64,000 bases of DNA. Origin: Amphiscolops sp. MND2022 (taxonomy: Eukaryota). The stretch is from assembly GCA_964187785.1 (NCBI GenBank), contig OZ076416.1, positions 12,400,001-12,464,000 on the forward strand, written 5' to 3'. Positions 1 to 64,000 of this stretch are shown here, piece by piece. Both the position numbers and the translations under genes were made by a program. The notes below the pieces were generated by a model. It saw only the letters and a list, made by a program, of their open reading frames with translations. It was not told where the DNA came from and did no database searches. The stretch's first letter is position 1; the number at the start of each line of letters is the position of its first letter.

Positions 1-399
1 ATCAACATGTCAAAACCACCATGTGCTTTGTTTACATAGCCAATAACTTTAATAATTCACTTAAATGTCATTTTATTTATACCACATATTTCAACTGATA
101 TTTGTTCTATATTTACTGTAGAATTGTAAACGATATGTATACCATAATTAGATAGAGATTTTCTCCACTGAATAGCTATAGTCAAGTTGGGTCTCAGGAC
201 CGCAAGACTAATTAATCAACTTCTCAATCTTCACAACTTTTCGCTAGAGTTAGAGCGACTAAGTAGCTACTCTCATAGTTGGAGAGCCGGAGCGCGTGAA
301 GATACTGTGAGGGAAGTGTGTGTGCAGGATCACATCGGATCCAAATCAGTGCAAAGAGGAATCGAAGGAGATTCCACGGGTCACATCGGACCCATCAAG

Positions 400-1543
400 C
401 TAAAAGATACAGTCCTTTAAAACACGAAAAACCAGGAATTGTTTAGTGACGGTCCACAGTACTAAGCAACGGATCAGGGCGGCGTAAAGCTTGTCAAGCC
501 TCAGCGCAGGATAAGGGCAAGCAGCCGTTACATCCGGAATATCGCTAACTCCAGAGATGTCCTGAGCAGTACAATCATCAGAATCTACAAACAAAATAGA
601 TCCATACTCAAACTGCCAGCACCACTCTCTAAGTTATGGTTACAAGAAAGAGAAATCTTTATTACCGCTCACAGTCAGCTGAGCAAGCTGCAAGTTAGCC
701 GTCTGGACGCGCACTTGCCGTTTTTTCTTGCCAGAAGACCCTGTCCCAGTTCTTTCAGCAGCAGTAGACGCGACTATAACATCAATATATTATACCAACG
801 AAGGTACAATCGTCAGAAGAAGAGAGGAAAGAGAAGAGAAAAATGAAACAACAAAACTACCACACAATATAGAAACCAAGATGATACTTCAATCTTACCT
901 CTTTTCCGCGATTCTGATTGCGCTAGGGCAGCACAAGTGTTCCCAAAACCCGGCAAGAAAGATGACAACCGAGGAGATCTGGAGGTCTGACTAAGGATCC
1001 CAGCTCTTGGAGTTGTCGCTCCGAAAACGTCATCACCGCCCGCGGGGGGGGGGGATGTCATCTCGCCTCCGCAAGAAGAACCAACAGGTGGCTCAGGAAG
1101 AGTAACGCCAGGTTTTGACCCCGACACGTCATGAGCCTCAGCACTACGAGAGACAGGAACAGAAGAAACACAGGGGGTACAAGCTGGACCCACAGAAGGG
1201 GTCACACTAGTGTTGACCGCAGGAGTGTCGTCCAAACCTACGTCAGGAGGAGTAGGAGGAGGAGGAGGTACCACCTTGGGCTCTGAAAGAAAAGTATAAT
1301 CCCAACATCGACGCGTCAAGAAAAACTAAACTGTGAAGATATGAAACAGAAAAGGCCTATCTGGAAGTAGTATCATTCACTAAAGCCTAATGGATCAGGG
1401 AATAAAAAGTACAAACTAACTGCCCGCGAACGGACGTTGTCCGCGTCACTGTGACGCATATCTCCCTCCGAGAACACGTATTGAGTTTCATGATCACTCT
1501 GGGCCCCAAGATCAACAACAGAAGCAATAGGACGGGAGTCCAT
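400..1543 (-). CDS. Predicted 4-exon antisense accessory gene (~280 aa) upstream of the 3' LTR; Pro/Ser/Thr-rich centre, basic GKKKRQ motif, Cys-containing C-terminus
   Basis: Exons 1543-1421 (MDSRPIASVV...VRSRA), 1325-899, 773-666, 584-400. They are joined by GT-AG introns of 95, 125 and 81 nt with matching phases 0/1/1, total 843 nt, no internal stop. Track ORFs 813..1319 and 400..594 are exons 2 and 4. The final exon boundary is uncertain. Confidence 0.6.
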
Positions 1544-1580
1544 CCAGAAACAGCTGAGAATCTGAAAACAAACCCAAAAA

Positions 1581-1889
1581 TGACGTCATCATAACGGTGA
1601 CAAAAACTAAAAAGTTGGTTGAGAACAAACAAAAATGACGTCGGCAAAACGTCGACACTGGAAAGTTGACTAAATATCAACGAAATTGACGTCGGCATAA
1701 CGTCGGCAAAAAGGTTATTAGGGTTGAGAAATCGATCCCATAACCAATTATGACGTCATCATAACGGTGACAAAAACAAAAGTTAGCTAAAGCTAGCGAA
1801 AATGACGTCAGCATAACGTTGACAAATTTGGCTGAACGAAACAATTTAATTTGCAGCCAATAAAGAGTGACGTTGGCATTTCGTCAACA
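1581..1889. promoter_or_regulatory. Six-copy array of a 22-bp double-ACGT (CRE-like) motif, putative bidirectional promoter/enhancer
   Basis: Approximate consensus TGACGTCRKCATAACGKYGACA at 1581, 1636, 1687, 1751, 1803 and 1868, lying between two divergent ORFs. CCAAT boxes follow near 1857 and 1925. Confidence 0.55.
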
Positions 1890-2051
1890 CCTGATGAATA
1901 AAATTGATTAAAATGATTGCTCGACCAATCAGAATTGAAGGATTTATCCCAATATTCTCCCTAATCCTAATTAACATCAAATTCATTGTGGAAGGACCTA
2001 AGAAGAAATTCAGCAGCCCTGTAAAATACGACTCAACAACGAAGACGCAAA

Positions 2052-2726
2052 ATGAACTCTCTCAAAAATGTCTATGAGTTAATTGAAGAAACAAGTGAAG
2101 ACGAAGGCGACTTCGGGGAAAGATCTTCAAACCCTCTTCCCAGAGAGGAAATGCCAAATTACAGGGTGATTCTGGGAAATTCCCTCTCCCCAGCAGAAGC
2201 TGTAGCTGACGAGGAAGAATACTTTGATGTGTCAGCAGACTCGCTTGAAGCAAGCTACCAAAGAATAAAACTGAATTCGAGTCTGTCATCCATCGATTCA
2301 AACTCTCCCCCACAACAAGGAGAAAACGACGAAGCTCAAACGAATGAAGAAATTCCAGACAGCCCTGAAAGCCCCGACGAAAGCATGTCGTCAGATGTGT
2401 TCGTAGTAGAAGAAGCCATCTGTAACGGAGGGTCAATCTCAAGCTGCAAGGTTGCAGAATACCTCGAAAAAGTACACCAAGAAGATTCCTCATCATACTT
2501 CGTCACGCCACTAGGAACCCCCAGGAAGATCAACTTCGCTCCTGCGAGCCCACTAAACGATCTCGAAGTGAGACGCAGCTTTGACGACTCGGAAGATAAC
2601 GAAACGAGATTTCCTCCACAAATGTTTTTGCCACGACGGGAACGTACAACAAACAGATCTAAAATAGAAAATACATTGAGATGGCACGCCGAAACATTTA
2701 CGCCTTTTCTAAGAAAGGCAACTTAA
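2052..2726 (+). CDS. Acidic, Ser/Pro-rich 224-aa ORF of unknown function, probable retroelement accessory ORF
   Basis: ATG-to-TAA ORF with strong Asp/Glu/Ser bias and several S/TP sites (TPLGTPRK, SP). It ends ~520 nt upstream of the PPT/LTR. Confidence 0.6.
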   Translation: MNSLKNVYELIEETSEDEGDFGERSSNPLPREEMPNYRVILGNSLSPAEAVADEEEYFDVSADSLEASYQRIKLNSSLSSIDSNSPPQQGENDEAQTNEEIPDSPESPDESMSSDVFVVEEAICNGGSISSCKVAEYLEKVHQEDSSSYFVTPLGTPRKINFAPASPLNDLEVRRSFDDSEDNETRFPPQMFLPRRERTTNRSKIENTLRWHAETFTPFLRKAT

Positions 2727-3234
2727 TTGCGCTTTGAACAGCAATTAATGCAGAAAAGGACGGTACCGCGTCGCTGAGCAAACAAATATTAAAAGGTACA
2801 TGCAAATATTACTATAATCGTGACGTCAGCACTCCGCCGCTAACTAGTTAACGAGGTAGAAAGTATTCCAAATCAGATGTCAGTGTGACGTCACAGCTAT
2901 AACAGCTAGCTAGATTTCACTCCAAATTTACGTCAAAGCTACGTCCAATACCAGCGGATTAAGGCTAATGCTAATACGTACGTCCGCGTTACGTCCAAAA
3001 TCCATCAAAGTAGCTGTTTTAGTCCATTCAGGATAGTGAAAAGAAAATCGGTATTACAGATTTGTCGGAAAGGATGCGTTTAAGGATAATACCAAGTTCA
3101 ACAAAGATAAGAACAAAACCTAATAGATTACGTCCAGGACTCGTCGACTTGAATACTAGTTGATTAAAATCACGTTACAAAATAACCTGATTAGAGTTTT
3201 ATTACTCTTTATGTATAATGTCACAGTTTATTCT

Positions 3235-3245
3235 AGGAGAGAAGG
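3235..3245 (+). promoter_or_regulatory. Polypurine tract
   Basis: AGGAGAGAAGG lies 1 nt before TGTCA at 3247. Confidence 0.65.
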
Positions 3246-3246
3246 C

Positions 3247-4742
3247 TGTCACTGTAGATTTTGTATTAACTGTTACAGTCCTTGGATGCTATTTGAACAA
3301 CTTGACGTCATTCGGACGTGTTTGTGCAGCAGTGAAATATGAACTGGAAAGAGCTATATTTTTAATAACATAATCATATTTTCCTAATGCTTTGTCTACA
3401 TTTGTATCTTTTCACTATATCTATGTTCATTGTTGCCTCAATTGTACGCGAAAACCACGTTTGAATACCCTAGCATTTGTAACTATCATTGTAACAATTT
3501 GTGTTGTTCCGTTGACTTAAATTGACGATGTCAGGACGTTAACTCATAATTTCGTGATTTTATGAAGTTTAATTGTGAGGTTTTGTGCGCTTTGAATTGC
3601 ATGATTATCACGTCATATTTCCATAACCTTTTAGACAATTTTGTAATAGCCAAGTGTTGCAGTTAAATCGGTTTAGTACTCTAATGTAAACGTTAATGCT
3701 TCGTTGACTTGTTCTAATTAATTAATAACCATCTAAATTGAGTTCAATTTAGAAATTGTTGCTAATCCTATAACTTTCGTTTCCACTTTTCCTAACATCA
3801 TTGGAAATTTTAAGGCTGAAAACATTAGTCATACCAGTTTTCCCAAGTTAAAATTCAAAATCAAGCATTAGTTGTTCACGTCAGCGTCACCTCAGCGTCA
3901 ATTTCTAACGAACCAAAGCAGAAAAACGGGGAAGTATTTCCGGTTTGACAGACTGAAGTAATATCTACTTCCTGCTTGGGAGGAAATAAAAAGGACGCCG
4001 GGATGAAATGATATGGTTATGCTTGATGACTAAAATAAGATGAAGATCATCGTGTCTCAAAAATTGACGAAAATTCGACGTAAAATTGGAAACAAATGAG
4101 TTTTTCACCGAAAATACAGGAAATGACTAATTGTTCGAAGGAACTTAGGATTTTAACTCGTGATCAAATGATGCTAGGAGGGTATATATACGATGATTTT
4201 AGTTGGCTGAGAAACTCAGTCTTTTGTAATTGTGTGATTCAGTTGAATTTTCAATTTCGCCAAACTCTAATTTTCTACCTAATCCTGTTTGAAAATATCT
4301 CTGAAAGAAATCCAATTCTTCAAGATAAAACTTTTCTACAGCAAAATGTCAACAACAAGAAGCCAGAAAAGAAGGAATGATCAGCAAGAAGGCGATAGAA
4401 ACGTAAGGGAAGGTTTTGTTTCGCCGATAGTAATGGAGGTTCCTTGCTCCTCAAACCAGGACGTAGAAGTGAAGGGCCCATCTAAGCCAAAATCGCCTCG
4501 GATTGAAAATAGCCTCTTGGAGAATCTAAGGGCATCTTTGAAGGAGGAAATAACTTCTGAGATTAGGAATCTCCTCATTGAGTCCCAAAAGGAGATGTTG
4601 GAACTCTTCAAGCCTAAAACAAGAAAGAACGCTAAAGATAACTTTGATGAGGAAACGGAAAACGAAACTAGGAACTTTTATACTCCGACAAAATCAGTCA
4701 GGATAAATTCTACACAAAACGACCCGAACACTAGTCGTAACA
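3247..4742 (+). mobile_element. ~1.5-kb 3' LTR of an LTR retrotransposon whose 5' part lies left of the window
   Basis: Starts TGTCAC directly after the PPT and ends ...GTCGTAACA. CpG/ACGT-rich relative to flanks. Composition reverts to host-like after 4742. The TSD cannot be tested because the other end is outside the window. Confidence 0.65.
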
Positions 4743-4792
4743 AGAAGAATTTGGTCGCCGATCATAAAAGTTTTGGGCTTTGTCTTATTTGA
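4346..4792 (+). CDS. LTR-encoded ORF (MSTTRSQKRR...), probable Gag N-terminus, reading out into flanking DNA
   Basis: ATG at 4346 inside the LTR. The frame stays open to the LTR end (NDPNTSRN, 132 codons) and continues 16 codons into the flank. Contains a coiled-coil-like segment, SLKEEITSEIRNLLIESQKEML. Confidence 0.45.
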   Translation: MSTTRSQKRRNDQQEGDRNVREGFVSPIVMEVPCSSNQDVEVKGPSKPKSPRIENSLLENLRASLKEEITSEIRNLLIESQKEMLELFKPKTRKNAKDNFDEETENETRNFYTPTKSVRINSTQNDPNTSRNKKNLVADHKSFGLCLI

Positions 4793-5523
4793 AAATTAAT
4801 TTCTTTTAGTTTCGTTTCTTTCTTCACCTTCGGCATGAGTTCAACTTTCGTGGGCGAGCTTCGACTGAAATTCTGATTAGAAGCAATGTTTAAGCGAGTG
4901 TGAACAAATGGAAACATAATAAAAAGAGTTCTTATCACGATCAAATTAGATGCGAAAGTGGGAACAATTTCTTAGAAAAATATTCTGATTGAAAGCAGTG
5001 ATTGCCTTCAAAAAAACTAAAATATGATCATAATAATACTGGAATTCGAAGTCTAGTGATTGAAACACTCAGTTTTGAAAACAAAAACAAAACACCTACT
5101 GAGTTTTTGATTAAATTATCACAGGTCGCATTGAACTAGAAATTGCTTTCAGTTACACAAAAATAAGAAAAAGCAAATTCGGCTCAATTTTAAATCTTCA
5201 TGAACAACCAACGACAGTTCGCATTCGGAATTCCAGTGAAAACACATTCACAATTTTTCGCTCGCAGTTTCTTTTTTTTTAAACCAAAATTGGTTGGTTT
5301 ATTCCGTACAAAGTACCATGTTTTTGACCACCGAATCGGTCGCAAACAACTTGTCTGATAAATTCAGTGTTGAATATTTTGCATCACTCAGATATTCAAT
5401 TGACATCAAGATAATTTCATGAGACAAATTACCTAAGAAATTGTTCACGTTACCTTCGATTAAAATTCTTTTGTTTTGCTCAACGCTAAGTAAACTGTAA
5501 TCATTCATTTTACATAGAAATCA

Positions 5524-6028
5524 CCCGGGTTGATCATCTATATCTTACTGAGATCTTGCGAAGATCTTGGGACAATCTTGGCTAAGATCTTGCAAATATC
5601 TTGCCATGTTACAGAACTTGCCATGGTAAGATCTCATCAAAACAGGCATGTTTCCAAGAAAATGCTACGAAGAAGCACAAATGACAAGAACAACTGTACC
5701 AATAACTTTGTTTTAGTGAGAAAAAGCAGCATCAGAAAAAGTCATATATAAATTATGAATGGTTTACGAAAATGTAATCTAAAATTCTCTCAAATTTTGA
5801 TTTTACTAGGAAAAATGGCCATTTTTATAACCACTTCTTGGTTCAACCAGCAAGAAACTTTTTTGATCACGGTGTGTGACCTCTTGCCATATTTGAGCCT
5901 GTTTGTCTTTATTATTAATAAAACACAAATACTCGAAACTTTTCTCAACTTTCTCTGTCGAGATTTAGTGAGAACTTGGCACGACCTTGCCATGGCAGAC
6001 TAAATGGGATTAAGGTGGTCGACCCGGG
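5524..6028. mobile_element. Non-autonomous CCC-ended TIR element (CMC/EnSpm-like MITE)
   Basis: TIR CCCGGGTTGATCATC / GGTGGTCGACCCGGG, subterminal ATCTTG repeats, flanks CA/TA. Confidence 0.65.
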
Positions 6029-6569
6029 TATTTTTTGGAGCTTTGAATTTTCTCTCAGTTAAAACGAACCTTTTATAAGTTTATAACTGGCTTAACGAGT
6101 CATGATCAAAATAGTCGTGAACGTTTTATCATCGCTCCACATTTATGGTAATTTCCAGACAATTCTGGGTCAAATTAGGTCCGTTGATTCATTGAATCTA
6201 TTGATGTGGCGATAGCTAGACAACCGTCGCTAAGAGTTTATTACCCAAGTTTCAGTAACCTCTGATAAAACTACTTCAGAGCATTATTTTTCACACTCCA
6301 AACTAAACTTCATTGCATCTTTGGAAGATTTCTTTGATACTAAACGGAGCCAAGCAAATTCCGAAACTTATTTAAACAAAAATTCAAACATAAGGGCGAA
6401 CTAATAAACATTCAATGTTTAACCAGCTATCCTAGTGATTATTAGTGGATTTATAACTTACGGTTCGATTTGCTTTTACCAAAACTTGTTAGCTCAGTTG
6501 AACATTAAATTGCGCATTTGACAAAATTATTTTCTCGACAGTCCCATTTTTTTCTCAATCTAACCGAAT

Positions 6570-7110
6570 TTTTTAGTCGGCGCTTTTCGAAGAAAAACGC
6601 AGACTATAGTAGTGACTTCTTTTTTTTTTTAAGACCAACGAACTGACAGATTTTATAAATTTTATAAGTTGGTACTAAAACGACACTAACACTAAACTGT
6701 GTCACGCTACTTCACTGCCACCTGTCCACTACGGCTTTTTCGAGGTCTGACAAGCAGAATGACATGGGTTCGAGTCCCGCCATGACCAAAATTTTTTTGT
6801 GCAAATTTTTTTCGGCTTTGTGAGACTTTTTTCGCAAATATCTCCAAAGGGTCCACCCTTCATTTTTTTGTCTATTTTGCAAAAGAATGGATGTTAAAAA
6901 CTTGCAAAGAGCCCCATTTTACATGTTTCGGCACTATGCGACTTACGGGAGACCAAAATTTTTTTTAAAATTTCAAAAAAAAATCGGAATTTTTTTTTTC
7001 AATTTTTCCTCAAACGGGTACTGTAGAAGAGAATACTTGACACTTTGAAGTCCTTTTGTTATTTTTGAGCCTTAGATATGGCGCCGACTTGGGCCGTTCC
7101 CGGCTTGTTT
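6570..7110 (+). mobile_element. Helentron/HINE-like element, family 1, with internal tRNA-like cassette
   Basis: T-run followed by subTIR AGTCGGCGC (6575), inverted subTIR GCGCCGACT (7081), terminal hairpin GCCG-TTCC-CGGC (7093-7104), T-run end. A close copy lies at 60782-61328. Confidence 0.7.
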
Positions 7111-7353
7111 TTTTGAAAAATGCGTTATGCTCATAGAAAAATACCCCTGAGAGAGTAATCTTTATATCATTCCTGAGCAAAAAGACTTTTCGCAACAAAT
7201 ATGAATATTTTCTTTGAGAAAGTTTAATTTCGGGATAAAAATTTGAGCCAATCTTATTTGTCGAAGTTCATCACCTAGTTCATCTCAAATTTTAACTTCC
7301 AACTTTGTTGGATGTTAATTTTTGAAAAACGAATTGAATGAACATACGTTCTT

Positions 7354-8251
7354 CCCAGTGTTCGAAGCCATGGCATCCTTGCCAAGATCCATGGCAAGTT
7401 CCTTGGTAGCCTTGCCAAGATCTTGCCATGATCTTGCCATGATCTTGGCAAGGATGCCATGGCCATGCAAGATCGTGCAAAGGCTAACCATGATTAACCA
7501 TGATCTTGGCAAGGGTTCCATGGTAACATTAGCGAAATTTTTGGAAAATTCAGAGCTCTTATTTTCAAATTGTAACTAGTATCTAAAAATTTATTGGGAC
7601 CAAAAAACAGACATGTATAGGGTTAAACAGAAGAAAAATTGGTAGTCAAGACATTAAAGGGAAAATGTTTTTGCTCCGACCATTTTGAGTTTTTATTGCA
7701 TTCTCGAACTTCAGTAATTAGAACCCGTTACCTCAATAGATCAGGTAATATCATGATTTGCATAATTCTAAACAAATCCTAGCTAGAAAAGTTGGTTTTC
7801 ACACCGATATCGCAAACCCGCAAGTTGCAATAACTTGATTCGGAGTTTGCTTGGTATGATAAGTTATGTTAGTAGTAACAATGCCGTGCTCTCAAGTAAC
7901 AAAACTCGGTCAATAGGTGCAGCAAATTATTGAGAAAATTTTGGATAATTTTCAATTAAAAAACTATTTTCAATCAATAAATATTATGTCCAAAGTTATT
8001 ACAATGGCTATATCAAAAATTGCAGACGACAAAGAATTTTTGCGAAAAGAATAAATTATGCACAATTAATACCAGCTTACATGTCTTACCATGGTTATCT
8101 TGTCAAGATCTTGCCATGATCTTGCCATGATCTTGGCAAGCGTTCCATGTATCATGATTTGCCATGATCTTGACAAGGGTACCATGGTTAACCATGATTT
8201 AGCAAGATTAACCATGATCATGGCAAGCGTTCCATGGCTTGGAACACTGGG
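7354..8251. mobile_element. CMC/EnSpm-like MITE with CCATG/ATCTTG subterminal repeats
   Basis: TIR CCCAGTGTTC(G/C)AAGCCATGG, 2-bp TSD TT. A right-end fragment of the same family ends at 32799. Confidence 0.8.
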
Positions 8252-9033
8252 TTACCATATAAAATATACTTTGTGCAAACATCTTTCTAGCAAGATCACT
8301 GAATTTCATAAGAATCGTCGAATTTGCGTACTCTTAACATGCATGTTTTGAAAGCAGAGTCAGTTTCTCAAATTCGCAGTAAACTGATAAAGCCATGAAA
8401 GTACGGAATGAGGGTAGTCAGACTCCAAATGTTTGAGATGGACAAACAATCAGGAATCTTAGGCAGACTCAATGAAATTGACGCTTGATAAATCTGCGAC
8501 TAAATTCTGAAACATCAATCTGGGTACATTATCTGAGATACTGAAAGTAAAACCCGCAATCACTTATCAGTCCCATAAATAGGCTTAGTTGTGTTTTCCT
8601 TTCGAGTTCTGTTTGGAAATTTGGTTGAACATTTTCATGTAATTCTTTTTAAATCCGTGTAGAGAAATGATTCTGTGGAATTGATTCTCAATCAATCTCT
8701 GGAATCGGAAAATCGAGGTGCATTGAAACATTGTATAATTCATGCATGTATATTTCACACAATAACCACCGTTCAATTGGATCTATCTTTTTGGTCCGTA
8801 GCCTTGTCAATAGACAGCATAACGGAGTGACGGGAACTGTGACAAAAAACGTCCAGAAAATCACCTGCAACTTTTTTCAAAACTTGGAAAGTTAATTGGC
8901 GAAATTTGAAACTTAATGCAACTAATTCTACAAAAATAGGACTGTAGATTTACTTGAGTAGTGCTTTACAAAATGCACACGTTGTTCGGTCATAGTCACA
9001 TCTCCATTTGGTTCAGGTGAACAGTGCAAAACA

Positions 9034-9180
9034 AGCAGAGAATAAAGGAACTTAAATATTGATTGCGAAAAGTTCGTTAACTGATTTGTTAACTAGTCTA
9101 GATGCTGCAGCATCTAGACTAGTTAACAAATCAGATAACGAATTTTCGCAATTAATATTTATGTTCCTTTATTCTCCGCT
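9034..9180. repeat. 147-bp loopless imperfect palindrome with a perfect 54-bp core (9081-9134)
   Basis: Arms 9034-9107 and 9108-9180 are reverse complements with a few substitutions and one indel. Confidence 0.9.
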
Positions 9181-9182
9181 AA

Positions 9183-9246
9183 AGGTACGCAAAACCTAAA
9201 TAAATCATGATACATGTATCATGATTTATTTAGGTTTTGCGTACCT
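9183..9246. repeat. 64-bp perfect loopless palindrome
   Basis: AGGTACGCAAAACCTAAATAAATCATGATACA|TGTATCATGATTTATTTAGGTTTTGCGTACCT. Confidence 0.95.
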
Positions 9247-9269
9247 CCACCAAAGTTTCAAAAATACGA

Positions 9270-9488
9270 ACCTAGCAAAAAAACTTGCTAGACGTCTCGC
9301 AAGACCTTGCAGAACATGCATTTTCTTGCAAGACTTCTTGCAAGAATCTTGCAAGAATCTTGCAAGAAAGACATTGCACTTGCAAGAATCTAGCAAGCAA
9401 GACCGTAAACTTATTTGCAAGATTTTTCCAAAAAAATTCAACGTGAAAGTTTCGTGCAAGATTTACCAGAGATCACTACAATCCTGGG
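9270..9488. mobile_element. Fragment of a CCCAG-ended element with CTTGCAAG subterminal repeats
   Basis: Repeated (T)CTTGCAAGA units ending in CCTGGG. The left end is unclear. Confidence 0.45.
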
Positions 9489-12400
9489 TTGATGTACGTT
9501 AACATTCACGGTGGCCGATAAGCTTCCAGGCTACGGTTCCTTTCGAGAATGGTTGACTTCTTAGTGTGTTCAAAACTTATATTATGCGAAACTAATAACA
9601 TGAAGTCAAACAAGGATTACACTTTTACACTGAGATGAAAATATCTCGGTCATGCACATCAAAAAATACCATTGATTTATAACTCAAAGAAGCATAGTTC
9701 GGTTGGTCGAAAGAATGACAACTAATCAACATTTGTTGTGACGAAAAAATGGTAATTGGATACGGTCAATGAAGTCTCGAATGCGACTTCTCTGTTGTCA
9801 CCGTTGGCTCCAGTATCATTTTTTCAAGATTTTTTTTAACCGCGTTTTCAATGATCCACCTATGATCATCATGATGATTTCACCAAAAAGCGGCATCATA
9901 CTTGCTTTTTATGATAATAGGTTAATTCAACAGTAAGATCGTATAAGTTATTTCGCAGATAACATCTAAATCAGTTTTACCTACGGAGCATGTAAAAATT
10001 ACACTACTTTCGGATGACACCATGACGTGGCGCCTAAGACTCGAAAATCACCTTTTCCCCAACTGGAAAAAGCAAAACAAACCTATCTTGCTCAACCGAA
10101 AACCTCTTAAAAACGAATAAACTGAGAAACATTTACCATTTTTGTTTTTAAAAAATGTCTCCGGTGAGTTGCGTAGTACCGAACCCCTAAGGATGACCTT
10201 TTGGGGTTTTTGAACATCTATTCTGTTGCAAAATATTGAAAAAGATGCAAGGGACTCTTTGGAGACATTAAAAAATTTCCGAAAAATGTCTCACAAAGCC
10301 GAGAAAAATAGGAAAGTCTCATAGCGTCAAAAAAAATAGAAAAGGGGCCTTTCTGCTTTGGAATTTGGAATGGTTTTGTATTTTGTGTTATTGGCTTTGG
10401 ATGCGTTCAAAATGAAGTAAAACGTAAACTTATGGTAAAAGCGCATAATGCACAAAAAGATCGCGTTGAACTGACGAAAAAAAACTTACCACTGTGAGAG
10501 TAAGTTGCGCAAGTTCTTCGAAAACGCCAACTAAAAACGTTTCAGCCAGCAATCAGAAATGAAAGTAACGAGAACATAGTCAAAGGATCTTCTAACGTGA
10601 AACATAACCAGTATGGGGTCCCATACATCGAATCCTTAATCAAAAATGAAAGGTATTACAATTGGGTCAAGGGTATAGGAACTTTCTCCGTACAACTAAC
10701 TAGTATTGCCAATCTGCAATGGAATGGATTACCGTTTTCTTCATGTACATAATGTAAAACATTGAAATTTTTGGAATAAATAGACGAGTATACCTTAGAA
10801 TTATCAGTTTTCGATGCTTTTTTCTCATTTACTTATGTGTTTTTTGGGTATATCGTTTTTGCAAGTAACTATGTATCAAGAACCAAAACCATTTGTAACT
10901 GATTTTATAGACTACTGAAATGTTGGATTTGTGAGCCTACTGCGTGTTATTAGGAGCATTAAACTCTGGAAAGATTCTCAACGGGCCTTCCTAAATGTCT
11001 CTATAAAGTCCTGGATTATACGGACTCCTTAGGTGTCCCGGTCGTTGCAGCGTTCTGTGTAAAATTTACGTAACGATTGAATCCATTTTTCTGAGCTTCC
11101 AATTTTTTTTAACAATCCAACTTAGAATTCATTTATTAAGGTATGATTGTTTGAGAAAAACTCAAAACGAACCACGAATACTTTCAATTTTGGCAATATT
11201 TCGTTAACATTTAACTGTAAAACTATCAGTTCTTTATTAGGTAATTGAATGCATTTTCTGGCCTGAAATCCTTTTGGTTTCAATTTCTCTCAATTTGGTG
11301 TTAATTTAGACAAACCTCTTTATGATAACCTGCCATTAATTCATGTACTAAGGTTGAGAAAATGTATGTCTACAAAACTAGGTGTATTCAGAGTTCACTG
11401 GGAAACAAAGCACCTAGAATTCGAGCCGGTCTCAATTGTTAAAATTGACTTCATGGTGCCATTTAGCTTTCCTTATAATGACTGTTGCCCCCATTCAAAA
11501 TCAAGTTTTACCAATAGGAAGTTTCTCCATTTTGTGACGTAAACGCTCGCCGCTGTGCAAACTAACAGACTTAAACAGGTCCTAGGCAACGAAGGCTTGA
11601 AGTTTCGCTAGACTCAAGAAAAGAATTCACAGCAGGCTAAGGTAATAGACCTCCTTTGGTTTTATTGAAGTTCACTCAAGTATGCACCGAATATCCGAAA
11701 ACTGATAAGGCAGAACTTTCGCACAGTTTCGGTTTGATCCAATAAACCACTGCTGTCTATAAAGCGTACTTTAGGAAAATATTTACAAGAGTTTCGCAAA
11801 TACATATAAAAAGTAAATCGTGTAGAAAAAGTAAATTTCAACATAAACTTTATATTATATTTGCCTTCCGGCAAGTTTTCCATAAACATTGTGTGGGATT
11901 GGAAATGACAAAAGTCGAAACAAGTTTTGATTGGTTCAAAAGTTAACGAAGTTTCGTGACATCACACCGTACAAGTCGTTCAACCAATGGATTTTCGGCA
12001 TGTTCGCAATGGCTTCGAGATTTTGCTATTTCGGCTATGGAAACACGAAGGGTCGGTTATCTTTCTCCAAGAACCTGCAGAACCAATAAATGACGTCAAA
12101 CATGTAAAACTAGTTTGGGAAAGGGACTGACTTTGATTTGAGGTGAGTTTTGATTGGTTGACAAGATAAAAGGTCAGTTGCGCAAACGAATGCTAGACGA
12201 GTCTTTCAATTGTTATATTCAATTATATTTATTCCGTTTAGCAGCCTTCGTAGATTCTGAACCCTTAGTTCTTATCAACTTTACTCCATATTCGTTCAAA
12301 CTGATCACCATGGTAAGTGAAAACCCTTGCTCATTCGAGAAACTTCTTGATTTTCATTTACAGCTTTTCTTTTTCAATAGAACAGATTTCAGTTCATACC

Positions 12401-14299
12401 TCTGAAAGGTTTGTACAGCTAATCAGGATCGAACCCGGTGTCTTCGGCACCTCCTCATTGCATGTCTCGCCTGTTACAAACGGGAATGGTCAAGCCACTC
12501 TGAATAATCATGTACCTCATACAATGTTTCCAAATAAGGAAATGGGTTGCCATCAATTTCATCACCTTGTTGTGAAAAATTATGTTGTTCACATATGATC
12601 ATTTTTTAGTCGACGCTTATGAAGTGGAACGCGACTATTATAGTGACTTTTTTTCAATCCACACGAACTGACCAAAATAGTTCTACAGGGATCTACGAAA
12701 CTTTATGGTGTCAAATTGAACCATTTGGCCTAGGGAACTGAACCAAAAAGGATTTTCCTCTTTTCAACATAACATACAATAACTTTAGAGAACCTTTGGT
12801 GGTACTCCAGTAGAGATGATTCATTTCAAAGAACTTATCTTCGAAAGCGAGTGTGGTATATGTCATTGAAGTTAATTTTTCCCCCTGATGACTATGTTGA
12901 CAGTAAATTACCTTACAAGAATCGCTTGAGAGTTAGTGTCAAAAACTGCATTTTCTTGCAAGACGTTACAAATTTGTTTGTAAAAATTTTTGCAAAGTCT
13001 CAGGTGCTGGCGTCTCAAGCTAGGATATTCTGACTGTTTAACATGTATTGGGTCAAACAGGAACTTTTGTTTTTTATGTTTTTCGTCAGCACTTTCAGAT
13101 GAGACAAAACCGTCCATCTCTTGGCGCAGGTTTGAGCAGTTCTCAGGTTGTGATTTTTCAGGTTTTTTGAAACTTTTGTTACGCTGTCATTTCTTACCAG
13201 TTGGGTGCTTCAAAAAGTCTTGGATTGAATCAGGTTGGTAAAAAGATGAAGTTAAAAGGATGACAATTGTTCGCTGAATATATCGTAGATACACAAATGT
13301 ATATAATGTAGCATCTAATTTAGTATGTATCAAAGATTTGTTAATCAACAACAAGTAGGCTAGACAGTTGTATCAACCGAACCTCGATAGGGGTCAAGTA
13401 CCGGAATGAACCGAATATGACAGTTCCCCCTCTCTCTTCTCTTCCTTCTCAGTTTCGGTTTGAGGGTTCGGGTGGTGGTGGGTCACCGGTAATGAAATCT
13501 GAGGGCTTCTTTATCTCCTCCGATTGCAGCGTTCCTTTCACTCTAGTCCACGGGTTTCCTGTAATAAAAATAATATATTTTTAACCCTGTGTTTCTGACC
13601 CCAAAAATTTCCAGTATATGGTAATATGGTATACTGCCGTATCTATTCGGTTTTTTGCTTTTACGGTTTCATCGTCTTATGTTTGTTTTCAAACTCTCAC
13701 CAGGTAAATCACCGTCTGTATGAATTTGTATTGCATCTTCTTCCGGATTTGTCCGTATCGGTGCGTATCTTCCGTCGCGTTCCGAAGTATCATAGATCTT
13801 CAATGTCCCGTTTTTTCCGGTAATTCTTCGTCGTCTTCGTCATCATCGTCTTTTTCGGTGTCGGTATCTGTTGCTTTCCGGTTCTGGACGATCTTCAGTT
13901 ATCCGTTTATTATGTCTCGGAGTATCTTCTCCCAGCATCCGTACTTGTGGTCTAGGCCCCGTAAACAATGTCTGTTTTTCGGGTTTATTTCACCGCTTGT
14001 ATTGATCGCCGGCTCTCTTCACGTTCTTCGTTCGGACTGAATAAACGGACCCGATACAAATTTTCTGTTTTTTTATTTTTCAAGTAATTTTTGGTCCCGC
14101 TAATTGCGCTTTGTATTTTGTTTCGAAAATATTTTTGAAAAATTTTTTCTGTAATTCTTTTGAACAAAATAAAAGTAATATCAATCCAATTTTTTTCGGT
14201 GAATTTTGGCTCTCTTTCTGGTGTTTCTCCCTGGTCTTGGTCTTTGCCATTATTATTTGGTTTGTTATCTCTACTTCCGCATCACGGCCCACATAAATT

Positions 14300-17200
14300 G
14301 GTAGTTTTGGTCTGCTCGGTACTGTCATTTCCGACCAATTAGACAGGAATGCTTTTTCCGTTTCTAACGATAATCGTTATTTTGGTTCTCGGTATTCTTC
14401 CGTAGTGTAATTCGAACGGTGTCAATTTTAATCCCGTATGTATTGTAAATAGCATTACTCGTAATGCTCGGATCACACTTTCGGTTAAATTTAGTTCATC
14501 TTCTAGGTTCGCTATCAATGAGTTTTTTAGTGTTTGTATCGATCTTCCTACTACTCCGTTTCCGGTATGCATTCGGTGTGTGCAGTATTCTACTTCGGTA
14601 TTTCGGTATCAGCAAAAATGTTGATTTTCCTTCGAAATAAATGCTCCCCCTTTGTCGGATTGTTTTGGGTTTTCAGTACAAATTGAAGTTACTTGTCATA
14701 AGTTTTTATCACCCCTTTTGCTTCCGAGGTATTGCAAATTTTCTCGGTAGGCCCTTTACTGAATCTATCTACCGCTATTAGTATTCGTACTTCATCGTGT
14801 AACGCTTTGTTGTGTAGTTTTCCGGTAAAATCGTTTTAAATTTCTTGACCGGATTCGGAGAGTCTTTCTAGTTTTTCGTAATAAATTTTTTTCGGTAATT
14901 GGTATTTGAAAATTTTACCTGAAGCTAAGCAAGCAGTGCAGTCTTTGACCTTGTTCTCGGTGTCCTGATTCATGCACGGCCACCAGAATTGTTTAGCTTC
15001 GGACGTCATTTTGAGAATGCCGGAGTGTCGTCTTCTAAGATCTATCGGGATGACGCTATGGTCGTCGACAAATTTGAGGCCCCGTCTGATTGAGAGTTTG
15101 TCGAAGACTGCTCAGTAGCCGTCCGGGATCGTGCCTCTGTACTCTCGGCGCATGCGTTATCTGACCTGGGTTAATTCTGGGTCGGTTGCTGTTTTGGAAA
15201 TCAGAGTATTCAAATCCATAATAAACTCGAATTCCGCTTTCTTATTGTGGTCTTCGGTAGCTTTTTTTCTTTGTGGTAAGTTTTCCGACGACGTGGTTTA
15301 TCCGTATATACTTTGCTTTTTTACTGTCGGTGTTGTATTATGTTACGTCTACCATCTGTAAATTGTCGCCCCGGATGATTACACGGTCTTCTTCGATCTC
15401 GGCTGCATGCTCAATCGCCTCTCCTTCTTCCCGTATTTATTCCGGTTCTTCTTGATCTTCTTCGCTTTATACCGGTTGATAACCGCCTCCACTTTTGTTT
15501 GCTTTCCGGATCAGTTCCGCATCAATCTCGGCAATCTCTGCGCTACTGCGCTTGTTGGGTCGGTATGGTGCAAATATTGTTCTTTGCGTTTGGTGGTCGT
15601 ACCGGCGTCTCAATGTTCCCGGCCGGGATAGCGCGTTTCGTTGTTCCACCAGTCTTATTGTTTTGGGGCTGTTGTTTCGCCTTCTAATAATGTCCGTGAT
15701 TTCTCTGGTGGCCCACCAATGGTAGACGTTTTCGCTCTCCATTTTCTCATTTTCTTTATCTTTGAGCGGTTCACTGCTTTTTGAAAAGCTAATATCGGAC
15801 AACACGGATGTTGTTATTTTATTTTGTTGGTTTTCGTTCACGTGGTTTTTGTTCTCGGATGTTCCATTCGTTTGTGATTGGTTCGTTTCGTTCTCAATGT
15901 CGTTCTCGGAATCGTTCTTCTTGCTTTCAGTTCTGGTTTTGTTGCGTTTTGATTGGTCCGCGAATAGTTGCCCATATCTCAACTATAAATCTGCTTGTTC
16001 GGCGAGGATGACAACTACGTCATTCACGTATTCTTCATCGTAATTTTCTAATTTTCTCCTGGTGTGGATACCCCTACCGGATTGTCGGTGAATTTCAAAG
16101 TGCTGCCTGCGATATGCTGTATTGCTATATCGAAGTGAGTTAGGCGATCCAACCAGCCATCTCGTTAATCTCGTGCTATACTGTTAATTGTTTCGGTTTC
16201 TCTTCATTTATGGATCTGATGCTTGGTGGTCGCTAATAGGGATTAAAATTCTTTCCGTATAAGTTAAGTAGGAATTTTGCAAATCGCCATACCACCGCCA
16301 GAAATTCTAATTCACTGATTGAGTATTTCATTTCAGTTGCATTCAAATATCGGCTTCCGTATGGTATCGGTTTTGTATTTCCGCCATCTTGATTTTGCCA
16401 TAGTGTGATCCCCAGTCCGGTTGTACTGGCATCAGTTGTCACTACATTACAAGACACAACTTTCAAAGTGCGCGTAAATTTACGTGTCTAAAATGCATAA
16501 GTATTCCTTATAAGCCAATTTGCATTGAAGTATAAGTATTACTGATACTTTTTCCACTTGTTAATGCATGGGAAATGTATCAAGTTTCCTTATATCTACT
16601 TGTTTTCAGGATTCCTTATAAACTGTATACTAAGGACTCAAAAACTTTTCCCCATTCTATAAGTTTTACTAAAAATCAAAATAAGTATTCTTGATACTTT
16701 GTATTAATAATCCTAATGCGCTTGAAATTTTATTAAAAATAGGATTCCTTATACGATTTGCGAGTATTCTTAGAATTCCTGATTTCAAATATAGTATATT
16801 TTATTAGGATTACTAAAGAATAGTATAAGAAATCCTATTTGTGTATAATGAATCCTTTTTGTGTATAAGAAATACTGTTTGTCTAGTTGTTCTCCGCGGA
16901 AATAGTATAACTTATACTTCACACTAGTATAAGAAATCCTTATAATGGGGATATTTATTAGAAATCCTAATAAGTCGCATTAGGTTTTTTGATAGCGTGT
17001 ATATAAAATCCTCCGTTTTCACCAAATATTAAAAATCCCAAAATTTTCGAAAAAGGTAAAACATACAAATAGGTAATAATAATACAAAAAATAATACATT
17101 AGGGGCCAGTGAAAATTCCCTTGTGGAGCATTTAAGGATATTTAATAAACTTTTGAGGCTCGTGAAAGTTGTGTCTTGTAATGTATGTTTTCTTTATCTT

Positions 17201-18500
17201 TGGCGTAGTGTGCTAGACATGGGCCTTCGGTCAACATCTGTTTTTTTTCCGAAATCTTCTTCTTGTTCAGTTCCCCACTTCCATGTTTCGTTTTTCCTCA
17301 GTAGTTTTTGGAGTCGATCCGTCCTTTCCGAAAGTTTCGATGAGAATTTTCCATGTATTGGATTGCTCCGAGAAATGATTTTAGTTTTTTTGTGTTTTTC
17401 GGTGAGTTCAGTTTTTAATAGGCTTCTACTTTTCTTCCTTCGGTTTTATTTCGTTTTCATCATTTTCGTGGCCCAATTACTTTGTTCGAATCATAAAGAA
17501 ATAGGATTTTTGTTACTCGCTCGGTCTCCGGCATTTTCCAGTTTATGAGGAATGTCAAATAATTTTTTCTCGTGTTCTTGTTTATTTCCCCGGATCACTA
17601 AAATTAAATCGTCTAGCCAAGCTGGTGTACTGTATCGGTCAATTTTTTTCTTGAAATATTGTTGGTATGTCGGCAAGACCGTAAAACCTTTTTTCAAATC
17701 GCTAATATCCGCTAAATTTTCCCCCGTTTATCGCAAAAATACATTGTCGGCTTGTCTCTCTTTTTTTCATCTGTCCGTATGCGTAGTCTAGATTTGTTTT
17801 TGATATGAATAATTGTGTTGTTCGGTCGCGGGTGATTTCTACCGCAATTTAATTTAATAGCTCCTCTTTGTTTGGCATGTGTGGTCTGATTTTGATGCAG
17901 CTGTCGTTTAGTTTCCATGAGTCCAATTCGATATTTACCAATTTATCATATTTTACGGTTATTACCACCGGTGAGACCAAGCAAATGTCATCCACATCGT
18001 GGATTTTTTCCAGATGTCCGGTTTTGATCAGATTTTCTTGTTCTTTTCATACATCCTCTTGTAGGTGCAGTTGTAGCGGTCTGCCTTTTTGTTTAACCGG
18101 GTAGTGTCCCAATTTTAGTTGGATGTTTATTCCGCTGTCTTTTATCGTTTTCTTAATTTCAAACAGATCTGGAAACCTATTAAAGACTTTCTCGCGCTCT
18201 GATTCGTTGTTCTCGGCCAGTTGTATTCTACCGATTGTTCGCTTGATCCAATCCATCCCGAGTAGTGGTGTTATTATGGTTCTTTCGGCTATCAAGATCT
18301 CCAATTACTGTTTGTTGTTTTCGTATTCAACATCTACTGGAATTTTTCCTCGGAACTTTACTTCGTACTTATTCGTGTCTTGATATCTGTTTGTGATTTT
18401 CTGTATTCCGGTTAAATCTAGTATAATTTCGTCTGGGGGCCTTATCGTTATTGGTGATCCGGTGTCGATTATGAAATCTTTCTTCCGTTTATTTTCACTG
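14300..18500 (-). pseudogene. pol relic (protease, RT, RNase H, integrase) of the decayed Gypsy
   Basis: FIIDTGSPIT near 18450; AWLDDLILV near 17620; PCLAHYAKDKENI|VTTDASTTGLG (RNase H); SIQTLKN...TPFELHYGR (integrase). Many stops and frameshifts. Confidence 0.85.
16445..17183. mobile_element. 739-bp TA-flanked MITE inserted into the RT/RNase H junction
   Basis: Perfect 21-bp TIR CATTACAAGACACAACTTTCA and TA TSD (16443-4, 17184-5). Removing it restores ...KENI-VTTDAS... Confidence 0.9.
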
Positions 18501-18539
18501 TTGCCGTATAGTTCTTGTTCTTTTAATCGATTTCCTTCA

Positions 18540-19480
18540 TCTCTTTAAGGTGGTGTATAAATTTTCTGATTCACTTGTTGTTTCATCTCGGTCGTCAATT
18601 TCTTCTTCGACTAGTCGTTTCACTGTTCGGTTGTTGGTATATTTTCGTCTACATACCATTTGCATAATGTCCTTTTCTTCCGCATTTGTTTCAATTTGTT
18701 TCTTTGCTGGACATTTATGCAATGGTGTCCAGTTCGGTGCTCCACAAAATCTGCATGGTTTATTTCCTGTCGGTCTGAGGTTTGGTCTCCCACCGATTTT
18801 TTCCATTCTTTGTATCGGTTCTTCTTTTATTGTGTGTCTTTCTTTTGCCGAAATTAGTGCCTCCGGCATTGTTTTTTTCTTGTTCTTCTTTTCATTGGTG
18901 TTTTGTTTGATTAGGTTTGTTTATTTTTTAAATTCTAGTGTCTTTTCTTTCACCATTTTGTCCCGTAATTTTTTATCGGTGATTGCTGTACTATATTTTG
19001 ATATCAGTAGTTCTTCGGCTGAGATTGCCCAGAAGTTGCACTCTTTTTCGATTTCGATCAGTGTCATCCAGAACTCTTCGGGTGTCTCCTCTTCCGTTTG
19101 TTTTGCCCAGAAAAAATCTCCACGGGTGTGGTAAGTATTACATTTCGGAAAGTAATAATCGGTGAATAATCGGATTAAACCTATAATTTTGATACTGTCC
19201 GATTCCGTTGTATACTTATCAGTGGTGTTTTGATACAATGCTTCAGGTCCCACTCCACAAACGAATTTTTCTTGGATAGTTTGTTCTTTTCCGGTCCACT
19301 CGGTTGCTGTGATGTCTTCTCCTTTGAGTAGTGGTTCAGTGTCTATATTATGTTCTCGTTTGGTAAACTGTCGGAATCGTTCTAACCACTGTCTTGGTGT
19401 GAATATTGCATTTCTGTCCGAAGCCCTTGCTTCTAGGTTCGGGACTGTATTTTTTTTGTCATAGCTTTGTTTTATTGGCT
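18540..19480 (-). pseudogene. gag relic of the decayed Gypsy
   Basis: Fragments TPRQWLERFRQF..., EEFW..LIEIEKECNF and zinc knuckle CRFCGAPNWTPLHKC (track ORFs 18921..19253 and 18537..18869). Confidence 0.8.
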
Positions 19481-19905
19481 GACTGCGCTGCGTCTTGTTC
19501 TATTCTCCTTAACTAGGGTAAAAAGATGAAGTTAAGAGAATCTCTCTAGTCCGCTGAATATGTCGTAGATACACAAATATAATTATGTAGCATCTAATTT
19601 AGTTTGTATCAATGTTTACTATATCAACAACAAGTAGGCTAGACAGTTTTATCAGCTGAAACTCGATAGGGGTCAAGTACCGGAGTGAACCGAATATGAC
19701 ATTAGCGATGAGTTTATTTTGCAATTGGTGTCGATTCAATTTTTATGCTTGTTCGGAAAATAACTGTTACGCCTAAAGATTAATCGAGTTGTTGAATTTC
19801 GTCGCTCATTCTAATTTTTTCGGCTGAATAGAATTGTGACCGGCCTATCTGTTCGGTTTCTGAGTTGAAATTATCTATTTGCTACCTCTTTCTAGTTTTA
19901 CAAAG

Positions 19906-20388
19906 AAACCAGTCGGGAACGGCATAAGTCGGCGCCATATCCAAGGCTCAAAAGTAGCACAAGGAAATGAATGTCTCAAAAAACTAAAGTATCAAACTCA
20001 CAAAAAGAGTATTAGACTCACAAAAAACCCAAACGACCGAACTGACGCGCGATGTGCCCGCTAGTGCGGACTCCTGGCGCGCTGAAAAGGGGACCCTTTG
20101 CAAAACATCAAAAAAGTGAAGGGGGTCCCTTTGGGTAATTTTTTTTTGGAAAAAAGTCTCAAAATGCCAAAAAAACTGAAAGGGGGACCCTTCAGTCTCT
20201 CCAGGTACGGTATATGTTACGCAGAAAACAGAAAAAACCTTTTTGGTTCAGTTCTCTTGGCCAAATGATTCAATTTGGGATCATAAAATTTTGTAGAACT
20301 TTTAAGAACTATTTTGGTCAGTTCGTGAAACTGAAAAAAAGGGTCACTATAATAGTCGCGTCTCACTTCATGAAGCGCCGACTAAAAA
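19906..20388 (-). mobile_element. HINE-like family 1 copy
   Basis: AAACCAGTCGGGAACGGCATAAGTCGGCGCC at the left end and GAAGCGCCGACTAAAAA at the right end. Confidence 0.7.
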
Positions 20389-20905
20389 CATCATCATAAA
20401 GACACTCCTGTATGGCTGACATGAAAGTCAATGCATGAAGTTTGCCGCCAAGATTGAAACTCAAGGGCTCAAACGTCCAAACGTCCAAACGTCCCCTAAA
20501 CTGCTGGTTTTGAATATTTCTGAAAATACGAAACGCTGTCTAATTAAACCTTGCTTAGTTAGATTATTAAACTTGAAAATACACGTCGATTTCATGCTCT
20601 AATTGGCTCAAAAATTTGACGAGAGTTGAAGAAAAAGTTTACGAAGAACACAAAGAGAACGAGCGATTTTTCAACAAATTTGTTCATGAGTGAGACTTTT
20701 CATTTCTCTGAAACATGTTGCTCCAGTTTTTGGTCGAGAAGTCATACTTCGAAAAGGATGTTCTAATTTGAAGTCATTTCTAGAATAATCATTTTAGACA
20801 GTCAATTAATTATTTGGCTGTTTTCAGGTTGGTGTAGTTCTGAAATCCGCAATGAATATTAGGTAATTTAGGTCTCGTCTCCATTCTTAAGCTAATGAAT
20901 ATTCG

Positions 20906-22183
20906 CCCTGGTTAGAACTGCTTGAACTGTTAATAAGTTTGTATAGGTTACTAGACTAATTTACCATGATTTTATAAAATTGTCAAGGAAACGTCCATGC
21001 ATTAAAACTTCACTGATCAAGCTGCCTATATATCGAACTACAGTAGCGTTCTAAAATATCGCAACTCCAATGCTTAAAATTGCAAATTTCAAATCCAAAT
21101 TTCTTGAAAACTGTCACAAATACGAAAAAGTGTCAGCTGGGAAAGTTTCTTAGAGGTTTATCTAGTTTACAAAAATGTTTGTTTGAAATTTCTGCGACAA
21201 AAATTTACAAAAGTTAGAAATTGGAAATTTTGACAAAATTTAATCAAATTTGTACTTTTTCTGGATTTTCACAAAGTTGAAAATATAGTTTTGAAAAATT
21301 TTCAGTCAATCATTTGCCCCCAAATTTCCTAAGGATGCTGATATAATTTGATCGGAAAACTTTTTCGATTTCAAATAAAAATCATCAATTTTCTAAATAC
21401 ATTTCTTATAGATTATCTTAATACATGTACTTCAGTGCTCATAGGCACAAAATATAGTGTATTTTTTCTGATTCGAAAAAAATTCTCGATCAAAACAATT
21501 CAGTAGGTTCGGGAGATTATAGGAAGTTTCCCAATGAAAAAAAATCCAAAAAAAATGTTCTAAGTTACTCAATTTTCGAAAAAACTCAAATTTCAATTAA
21601 AATTTACTAAAATTTGCAATTTCTAACTTTTTTGGTAACGGTCGTTGAAATTTCAAACAAACATTTTTGTAAACTAGATAAAATTCTAAGAAACTTTCCT
21701 AGCTGGCAAAATTTTGTATTCGTGATAGTTTGTGAGATATTTGGTTTTGAATTTTGCCATTTTATGCTATGAGGTTGCGATATTTTAGAACGCTACTGTA
21801 CATATATGATGCATCCTAAATCTGGCGGCAATTCTTCGCCGCAAAACTTTGCAGGTTTCATTAGGACGCAGTTCTAATTTTTAAATAAACTTCAGATAAA
21901 CTTCAGTCACATTATGAGTTTCAAAGTCACGTCGTATTCAGCGTGCTAAATGACTAACGGTGATTACATAAGTTACTTATTTGAAAAACTTCCTCGTGAA
22001 AACAAAGTGACCACGGCGGTGAAGAAGTGGAATTGTTTTCAATTTTAATTCAAATAGTGGAGGCTGCATTGTAATCCTACAAAATGTTTTCATGCAGGCT
22101 CCCGGTATTCTCCATGTTTTGTACAAAATTAGTCTGCATGTTTCCATGCAGCATGTAAAAAGTTCAAACGACCTCGACTAGGG
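20906..22183. mobile_element. CMC/EnSpm-like ~550-bp MITE family copy, interrupted by a nested element
   Basis: CCCTGGTTAGAACTGC...CGACTAGGG with 2-bp TSD CG. Homologous to 28204-28742. Confidence 0.8.
21041..21798. mobile_element. Tc1/mariner-type foldback MITE nested in the preceding element
   Basis: Perfect 25-bp TIR CAGTAGCGTTCTAAAATATCGCAAC, TA TSD, imperfect inverted arms extending roughly 230 bp. Confidence 0.85.
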
Positions 22184-23463
22184 CGGACCATCTTTCTTAA
22201 TTCCTCCAAGCAGCCGGGAGCGGAACGCCGGGGTGGAAGTGAATAAGAAAGACGGTTAAAATACTATTATGTCGACATCGTTTGCGTTGAAATTTTGGTA
22301 CAGTGAAACACTTAATGTCGACAAAATCCCATCTTTTATAAAATTCACAGTTAAAAGTAGCTAAGTTTGTTTTTGTTTCAATTTTGTTCTAAACGTGAAT
22401 TTTCATATTGTTGGAAGTGTCAAAACAAATGTCGAGACAATCCTCTAAGTATATACATTCATATTAAATAGTTTCATAGTGAAAAGTTTTCCTAGACGAA
22501 TAAAATGCGCTTTCGTGTTGGAGAGGGGTGGAGTTGAGAAGGTGTGAAACATGTTGTACCTGGGCGGATAAGAAACATTTCCATTACTTCGGCCATTTTT
22601 ATTTTCAGGACGAGACAATAGCTTCTGTAAGTTGTACTATCCTTACAAGGAAGTTTTTCTACCGACTGTACGTTTTGATGATGTCATTATTTGTGCTACT
22701 GTGTCTGCTTTTCTTTCAAATTTTTGATTAAATCGTCTAAATCGTCTGTTCTCTGTTTTCCTGAATTGCAGTTCGACTGGCTTGTGCAGTCCAAAGCTGG
22801 ACTTCTTGTTGACTGAGCTTGCGGGTGATAAATTTATTTCTGGATTAGGTTGTGTTTCAGGGGTAACGAACTCCTTCTGTTAAATTTGTATAAGAAATTA
22901 ACTTGAAAATGTTAGTTTGAATTTTTTTGTTAGTTGACTGATTGTGTTCAATGCTTTCTTTTCTGGAAGCAAAACAAAACAACCTCAACTCTTAAAATTG
23001 AGTTTTGAAAACTTCGGAACAAACTAGGATCTTCGGATAAACTTTAGATAGCAGCGCGGACTCGATCTCATAAGACGTCGATGCAATTTCATACCTCGAA
23101 ACTCATGACCGACACAGTTCCATCAATTCTATAGATAGAACCATGCCACCCATCCTTTCATGCATTTCCATATGGATGGAACAATACTGTTCCTAGCATG
23201 AAAAGGTGGTGTTTCGTAACAAATCTTCCAACAATCTGTACAACCCATGCATAATAGTTATGATAACGCAGCCAAAAACAAAACATAATGAGGTTGTATA
23301 ATTTTGGTTTATCGGGCAAATTTTTGAGCAAAATCATTATCACAGCCCATTTAAATTCATCTGAGTTTTAATTAAATGCATCTGAGACGTTAAGAATTGT
23401 GCCGCCATTTCATTACAAATTAACTTCACTCACGTTTTAAGATGCAAATTAGCCTCATCTCCA

Positions 23464-24260
23464 CCCAGTGTAAAATATCTTGAAACTCTTGCCAAGAATC
23501 TTGCAATTTCCTTAAAGCCTTGGTAAGAATAATGACAAGATTCTTACCAAGAGCGCCAAGAATATGTACGATCTTGCAAGATCTTGCCAAGAACTACAAG
23601 GAAAATGCCTAATTTTTTAGATTGAAAAAACGCACAAAAAAGGTTTTTAGTACAAAAAACCTCTCGGGAAAAACAAAGAATCTAGTCAAGAAATCCAAGA
23701 AATGCCAAAAATCTTGCCAAGAAATCCGAGAAATTTCAAGAATCTTGCCAATAAATTCGGGAAAATCCAAGAATAAGCGGGAAAAGCAAGAGATTAATGG
23801 ATGATCATGAATGCTCTTAAGCACCACTGAAATAGAGAAGAGGTGAACTGAAATTAGTATACTGTATTACTATAACGTTCCACGTCTAAAAAAGACAATA
23901 TGTCAATTGGTACCAAACTTTGTATTGTATTATTACAACGTTATTATTCTGATTCAACAATTTGGCTCCAAAATTCTTTTGGGAGGTTTCCCTGATTTCA
24001 TATTTGATATTTTTCAATATTTCCGCTGGAAATTTTCTTATAAACAAAATTCGTTCCATACGAACGCTCCTGGTTGGTGTTTAATGAAATACATAAATTA
24101 TCACAGACTTGCTAAATGCAGTTTCTACCTCCCGGATTTCTTGACAAGATTTTTCAACGATCCAAGATAATTCAAGATCTTATCAAGGGTTTCAAGAGGT
24201 AACGGGAATTTGCGGGAAAATCCAAGTTCTTGGCAAGAGTTTCAAGCTATTTACACCGGG
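23464..24260. mobile_element. CMC/EnSpm-like MITE
   Basis: ~35-bp TIR CCC(A/G)GTGTAAA...CTTGAAACTCTTGCCAAGAA, TSD CA, subterminal CTTG(C/G)CAAG repeats. Confidence 0.8.
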
Positions 24261-25791
24261 CAGCGCCCTATTTGAGAAGCAGTGATCAGAAAAGTAGTTG
24301 AGAAAACAACGTTCTGTAACGTGGTCGTGTCCGTGAGGAAAGGGGAAACATTTTCAAATTTATTGGCTGAAGTTGAAAATGCAGGCTATTTCAACAAAAT
24401 TTAAAGAAGGAACCTTACTGAATTTTCTAGGTTTCATAAAAAAATACCCTGCACGCAGGCCTGCAACATTTAAAAAGTTCCAGCAGTCTCAAATAGGCAT
24501 GAAACTTTTAGTTATATGGATTTTATCAATTACATTTAGATCATTGATAAAATCCATGTTACAAAAAGTTTCATGCCTATTTGAGACAAAAAAAGTCGAC
24601 ACCCGAAGGCACCCGGAAGAGGCTGAAAACAGAGCGAAACCCAGTGTGGTGCCATATCATCCAAGAAAATGTCGGAAAAGACCCTCCAGAATCAAGGAGC
24701 AACCTGTCAGTGGATCTTTGCAAGAACTCCGGAACCTTCTTGAATGCCCGAGGAACTCTTAGTCATTAATTTTAGTTTGATTAATGTTTTCGACAGGTTT
24801 GTGATGAAATTGGATCTAGCAGATCCCAATTTTGTTGATTTTAGATCTAATTCTGCAAATATAATGTACTTCTGCTGAACACCGTTTTTGGATCTCGGAA
24901 GTATGTAGGAAGTCGCAGGAGTACGTTAGGAACCTATGAATCGTTTTTACAGGCTTGTGGGGCGTGTCCGGACTTTGAGAGTAGAGTGCCGGCGCGTCGC
25001 CTCGGAGCTCTAATCTGAGGAGTCTCCTTAGACGTATGAGAAGTCCCCCTAGGAGACAATTTTGGGAGAAAAACTGATGCCCAGGGATGTAGTAAGACAA
25101 CGGTCTCCTGTTTAAGCACCTTAGGCATTATCCCACTTCCTAGATGTGCGCCTCTAGCCGGAAGTTACAATAAAACCCATGTTACAAAAAGTTTCAAAAT
25201 GAATAGCATGCCTATTTGAGACTGCTGGAACTTTTCAAGTATACTCTAAAATCACATTTGCTCTATCACATCTTGGTGTTAAATACACGTTCTAAATGCT
25301 CCAATTAGACAGTTTATTAAAACCGGGGATTTTCTGAATTGACTCTGTTTGGTATCGGTAATCATCGAAAACAAGCGTTAGTCAATATTTATAGCTAACA
25401 CGATTTTGAGTGTATTTTGTCATGGTTCATATGTATACATGAATTCATCGTATGGAACAATATGATTCGATGCACATTATCGTATGAAGTTAGGTGTGCT
25501 GCATCGGGGTTCCTTACGCACTTAAGGGTTTCCTAACCTTGGGGAGTAATTGAGAACTTTGTTTTTTTTTCCAATCAGCATTTTATCGGTTCAAACAATT
25601 CATCAATCAGCCTAAAGGATCTTGGGGGATCTTGGTAAAAAATTCATTTGGATTCTGCAAAAAGGGAATTTTGTCTAGATGTTTTCAATATTTTTTCGTT
25701 TTTACTCTGCTTAGAAGTTGCCTGATTTCCAAAAGCTTTTTTAATGCTTCAGATTGACTTCATAAATATGTTTCAGAAAAAATTGGGGACC

Positions 25792-28700
25792 ATGTTTCTT
25801 ATCCCCCAAGAGGCCGCGGGGTTGGACAGTCGAAACAAAGTGTACCTGGGGGGGGTTAGGATTAAGAAACATGGTCCAAAATTGTACACTATGACTCAAA
25901 TTATGCACCTTTTTAAGGGGTCTACGTTTACCCTGAAGCTCCTTTTCAGCTGCTAGCGCATTTCATCTGAAACTTTTCAGCCTTTCATTTCCATACACAA
26001 TTTCAAGATTTTTAGAGATTTGAACTTGAATTATGTGGTTGTTAAAGAGCACTGTTTCAAATAAACTTACGACGAACTTAGAAACACAAGCTATTCAATG
26101 TTAATTTTGGTTCAACAGAGCTGAGCGACAAACTTTTACAAAAACCCCGGAAAAACGAACTTGTACAATTACTAATTCGTCTCCGCTTTGAAATTTTCGC
26201 AGAGAAAATGATCGATTTTTTCTGCACCTTCTTTCTGGAAAATGTCCAGTTGAAAAATGAAGCATTTTCTTCAGGCAGCGGCTGCGGCTCAGAAAACAAA
26301 GGAAGACGAGGTTATGCAATGGATCCGAGACATCCTGAAACCCACGGGAGTCGATGTTCCAGCAGGAAGACTTCAAGACGTGCTTAAGGATGGAATTATC
26401 CTGTGCAAGTTAGCGATTTATATCGTTTTTTTGTTTTTTATATCAAAAATTATTCTAAGAAAAAATATCAAAAGTTTCATACTTTCACATCTGAGAAGGA
26501 TCTATGCAACATGCCTGGTCATGTATGTTGCATGCAAATCCCATGCATCATCATGTATGGTTAAGTATGGGTTTGCACGCAGAAATCAGAGGCATGGTTC
26601 CATAATGATATAATTCTACCATATCATGACGTTTTCGAACTATGAAACATCAAGTAAAACCCAAAAAAGATTAAGGAATGTTGAATTGCATCTTTTCCGA
26701 GGTTTAACATTAAAAAACTCGATAATTTGAATAACATTTCCATACTTTGACCTTTCAAAAGGTTTTTGAGAGAAGTATTTGTATACAGCAGTATTTTGTA
26801 ATAATTACGAAGTTGTGCAATTTTCTACAAAAATTTACGATTAATCTACAAAAAATAAAGTTGGTTTGTTACTTAAAAATGTTAAATGATTTCTAGATTG
26901 ATTCCTGCTCTTCCAGAGGGCAAGATTGGAAAGTACAACAAGAAGGCTGCTGGAAAGTTTCAGCAAGTGAGTCAATTTGTAGATCAACTTCACCATAAAA
27001 TTCTTTGATCCCTTTCAAGTTTTCCAGTCATTTTAGAGAAACTAAGTTCTCATTTCCTTACATGTAGCATGCACACATCATGATCCGTTGATAGGGATTA
27101 TAGAGTTACAGATTAATAATACAGAGAAAACTTACAGCAGAACCGAATTGAATTCTCAATCGTGATTGGTCGACAGTGGATTTTGTTTGAGTGGTGAAAC
27201 TATTATGTAACTTTGCAACCCGTCAGATTGAATGAAAGCCAGGGCATGCAAATTCTTCTATAATAACATTCGGTTTTATTGAGCGGCCAAAGTCACGGCT
27301 ATTTCTGGATCCGAAGGTGATCCAATCTATCTCAAATTCACGAGAAATCAACTTTTCATCTGTTGTCTTAGGTTTCTCGGAAGTAGAGCAATTCTTGTCG
27401 ATGATATGAAAAAATCAGTCACAATTATAGTCAAGTATCACCAACTGAAGTATTTTCCACTGAGTTTTTCCACGCCCAAAGATTACAAATTCAATTAACC
27501 TGTTCGTAATGTCTTGAAAAACCTCGTCTGTCTGCAATTCCAATCGCGGTGCCTCGAAGAATTTTTTGTCACAAAAGGGTTTTGCAAATCTATATTTTTT
27601 GGTAGATGGAAAACTCGCAGGCGTTCCAAACGGCGGTCAAGGCGTACGGTCTCCCTGACGAGGAGATCTTCCAACCGGTGGATCTGGTCGAGCACAGAAA
27701 CATCGCCCAAGTCCTAGTCTGTCTCATGGCTCTCGCTAGAAAGGTTATCTACTTTCGTTAATTCATTTTGTGTGTCCTATCTGAACAAAAAATCCAAGTT
27801 TCAGTAAGCATTTTATCCAATTTTTGTTTTTCTATAGGTTTTAAACTGCTAAAGTTGACAGCTCGTTTCCACAGTTGACCAAGCTATTGTCAGGCTGAGA
27901 AATAAATATAGCTAATAAAACTAGCAAAATTTAGGGCAGCTGAATTGCCGCCAATTTTCGGATGCATCTTTTAGGCAGCTTGATGAAATTCAATTGAAAG
28001 TTGAAAGATAAAAATTTCCGTGAGGCTTCTATAAAACTATTTTTGGCAGCCTACAAAAAACTTGCAAGAAGTTCAAGCAGTTTTTATCAGGGATGACGGT
28101 TGGTTTTAGGACCATTTTTTCTTTTGATCACAATGAAAATGAAGTGAACTTCCATCTACTTGCAATTGATGATTCTAACTGATTGTAACGTGGTTTAACT
28201 GATCCCTAGTCGAGATTCCTTGAACATTTTACATGCTACATGGAAACACACAGGCCATTTTTTTCACAAAAGATTGAAAATTCCAGGAGCCTGCGTGGAA
28301 CCATTTTTTAGGATTACATTGTAGCCTCCACTATTTGAATTAAAAATGAAAACATTTCCACCTCTTCACCGTCGCGATCACTTTTTCACGCGTAAGTTTC
28401 TCAAGTAACTTATGTAATCACCGTTAGTCAAATAGCACGATGAATATGACGCTACTTTGAAACTTATGTGACTGAAGTTTATTTGCACTAAAATTGCGGT
28501 AAAACTGATGAAGGTCTCAGCTCCTTTCAAAATTAGAACGACGTCTTAATGAAACCTGCATAACTTTGCGGCACAGAATTGCCGCCAAATTTAGGATGCA
28601 TCTTATAGGCAGCTTGATCAAATTAAATCAAATCAGTGACGTTTTAATGCATGGACGCTCTCTGAGAGTTTTATGAAATCATGGAAAATTAACTTGGTAA

Positions 28701-29468
28701 TCTACAAAAACTTGTAAAAAGTTCAAGCAGTTCCAACCAGGGATAGCGCGGAAAACGTAGTGTTACCCAATCTTGTGAAAAACCTTTTGGTCGAACCAAA
28801 AAGTTTGATTCTTACATTGACGTGAATCCGGATTTGGTGAGGCTGTCGCATATTTTGAAATAAACTTGATTTTTTTCAATGCTTGAACTGCATTAACATT
28901 TTTTTGTCCAAATTCTCGGAGTCTTGCATTCAGTTATATATAACTCAATGCATTTTGGAACTTCATCTCTATTCTGAGTAGATAGCCCCTTCGTTTACCC
29001 GCTATTCATCACACATTAAGGATTTCGAACATACTTTCTACAAACTCCATATCTCAGGTTTTAGGAATCGGAAGAAAATGTTCAACTACTTATGCACTCG
29101 TACCTTTTCTTCTCCCGACTTTCAATGAAGCTTTCAAATCTAAAAAACTGTATACGTTTTTTATAAAATTTTGCAAATTACCACAAAAGCTAAGCGGGAA
29201 GGTTTTTTTCTAGGAACTTTTAGGAACGACATTTTGTTGAGCGTATGTTCGAGCGCCCCTAATGTGAGATGAGCTTGGGAAAACGAAAAGACTATCTATT
29301 CAGCATAGAGATGAAGTTCCAAAATGATACCCTGAACTTTTCCAGGCTCAGATGAAGCCCGGCTACAATGGCCCGGTTATCGGTCCCCGGGAGTCAACAG
29401 AGAACAAGCGAGAGTTCACCGAAGAACAACTCAAGGCTGGCGAGTTCATCCCCAGCTTCTGGACCTAA
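25792..29468 (+). CDS. Calponin-family (transgelin/myophilin/Mp20-like) CH-domain protein, ~175 aa, 5 exons
   Basis: Exons 25792-25854, 26275-26408, 26897-26966, 27606-27743, 29346-29468, all phases consistent. CH-domain motifs EVMQWI, LQDVLKDGIILCKL, FQQMENSQAF..AVKAYG, EIFQPVDLVEHRNIAQVLVCLMALAR, then GPRESTENKREFTEEQLKAG. Exon 1 is the least certain. Confidence 0.88.
28204..28742. mobile_element. CMC/EnSpm-like MITE in intron 4 of the calponin-family gene
   Basis: CCCTAGTCGAG...CCAACCAGGG, TSD AT. A partial second copy ends at 28092. Confidence 0.8.
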
Positions 29469-29692
29469 CTCATGATGTAACACTATTACGTCATTGCTAT
29501 TACGTCATAGAAGCTAACTTCTCCTGGCACAGTTGAAAACGAAACTCGCTGAACTTAATATTCGTCCTTAATACTATATTCAAATTTAATAGCTGTTTCT
29601 AACACCTAAGAAGTTTCAATAATTGAAATTGAATACTGAACAAACCGGGAACGGCCAAGTCGGCTCCCCGCTCAAGGTTAAAAAAAGCAATG

Positions 29693-30173
29693 TTTTTAGT
29701 CGGCGCATTTTAGTGGAAAATGTGCCCGACTCTTACAGTGGGTAGTTTTTTTAGACGCGTAAGGTCCACTTTTTTGTTCATTTGTTCACAACTTGAAACG
29801 AACTATGGAGGTTCAAAACACTCGAACCTCAGAAGCGCGTCCAAAACGAAAAGAAAAACAAAACACGCCCAGAACCTCGGAAACACACTAAGGATCACAC
29901 CTTAGCCCCACTTTTTTTCGGCACTAGGCGACTTTTTTTGAAATTTTTTGGATTGCACCAAAGGGTACCCCTTCATTTGTTTCGATATTTTTCAACGCAA
30001 TGGATGTCAAAAAACCCCAAAGAGTCCTCCCTTTTACATTTTTCGGCACTATGACACTGTAAAAAATTTCCCAAAGAATTTTCAATGTGATTTTTGAAAA
30101 GTCAAAGGCCCCCCCCTTTTTACAATTTTGAGCCTTAGATATGGCGCCGACTTTGGCCGTTCTCGGCTTGTTT
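29693..30173 (+). mobile_element. HINE-like family 1 copy
   Basis: TTTTTAGTCGGCGC...GGCGCCGACTTTGGCCGTTCTCGGCTTGTTT. An inverted end-fragment abuts it at ~29640-29690. Confidence 0.7.
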
Positions 30174-30870
30174 ACATGTGCAAAAGTACACTTGTTAAAA
30201 TTTCATCAATTTCACAGTGCCAAATTATACCTCAAGGGATACGTAAGACTCGAACACCACTTTTTCCACATCCTGGAGACAAAATCTCTCAAAATAACTA
30301 AAAAACGAGGAAAACATTTTTTTGGAGACTCCGGTAAGTCGCATAGTGCCGAAAATCCTAAGCAGTCTTCTTTGCTCGCAAAACAATTCGTTTCTAATGA
30401 AAAACGAGAGGGTTTCGATAAAAACAAATTGGAAGTCGCATGGAAAAAACGCCGGTGTTAAATTTTGTCGTGCTGAGCAAGCAGTCTCTTAGTATCGAAA
30501 AATGTAAAAGGGAATTTTTGAACATTCATTCTGTTGCAAAACATCAAAAAATTGAAGGGGGCCCTTTAGAGACTAAAACAATTTGCGAAAAAAGTCGCAC
30601 AAAGCCGAAATAACATGCACAAAAAAATTTGGTCAAGTGCGAGACTCGAGCCCACGTCCTTCTGCTCCGCAGACCTCAAAATTCATGATCAATCGCTCTG
30701 CCAAGTGGCAGTAGAAGTTACAAGTTTAGTGCGGCAGTTAGTGGAAGCAACAGGTTATAAAGCTTATAAAATCTGTCACTTCGTCGGTGTTAAAAAAAGC
30801 CAGTGGTATAGTCAGCGATTACTACGAATCTCTTTTGAACAATTTTTTTTCATTGACCGAAAGCGAAGTT

Positions 30871-31619
30871 AAACCAGAGCCGCATATGCGGTAAAGGAGT
30901 CGGCTTAGGTCTTTTCCCTTCTGACGCGCTCCAATCCCAGTTATACAAATTTATTGAAATTGCACACATAGACCATACTATGGTGTAGAAAATGACTGTA
31001 GAAACTTTCGTTCGAATCGTTTGGACAGTTTTTGCAAAAATCGAAAAAAAGTCGAAAAATCGCTGTATTTGGCCATTTTTGGGTCAATTTTGGCTATGTT
31101 TCTCACATCCCAGCAATACGAATTTGATGAAATTACACACAAAGGACCATAATAGAGTGGGACTGTACAAAATTTTGTTCGAATCGTCTGGACAGTTTTT
31201 GCGAAAATCAAAAAAGTCGAAAAACGGCTGTTTTTGGCCATTTTTGAGTAAATTTTGGCTATGCTTCTGACATCCCAGCCACACGAATTTAATGAAATTG
31301 CACATAAAGGACCATAATATGGTGTAGAATGACTAAAATATTTCGTTCGAATCGTATCGACAGTTTTCGAGAAAATCAAAAAAAGTCGAAAAATGACTTT
31401 AGCCATTTTTGGGCTAATTTTGGCTAAGTTTCTCACAACCCAGCTATACGAATTTGATGTCTTTGCGCACGCAGGCGCCCCTTTGGCTGTAGAAGGACTG
31501 CAAAATTTTATGAAAATCGTATGGACAGTTTTTGGGAAATTTGAAAGATCGGGAGAAAAAAATGCAAGAAAACGACACGATTGCATAAGTAGTCGAAAAT
31601 TTGTTCCGACTCCTAAAAA
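30871..31619 (-). mobile_element. HINE-like family 2 with ~170-bp internal tandem unit
   Basis: Terminal palindrome CCGCATATGCGG and subTIR AGGAGTCGG at one end, CCGACTCCTAAAAA at the other. It abuts a truncated family-1 copy (~30490-30870). Confidence 0.7.
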
Positions 31620-32835
31620 CTTTTCGGTCATTTCTCTTTGAAATTTTTCCGCCACGATCCGAAAATCTCGCTACGATACTAATGGAAGCATCCGACCCAA
31701 CGGGTTGTCTTCTAACGTCTTCTCATTTTTCAGAACATTTTCTACGTCAATGAACTCGGCGCCTGTCGGAATAAAAATGTTGACATTAGCCACTACAGAT
31801 TTTCAATTCATGCTTGTCTAATCAAGTTTGTCAGTGGAAAGACACCGTTTTTGATATTGAATCAACTCGCTGGTGGTGTGGTGTGACTGTTCAACAACAT
31901 TACGATACATATGCCGCAACGAACCAGCAAGATCTTGCTAGTTCGATTATCAGCCAATAAAAACGCGTTCATGTTTCAGATACGCGTTACGAGTTTTGCT
32001 CGTTACACTATGTGATTTGGCGTTACGCGTAGAGATCAAAATACAGTAAATGACTACTTTACACTCTCTACAATTACGTACTTTGACTGAAAAAACAGGT
32101 CTGGAGAAACGTTTTTGCCACTGTTGTGTAGTTGTATCATTTTAATATACAATTATATGCTTATAGAAATGTGCTTTTGCTAATTTTTCTGGTTGTTCCT
32201 TGTCGTTAATAGTAGCAGGCGCGGCCACAGAAACTGCTCGTGTTATCTGATTGGTTGAAATCCGAACAGGCACAGTAGCGCGTAGCAGCGTAGTTCCAAG
32301 AGTGTCTTCCCGCGCCTTTCCACGGTCGCTCCGGCTCGAAGGGGAAGCAGTCGCGACCTTTGCCTGGAACCCAAAGCACATGTTAAAGACATCTTACTCT
32401 AAACAACTCAACATCTTCAATGTGCTAGCAAGGATTTTGCGAGGAATACATTCTCCCACGGAATCCAAGGATGCCAATGCCCTAGAACATGTCATTCAAT
32501 GCTAAATTAGGTCATTTTGCAGATTGAAAATGTTTTTTTCTTGAATGGTCAACCAATCTTTTTTCTGTTCTCTACTTTCATTTTTGGCGATGATTGTATA
32601 AAACTGATCAAGTTGTTTCTTGAACTCTTTGACAATGTATACATGGTATACAAACCATGGTTATATTGTCAATATCTTCCATGTCAAGCGTTCCATGTAT
32701 CATGAATTGCCATGATCTTGACAAGGGTACTTTTTGGTACCATGACTTAGAAAGATTAACCATGCTCATGACAAGCGTTCCATGGCTTCGAACACTGGGT
32801 TCATACGATAACATGTAAACCCAAATTTTAAATAA

Positions 32836-35800
32836 TCAAATGCGTTTGAAAAAAAAATTTCGTGAAAACTTGGATAAAAATTGCCCCAGTGGAAACGAAT
32901 TCATTTTTTGAGCAGGAGAGATCATGGTATTTGAGTCCGACGCGAGTGAATCCAGGGCTGGCAACATTAAAATGCATGCAAAAGTCAAGCAATTTGAAAA
33001 AAGGCATAAGTTGTAGTACCTCTTCTTGGCAAAGCGCATCTGGAGCAGTAGGCACCATTCAGGATGCGGAGTTTCTCTGTAAGATCAGCCGTGTCCACAA
33101 ACTTCTTGTTCTTCTCTATGAAGTCTTTCACAACGGGACGGTTCTCTTTGGGAACTAAAAGAAACAAACCGAGAATTTAAAAAAATATCAAATTATATTT
33201 TCGATTTCAAGATTATTTGGGAGTATGGTGTAGTGGTTATAGCATTCGGCCTGTACTGGGACGGTATCAGGTTCGAATCTCTCTCAACTCACTATTGTTG
33301 GTCCTTAAGCAAGTCCTTCATCTTGCTATGGTATGGTCAGTGCCGAAAGTACCAAATTTGGCGGAGAAAAGCAAAATAAAAAAGAGCACGGTGAGCAGTC
33401 AGACCTTTGAGACCTTGAGCGAGTCACAGCTTCAAGTCCACCATTGCTTGACCACTTGGCTGCAAATATGGTACCTTAATATCCGAATGGATTGCCGACT
33501 TAGAAAAGCAGAAGTGCCTATTCGGCGTCCGGGAAATGAAGTTCCTTCTTTTAATGACATTATGTCATCAAATTTCTGTCATTAAATATGTCATTTCTTC
33601 AAACTGATAATGCCGATATTTTTACTAGATTCATAAGTGTTGGCAATTTCGAAATGATTCACTCACTGGACACTGAAGTTTTTTTCAGATTTTTGGCCGT
33701 CAAGTATTAAAGAATCTAGACTACTCATTTTTGTCTAACATTGCACAACAGTTTTTTCACATTTATATGTGACCTGTCAGAGCGTATTTCACCGTTACTT
33801 TTCAATTTAAAAACTCTAATTGTCGCTAGGATGAAAATTATTCTAAAATTAGATATGACGTCATAAGTGTATCTACTCACTAGTCTTGACAATGGGTATA
33901 TCTTCATCAACGCCTTGTTCCAGTTTCTTGGTCAGGATAGCCAGACACCTCCGGGCACATCTCATGATTTCCAGAATGATGGGCAGGTAACTCACTGCAC
34001 CCCCAAACCTCTTCCTCGCTTCCTCCACCCCTAATCTGTACACCTGCACGAGAAAAAGAGCCCTACGTTGACTTAGTACTTATCTGTACTGACCCATGTA
34101 CAGACGAAAGCGCCACAGACAAAAGCGTCCCAGACAAACGCGCCCTAATATAAAGCGCCTCGTTAATGTTCGAGTGGATAACACCTTCCGAGCGAATAAT
34201 TAAACCTAATCGAAGGATGTCTTCAAAGAAAGTAAGAACCTTGGTTGAAAAAGAATGCAATCCTTGCATATTATGCAGTCCTTGAAGGATCTTGCGAGTA
34301 AGTGTTTTCCTTGCAATCATCTTACAAAGAAATGCAATGTTTGGAAATGCAATTGTGAAAACTCGCGGAATTTTTGACACCCCTGGTTCTCAATTTTGGG
34401 GATCTTTATCCCACTTTCTTTTCCAAATTGCGTTTTGAATACCCCATTATGTCAACTTTCAGGTCATTGGAAGATGCACTCTACAAAAATGTTTGTGGAT
34501 TGAAAAAGAACTGGGATTAATTAGTCAAAAAACGTGCTTTGTCATATTTTGTAATTCGGGGCGTTTTTGAGGCCAATTCTAACAAGATATTGCTGTTATT
34601 ACTTTGGAAACACCTACTTCATAGTGTGTGCCTCTTGCGTGCCGCGAACCTAGGTAAATTATCTGGAGCGTGTTCAAGCTTTCATTTAACCAAAAGTTTT
34701 TTTCGACTTTTCGCGGTCACTTTGAGGCAATTTTCACCAGAAGTCAGCAAGTATGTCTTCGGAAAAGTCTTCTAGACAAAGAATTTTTCCGTTTTTGAAC
34801 AGTTTCAACATTCTTAACCACGAAGTCTATTGAAAATTTGACAAAAATGAATAAGTATTTTGAAAATCGGAAAATTTTGGAGTTTTTGTCTCTTTCGGTG
34901 TAAGTTAGAGACACTTTCATTTGAAAAGTGCATTTTTAGTCGGCGCTTTTGTTTATAAAAGAGCCCGACTATTACAGTCACCCGTTTTTATTTTAAGACA
35001 GACTCGAAGCGAAGAACGTTATAATTAACGTTCAACTACTAATTACAAGTTTTGAGTTTTTTTCGGCACTGTGCGACTTTTTTCGAATTTTTTTTTGTCT
35101 CCAAAGCGTCCCACTTCAAGTTTTTTGATATTTTACAGCAAATTGAAGTTTCAAAAAGCCCAAAGGGTCTCCCCTTTCAAGTTTTTCGGCACTATGAGAC
35201 TGTTCAAAATTGTCATTTTTCGTCTGAAATTTGGTTTTCTCAGTATATATTTACCAATAATTTTTCCAAAACTATCCGAAACTTGGACGTAATATCCTGA
35301 GTAAAGCGCTATATCCGAATTTTTGAAGTTATATCCGAATTATGAAAACGTTAAAATTTGGGAGATCTCAGGGGCCATTTTTGGTCATTCTGCGGTCATT
35401 TTGGTCATTCCATAAAAAATCCAAAAATCTCTACAAATGCGTATTGCACGAAGCAAATATATGTGATTTGAACCTACAACTTGAATATAAATTTGAATTT
35501 GGAACATGGCATATTTCGTTTGAAAAACGAGGCTGATTTAAAAATTTTCCCCTCCACATATGGAATATGGGCGGAAACTAACAAAGGTCAATGAAGTAAC
35601 CTGTTGATGTGGGTAGTCGACTCTGAGCTCGTAGAAGTCGTAAGTTTTGGGCAGCATTTCCTTGATTCTGTTCAACAGGGTGATTGCTTCGCAGCAATCC
35701 AGGTTCTTCCTGATTGCAGGGGTGAAGGTCCTCTCGAAGTAGTCCACCATTTTGTAATAGTAGTCTTCGAACTTCTCGTACAAACAGAAAAACTCACGCG

Positions 35801-38800
35801 CCGCTCTGAAATTAGGCAAAAATGAGGCAAACTTCTTAGGTTATCAAACCGCCTTTGGTTCATTCGACTGCATTTTTTTAGATTGAGGGGACCAAGAGTT
35901 GAAGAAAACCGATTTTACTGACGAAAAATTTCAAACCTCATATCTTGGGTTAATCTAACAAAATTTCTTGACATTTAATTGGTTGACTCAGATTTACTAC
36001 CGTCTGAAAGGTTTTTGGCAGAAAAAGAGGCTTTGAAGCATTTTTTCAACCAATACCGAAGTAAATAATGAGAATTTATGAATATTGAATTTATGAAAAA
36101 TGGGTGTTTAGACAAAATTTAGTAATTGACACACCCCATTCTCATATTCAAAACATCATAAGTCAACGTCAAGTTAAGATAAAAAGACGTTCTAAACAGC
36201 ATTTTTCTCCTTCAAACAAGGGCTTTCCACATGCTTTCACTTGCAATCATAGTTGTGTGGACGTTTCCTGACTTTAGGTGGCTTGAATTTGTATAAATGT
36301 TGATTTCCGGTCTGAAAGTAAAGAAAAATGTCATTTCCGGTCTCAGGGGGTAGGGGGGTATCTGCTATCGGCTGTAGCTCATTACGCCCAACAAATTTTC
36401 AGCAGGGTACGGACATGCTAAATCCACAGCTTCATGCTCAAAACTGGCATTTTCCCAAATTTTCGGGGTAAAATCGGAGAAGTGTTTATGAAAGTCGTCA
36501 AAAATCAGTTTTTTGAGAATAGAAATTTTCCAAAAATCTAAAGGGGCAAAAAATAAAAAAAACGTTCTTCTGTCATTTTCAATGGTATGTTTCATTTAGA
36601 ATCGAATACAAATAACCGGAGGAATGTTTTTTTGTTGCTTTTTGTCAACCAAAGTTGATTTTTCTCGAAATTTTGAATGTCTTGGTTTTATTTCTCTTTG
36701 AAGCATTGTCCGAGGAACCCAATAGAATTTTTATATCCAAAAATAGAGGCTATTTCTGTGGTCTCAAAAAAAACTCTCGGTCTCATCTTCAGAATCCTTC
36801 GAATCATGATCGATCGTCATAGGAAAAAGCAAAAGTAGTACCTTAAATGGACGGCATTCATTGATGATTTATCTTGAATGTACTGTTCTATTTGCTCCAT
36901 CGTCCTGATCTCCGAGGTTCCACTCTTGTGATCTGGCATCATTTCTATTTGTCTGGCTTCTTCCAGAGCCACGACCAGAGCCTGTTGTTGGTGGGAGAAG
37001 ATCTCGTACTGGTTTGCGAGCTGGTAGAAATCCTTTTTCAGGGTCTCAATGTCATTCTCACCCCACAATTGGCTGAAAACGTACATTTTCGAAATGAACC
37101 AGAGCCGCATATGCGGTAAAGGAATTGTCGGAAACGGATTCAAATGAAAAACAAATTACCTACTTTATTGTCATTTGGTCTAATTTGAGGATATGTTTCT
37201 CAGATCGCAGTGTTACAATTTTGATGTTGTCATTGCACACATAGAACCCTAATATGGTGTAAAATGACTGTAAAAAATCGTTCCAATCGTATGGACAGTT
37301 TGAGAAAATCGAAAAAAGTCCAAAGTGACCATAATTTGGTCATTTTTAGACTGACTTTTACTGTGTTTCTCAGATCCTAGTCATACGATTTTGATGCCAT
37401 TGCGCACGCAGGAGTACCTTTGGGTTAGAATGACGATTTTGACGATTTAGTTTTTAGGGCAAGTTGCTTCACGTCCACGTTTACTTCATACATGATATCA
37501 ATACGTTTTTTTTTAATTTTAAAAGAAGGAATTAAAAAATTATCAGAATATCAACTAACATATACATTGCGTGGTTTTTCAATGGAATGATATTACAGTT
37601 CTGGGCTCTTTTGATGGCCATGGTTGGTTTTCTGCACCCTCCGCGACCGTTGCTAACAAGGCCCCCGCAAGCCTGGTTAAAAGCCCCCTGTGCAGTGATG
37701 GCTTCAGCGGCTGTTCTGTTGGAACTGTAGAAGGTACCCTGAGCGCCCCCTACCGCCCCCGGGTTGAACTGGGTCGGGCAACATCTGACACGGTTCTCTT
37801 CCTGTGAAAAATTCGAAAAAGGTACCCAAGTGAACGCTGTTGTGACCTTTGAGTTTAAACTAGGGTCAAGCAAGCTAGGCCTGATCACCGGGAACTATAT
37901 CTCGTTTTGTAAAAAAGTAGAAAATCAACATTCTATTTTCAAATGTATTATTGGCCTCAATGACAATAATGTTAGTCTGTACAAAATAAAAAACTGACAA
38001 ATAAACATTCCGTTGTTGACAAATATTACTAAACAATTTCGAGATAGCAACGTTCGAATATCAAAAAATAATTTTTCTATGTATTTTTGCGAATGATTCC
38101 AGATTTCTAAATATTTTGCGGTCGGGGAGATTCGAACTCAAAGCCTTTGGATTAGAAAGCTTCAACCATTTGGCCATAGCGCCTTATTCTTGGTCGGTTC
38201 GATTTCAAATTTATTTGCAAACAAACTTCTTTTCTATGCAACATTCGTACATCCAGAAATTTCAGTTCAACTTACTATCAGTTAACGTCGAGCTGCTAAG
38301 TAGCTGACCCAACCTCAAGGTGAGTGAGGCCCGCGCTAAAGTTGAACTAACTTAGTTTAGGTTCCTCTTCTCCCGTTTTTGCATCTTGGATACCCTGGGG
38401 AGTATTTGGATTGGGTATTGAAGATTTTTTAAAGGTTCGGGTCTGAAAACTCTTGACATGTTTCATAATTTTTGGCAAGATCTCGGGATTCCAGCCGAAC
38501 CGTAACTTGGATTCCATTTTGGATAATGGTGACTTTAATCTAATTGTATCTTACATTGCTGAAGACATTGAATAAGCTTGACATCTCGGATATGTTTAGG
38601 AAGATCCTGATACATCTCTGAAGTTTACTAGTCGTAATAGTACCATACGAATGGTGTCTTGATCACACTTGATACCAAATGAGATCAAACACAGTGAGGT
38701 CAAAAAGCGAAAGTGAGATCAAAAAGCGAACGTGAGGTCAAAAAGCGAAAGTGAGGCAAAAAAGCAAACGTGAAGTCAAAAAGCGAAAATGAGGTCAAAA

Positions 38801-41800
38801 AGCGAAAGTGAGGTCAAAAAGCGAAAGTGAGGTCAAAAAACGAAAGTGAGGCAAAAAAGCAAACGTGAAGTCAAAAAGCGAAAATGAGGTCAAAAAGCGA
38901 AAATGAGGTCAAAAAGCGAACGTGAGGTCAAAAAGCGAAATTGAGGTCAAAAAGCGAAAGTGAGGTCAAAAACCGAAAGTGAGGTCAAAAAGCGAAAGTG
39001 AGGTCAAAAAGCGAACGTGAGGTCAAAAAGCGAAAGTGAGGTCAAAAACCGAAAGTGAGGTCAAAAAGCGAAATTGAGGTCAAAAAGCGAAAGTGAGGTC
39101 AAAAACCGAAAGTGAGGTCAAAAAGCGAACGTGAGGTCAAAAAGCGAAATTGAGGTCAAAAAGCGAAAGTGAGGTCAAAAACCGAAAGTGAGGTCAAAAA
39201 GCGAAAATGAGGTCAAAAATCGAAAGTGAGGTAAAAAAGCAAACGTGAAGTCAAAAAGCGAAAATGAGGTCAAAAACCGAAAGTGACGTCAAAAAGCGAA
39301 AGTGAGGTCAAAAAGCGAAAGTGAGGTCAAAAAGCGAAAAGAAAATGTTTGACCCACCTTGCAATAGATGCCCCCGTTGGCATTGGGGAGTCCACAGTTT
39401 TCGATGCCACTCACAACCGTGTCTGCGGGTACACCAAACTTCTCCCCCTTTTTGGGCGCACACCTGTTATAGAAGACCCATATTTTAACACATACTATAT
39501 TCAAGATAAGTTATAAGTTTTGAAAATACTTCAATAATGAATAATGAAAACAGAAGAAGTTTGACAAGATAAAACTTGAACCAACGCAGAGAGTTTAGGC
39601 GTTGGAATTCAGGAAACAGAGAAACTGCAGAAGTTAGTGGTACTACTAACTTGGTTATAACATAGTCCCACCGACCGCTAAATTAACAATTCAAGCTGAA
39701 CAAACGTGTTAAAACTAACGCGAGAGAACGATGACACAAAAAATTTGAGATGAACAAGAAAAGGACGCTTTTTCAAAAACCAGAATAAACGTATTTAACT
39801 TCTAGAGGGTACACAAACGTGTTGAAAGACCCCAACTTCAATCTTCAACTTTGTCGCAGTTGTTATTATTCCATTTTTTTCTGGATCAAATGTTTTACTT
39901 GATAAGAACTGAAAGAGTTAAGCCTAAATACAGTACAAGACGTCCTAATGAAACTTAATGAAACGCTCTTTCTCAAAGAATTCTCATGAGAACAAATAAA
40001 ATGATCCGACGTTAAGTTCGTGAGTGATTTTTTTATAATGTTAACACTTACTGGGGGCCGAATCCTTCTGGAAACTGTGAATCACAGATCATGTCGCAGT
40101 CTCTAAAACAAACAAACAAACAAAATTTAATTAATATTATGTTAATTCGCTTGCCAGTTAACAAATGACACCCATACAAATGAATATAAAAGTTATTTTT
40201 CCAGTGTCATGATTCTTGTTGATTTGATGAGCCCAGAATTTTTCTGTGACTAATAAAAAGTCACCACAACGTGGTGACGACGGAGTATGTATTTTATATC
40301 TCTTTTATATAACCAGAGCCGCATATGCGGTAAAGGAGTCGGCTTAGGTCTTTTTCCTTTTGACTCGCTCCAATCCCAGAATCATACGAATTTATTGAAA
40401 TTGCACACATAGGACCATACTATGGTGTAGAAAATGACTGTAGAAATTTTTGTTCGAATCGTATGGACAGTTTTTGAGAAAAACGAAAAATGGCTGTTTT
40501 TTGGCCATTTTTGGGCTAATTTTGGCTATGTTCCTCACATCCCAGCCATACGATTTTGATGCCTTTGCACAGGGGCCCCTTTGGGTGTAGAATGACTGTG
40601 CAAAATTTCGTGAAAATCGTATGGACAGTTTTTGAGAAATTTGAAATTTTCATGAAAAGGTCGGGAGAAAAAAAACGAAAAATAACAGCACGATTGCATA
40701 AGTAGTCGAAAATTTTTCCGACTCCTAAAAATCAACGGACTAAAAAAATTATAGCTATAATGCTATAAAAACTCAGGTATAAAATTCATTATAGCTATTA
40801 AAACATTGATGACTCTTGTCCTATCAGAAAGAGTACCAGAAATAGTCAAGACAGTTTAGGGCTCGTTCTGTGCATATTTTTTTTCCAGTTAATCAATTCA
40901 GAATACACAAAAAAGTGATCAGCCAGAACAAATATCTCCACCAATCACATCAACCCAGTTTTTACCTTTTCCCAACTTTGGTCTTCCTGAAAACAAGTTA
41001 GTTGGAAGTCAAGCTAGCTGGCATTAGGTGACAAGTTAGTAACACTGGGACATTTACCGCCCAATTTGCAAAAAAGTTCCTATCGAACACTGGATTCGAA
41101 CTCGTTACCCTTCGATTGGAAAGCTTTTAATCAAACAAAAAAATTCACATACAATTTGAAGCCCGGAGACTCCTTCCACTTCCTTTAAAACTAAGCGATT
41201 TTAGTTGAATCATAGCTTGACTGCAGTTTTTTTAAAAAAAAATGATCATTGACAGAGACGAAATTTTTCCAACATTGTAATTGATTGTGCGTGCTGGAAA
41301 ACACACCACAATTTTTTATTCATAAACAATTTCCAGAGAATTGAAAAATAATCTCAAGTTGACCCAACCGACAAAATCAATTAAATAGATAAAATTTAAG
41401 ATAGAAAACAAACTCATTCAATAGATTCAAAAAAATCGGACTTAATAAAGAAAAACCAGAGCCGCATATGCGGTGAAGGAGTCGGCTTAGGTCTTTTTCC
41501 TTCTGACTCGCTCGAACCCCAGTCATACGAATTTATTGAAATTGCATACATACCTTTGTTGAAACTTCTTGAACTTTTTGCATGTACTTTAATGTTGCCA
41601 GCAACTTTTATTATGATTTTCTAAAACTCTTATGGAAACTTTAATGAGAAAATATTTACCTGTTGTATTCGACTTTTATCAAGCTGCTTGAAAGATTCAT
41701 CAAAGTTTTGGCGGCAATTTTACGCCTTGAAGTTTTGCAGGTTTCATTAAGTAGCAGTTCTAATTTTAATAGCAAATAAATTGCTCTCAGTTTAACAGCC

Positions 41801-44800
41801 ATTTTAATGCAAAATTACTTCAGTCACCTAATAAACTGCAATATACTGTCATGTTTAGCGTCCTATTTGAGACGCGGTGATCACATCAGATGAGTAGTTG
41901 AGAAAGCAAATTGTAAATACAATAAGGTCGTGTCGTTGATGATGTTGTATCTATTTTCAAATTTAATTGCAGTAGTGGAAAATGCAGTGTAATTCTACAA
42001 GATTTACCACCTGAATTACCCTGAATTTTCTAGGTTTTATAAACAATTACCCTGCATGCAGGCCTGCAGCATGTAAAAAGTTCCTGCAGTCTCAACTAGG
42101 GTAGGATCATATTATGGTGTAGAAAATGACTAGAAAATTTCCTTCGAGTCGTGTGGAGTTTTTGAGAAATCGAAAAAAGTCGAAAAATGGCTGTTTTTTG
42201 GCCTCTTTAGGGTTAATTTTGGCTACGTTACTCATCCCAGCCATACGATTTTGATGCCATTGCACATATAGGACTCTAATATGGTGTAGAATTACTAGAA
42301 AATTTCGGTCGAATCGTATGGACAGGTTTTGAGAAAATCGAAAAAAGTCGAAAAGTGACTTTTTGGCCACTTTTGGTCTAATTTTGGCTATCTTTCTCAG
42401 GTCCCAGTCATTCGATTTTGCTGTGATTGTGCACACTGGAGCACCTGTGTAGAATGACTGTGCCAAAGTTTCTAAAAATCGTGCAGATAGTTTTCGAGAA
42501 CTTCGAAATTTTCACTGAAAAGTCGGGAGAAAAAAACAAAAAAAAACGTCACGATTGCATAAGTAGTCGAAAAATTTTCCGACTCCTAATAAAACGTCTA
42601 GTCGCTCTGTATCATCCCTGCATGCATTCAAAACATGAATGGTTTTTGCGGCAAACTTACATGAATCTCTCAGGATGCATGCCTGGTTTCCTCACATTTG
42701 GGTCATCAGGGCAACAAATGCCCCCTTGACCCAAGGCCCCTGGTACCCCGGCCACGCCCCCCGAAACGGGAGCAACTGTGAAGCAAGGCGTCCCAACAGG
42801 GGTGGGGCCTCCGGGGTAGGTGGGGGGACAGCCGGCGATCGAGGGTGTTACGGGTGCATTGGGTGCGCAGTTGTATGTCAGGGTGCCATTGGGTCCGCAG
42901 GTGTAAGTTTTGGTGTTGTTGGGTCCGCACGCGTAAGTCCCGGTGACGTGGAGATCGCCGGCGTATTTTCCAGTGCCATTCGGTCCGCAACCAGCTGAAA
43001 AGAAAACAAATTCAACGCTCAGATAAGCACAAATTGAATAGTCAGATATGAAAATAAGATCTGAATTTCTACGCAGATGATTCTTCAAAAGAACATTGTC
43101 CTTATGGAACACCCTATCGAGAAAAATGATGATAAAGAGGAAAGCTTCATACAAAACATTGAATGAAAGAGTCCGATATTTTTTTTCCGAAAGATACGAA
43201 AATGAAATGGACCGACCAAAAAATGGAACAAAATTTTGCAGTGTTTACCGTTTCACATGAAAAAATAATCGCTTCCTTTTACCCTTCAATTGCATTTCAA
43301 TTATTTAAATTGTATACACTGCCTCTTGAAATAGGAATGTGTTTTTAGTCGGCGCTTTTCTAGTGAAAAGAGCCCGACTATTACAGTGGCTAGTTTTTTA
43401 GTCGGCGCTTTTCTAGTGAAAAGAGCCCGACTATAACAGTGGTTAGTTTTTTTTCGTCAGACCACAGACCTCATCGCGTATGTACCACTTTTTAGTACAG
43501 ACTTTACTCGGTTCACGGTGAACCCAGCGGTCACAAGTTCGAGTCCTTGCTTTAGCCAGAAACTTTTTCGAGCATTTGTGAAAGTGGACGAGACTGAATG
43601 GTCCCCTCTTTCAATTTTTTGCGGCACTGTGTGACTTTTTTTCGATTTTTTTTGCCTCCAAAGGGTCCCCTTTAATTTTTTTGTTGTTCTGCAACAATGC
43701 AACAAACTGGATTTTCAAAAAGCCCGAAGGGTCCCCCTTTTACATTTTCAAAAACTTTGCTCTTTGTGAGCCTCAGATATAGCGCCGACTTTAAACGTTC
43801 TTGTCTTGTTCTTTTACTACTTTGTTAGTAGGAAAGAGTGTTTTATTGTAGCCATCAAGTTCCAGTGATTTGAGTGCTAAAACTCGCGAAAATTAAAATT
43901 CACGTATTTCGGGGTTCAACGCCCTAGTCAAACAAAAATGACAAAAATCTTCTACGGGTTTCATTTACTATTAAAGGAACTTCTTTTCTTTCGGGCATTG
44001 GTAAAAAAATTGGCATTTTAATTTTTTTCTCCTGACACCGTTTTATCTTCTGTCAGCGCTGCTCGGAGATGTGCACTGGAACACTTCGAAGTTCATGGTT
44101 GATAGTTTTTTCAAAACTTATTACTCAGTAAACAGAGCGTTATTGAAATTGCTTGATAGTGCTTCGGCAACCACGCTTGTGGAAAACACGTTCAAGGAAA
44201 CTCAGTAAGTTCAAAAAAGATCCATGTTAGTTAACTACGTTGTGGTAACTCTTAATCTGTCCTTGAATGGCTTGCTGCTTGAGAAAAGATTTTATCCCAA
44301 GTCACTTTCATCCCAGGTATCTCAAGTAGTTTTCCACAAGTGTGGTTGCCCGAAGCACTGAGATACCTGGGATGAAAATGACTTGGGATAAAAAATTTTC
44401 TCGAGCAGCAAGCCATTCAAAGACAGACTAGGAGTTACCACAACGTAGTTAACTACCATGGATACTTTTCGAACTTACTGAGTTTCCCTGAACCAGTGCA
44501 AATTATACTTTAAAAAATGACTAGAAAAGAAGCTGCATTGTCCAAAAAAGCTTTGCGGAAAGAAAAAAGTAATTTTTTTAAGGATTTAAATATACACAGC
44601 TTTAAATACACACAGATTTAAATATACACACAGATTTAAATATAAATGAGCAGAAGGTATTTTACTCCCGACTTGATCAAAAATACCCACCCTAAATATC
44701 CAAATTCAAATCAAGTTGAGATCACCATTTTATATTTCTTATGAATTGACTAATAAATGTCTAAACCTAAATGAAAAACCCTGCTGTTCGAATGAAGCAG

Positions 44801-47800
44801 CCGTTTTATTCAGATCAAACAAAAACTAAACGAGCTGAACAAGATTACACAATTTTGTAATAAGCTTGCATGGGAAGTCAACAGTACTTTATTTCGACAG
44901 GTAAATATCCACAGGTGAAACTACACCAGATCAATTGCTATTTATCAAAACCACAAAGCCAGAAATATTCATGAATCAATGCTTTTGCATGGAAACTTCA
45001 TGTAGTGTACATGCGATACTTGATCAGTTTCTCAGACACGCTTGCTTCACATTACAGGTGTTTCTTATGCACCTTTTATATTTATAGCGGTGCTCTTTTT
45101 GGGTCTTTTGTGTTATTCCCCCCCAGCATACTGGCCTAAAATTTATTCCCCCCATCAACATTTCATTTGTTAGGATAAGAATCGTAGTATATGACTCACT
45201 TCTTAATGACTCACTTCTTGATGACTCACTTCTTAATGAATTGAGGGGGTGACTCACTTCTTGATGACTCACTTCTTAATGAATTGAGGGGGGGGGGCAA
45301 ATTTGCTGGGGAAATAACAGAAAAGCCCTCCTTTTTACCTAGAGGTTTTCAGGCAAAAACGCTTGCATTTTTAGGTAGAACCGCTCGAGCTATTTTGACA
45401 GTGTAGCTAAAATCCATTCCAGATAGCAAATAACTTTTGCATAATATCGTTTTTTGATATTTCCCATCAGTCTGAGTTCATCTCCACCATTTCTACACTT
45501 TTGCTCAACTGGAAAAGCGAGAACTTGGTGTAATCTGAACAGTACTTCATATAATAAAAGTTTTTTTGAGATCCAAAACTGGTTGTTCTGTTGAACACAA
45601 TTGTAGCGATAGTCGAGATCAACAATTTTTAGTCATCAAAAACATTGGTAAGTCTTTCAGTTAGAGAAGTTTGAATTTTTGCATTATCAATTACTTCCGG
45701 TAGATTTCCAGGAGCTTCCAAGAGAATGTTTCATGTGGCCTTTCTAATTTTTTAATCTAAGAATTTATCAAAATTTTATACGATTTGACAGATTTTGCCT
45801 GCAGCATCGATGATGCAGGCAAAACATGGAAAACATCGAATTGTTTGCATTCACTTACTTAGCCCGTTCCAAGGTGGGGTTCCCTTCTTCGCGTGGATAT
45901 CTGGATAGCCCATTCCCCCCGCATAACAGGCCGCTTGTTGGAATTCCTCGTTGTTACACGCAATGAAGTTTTGAGACATCTCCAAATCACCCCTGCAAAA
46001 AATAAAATTTTCCACTGAATTTGAATTCTTTAAAAAGCAAAGTTTCACCTTAAGAACGAAAAAAAAATTTCATGACTTGACTATATATTTTTGATGAAAC
46101 ATTCTCAAACAATTTTTAGAGTTTTCTGCTGATTAATTTCATTTGGGACTTTTAATCCATCTTCTGGGCCAAAATTTTTCTTTTGTACCAAATTTATGTA
46201 GCCAACAATGCAGCTGAACAATCTAACATTGCTTGACAAGGCTTAGTTTGGTGTTTGAACAACCAAAAAACTGTTAAGTCAACAGAAATGAAATCTCAAC
46301 AAAAGATCGAAAAGTGAAGAGGCTTGAGCGAACAGAGTAGCACAGTGACTGGATACTTACTTGTCAGTAATTGGAAAGCAGGCGAACATTTGATCGTTAT
46401 CTCTGAGACAATGCACAAAGGTCAGTACAAAGGTCAATACAAAGGTCAAAATCTGACCCATGTCAATAAAAAAATTGTTACGTATTCATTTTTACATCAG
46501 TATAGTTGATGAATTTCTGCATTTTCAATTTTCAGCAACACTGACATCCTTAAAATAATATTACTTTGCCATTTAATACAATTGGTTTTTTGGAATACTT
46601 TTTGGTTTAAACGCTTTTTTTTGGTTCTTATCCATGATCCAGCCATTATCTGTAATGTCGGAGAAACTTGAACAACACACAACTTTATTGAATTTTTTGA
46701 ATTTTCAGTGAAAACGGGGAGTGGACAATGAAGGTTTCAAACCTCTTGTATCTGGGAGCGCAGTTGAGGTTCTTGAACTGGACCCAGGCGTCGAATGGTT
46801 CGGGGTCCTCCATCTGATAGCCGGTTGCAATTCCGATTTCACCCTTTTTCTTTTTGTTACCACCACCGCCGCCTCCGCCCGAGGAACCCTTCTTAATATT
46901 GCCCCCTGAAACCAAACGTGATCACTAAGTGTACGCAACAAGAGAAAAATGACGCCATGGGAGCTAATGTTGAATACCCAACCAAATTAAATTAGATTCA
47001 AACTAAATTAGATGTTGTCGTCGAATTAAATTAGATTCATCAAGTGTACAAAAACCAACTTACACCAAGAAACTTTTTTAAAAAGCAAACCTGGTTTTCA
47101 GATGTAGAAAAGGAAAGTTGAAGTTGCGTTTTTTTTTGTTTTCTGTTCTACTTCGTCATAAAAGTGTCACCCAGATCCATAAGGCATTATCAAAGATTCC
47201 ACTCAATTCCGAGTAGCAATGCACTATGGAAACGCATAGAAGTTTGATGAAAAAAAGTTTTTGACACTTTTTGATTAATGTCAGAAGGAAACTCTTCAAG
47301 ATCACACTAAACACGTATTCATTTTGTCGGCGTGTGTGGTTACCGAAATCTAACCGACAGAAGTTTTTATAATTTTGCTCGAAAAGTCACTGAAAACGTC
47401 GAAATGTTTAGAAAAAATTGATTTTTTGACAGTTTTGCGGTCATTTAAGGCACTTTTCCCTAACACTGCAGATGTCTTCTCAAATACGAATTTTGAATAC
47501 CGGGTTCAGTCGTTGTTGAATTGCGAAATTGGTCGAAAGTTTAAAAAAAGTGTATAACCTTTTCAAAAACAAGAAAATTTTTATTCTGATTAACATCGAT
47601 TGAAAAAGCCTACTGGACATTCTACTCATATGTTGATGAAACGTTTCAAAGTTCTAAAATACAATTTCTTTCAAAACTTCGAAAACAAATTGCATTTGAA
47701 ATGTCAAAAAAATGTTTTAAAAATTATCACACTTTTTGCTATCTTGGTGTCATTTTGTGTTACTTTTCCAACATGAAACTCCAATTGACTTTCAGAAAGT

Positions 47801-50800
47801 CTACTCTATTTCGCGTTGGTCTGCTGTTGAATGCGGTTTCATTCTTCTAACAAACGAAAGTTCCGAAATTTCCAAAAATTCGGACTTTCGACTCCTTTGG
47901 GACATTTTGAGATACTGCTTTACCTAAAAAGCTAAAAGGTTTTCCTTCAAAAGGCGTATTGCATTTATTGATGAATCGTCTGGAGCTTTGGACCGGACTG
48001 TCTAAGCTACTGAAAAATCCACAAACAACCACGAAAAGTGTCGAAAACGTTTTTTGGGTTTTTTAAGACATTTTCCAAACACGAACCAGCAATTACCTCC
48101 CACAAAAGCCAACTGGATATCAACTGCAATCGTTGTTGAAACATTCTTTCCCTCGAAATGATTCCAAACTTTCACAGTCTTTGCATAAAAGTGTTCGAAA
48201 CATTCAAATTTTCTAATTTCCGGCAAACTGGGTTCTTTTTGAAGAATTTCTAATGCAAGTCACTGCAATTTGCTCACCGATGTTTTTTGTTTTTGTTTGT
48301 TTTGTATCTTCTAACCCAAAAAACTCGTACATTTCACTCATATGACATGAAAGCAACATAAACTGGAAATATTTGGACTTTTCGACTATTTTGGCGTCAA
48401 ATTAAAGAAAATTTTCTTCAGAAACTGCATTTATCACTTCACAAAAACTACTGCACAACAAATTCATTTGTTGTTGAACATTTTCGTAGTTTCAATTCTT
48501 GAAAACGTAGAAACTTTTCAAAAAAGAAAATGCGTTAAACAGTTTGTAATTTTTTTCAATTTTTTACTACTTTGGCGTCATTGTCGCAATGTCTCTTTCA
48601 AAACTTTTATCTCCCGAACAACTTTTTGGACATCGATTTCATTCCTAATTGAACTTTTTCAACGTTCTGATCCACGAAATCTCTTCAAAATTTGACAAAT
48701 TTGAATAAAAATGTGAAAATTTGGTAAGTTTCAGAAATTTTGTCAATTTCGGTTGCCATTTGAGCCTTTTTCGTTTTCTTTTGGGAAGCTGCGTTTATTT
48801 CTTCGAAAAAGCCTCTCGGACAACGAATTCTTTCCTTGTTGAACAGTTTTAACATTCTAAGCCTGCAAGTCTATGGAAAAAGTGACAAAAAGTCTATGAA
48901 AAATTTGCAGTTTTTGTCATGTTTGGGCTATTCTGGGGTTTTTGGGATCAACAATATAAGTCCAAAAATCTCCAAAAATAATAATATACCATCATTGATG
49001 AACATCGTTAAATTTTGAAAGATATCTTTGTTGAAACAATTAGTTAAGTTTAAGGTGAAAAGATAAACAGGCCACAAGGTGACAGGACTATAGGACAATT
49101 CATCCCATGCTGTTTCAACCCAGCGTTCATGCACAATTCAAAGCTAGCCTTTATAACCACTCATAATTTTGATAATTTCACTTTCGACTAATAATTTTTC
49201 CAACCCAAATTGATTTTCCCTAGTTGATTGTACTCGCCAGATATCTTTTGAAAACGAATCTTTGGTCGTTTATGTCTTGGAACGTTTCAAATGTGCCCGC
49301 TTCTACGCTATTTTCGATTACATATTTCGTGAATCATCAAGCCTTTTTTTCTTTTTTATGAAGGAACAATGAGCAAAAGTCTCAGACAGGAATCTTACAT
49401 GTTCTGGAAACCTCTGGTAGGTACTTGAAATATTTTTTCACTTAGAACGCTAACACTTTGCAAGATTTTACCAAGATTTGAATAAAGTTAGCAAAAATGA
49501 ATGACAAAAAAGTATAAATCGCAGCCTTCATTCAACTAACCGAGCTACCACATTCTACATTGAAACGTTTTATGGTATTTTCTTTGCAATGGTTCAAAGA
49601 ATGATTGTTTTTCAGCTAGTGATTCAAAAAATAGTGAAATACTTTTGAAAAATAATACTTCGTTACATTCTGGAGATTTTCTAATTGCTTGGTGGGAGTT
49701 CGAAGAAATTCGCTTGAAGCAAGAATAAATAAGACTTATCAAGACTTACAACAATCATAAATGATAATCTGTAGGAAATGCATGATGTCTGCAAGAGGTT
49801 CTGCAGAAATTTCGCTCTGAGTTCTAAGACTCTGGACTCTGTTCTAAGAAATTTCACTGACTTCAATCAGCAAAACTAAGACCGGTTCGACTCATTTATT
49901 AACCTCATGTAATAACGCTGTCGAATTGGCCGGATGAAATAGCCCACCTAAATTTGGTCAAAATTGCCAGCGGTTGAGATGACAGCGGTTGAATTGTAGC
50001 GGTCCAAACTGCAAGGGAAAAATGTCTTGCAATTTTTTCAAGAGTTCTCACAGCCAATACACGATGGTACAAAGACTTGCATTTTTCGAAACCTTAGTTA
50101 CGGTTTTTTCAATAAATGGAAATGTGTGGTCGTTATTCATAATGCCTTGGATCTGTGTAGTCAGTAAGTTGAATAACTGTTACGTTGAATTAAATTGAAT
50201 AGTTGCTTCAGAACGTGATATCAAATGTTGAATAGAATCAATTTGTCCCATAAAACAAATGGCGGTTCTTTGAAGAAAGTTAAATGGTTAAACCACAATT
50301 TAGAAAAAAATGATCATGAATGGGACACTTACATTTAATTTAATGACTAACGATCACAATGTTAATGTTTTTCAAACAAATTTTTTTAGCAAGGGCAGTG
50401 AATTGGTTTATACGTAGCATTTTCAAATCAACAAAAAACATGTGTTATTTTCTTTGAGAAACGGTGTCATTGAGATTATCGCTTTTTCAAGTTATGAATG
50501 ATGTACAAAATTTGAACAGAAAGACGCCCAAGAAGAAAAATCTTGACCAAGACTTCCAAGACAACGTTTTTGTCGAACCAGAGCCGCACATGCGGTAAAG
50601 GAGTCGGCTTAGGTATTTTTCCTTCTGGCTCGCTCGAATCCTAGTCATACGAATTTATTGAAATTGCATACATAGGACCATATTATGGTGTAGAAAATGA
50701 CTAGAAAATTTCGTTCGAATCGTATGGAGATTTTGAGAAAATTGAAAAATGTCGAAAAATGGTTTTTGGCCATTTGTGGGCTAATTTTGCCTATGTTTCT

Positions 50801-53800
50801 CACATCCCAGTCATACGATTTTGATGCCTTTGCTTGAAGTTTTGATTGAAAAGTCGGAAGAAAAAAAAACAAAAAACGACACGATTGCATAAGTAGTCGA
50901 AAATCACAGAAAATGAAGTCCACATTCTTCATTTAAGACAGATGTTTCATTCATATTCAAAGAACCAGTTCTCTCAGCCCAAAAGACACCAAAATTACAA
51001 TCGTGAAACATCAATCAAAGATGTTGAAATATTACCTGGCGGTTTCACCGTTTCTTTCTGAGATACATCTAGAAGCATGAGTCATTCATCTTTATACAGG
51101 TTTATTCAATTTTGATATTTTTTTTTCGAAATTGTAAATATAAATACCCTTTTTATGTGATAACCAGAAACCATTTCCAGGAAGAAAAAAATTAAATAGA
51201 CAAAGTGAGGTTCGATCCCGGTACCTACCGCATGATAAGGTGAGCAAGTGAGTACCAAACCTCAACCATTTTACGTATTATTTATCATTCATTGAACATT
51301 GCTTTTGATAATAGATAACGTTAAATTGTATTGAACTTTTATTAGCAAACTATCTGTTGTAGACCTGCGTAATTCTGCAATTCGTGTAGAAAAGGATTGA
51401 GTATGCAAGACTGTATTGAATGTATGAATTTTGCTGTTATGGCAATGGTGTTAACTTTGCCACTTTTGATGTATTTGGCAGGTTGTTATTAAATACATTA
51501 TTTCACACAATTGTCTTTTTACAGTAATATGTCAGCATGAGATTAGCATCTACCACACTCCCCTTTTTAATTTATAGCGTTCAAGGTAGTTAGGGGTTTT
51601 TAATATCAAAGTCGAGACAATTTGTTAGAACAAGATTAACACAATTTTACTGCATCGATTCATTACAAGAATTGCATACTGCTTTCAATTTAACTAAAAT
51701 TAATAACTCACATGTATGTATGTATTGTTATAAATACGACATACTAAGGTTACAAATCAACGTAACACAGGTAACACAAGTTGACATCAATTAAGTGTCA
51801 CAGTTTTTTAAAAGTTTGACATGTGGGGTTTGTTAATTTGTATTCGGGTTTTTGATTTCGAATACGCTTGGGAGACTTTCTTCTTCGGCACTTGACATTG
51901 CTTCAATTTTAGTCACCATTATGTTGTGACCCCATCTATCTGGCTTTTTGGAAACGCGAGATGAACTTCTAGCCTTTTCCCATTTCACCGTTCCCGATAC
52001 TGGGACTTTTTGAGTTTCGTCTTTTTCTTCAATGGCTGTATTTTGGTCTTCTGGGTTTTCACTGCAGTCCGCGTCTTCCTTTATCTCGATTTGTTGCTGA
52101 CTTTTTTCGTCAGTTTGCTTTCCTGCTGGAATTGGGGCTATGTACAGTTCTGGGTTGGGGGGTTGTCCGATGTCTTCTGACTCCGAGTCGCTTTCAATTA
52201 GTTTTCTCTTTAGTTGTGCCTTTTCGGACTTATTTGGCATATCACTTGTTTTTGGCATTTTGGTACCTTTCTCAAATTTCTTTTGCTTTGGCTTCTTGTC
52301 TTTGCTGATTGTTTTAGAGCTTGACGCTACATCTCGTTTGGAGTAAGTTACTTCTTTGTTATTTGTTTTGGGTACCACTGTTACTGTGTTTTCAGATTGC
52401 CTCACTATTTGCCCTCTCACTTTTTTAAATGCACTTTCTAGCTTTGAGCCTCGAACTCTTTCCCTCACGAAGATGGTAGAGTCTGCCTCTTCGCTAAAAT
52501 CCTCGGGCTCGATCTCTATGGCTGGGTCTTTCTCTAAAATACATTTTTCGATTAAGCGAGATTTCGGCGTATTCGGTTTTCTCCCCATATGTTTTTCAAA
52601 TGCGGATTTTCCGTCCGAGCCTTTTTCTGATCTTAAAGCAAATAGTATTCTTGGCAGACCTTCCTTTTCTTTAGAAATTATGATTTCTTTGTTTGTTCTC
52701 AATCTCTCATTAATTGTGCGAATCATCCGTTCTACTTTTCCATTTCCCCGATGGTCTCTAACCGGACATACAGTATGATCGATAAAATGTTTTGTGCAAA
52801 ATTGTTTAAACTTCTCACTTTTGAAAACGGTTCCGGGGTCAGTTCGGATTCTTTTTGGTATTCCATTTGCAGCTATATATTCTGACAAAAATTCAATAAC
52901 TTTTTCAGTGGTTGGATTTGGCAAAAATAGCGCATCCGGCCATCCTGAGTGATTATCTACAGACACAAGCAAGTACTTTTTCTTTTGGTTTGCATTTTGA
53001 AAGGGTCCCGCGAAATCTAGCGCAATTTCTTCGTTCGGTTCGGTTGATTCGGGAATTTTTCCAAATTCATTTTGTGATTTTATGCATTTTAAATTCTTAC
53101 CTGCTAGTTGGCATTGCGGGCAATTTTTTGCTTTTTCCACGACTTCTCTGTGGACGCGGGGCCACCATACATCCGCCGCTTCTTTTAGCATAGCGTCTCG
53201 TCCCGCATGTCCGAAGTGAATAGCTCTGAGGACATTTTCGCGCATGTTTTTGGGGATCACTAAACGGTTGTCCATATAAAGTAACCCATTGTCACTAACG
53301 GAAAATGAATTAAATTTTTCCCTCCAAGGAGGGGGAAGTCGAGCAATTATTGCGTTATTTTTGTTTTGGATTAAGCTTTTGACCTTTTGGATAATTCGGT
53401 CTTCTTCGGCGTTTGCTTGGATGTAAACGTCACTTATTTTAGAAACTGGCTTTTCAGAGTTAAACGCCATTTCGTCGCTGTTTTGCGGATTAACAATTTC
53501 TATGCTTTCTTTATTTGTTTGCATAGGCGCGTGCACTGTCAATACACTATTTACATTCGTTCGCTCAGAATTCTCACGTTCTCGCGATCTGATTGGTTGT
53601 CGCCAATTCTCCAATCCTTTCACTTTTGGCGTGACGTCCTTCACTACGTTTACCGTAAACCAATCATTAAAAAGTTTCTCAGCTTGAATTGATGCGCCTT
53701 CATAATTAGATGGGTGCCTTGATAGGTAATCTGCCATTCCTAACGTTCGTCCGGGTGTATGTACAATTGAAAAATCAAATGGCAAAAGTCTATCGACCCA

Positions 53801-56800
53801 TCTTGTCAATCTGCTCGAGTACGTTTTGTTCCCTTTATTTGACTTTAGAACACTTTGTAGAGCTTTATGATCTGAAACTATGCCGAATGGAACCCCATAC
53901 ACGTAATTTTTAAAATGTTCAACTGACCACACTACTGCTAATAATTCTAATTCGTTTATTGAGTACTTTGATTCTAATTCCGTTAAAAATCTAGATGCAT
54001 AAGAAATGGGTTTCCATTCGTTTTCCTCGCATTGTTGCAGGACCGCCCCTAGTCCTTGTTTGCTTGCATCGCAGATTATTCGTAAAGGTTTATTTCTTTT
54101 AAAATGTGTCAATTCAGCTGCTTTCTTTACTTCATTATTTACACGAATAAATGCCGTTTCATGTTCTGGCGTCCATTTCCACGTTGCATCTTTTTTAAGA
54201 ATTGATCTAAATGGAAAACAAATTGATGCAAGGTCCGGAATAAATTTGTTGAATTGATTTACTGCCCCAAAGAAGGATCTCAATTCTTTTAAATTCTCAG
54301 GTCGCAGTTTTTCTGTGATTGCTTGCACTTTTGTATTTACAGGCGAAATTCCGTCTTTTGTCATTTTGAAACCAAGCCATTCAATTTCGCTTTGTGCTAT
54401 TTTACATTTTCCCGCTTTTAATTGCAGTTCAGCGTTATCGAGTGTTTTTAGAATTTCCCGCACTTTGTCTAAATGTTCATTCTTTGTTCCCTTGGTTACT
54501 ATTAAAATATCGTCTATGAATACAAATACTTCTCTAAATTTTGCTAATAATGAGTCCATTACTTTTTGAAATTCTGTAGGCATAACCGACAGACCGTAAA
54601 AACCTGATACGAATCTATATGTTCCCGTTGATTCTCCTCCAATTATTTGAAAGTTACAATGCTTTGCCGTTGAAATATGCAAGGGTACTTGACCATACGC
54701 ATAGGTCATATCAACTGATGAAAACCATGCCTCTCCTGTTTCTACATCAAGCTTTTCTGCCACCATGTCTAGCAAATTTTCCACATTGGGCATTTGATAT
54801 TTGTCCTTGTCTATGGCTTGGTTAAGTGCTCTTGCATCTAACGCAATTTTTACTGAACGATCCTTTTTTACTGTTATTACTGTCGGCTGTATAAATACAT
54901 CGTCTTTTATTTCGTTAATTTTTTCGATATGGCCTTCCTTTAATAACCTGCCAATTTCTTTGTCTACGGCCTTTTGTAGTTGAATTGGGATTCGTCTCCC
55001 TTTTTGCTGAGTAATTTTTGCATCTGCTTTGAAGTTGATTTTTACTTTATGGTTGGTTACTTTTCCGCGTCGTTCGAACAGTTTTGGAAATTCTTTCACG
55101 AATTGCTTAGTTTCTACGCTTAGTTCTTGGTCCTTTTCTATAGAATTAACCTCAAACTCACCTTTTTGTTCTGGAGTAACTTGGTAATTTAGCGTGGATA
55201 GCCATTCTCTGCCGATAATTGATTTCGTGCCTTTCTTAGCTATCAGGATTCTGGCCTTCTTTACATAGCTGTCATTTACTTGGAGCTCACAGAACACATA
55301 TCCCAGCAGATGAAGTGGCTTGCCATTGAAGTCAACGTACCGCTCATTCTCCACCATTTCTCGAACTGGTAACTTTTCTCTTTTCATGATTTTCTTTATT
55401 TCGTCCAGTGCGTAGATTGTGACCGGTGACCCGGTATCAATCATGGTCTTGAAACGGTTTCCATTTATGAAGCCTTCCATGTAGTAGGGTTTAGTGTTGT
55501 TGTCGTTTCCTTCAATATTCAGAACCATGTAATTTCCATCCTCATCGTCGTTCTCTTCTTGGTCGACAAGTTGCACCCTTTTGGCAAAACCACGATTTTT
55601 GCCAAAATTTTGATTGTTATCACTTTTCTTTTGGTTGCATACTTTTTCCAGATGCCCCTTCTTGCCACAGTAGTTGCACATTGAATTGGGGGCTTTGCAA
55701 CGATTCAGATGGTCTAACGTGAAATTTGCAGCACCACATCTCCAACATTCTCGATTGTTTTGTTTGGCCCCACTCACCGAGCAGACCGGTTCTTCTTTTA
55801 TCTTTGTCTCCTGGTTGATATACCCGTAAGTTCTTTGCCTTTTTAGGCCATCTTCGAAAGCAATTGCAAATTGAAGGGCGTCCGCTGGGTTATCTTTAGG
55901 CTCGGTGCAAAGTTTTTCTTGCACCTGCTTGTTTGCCATATTTAAAACAAATATATCGTAAACAAGCCCCTCAGTTTGATTCCCAAAATCGCACTTTGCC
56001 GCGAGTCCGTTCAATATGTTCCAGAATTGATGTAAGGTTTCATTCGGTTTCTGTTTTCGAGAAAGAAATGTGTGTCTATCTAAAGTACGGTTTCGTCGAA
56101 CTTGAAAGCACTCTTCGCAATTTTGGGCAATATCTTGTAGTTGGATTGTAAGGATATTGATCTGTGGAAACTTATCCATCAACATTTTTCGCCCCGTCTT
56201 TCCAATTGAAATGTAAAGAAGACTAACTACTTTTCTTTTTGCGTGATTTTCTTCTAGGTTTCCCATCAATGCTGCTTGTCTGGGATTTTGCTGATCTGCC
56301 ACCCGAAGAAGTTCCGTAATGGAAATGGAGTGTCTGGCTAATACGGCGACTTCGAATAATTGTCTCCACTGTTCCCAATCATAGCTGGGAGGTTTATCAG
56401 CATCTTGCCAGAAGTACGTTACACCTGGGAGTGGTGAATTCGAGCTATCTTCTTCTGCTCGCAGCGCCATGTTATAGACCTGCGTAATTCTGCAATTCGT
56501 GTAGAAAAGGATTGAGTATGCAAGACTGTATTGAATGTATGAATTTTGCTGTTATGGCAATGGTGTTAACTTTGCCACTTTTGATGTATTTGGCAGGTTG
56601 TTATTAAATACATTATTTCACACAATTGTCTTTTTACAGTAATATGTCAGCATGAGATTAGCATCTACCACACTATCCATCGAAGACAGTAAGTACAAAC
56701 GTCGGTATATTTCGTAATTAATTTTAAGGGAATATTTCGACAACCAGTGAGAGTATCAAATAAGGTGCCAGTGATCAATAAACGTAGAAAATGACTTACC

Positions 56801-59800
56801 TCCAAAACCAGAACTGGAATCTCCTGGAATAGAATCAGAATTTCAACTAAAAACAAACCAATCGGGGCTCTTCATTGCAAACTAGTCGGAGTTTCTAACA
56901 CCAAAGTGTTGAATAGCTAAAACAAACTGGAAAGCCTGAGACTCAAAAATAACAAAGTCTCTCAAATGGAATGAGGCTCTCATTGAAGAAACTTTTACAG
57001 TGCAGAAAAGCATTAATGGGTTGTTCCTATAGCTCTCTCGGAATCTTGCTTGGAAGTTGTAGAAGAATTGCTCAACTTGTAATAAGCAACGAACGTTGTG
57101 TTTAACCTTTAACCTTAAAACCTAACTCTGCTCTGCGTTATTTCTGCTACTCAGGCAAATCTTTATCTATAAAAGTATGAGTGCTTTCGGGATCCTTCAA
57201 AATCCAGAATTGGAACTCGAAAAAAACGGCAAGCAAAGTATTTTGTTTCGCTATGGTACTTGATTCTTGATACGTTCAAAATCCCATTTTGTCGCGTCCG
57301 GTTACCGACTTCGAATTTTTACGAAATGCCAAAAAATGCCAAGGACTAGACCGGGATTGGTAAGGACTTGATAACTTTTGAAAACTGGAACTTCCCTCGA
57401 TAGTCTTTGGAATCCGTGCATTATACTCGGCTAAGGACTTGTGTCCACTGGATTGTCAGTACGGACGATTTCTGCATAGAAAGAATTCACGTTTAGTTCA
57501 CGAGATGAGAAGCCATGAAATATTCGATCTATGTTTTAGAGCTAGTTTCCAATAAGAAGAAAATGTAACTTGAAGAATATTTACACGGCTTTTTGTCAAT
57601 TCAGCACGACACCCTGCGTAAAAATCAGACAAGACTATATAACCCGAATACCGAATGTCGAGATAGAACTAACAGATAATTAAAAAAATAATAATTCACG
57701 TAAATTTGCAAATGCCGTGAATTTCGGCTATCTTATCTCATTACTAGAGCCTGGCTAGATTCGGTGACTATCTAGTTTTTGTCTTTGAATTTTGCTAATT
57801 TCTTACGACGTCCTTCCTTCGTGTTATATGAAAAAACTCGTGTCCAATCACATCCGAGAACAGTACTGACGTCAATAACCGAGATAAGAAAATATTACTT
57901 CCACAATGCATTCATTGGTCTTGTTCGTGTTTTGTATTTTCTGGGAAACAAAAGTGGCGGAAAAATGAGCTTGACAAACCTTCGCCCTCGTACTCGTCGT
58001 CATTGTAATTACCGCCAGCGTCATCGTACCCATCGTCATCATCGAAGCCCCCATCATCGTCACCCCCGCCTCCTCCCCCTCCGCCTCCCCCGTCACTCAT
58101 GTCCCTCTGGGCCTGATCGAATGCATCCTGGTCGGCTGCAGCGCCTTGAGAGCCTCCTTGGGACTGAGAGCCCCCTCCTCCCGTGGACTGACGGGATCTT
58201 TGCGATGGGCGGGTCTGAAAAAAATGAAGTATGTGTGTGCGGTAGAGCTAATGTCTTCATGCTTATGTAAAAACCACTGTGAGAAAATAGTCAATCATGA
58301 ATTTAGTTATTCAAGATTGCTTGAACTTTTTACATGCTGCATGGAGACATGCAGGCTACTCTTTTTTTTTACAAAACATGGAAAATTCAGAGAAATCCAC
58401 ATTTTCACTGCCGCGATCACTTTGTTTTCACGCGTAAAATTCTCAAGTAAGTACCTTATGTAGGCACCGTTAGTCAAATAGCACGCTGAATATGACGCTA
58501 CTTTGAAATTTAACAATTGACTGAAGTTTAAAATTGATGAAGGTCTCGGCTGCTTTCAAAATTAGAACTGTGTCTTAATGAAACCTGTAACACTTCGCGG
58601 ATCAGAAATACCGCCGAATTTAGGATCCATTTTACAGGCAGCTTGATACAATTAAAGCGAATCAGTAAGGGTTTAATGCAATGACGTTTCCTTGAGATTT
58701 TTATAAAAACATGGAAAATTAGATTCGTAACCAACAAAAACTTGTGAAAAGTTCAAGCAGTTCTAACGAGGGTTATCAACAACCTGCCAAAGTTAGCCAA
58801 AGTGGCAATATTAAACTATTCGCCGTATCAAGATACGTCATAGAATACAGTTTTCACACATTCGTTCTGACTAGAATTACTAGATGAATTCGCAAGCCGA
58901 TTACAGTGTGACTACGAAAAGAACAATGTAAGATTCGACAACAGATACTAACAACATTAAACATAAATACCTAGGCCTTTTCCAAGGTTATTTTGACGAA
59001 TTCAAAGATTATTTAGATTTCGACTAGTAAGGGTCTCCCTAGTTGAAACTGCAGGAACTTTTTTCATGCTGCAGGCCTGCATGCAGGGCAACTTTTTATA
59101 AATTAAATTCCACTACATTACGGACACGATCACTTTGTATTCACACTTTGTTTTCTCAACTACTCATCTGATGTGATCACCGCTTCTCAAATAGCGCGCT
59201 GAATATGACGCTAATTTGCAGATTATTACGCGACTGGAGTTATTTTGCATTAACTTAGCGGTAAAACTGATGGCGACTTAATTGCTTGTAAAATTGAAAC
59301 TGCTGCTTAATGAAACGTGCAAAACGTCAAGGCTTAAAATTGCCGCCAAACTGTTGATGAATTTTTCAAGCAACAAGAAAAAAGTTGAACAGGGAATATT
59401 TTCACATGAAGGTTTCCTTGAGAGTTTTAGGAAATCATAATAAACGTTGCCAGCAACATTAAAATACATACAAAAAGTTCGAGCAGTTTCAACAAGGGCT
59501 GAAAAAGATGAACAATTTGTATGATCTGGTTTTCTGTATGCGTTACTCATTATCCAGCGTCTGACACCTTGCAACACTGATTCCCAGTGTTTTGGATTTC
59601 CTGAGAAGGTCCCGCTTGCATTTCCTGCAAGGTCCTAACAAGAATTCCAAGTTATCCGACGCTGGGCTACCTTTTACGGGAAGTTGCCCTGGCTAGATTG
59701 CAAATCAAATTTGGGTGATTTTTCCAGTGATACGGGTAACAAAACAGTTATCAAAACATGGTGTCATTCTTCCCTGTTTTTTTTTGTAGGAATGGGTTTG

Positions 59801-62197
59801 TGGTAGCGATTAAAAGGGCAACCATAGTGATGACAAACATACCTGCCAGTTGAACAAATTATTCAAACAAAAGATTGAACAGCACCATATTGGTCTTAGC
59901 GAATTAACATACAGTTGTCACTTGCTCATTCTTTTTAACGAGATTATACGACTCGATCACATGGCGCTGCGGGAGATGCATTTTTTTGGCAAGATGCATC
60001 AACAGAGAAGGTATGAGTGGAGCCGGTGGATCGAACTTTTTGAAGCCACAATAATGGCAAAATCCTCAATCTCCCGTGATGAATTGAGCAGAGATGCCAT
60101 AACAAACGCCAGAAGAAAGGAGCTGATGGACGGGCCAGAAGAGTAGATAGCCCAGAAAAACGCAGTCAGTTTTCTTTACATCGCGCTCGGAGAAGGGACA
60201 AGGAAGACATTATTTGACAGAAAACCAAACATGGACATAAGAATCAAGAACTCGCCCAATCTGATGAAAGCATGTCAAGACGCTTTCCAAAAGACTCGTG
60301 GGCAGACACAAGTTCTTCAACCGAAAGCAAAAGGAAGGAGAGGGAAACACTCGAGCAATTTTGGCACGCGCTAAACGGACTAGCATGAAACTGCGACTTC
60401 GGGTCGAGGGCTACCAGCCGAGTCTTTGTTATCTCTGTTTCCGACATGAAACCCGCATCCGTCCAAGAGACGCTAATTACCGAGCCTCAGGGCAATCCCG
60501 AAAAAGCGCTAAAATTTGCCAACGCTTTTGAACAGGACTCACAGCAGAAAAAGACAATTTGTGTGAAGCCCATTAACATTAAAGAAGAACCAGTGCTTGC
60601 AGTGGAAAAGTACACTGAGTGTTATAAATGCGGCGAGAAGCCATTTATCACGAGGTTATGAGAAGGTCTGCAAAGCAAAGAACGTAGAATGCAGAAAGTG
60701 TGGAAAAACCGGGCATTTTGCGTTGCTCAATTAACAATTCTGCTCAACCCTCAACAAAGTCGGATTTAACTTTGTCGGATGTTTTTAGTCGGCGCTTTTC
60801 GAAGAAAAACGCAGACTATAGTAGTGACTTCTTTTTTTAAGACCAACGAACTGACAGATTTTATAAATTTTATAAGTTGGCACTAACACTAAGCCGGCAC
60901 TAACACTAAACCGTGTCACACTACTTCACTGCCACTTGGCCACTACGGCTTTTTCGAGGTCTGACAAGCAGAAGGACATGGGTTCGAGTCCCGCCATGAC
61001 CAAAAATTTTTTGTGCAATTTTTTTTTCGGCTTTGTGAGACTTTTTTCGCAAATATCTCCAAAGGGTCCACCCTTCATTTTTTTGTCTATTTTGCAAAAA
61101 AATGGATATTAAAAAACTCACAAAGGGCCCCATTTTACATGTTTCGGCACTATGCGACTTACGGGTGACCAAAAAAAATTTTGAAAAATTTCAAAAAAAA
61201 TCGGAATTTTTTTTCCAATTTTTCCTCAAACGGGTACTGTAGAAGAGAAAACTTGACACTTTGAAGTCCTTCTGTTATTTTTGAGCCTTAGATATGGCGC
61301 CGACTTGGGCGGTTCCCGGCTTGTTTTTTCTAGATAAGTAAAGTTAAAATTGTATATTCTTATATCCATGCACTTTTCACAGATCAGTAAATAGTTTTTC
61401 ACGAGAGATTACGTTTAAGAAGTCTAATACGCAATGTGCTATCATATCAGTTTGTTTCTTGATCAGCGCAACCAAACATGTTTTTCAACCTCTCATTTTT
61501 GCATGACTAGTTTCGAGTTTTGAGTTCATGTTTTTTTTAACTTGGAAAATTGAAGAATTGAAATTTCCGTGTACAGACAAAAGCGACTCAGACAAAAATC
61601 CCCCAGTTAAAAGCGCCCTTATGCAAAACGTATACTAATCTTGTTCATTTCACCGCCTCTTGTTCAAATACAAAGTAAACTCACTTGGAATGCCAGATTT
61701 GATATTTTCACGCCTAACAAATCTCAATTAAAAGCGACTCAAACTGCATTTTTTGGCATTTCTGAACGAACTATATCAACTTTGTTAATGAATCAATTTG
61801 TGAAAACACTGGTTTGAGATCAAATACTAATTATTATTAAATTGGAGTCAGGAACTTAAGATTAGTGGTAGAAAAGAGTCAGCAATTCCTTTCTAGCCTT
61901 TGATTGAGGCGCTTATGACTGGGGCGCTTTTGTCTGGTAACCGAAACTTCACTAGTGCCCCATCCGTCGAAACTTCTAACATGACCGTTCTCGTGCTAAA
62001 AATCTATGAATTATCAAAGAAACTTCCAAGTTTCTGATTCAATCGTGTTAGGATGACACAAACACTTTGACCTCGTAAGCAATGAAAACACTTACTGCTC
62101 GTGACCCCCCGGCTGTGGATTGTCTCGCTTGGGAGCCAGTGGCCTGGGAGGGTCTTGCCTGGGAGCCTCCCGCTGCCGCTTCATCCTCGTCTTCCGC
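32836..62197 (-). CDS. SPACA9: SPACA9-like microtubule-inner protein with a long N-terminal extension (at least 731 aa, at least 13 exons; start codon not identified)
   Basis: Exons 62197-62096, 58214-57980, 56823-56800, 46905-46743, 45992-45859, 42994-42661, 39463-39358, 37801-37560, 37072-36842, 35805-35601, 34043-33881, 33154-33020, 32957-32836. All introns are GT-AG and phase-consistent, total 2196 nt. Exons 9-11 match recalled SPACA9 motifs: QYEIFSHQQQALVVALEEAR ~ KYKLFQQQQLTFTAALEHCR, and ELRVDYPHQQVYRLGVEEARKRFGGAVSYLPIILEIMR ~ SLRAKYPHDVVNHLSCDEARNHYGGVVSLIPLILDLMK. Confidence 0.75.
33020..33154 (-). CDS. C-terminal exon of the SPACA9-like gene
   Basis: PKENRPVVKDFIEK...CSRCALPRR; phase 1/1; followed by a 62-nt intron. 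Confidence 0.7.
33219..33290 (+). pseudogene. tRNA-derived segment (SINE head or tRNA pseudogene)
   Basis: A-box-like TGGTGTAGTGG and B-box GGTTCGAATC are present, but the acceptor and anticodon stems do not pair well. Confidence 0.5.
33881..34043 (-). CDS. SPACA9: SPACA9-domain exon
   Basis: VYRLGVEEARKRFGGAVSYLPIILEIMRCARR; donor GTgagt. Confidence 0.85.
34933..35345 (+). mobile_element. 3'-truncated HINE-like family 1 copy
   Basis: TTTTTAGTCGGCGCTTTT start and typical internal blocks; no terminal hairpin. Confidence 0.55.
35601..35805 (-). CDS. SPACA9: SPACA9-domain exon
   Basis: AAREFFCLYEKF...ELRVDYPHQQ; phase 2 to phase 0. Confidence 0.85.
36842..37072 (-). CDS. SPACA9: SPACA9-domain exon (first helices)
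   Basis: QLWGENDIETLKKDFYQLANQYEIFSHQQQALVVALEEARQ...EIRTMEQIEQYI; acceptor ttttcAG, donor GTacta. Confidence 0.85.
37560..37801 (-). CDS. Cys/Gly-rich exon immediately upstream of the SPACA9 domain
   Basis: EENRVRCCPTQFNPG...NHAMY; donor GTtagt in phase 2, matching the next exon. Confidence 0.7.
38117..38183 (-). pseudogene. tRNA-Arg(TCT)-like degenerate segment, probably part of a SINE-like repeat
   Basis: GGCGCTATGGCCAAATGG...TTCTAATCCAAAGG...GAGTTCGAATCTC. Related downstream flanks recur near 62400-62560. Confidence 0.45.
38693..39340. repeat. 20-bp minisatellite (AGTGAGGTCAAAAAGCGAA[A/C]), about 32 copies
   Basis: Uninterrupted tandem units with recurring variant blocks and no spacers. 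Confidence 0.95.
39358..39463 (-). CDS. Cys/Gly-rich exon
   Basis: CAPKKGEKFGVPADTVVSGIENCGLPNANGGIYCK. Confidence 0.75.
40311..40731 (-). mobile_element. HINE-like family 2 copy
   Basis: AACCAGAGCCGCATATGCGG...CCGACTCCTAAAAA. Confidence 0.7.
41452..42590 (-). mobile_element. HINE-like family 2 copy split by a MITE
   Basis: Both family-2 ends are present. The consensus CATA-GGACCAT junction is interrupted at 41552/42102. Confidence 0.7.
41553..42101. mobile_element. CMC/EnSpm-like MITE nested in the HINE
   Basis: CCTTTGTTGAAACT...CTCAACTAGGG, TSD TA. Homologous to 59037-59498. Confidence 0.8.
42661..42994 (-). CDS. Cys/Gly/Pro-rich exon with YxCGPN repeats
   Basis: GC-rich open frame; acceptor ttttcAG, donor GTaagt. 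Confidence 0.8.
43342..43810 (+). mobile_element. HINE-like family 1 copy with tandemly duplicated 5' end
   Basis: The ~51-bp 5' block occurs twice (43342 and 43393); degenerate 3' subTIR near 43782. Confidence 0.65.
44159..44492. repeat. Interleaved inverted repeats, A-B-rc(A)-rc(B)
   Basis: A = 44159-44189, B = 44191-44324, rc(A) ~44326-44358, rc(B) = 44359-44492. Confidence 0.85.
45101..45328. mobile_element. Small GGG...CCC TIR element carrying five TGACTCA repeats
   Basis: Imperfect ~27-bp TIR and 15-bp tandem units TGACTCACTTCTT(A/G)A. No clear TSD. Confidence 0.45.
45859..45992 (-). CDS. Internal exon
   Basis: GDLEMSQNFIACNNEEFQQAACYAGGMGYPDIHAKKGTPPWNGL; donor GTaagt. Confidence 0.8.
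46743..46905 (-). CDS. Gly/Lys-rich internal exon
   Basis: GNIKKGSSGGGGGGGNKKKKGEIG...NCAPRYK. Confidence 0.8.
50576..50903 (-). mobile_element. Internally deleted HINE-like family 2 copy
   Basis: GAGCCGCACATGCGGTAAAGGAGTCGG start; ends at AAGTAGTCGAAAAT. Confidence 0.65.
51558..51568 (-). promoter_or_regulatory. Polypurine tract
   Basis: AAAAAGGGGAG immediately before the 3' LTR start TGTGG. Confidence 0.9.
51833..56470 (-). CDS. Gag-Pol polyprotein, 1545 aa (Gag with two Cys/His knuckles, protease, RT, RNase H, integrase)
   Basis: CWRCG...H...C and CNYCGKKGHLEKVC; IDTGS; VDMTYAYGQ and FIDD; CDASKQGLGA; HFGH...CPQC; DFAG, TDPG, VERM. Confidence 0.97.
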   Translation of the reverse strand: MALRAEEDSSNSPLPGVTYFWQDADKPPSYDWEQWRQLFEVAVLARHSISITELLRVADQQNPRQAALMGNLEENHAKRKVVSLLYISIGKTGRKMLMDKFPQINILTIQLQDIAQNCEECFQVRRNRTLDRHTFLSRKQKPNETLHQFWNILNGLAAKCDFGNQTEGLVYDIFVLNMANKQVQEKLCTEPKDNPADALQFAIAFEDGLKRQRTYGYINQETKIKEEPVCSVSGAKQNNRECWRCGAANFTLDHLNRCKAPNSMCNYCGKKGHLEKVCNQKKSDNNQNFGKNRGFAKRVQLVDQEENDDEDGNYMVLNIEGNDNNTKPYYMEGFINGNRFKTMIDTGSPVTIYALDEIKKIMKREKLPVREMVENERYVDFNGKPLHLLGYVFCELQVNDSYVKKARILIAKKGTKSIIGREWLSTLNYQVTPEQKGEFEVNSIEKDQELSVETKQFVKEFPKLFERRGKVTNHKVKINFKADAKITQQKGRRIPIQLQKAVDKEIGRLLKEGHIEKINEIKDDVFIQPTVITVKKDRSVKIALDARALNQAIDKDKYQMPNVENLLDMVAEKLDVETGEAWFSSVDMTYAYGQVPLHISTAKHCNFQIIGGESTGTYRFVSGFYGLSVMPTEFQKVMDSLLAKFREVFVFIDDILIVTKGTKNEHLDKVREILKTLDNAELQLKAGKCKIAQSEIEWLGFKMTKDGISPVNTKVQAITEKLRPENLKELRSFFGAVNQFNKFIPDLASICFPFRSILKKDATWKWTPEHETAFIRVNNEVKKAAELTHFKRNKPLRIICDASKQGLGAVLQQCEENEWKPISYASRFLTELESKYSINELELLAVVWSVEHFKNYVYGVPFGIVSDHKALQSVLKSNKGNKTYSSRLTRWVDRLLPFDFSIVHTPGRTLGMADYLSRHPSNYEGASIQAEKLFNDWFTVNVVKDVTPKVKGLENWRQPIRSRERENSERTNVNSVLTVHAPMQTNKESIEIVNPQNSDEMAFNSEKPVSKISDVYIQANAEEDRIIQKVKSLIQNKNNAIIARLPPPWREKFNSFSVSDNGLLYMDNRLVIPKNMRENVLRAIHFGHAGRDAMLKEAADVWWPRVHREVVEKAKNCPQCQLAGKNLKCIKSQNEFGKIPESTEPNEEIALDFAGPFQNANQKKKYLLVSVDNHSGWPDALFLPNPTTEKVIEFLSEYIAANGIPKRIRTDPGTVFKSEKFKQFCTKHFIDHTVCPVRDHRGNGKVERMIRTINERLRTNKEIIISKEKEGLPRILFALRSEKGSDGKSAFEKHMGRKPNTPKSRLIEKCILEKDPAIEIEPEDFSEEADSTIFVRERVRGSKLESAFKKVRGQIVRQSENTVTVVPKTNNKEVTYSKRDVASSSKTISKDKKPKQKKFEKGTKMPKTSDMPNKSEKAQLKRKLIESDSESEDIGQPPNPELYIAPIPAGKQTDEKSQQQIEIKEDADCSENPEDQNTAIEEKDETQKVPVSGTVKWEKARSSSRVSKKPDRWGHNIMVTKIEAMSSAEEESLPSVFEIKNPNTN
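56455..56469 (-). promoter_or_regulatory. Primer-binding site, tRNA-Ser type
   Basis: TGGCGCTGCGAGCAG directly follows the LTR-terminal CA. It is complementary to a ...CTGCTC(A/G)CAGCGCCA 3' end, as recalled for tRNA-Ser(CGA). Confidence 0.8.
56800..56823 (-). CDS. 24-nt micro-exon (G-DSSSGFG-G)
   Basis: ctattccAG|GAGATTCCAGTTCTGGTTTTGGAG|GTaagt; symmetric phase 1/1; Gly/Ser content matches neighbouring exons. Confidence 0.55.
57980..58214 (-). CDS. Gly/Ser/Asp-rich low-complexity exon
   Basis: TRPSQRSRQSTGGGGSQ...DGGGGGGGGGDDDGGFDDDD...EGE. Confidence 0.75.
58238..58905 (+). mobile_element. Solo LTR related to the Mag-like element, with a nested MITE (~58305-58772)
   Basis: TGCGGTAGAGCTAAT...GATTACA with 5-bp TSD GTGTG. 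Shares AACAACCTGCCAAA and AAAAGTGGCAA blocks with the intact LTR. Confidence 0.75.
59037..59498. mobile_element. CMC/EnSpm-like MITE
   Basis: CCCTAGTTGAAACTGC...GCAGTTTCAACAAGGG, TSD CT. Confidence 0.85.
59799..60725 (+). pseudogene. Mag-like relic: 5' LTR, PBS and frameshifted gag
   Basis: TGTGGTAG...GATCACA (59799-59961), then TGGCGCTGCG. Translated fragments YEWSRWIELFEA, VSFLYIALG, RHKFFNRKQK, ALKFANAFE and CYKCG/CRKCGKTGH parallel the intact Gag. Confidence 0.8.
60782..61328 (+). mobile_element. HINE-like family 1 copy with tRNA-like cassette
   Basis: Colinear with and closely similar to 6570-7110 along its whole length. Confidence 0.75.
62096..62197 (-). CDS. Most 5' exon identified for the minus-strand gene
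   Basis: AEDEDEAAAGGSQARPSQATGSQARQSTAGGSRA; ttgttcAG acceptor, GTaagt donor, phase 0/0. Confidence 0.75.
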
Positions 62198-63863
62198 CTG
62201 AACAAAAAATGGTTACATGCAAACAAGTTGAACAAAAAGATTGAAAAATTTGTTCCCTTGGCGCAAAGGACTTTGAAAATGTTAAGTACGCTGATTTGTT
62301 TTCTATATCTCGTTTTTTGGAAACGGAAAGAAGGCAACAGTCTATTGTCAAACGTTTTAATGGCCACGATGGTATCGAATACCATCGACTGATACACCAC
62401 AGATATTACTAAACTGTCAAAAGAACAAAAGTTGTTTACAAATATTATCAAACAAATTAAAGTTTCGAGATAGCAAAGTGAATAATATTTAGAAAAATAT
62501 ATTTTTCTATTTTCGAATGTATCAAACATTTTCAGTTAGCGGGATTCGAACCCGCGATAGCAAACAATTGGTACAATTGAGATCTTAAACTAAAAACATC
62601 TTTTTCCAGAAACAAAGTCAAAATAGAACAATCTGAAGTGAGTTTTATCATTTTAAAAAGCATTGATTAGAATCAAAAAGAACTACTCTGGCGTGACTTT
62701 GGCGTGAAATGATGATTTCAAACTTTCAATTGTTGAAACAAGGCGTCCAATTAGCTTCGGGATATTTTCCACCACTCTATATTCATATTTCAGCAACCTG
62801 ATTCAATACTGAAAAAGTTCATAGGCACCTCCAATACCAAACTGACTGTTTTCTCGTTTTTAAGAGGTTTACTAAATTTCAATAGGACTCTTTTAAACTT
62901 TGAGACTTTTCATTTTCCCAAAAAAAAACGTTAGAAAACTCCGGAAACAACTTTTGCTACGAACAATGTTAACTATTTTGCTAGTCAAAAAGTAAATCTA
63001 AATCTTTGACAGGGTCAAAAAATTAAACTTTTCTGGATCGTCTGAACCATGGTAGCATGGTGTGGTATGTGGCAGTATAGCAAGAGGAACGTTGAACTTG
63101 TAATTGTTTTGTTTGCAAGTGTTATGTATTTACTTAATTGCAAGGATATGTTTTATTTTGTGTGCTGAACTTGAGCGTTTACATAATGCGTTTACCTGTT
63201 TTCTAAATTTTTGATCCAACCTGCGAATGTGATTGTGAAGTACTTTTTAAACAACTTTTTCCTATAACTCGATAACCGGTTGAGCAAAAATGTCAAATAG
63301 ACGATCACTTAAACTCCTCTACTAGCAGTGCTTTAGCTTTATAGTGCTCATGAGATTTTTTTAAAATGCTAGCCAATTGGCTACCATTTTAAAAAAATAA
63401 TCTCATGCAAGCATCTTTAAAGCAAGCGCAAACTCGGGACCTTTATGCACGTGCCAGGGGACTGAAGAACAAATTGAACGGAAACGAAAAGAAGTGAACG
63501 AACAAATCGCCTTGGAAGCACAGTTCGATGCCTTGTGTAATTTATCACTTCTAGTCGGCTTCAAATTCCACCTTTCGACTGATAGTCTTTTGACCCGAAG
63601 TACAAAGAGATCAATTAGTTGAACTCTCAACCGAACAGCATTTTGAGTTCAGTCGCTGCTTTGATCCATCCGATAGCTCTCTCTCGTTGCTCGTTTAACC
63701 GTGATGAACTGTCATTGAGATTTGCTGTTTAGAATGGAATTTTCAGAATTTCAATATCCCACAAAGCTTCCTCAATCTGACGTCGAAAGGTGGACTAGCA
63801 AATCTTTGACCACAATTCTAAGGATATCTCCAGCGTGGTTGCATTTTCCGAAGATAAACCCAG

Positions 63864-63940
63864 TTTTTTAGTCGGCGCTTCTCGAAGAGAAGACCCGACT
63901 ATAGTAGTGATTTTTTCAAGACCAGCGAACTGACTGATTT
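63864..63940 (+). mobile_element. 5' fragment of HINE-like family 1
   Basis: TTTTTTAGTCGGCGCTTCTCGAAG...GAACTGAC. Confidence 0.55.
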
Positions 63941-64000
63941 CTAGCACCAGCTTATAATTGCAAATTAGTTACCTCAATAATTTCCACTAACTGTCGCTTG

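Follow-up and report, generated by a model that had tools for sequence, protein, structure and literature searches.

SPACA9 coats the inner surface of microtubules in cilia and sperm and is among the few microtubule inner proteins found on both singlet and doublet microtubules. The small size of SPACA9 is thought to matter, and a GFP tag, which has a mass similar to that of SPACA9, already impairs it in vitro. The 64-kb window (the whole stretch of DNA that was analyzed) had been predicted to contain a gene in which a SPACA9-like domain follows an N-terminal extension of at least 446 aa. Two questions are raised by this locus: whether the extension and the domain belong to one gene, and how a protein of this size would be accommodated in a microtubule lumen. 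A conserved natural fusion of this kind, with 630-900 residues preceding the domain, is a test of the cargo tolerance of the lumen and of lumenal protein entry.

Gene structure

The gene was compared with its Symsagittifera roscoffensis orthologue (XP_063722261, P0001, 338 aa; locus L001), a Convolutriloba macropyga RefSeq protein (LOC142353512, P0006, 422 aa), a 2.5-kb metagenome contig (L010), and an intronless, cDNA-like contig of 1224 nt (L012). Thirteen exons, all with canonical GT-AG splice sites, run along the minus strand of the window from 62197 to 32206 and splice in frame to 729 codons.

Exon 1, 62197-62096, minus strand: internal exon, phase 0, codes for AEDEDEAAAGGSQARPSQ..., part of a Ser/Gly/Ala/Gln low-complexity region; strong acceptor (T-rich tract and CAG) and GTAAGT donor
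Exon 2, 58214-57980, minus strand: Gly/Ser/Gln low complexity, poly-Gly run, acidic Asp/Gly/Tyr patch
Exon 3, 46905-46743, minus strand: GNKKKK basic patch and conserved motif DPEPFDAWVQFKNLNCAPRYKR
Exon 4, 46402-46361, minus strand: DNDQMFACFPITD; kept in L001 and L010 with identical phases
Exon 5, 43017-42661, minus strand: Cys/Gly/Pro-rich CGPN-T-TY repeats, expanded in this lineage; 5' boundary uncertain
Exon 6, 40102-40052, minus strand: DCDMICDSQFPEGFGPQ; kept in L001 (8905-8955) and L010 in the same phase; GTAAGT donor
Exon 7, 39463-39358, minus strand: CAPKKGEKFGVPADTVVSGIENCGLPNANGGIYCK; contained in the C. macropyga RefSeq protein
Exon 8, 37801-37560, minus strand: Gly-rich sequence containing a CC motif, followed by PTMAIKRAQNCNIIPLKNHAMY
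Exon 9, 37072-36842, minus strand: beginning of the SPACA9 domain, whose residue 1 is model residue 441
Exon 10, 35805-35601, minus strand: middle of the SPACA9 domain; 58% identity to P0001
Exon 11, 34043-33881, minus strand: last helix of the SPACA9 domain (VYRLGVEEARKRFGGAVSYLPIILEIM); 80% identity to P0001
Exon 12, 33154-33020, minus strand: linker leading into the first half of the C-terminal Cys module (…KFVDTADLTEKLRILNGAYCSRCALPRR); 83% identity to P0001
Exon 13, 32363-32206, minus strand: second half of the C-terminal Cys module; stop codon TAA at 32208-32206

The original prediction had placed 13 exons between 62197 and 32836. Their number and in-frame splicing were confirmed, but neither end was. 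On the 3' side the limit of 32836 was wrong; the last coding exon is exon 13, which shares 80% identity with the S. roscoffensis orthologue and 82% with the C. macropyga locus. An AATAAA/ATTAAA hexamer was observed at 32146, 60 nt 3' of the exon 13 stop codon. On the 5' side, 5 further in-phase exons were located upstream of exon 1, reaching approximately 19.8 kb past the window end, which brings the extension to no fewer than 632 aa and the gene to no less than 51.6 kb. The gene thus has at least 18 exons, 13 of them inside the window, and the SPACA9 domain begins at residue 633 or later when the upstream exons are counted; the 5' end of the gene and its start codon were not found within 30 kb past the window end, so a signal peptide or another domain may yet precede the known sequence. 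An ATG at 62197 was rejected as a start since position 62197 directly follows an acceptor and the ATG is out of frame with exon 2 and the orthologue repeats. The reading frame of exon 1 in the model agrees with exon 2 and with the GSQAKPSG repeats of S. roscoffensis, and the acidic patch of exon 2 is collinear with the end of a large S. roscoffensis exon.

The large extension itself was borne out, although its predicted size was not exact, with 432 aa counted inside the window. The difference from 446 aa results from two in-phase acceptors of exon 5 that lie about 14 codons apart. The best acceptor of this exon (42994) is out of phase, and weaker ones at 43017 or approximately 43060 are in phase. 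The 3' end of exon 5 (…PERF, donor CAT|GTAAGT) matches those of S. roscoffensis and L010 (…TRY and …TQY), and the exon is about 85 aa longer in this species than in the orthologues.

The predicted order of a Gly/Ser/Gln/Asp low-complexity region (exons 1 and 2), the GNKKKK patch (exon 3), and a Cys/Gly/Pro-rich stretch (exons 3-8, 20 cysteines) was present in the model. From the N-terminal side, the protein has Ser/Gly/Ala/Gln-rich repeats of the GSQARPSG type, which are probably disordered, and then a poly-Gly run with an acidic patch and a patch rich in Lys. Next come a conserved module of approximately 200-320 aa, in which nine cysteines are conserved, and the helical SPACA9 domain; the C-terminal module, likewise conserved, contains seven to eight cysteines. 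No Pfam match was obtained for any N-terminal exon, nor is one on record for the 807-aa product annotated upstream in S. roscoffensis. The C-terminal module had no Pfam match and no PDB sequence match, and its relatives were found in the three acoel orthologues only.

Membership in the SPACA9 family

The window protein was run against Pfam exon by exon rather than as a spliced whole. Against the SPACA9 family (PF15120, gathering cut-off 25 bits), exon 11 scored 21.4 bits (E 2.3e-4) and exon 10 scored 13.5 bits (E 0.06), with no match for exon 9; in a six-frame profile search of the genome, exon 11 scored 18.7 bits. The S. roscoffensis orthologue exceeded the cut-off with 48.2 bits across positions 10-149 of the 164-position profile, as did the paralogues L002 and L003 (68.8 and 60.8 bits). 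The window exons are 52-83% identical to this orthologue over its whole length, exon 9 matching it with a phmmer E value of 3e-16. The window model also matched locus L007 (E 1.6e-27) and the canonical paralogue L003 (E 6.6e-14), and the tblastn alignment to the latter begins at its Met-1. The canonical Met-1 aligns to residue 441, which puts it 8 residues past the boundary of exon 9, in agreement with the predicted domain start near that boundary.

Mammalian SPACA9 has been solved in 7UN1/7UNG, 8OTZ, 8TO0, 9CPC, and other structures. When searched against PDB, exon 11 gave six matches, all to SPACA9 chains (E 0.002-0.011); exon 9 alone gave no SPACA9 match. The S. roscoffensis orthologue matched the solved chains with an E value of 1.6e-11, and a profile built from the orthologues and the same-genome paralogues (A1) matched six solved SPACA9 sequences (E 5e-33 to 9e-31), with residue 1 of the solved chain falling at the domain start in exon 9. 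The fold was tested on the C. macropyga orthologue, not on the window protein. In its AlphaFold model the domain had a pLDDT of 65-92, and the N- and C-terminal parts were below 50, from a six-sequence alignment. With Foldseek, the best 22 PDB matches of this model were all SPACA9 chains (probability 1.00, TM 0.60-0.75), and the next match had an E value of 0.48. One protein from the representative search (P0003, 3231 aa) was a bacterial LapA/RTX adhesin that had matched through repeats, and it was dropped. Taken together, the orthologue, the profile, and the predicted fold of the orthologue identify the protein as a member of the SPACA9 family, as the original prediction had proposed.

The YPH…ARxxYGGxVSxxP motif is kept and is shared with mammalian SPACA9, which by profile (E 5e-33) and by the predicted fold of the orthologue (TM 0.67-0.75) has the same helical domain. 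The departure is in architecture and not in domain family. Mammalian SPACA9 is 160-225 aa long with the domain first, whereas at least 632 aa precede it here; in place of the basic unstructured tail of mammalian SPACA9, the window protein has the conserved Cys module of about 95 aa. The SPACA9 fold has been called unique, a four-helix bundle with a short helix cap, and the residues named as tubulin or SAXO contacts in human SPACA9 are Q20, Q21, H37, T61, R64, Y117, and N123 (PMC9564825). Only three of these 7 are kept (Q21, R64, and Y117) and four are changed (Q20H, H37M, T61V, and N123Y), a point against the reading favored below, as mapped by hand through the alignment of the profile to the mouse chain, with mouse and human numbering taken as equal over residues 1-150.

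Conservation in related acoels

XP_063722261 and LOC142353512 are orthologues of the window gene, with identities of 52-83% for individual exons; they share its C-terminal Cys module, its intron phases, and a CH-domain neighbor, which is convergent and downstream in 3 of 3 species. In both S. roscoffensis and L010, the order of exons 3 through 10 and their intron phases are the same as in the window, with exons 3, 4, 6, 7, and 8 kept in order, strand, and phase. By tblastn, exon 3 matched L001 and L010 with E values of 2e-12 and 1.7e-12 and the same intron phases, and exon 7 matched L001, L010, and L013 with E values of 2e-11, 5e-12, and 3e-9. Searches of the species' own genome for extra copies of exons 3 and 7 returned self matches only; both are single-copy. 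These comparisons establish the gene structure and its conserved architecture. The prediction of a new SPACA9 architecture was supported, with the addition that the layout is common to related acoels.

The public models differ from the window gene in that those of XP_063722261 and LOC142353512 begin at or near exon 7 or 8, and in S. roscoffensis the annotation assigns the upstream exons to a gene of their own, of 807 aa. The C. macropyga public model is 5'-truncated, and in S. roscoffensis a single gene has probably been split in two. Both annotations are corrected by the present model.

Paralogues in the same genome

A search for other SPACA9 genes, as had been suggested, recovered two more forms from the same genome: a canonical SPACA9 of 402 aa (L003) and a second long form (P0004, 955 aa; contig C8 of G000 at 36.28 Mb), which lies in one unbroken exon with a 970-codon frame and has an orthologue of 794 aa (P0005). 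The SPACA9 domain of the second long form is 33% identical to that of the window gene (E 1.6e-27) and follows a very long Ser/Gly-rich extension in which a poly-Gly run and a short stretch of Cys/Pro also occur. Unlike the window gene, however, it has a single exon and no C-terminal Cys module, and no similarity was found between the two extensions. The genome holds a second, independent long form along with a canonical short form; the former, with the SPACA9 domain at the end of its frame, is a same-genome precedent for the architecture of the window gene.

One gene or several

The exon 8/9 junction (37560/37072) is in frame, the split codon AT|C coding for Ile. An in-frame Met in exon 8 (ATG 37621-37619, model residue 413) is kept in all five sequences, has a good Kozak context here (ACCATGG), and could start a short isoform. 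This Met could also mark the start of a gene of its own, in which case the upstream exons would belong to a separate, adjacent gene and a SPACA9-like gene of about 317 aa would start at ATG 37621. The S. roscoffensis RefSeq annotation agrees with such a division, as it splits the locus into the 807-aa gene and P0001, and a gene call on L012 suggests a start at the exon 8 Met. The sequencing runs found for the window species, from one study, are all genomic and would allow it also; four show even depth over introns and no exon-exon joints, and so speak neither for nor against splicing. However, the conserved coding exons 6 and 7 are unannotated in S. roscoffensis and sit between the two RefSeq genes, in neither, and the upstream RefSeq model terminates at a TGA within the donor consensus of exon 5 (CAT|GTGAGG). 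In four species exon 8 reads without a stop codon between its acceptor and the Met, with a conserved CC motif, and on L012 the frame stays open for 52 codons upstream of the Met, coding for a Gly/Pro/Thr-rich sequence. The RefSeq models join exons 7, 8, and 9 in C. macropyga and exons 8 and 9 in S. roscoffensis. In L010, exons 3-10 lie within 1.7 kb with introns of 56-155 nt, which leaves no space for a gene boundary, and the gaps between exons 7, 8, and 9 are just 62 and 75 nt. Two sequenced samples show 5 exonic differences, every one of them synonymous in the model frame, including the three that lie upstream of Met413. We consider two adjacent genes very unlikely. A start immediately before exon 9 (ATG 37085, MYVFSQ…) was also rejected, the ATG not being conserved in S. 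roscoffensis and the site being a good acceptor.

The synonymous differences bear also on whether the upstream exons are noncoding or the gene a pseudogene. Low-complexity exons 1 and 2 and the five upstream exons could come from simple repeats, and Pfam matches none of the N-terminal exons. Chance or decay would nevertheless have to account for 18 in-phase exons with canonical splice sites and no stop codon and for protein conservation of exons 3-8 in three or four species (E values down to 1e-12). With every exonic polymorphism synonymous, this explanation is close to refuted, and we give it almost no credence. A more plausible alternative, although still unlikely in our view, is that both forms exist: a long form from the distant promoter and a short form from Met413 that arises by cleavage or is driven by an internal promoter within intron 7, with only the short form entering the lumen. 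The Met and the IIPLKNH(A/S)MY segment directly before the domain are conserved, an R-Y-K-R motif at the end of exon 3 is kept in three species, and the steric problem posed by the long form would be avoided; a GFP tag is already enough to impair SPACA9 (bioRxiv 10.64898/2026.06.14.732105). On the other hand, nothing points to an internal promoter, and the second long paralogue retains 770 aa before its domain in a single exon. A short isoform is also not needed, because the canonical SPACA9 is encoded elsewhere in the genome.

One large minus-strand gene for a long-form SPACA9, whose domain would be anchored in the lumen, is in our judgment the likely explanation. The junction and the upstream exons on which it depends, including an exon 4-5 junction that requires a weak acceptor, are backed by the RefSeq joins, the open frame of L012, and the compact L010. 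Neither an untranscribed exon 8/9 junction with a separate SPACA9 promoter nor a failed family search was found, the junction being judged by comparison. From these sequences we infer that the gene is transcribed as one unit in this species.

Accommodation in the microtubule lumen

By analogy with mammals, the SPACA9 domain would anchor the protein to the lumenal face of cilia or sperm microtubules. Full decoration with a protein this large was computed to take up 82-138% of the lumen volume, the dense reference being 8-nm decoration by the 24-kDa mammalian protein. The layout is thus hard to reconcile with dense packing inside the microtubule, and the earlier concern that the extension would be hard to fit was a reasonable one, given this volume and the impairment of human SPACA9 by a GFP tag. 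Since the protein is too large for dense decoration, it would have to occupy the lattice sparsely (in single file along a seam, for example), sit at ends or openings, or have a flexible extension that exits the lumen. The cysteine modules could be sites of metal binding or of cross-linking to other structures. Cleavage, a disulfide tether, and specialized sperm, the options named in the original prediction, are hypothetical.

A related system is MNMIP1 (SH3D21), a partner of SPACA9 that lies in single file at the seam of manchette microtubules, in a lumenal complex that contains SPACA9 and from which a chain threads through the lattice (PMC13373224). MNMIP1 is a separate protein for which no sequence relation is claimed, whereas the long chain of the window gene is fused to SPACA9. 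MNMIP1-like threading could be one way to fit a long extension. A more specific proposal, that the long SPACA9 paralogues of acoels carry a flexible, Cys-bearing extension of several hundred residues on a lumenal anchor, with the extension filling the lumen as a continuous scaffold or threading the wall, is speculative, and we regard it as rather improbable. If threading were true, the inside of sperm or ciliary microtubules would be linked to structures outside. To our knowledge, no inside-out microtubule tether in a single polypeptide has been described. In acoel sperm the axonemes are unusual and cytoplasmic microtubules are prominent, so the lineage-specific expansion of a protein from the lumen of sperm microtubules is a concrete lead for acoel sperm ultrastructure.

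Gene model and its limits

With a GC content of about 38%, the window is gap-free, AT-rich eukaryotic DNA. The pieces originally predicted lie in stop-free segments of the minus strand from 62.2 kb to 32.2 kb, and we set exon boundaries at canonical GT-AG sites. Spliced translation of the resulting 13-exon model gives 729 residues with no internal stops.

Exons of the SPACA9-like gene in the window (GT-AG model)
e1: 62197-62096, minus strand
e2: 58214-57980, minus strand
e3: 46905-46743, minus strand
e4: 46402-46361, minus strand
e5: 43017-42661, minus strand; acceptor weak
e6: 40102-40052, minus strand
e7: 39463-39358, minus strand
e8: 37801-37560, minus strand
e9: 37072-36842, minus strand
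e10: 35805-35601, minus strand
e11: 34043-33881, minus strand
e12: 33154-33020, minus strand
e13: 32363-32206, minus strand; stop TAA

The predicted junction between e8 and e9 (37560/37072) was found to be in frame, with AT and C joining to encode Ile. For e5, the strongest acceptor (42994) does not keep the phase of e4, and two poorer acceptors do; because these two lie approximately 14 codons apart, 446 aa were originally counted before exon 9 versus the 432 aa encoded there in our model.

Both ends of the original prediction were revised. Its 3' limit, 32836, is inside intron 12, and the last coding exon is 32363-32206, which is 80-82% identical to both orthologues and has a polyadenylation hexamer downstream at 32146. 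Its start, 62197, is the first base past a strong acceptor rather than a start codon; an ATG at this position was rejected as the start, since its frame is not the one that agrees with e2 and with the Symsagittifera roscoffensis repeats. The flank beyond the window in the same assembly contains five further exons.

Upstream exons (window-equivalent coordinates; each GT-AG and in phase)
65114-64926, minus strand
73182-73121, minus strand
73709-73638, minus strand
81968-81780, minus strand
83769-83705, minus strand; 5' boundary is an acceptor that splits a codon

These exons add 192 residues of GSQARPSG-type repeats, for an extension of at least 632 aa, a protein of at least 921 aa, and a gene of at least 51.6 kb; the sizes are minima because the most upstream exon is itself preceded by an acceptor, with its first codon split. 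In S. roscoffensis, approximately 900 residues precede the domain when an 807-aa upstream model is added to e6, e7, and the 5' portion of e8. The original observation is real, with its ends corrected.

Identity of the domain

The domain in the window gene is SPACA9, based on Pfam, profile, and fold matches of its exons and orthologues. Taken one at a time, the exons lack the length for a clear Pfam assignment: e11 matched PF15120 (SPACA9) with E 2.3e-4 (21.4 bits), e10 with E 0.06, and e9 alone had no Pfam match. Among solved structures, e11 matched six sequences, all of them SPACA9. Exhaustive phmmer with e9 retrieved XP_063722261 (P0001), a 338-aa protein of the acoel S. roscoffensis with the database name 'sperm acrosome-associated protein 9-like', to which every exon from e8 to e13 aligns (52-83% identity). 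The proposed family assignment was borne out through this orthologue, which passed the Pfam SPACA9 model at 48.2 bits and matched solved SPACA9 chains with E 1.6e-11. A profile of acoel orthologues and two same-genome paralogues matched the solved chains with E 5e-33; it aligned chain residue 1 with residue 441 of the model, which lies eight residues past the start of exon 9, where the domain had been predicted to begin. For the Convolutriloba macropyga orthologue (P0006), AlphaFold modelled the domain with confidence (pLDDT 65-92), and Foldseek with this model returned 22 SPACA9 chains first (TM 0.60-0.75).

Evidence for a single gene

The four sequencing runs covering the locus are genomic, with even depth across introns and no exon-exon joints, and no RNA runs carrying this locus were found; the case for one gene therefore rests on comparison. 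The comparison consistently supports placing the extension and the SPACA9 domain in one gene. In S. roscoffensis (locus L001), P0001 is preceded by homologues of e3, e4, e5, e6, e7, and e8, with order, strand, and intron phases all identical. RefSeq places a separate 807-aa gene upstream, ending at L001 position 8259; its stop is a TGA within the e5 donor (CAT/GTGAGG), so this model reads into the intron. The e6 and e7 homologues are unannotated between the two RefSeq genes (L001 8905-8955 and 9450-9555), and the e8 frame is open from the acceptor to the annotated Met, with a conserved CC motif inside. The public annotation (L001 8157-9555, OY783239.1) probably splits one gene into two. In C. 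macropyga, RefSeq P0006 (422 aa) carries e7, the whole of e8, and the SPACA9 domain in a single product, and the model looks 5'-truncated.

Two shorter contigs bear on the same question. A 2488-nt metagenome contig from a related animal (L010) holds e3 to e10 inside 1.7 kb with the same phases, and its introns are only 56-155 nt, leaving no space for a terminator and promoter. A 1224-nt JGI contig (L012, P0007) lacks introns at all positions where genomic loci have them, and so is most simply read as cDNA-derived; 52 open codons lie upstream of the Met, with a Gly/Pro/Thr/Cys-rich product. Between two sequenced samples, all five differences in e8-e10 are synonymous in the model frame, three of them upstream of Met413, the conserved in-frame Met in e8; the flanking introns have many substitutions and indels. 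Orthology is supported by a convergent CH-domain (calponin-homology) gene downstream (window 26290-29462, plus strand), a neighbor common to the window species, S. roscoffensis, and C. macropyga.

Paralogues and protein architecture

A paralogue search, suggested with the original prediction, found three further loci in the same genome (six-frame assembly search, PF15120). L003 (G000:C1:6810039-6811247; L003 1489-2697, plus strand) is a canonical, intronless 402-aa ORF (60.8 bits) whose protein begins with the SPACA9 domain (MDEIREKLDDLEDRYY…) and has a Ser-rich tail. L004 (1087-1824, minus strand; G000:C8 about 37.961 Mb) is multi-exon, and a weaker version of the C-terminal motif (LRLTNGKICSLC…EPARVWRGA…) is encoded in its last exon, suggesting that the link of the SPACA9 domain to this Cys motif predates the window gene. 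L002/L007 (G000:C8:36277343-36280252; L007 5344-8253, plus strand) is a single-exon, 970-codon open frame with the SPACA9 domain at the C-terminus (68.8 bits) behind approximately 770 Ser/Gly-rich residues, a long form that requires no splicing inference. Its product in the protein collection is P0004 (955 aa); an orthologue from another assembly, P0005 (794 aa), is 80% identical to it over the domain. This locus is direct evidence that SPACA9 proteins with long N-terminal extensions occur in this lineage and have been kept there; no similarity was detectable between its extension and that of the window gene. The proposal of a new architecture is supported by the comparison in three or four related taxa and by this second long paralogue.

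Domain order of the window protein
N-terminus: Ser/Gly/Ala/Gln-rich repeats
e2: poly-Gly run and Asp/Gly/Tyr acidic patch
e3: Lys-rich patch with motif DPEPF-AW-QFK-NC-RYKR
e3-e8: module with nine cysteines conserved across species, ending IIPLKNH(A/S)MY
e9-e11: SPACA9 domain, then a linker
C-terminal module after the linker: about 60 residues, Cys pattern CxxC … C … CxC … CxxxC

The C-terminal module has seven cysteines in the window gene compared to eight in the orthologues, and it is more conserved than the SPACA9 domain. Neither Cys module has a relative in Pfam or PDB, and e3 and e7 are single-copy in their own genome. In exon 5 (42661-43017, minus strand), CGPN-T-TY repeats span about 119 aa, and their counterparts in S. 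roscoffensis and L010 span about 30 aa; this short Cys-Gly-Pro-Asn/Thr-Tyr repeat has undergone a lineage-specific expansion. A second frame of exon 5 is likewise open for 101 codons. The R-Y-K-R motif at the end of exon 3 (46743-46760, minus strand) is kept in three species and, by its fit to the dibasic consensus, is a candidate processing site.

Possible fit within the microtubule lumen

Human SPACA9 is bound to the lumenal face with an 8-nm repeat, at the tubulin intradimer interface, and gives rise to striations in doublets and to almost complete spirals in the singlets of sperm (PMC9564825). At the seam of the manchette, SPACA9 lies single file together with MNMIP1, a protein that passes through the lattice (PMC13373224). 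Tagging with GFP, which is of similar size, impairs SPACA9 function, and the authors attributed this to steric constraints within the lumen (bioRxiv 10.64898/2026.06.14.732105). In a simple volume estimate (lumen radius 7.5 nm, 8-nm repeat, 1.21 cubic angstrom per dalton), approximately 25% of the lumen is taken up by twelve copies of the 24-kDa human protein; twelve copies would need 82% for a 730-aa protein and 138% for a 1225-aa protein; dense lumenal decoration by the full-length protein is therefore excluded. One copy per 8 nm would occupy 7-12%. The full-length protein could bind sparsely or in single file, or at open microtubule ends; the flexible extension could be threaded, or the long protein could be processed. 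By a manual mapping through the profile alignment, just three (Q21, R64, and Y117) of the seven contact residues of the human protein are kept, so the binding mode may differ from that of human SPACA9.

Intronic repeats

Intron 2 contains a Ty3/Gypsy-type retroelement (51836-56551, minus strand) with one unbroken 1572-codon gag-pol-like frame carrying zinc knuckle, protease, RT, and integrase motifs; the S. roscoffensis orthologue has a related element within an intron (L001 15.3-19.5 kb). Introns 8 and 9 contain very high-copy repeats (37120-37450 and 36120-36500), where contig depth is 1e4-1e5; unique sequence has a depth of about 60. Within the window, translated fragments of this family recur near 40.4-42.5 kb and 50.5 kb, and L010 has them as well. 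A form lacking 36075-36485 (411 bp) is present in all four genomic runs, and this segment is probably an insertion polymorphism.
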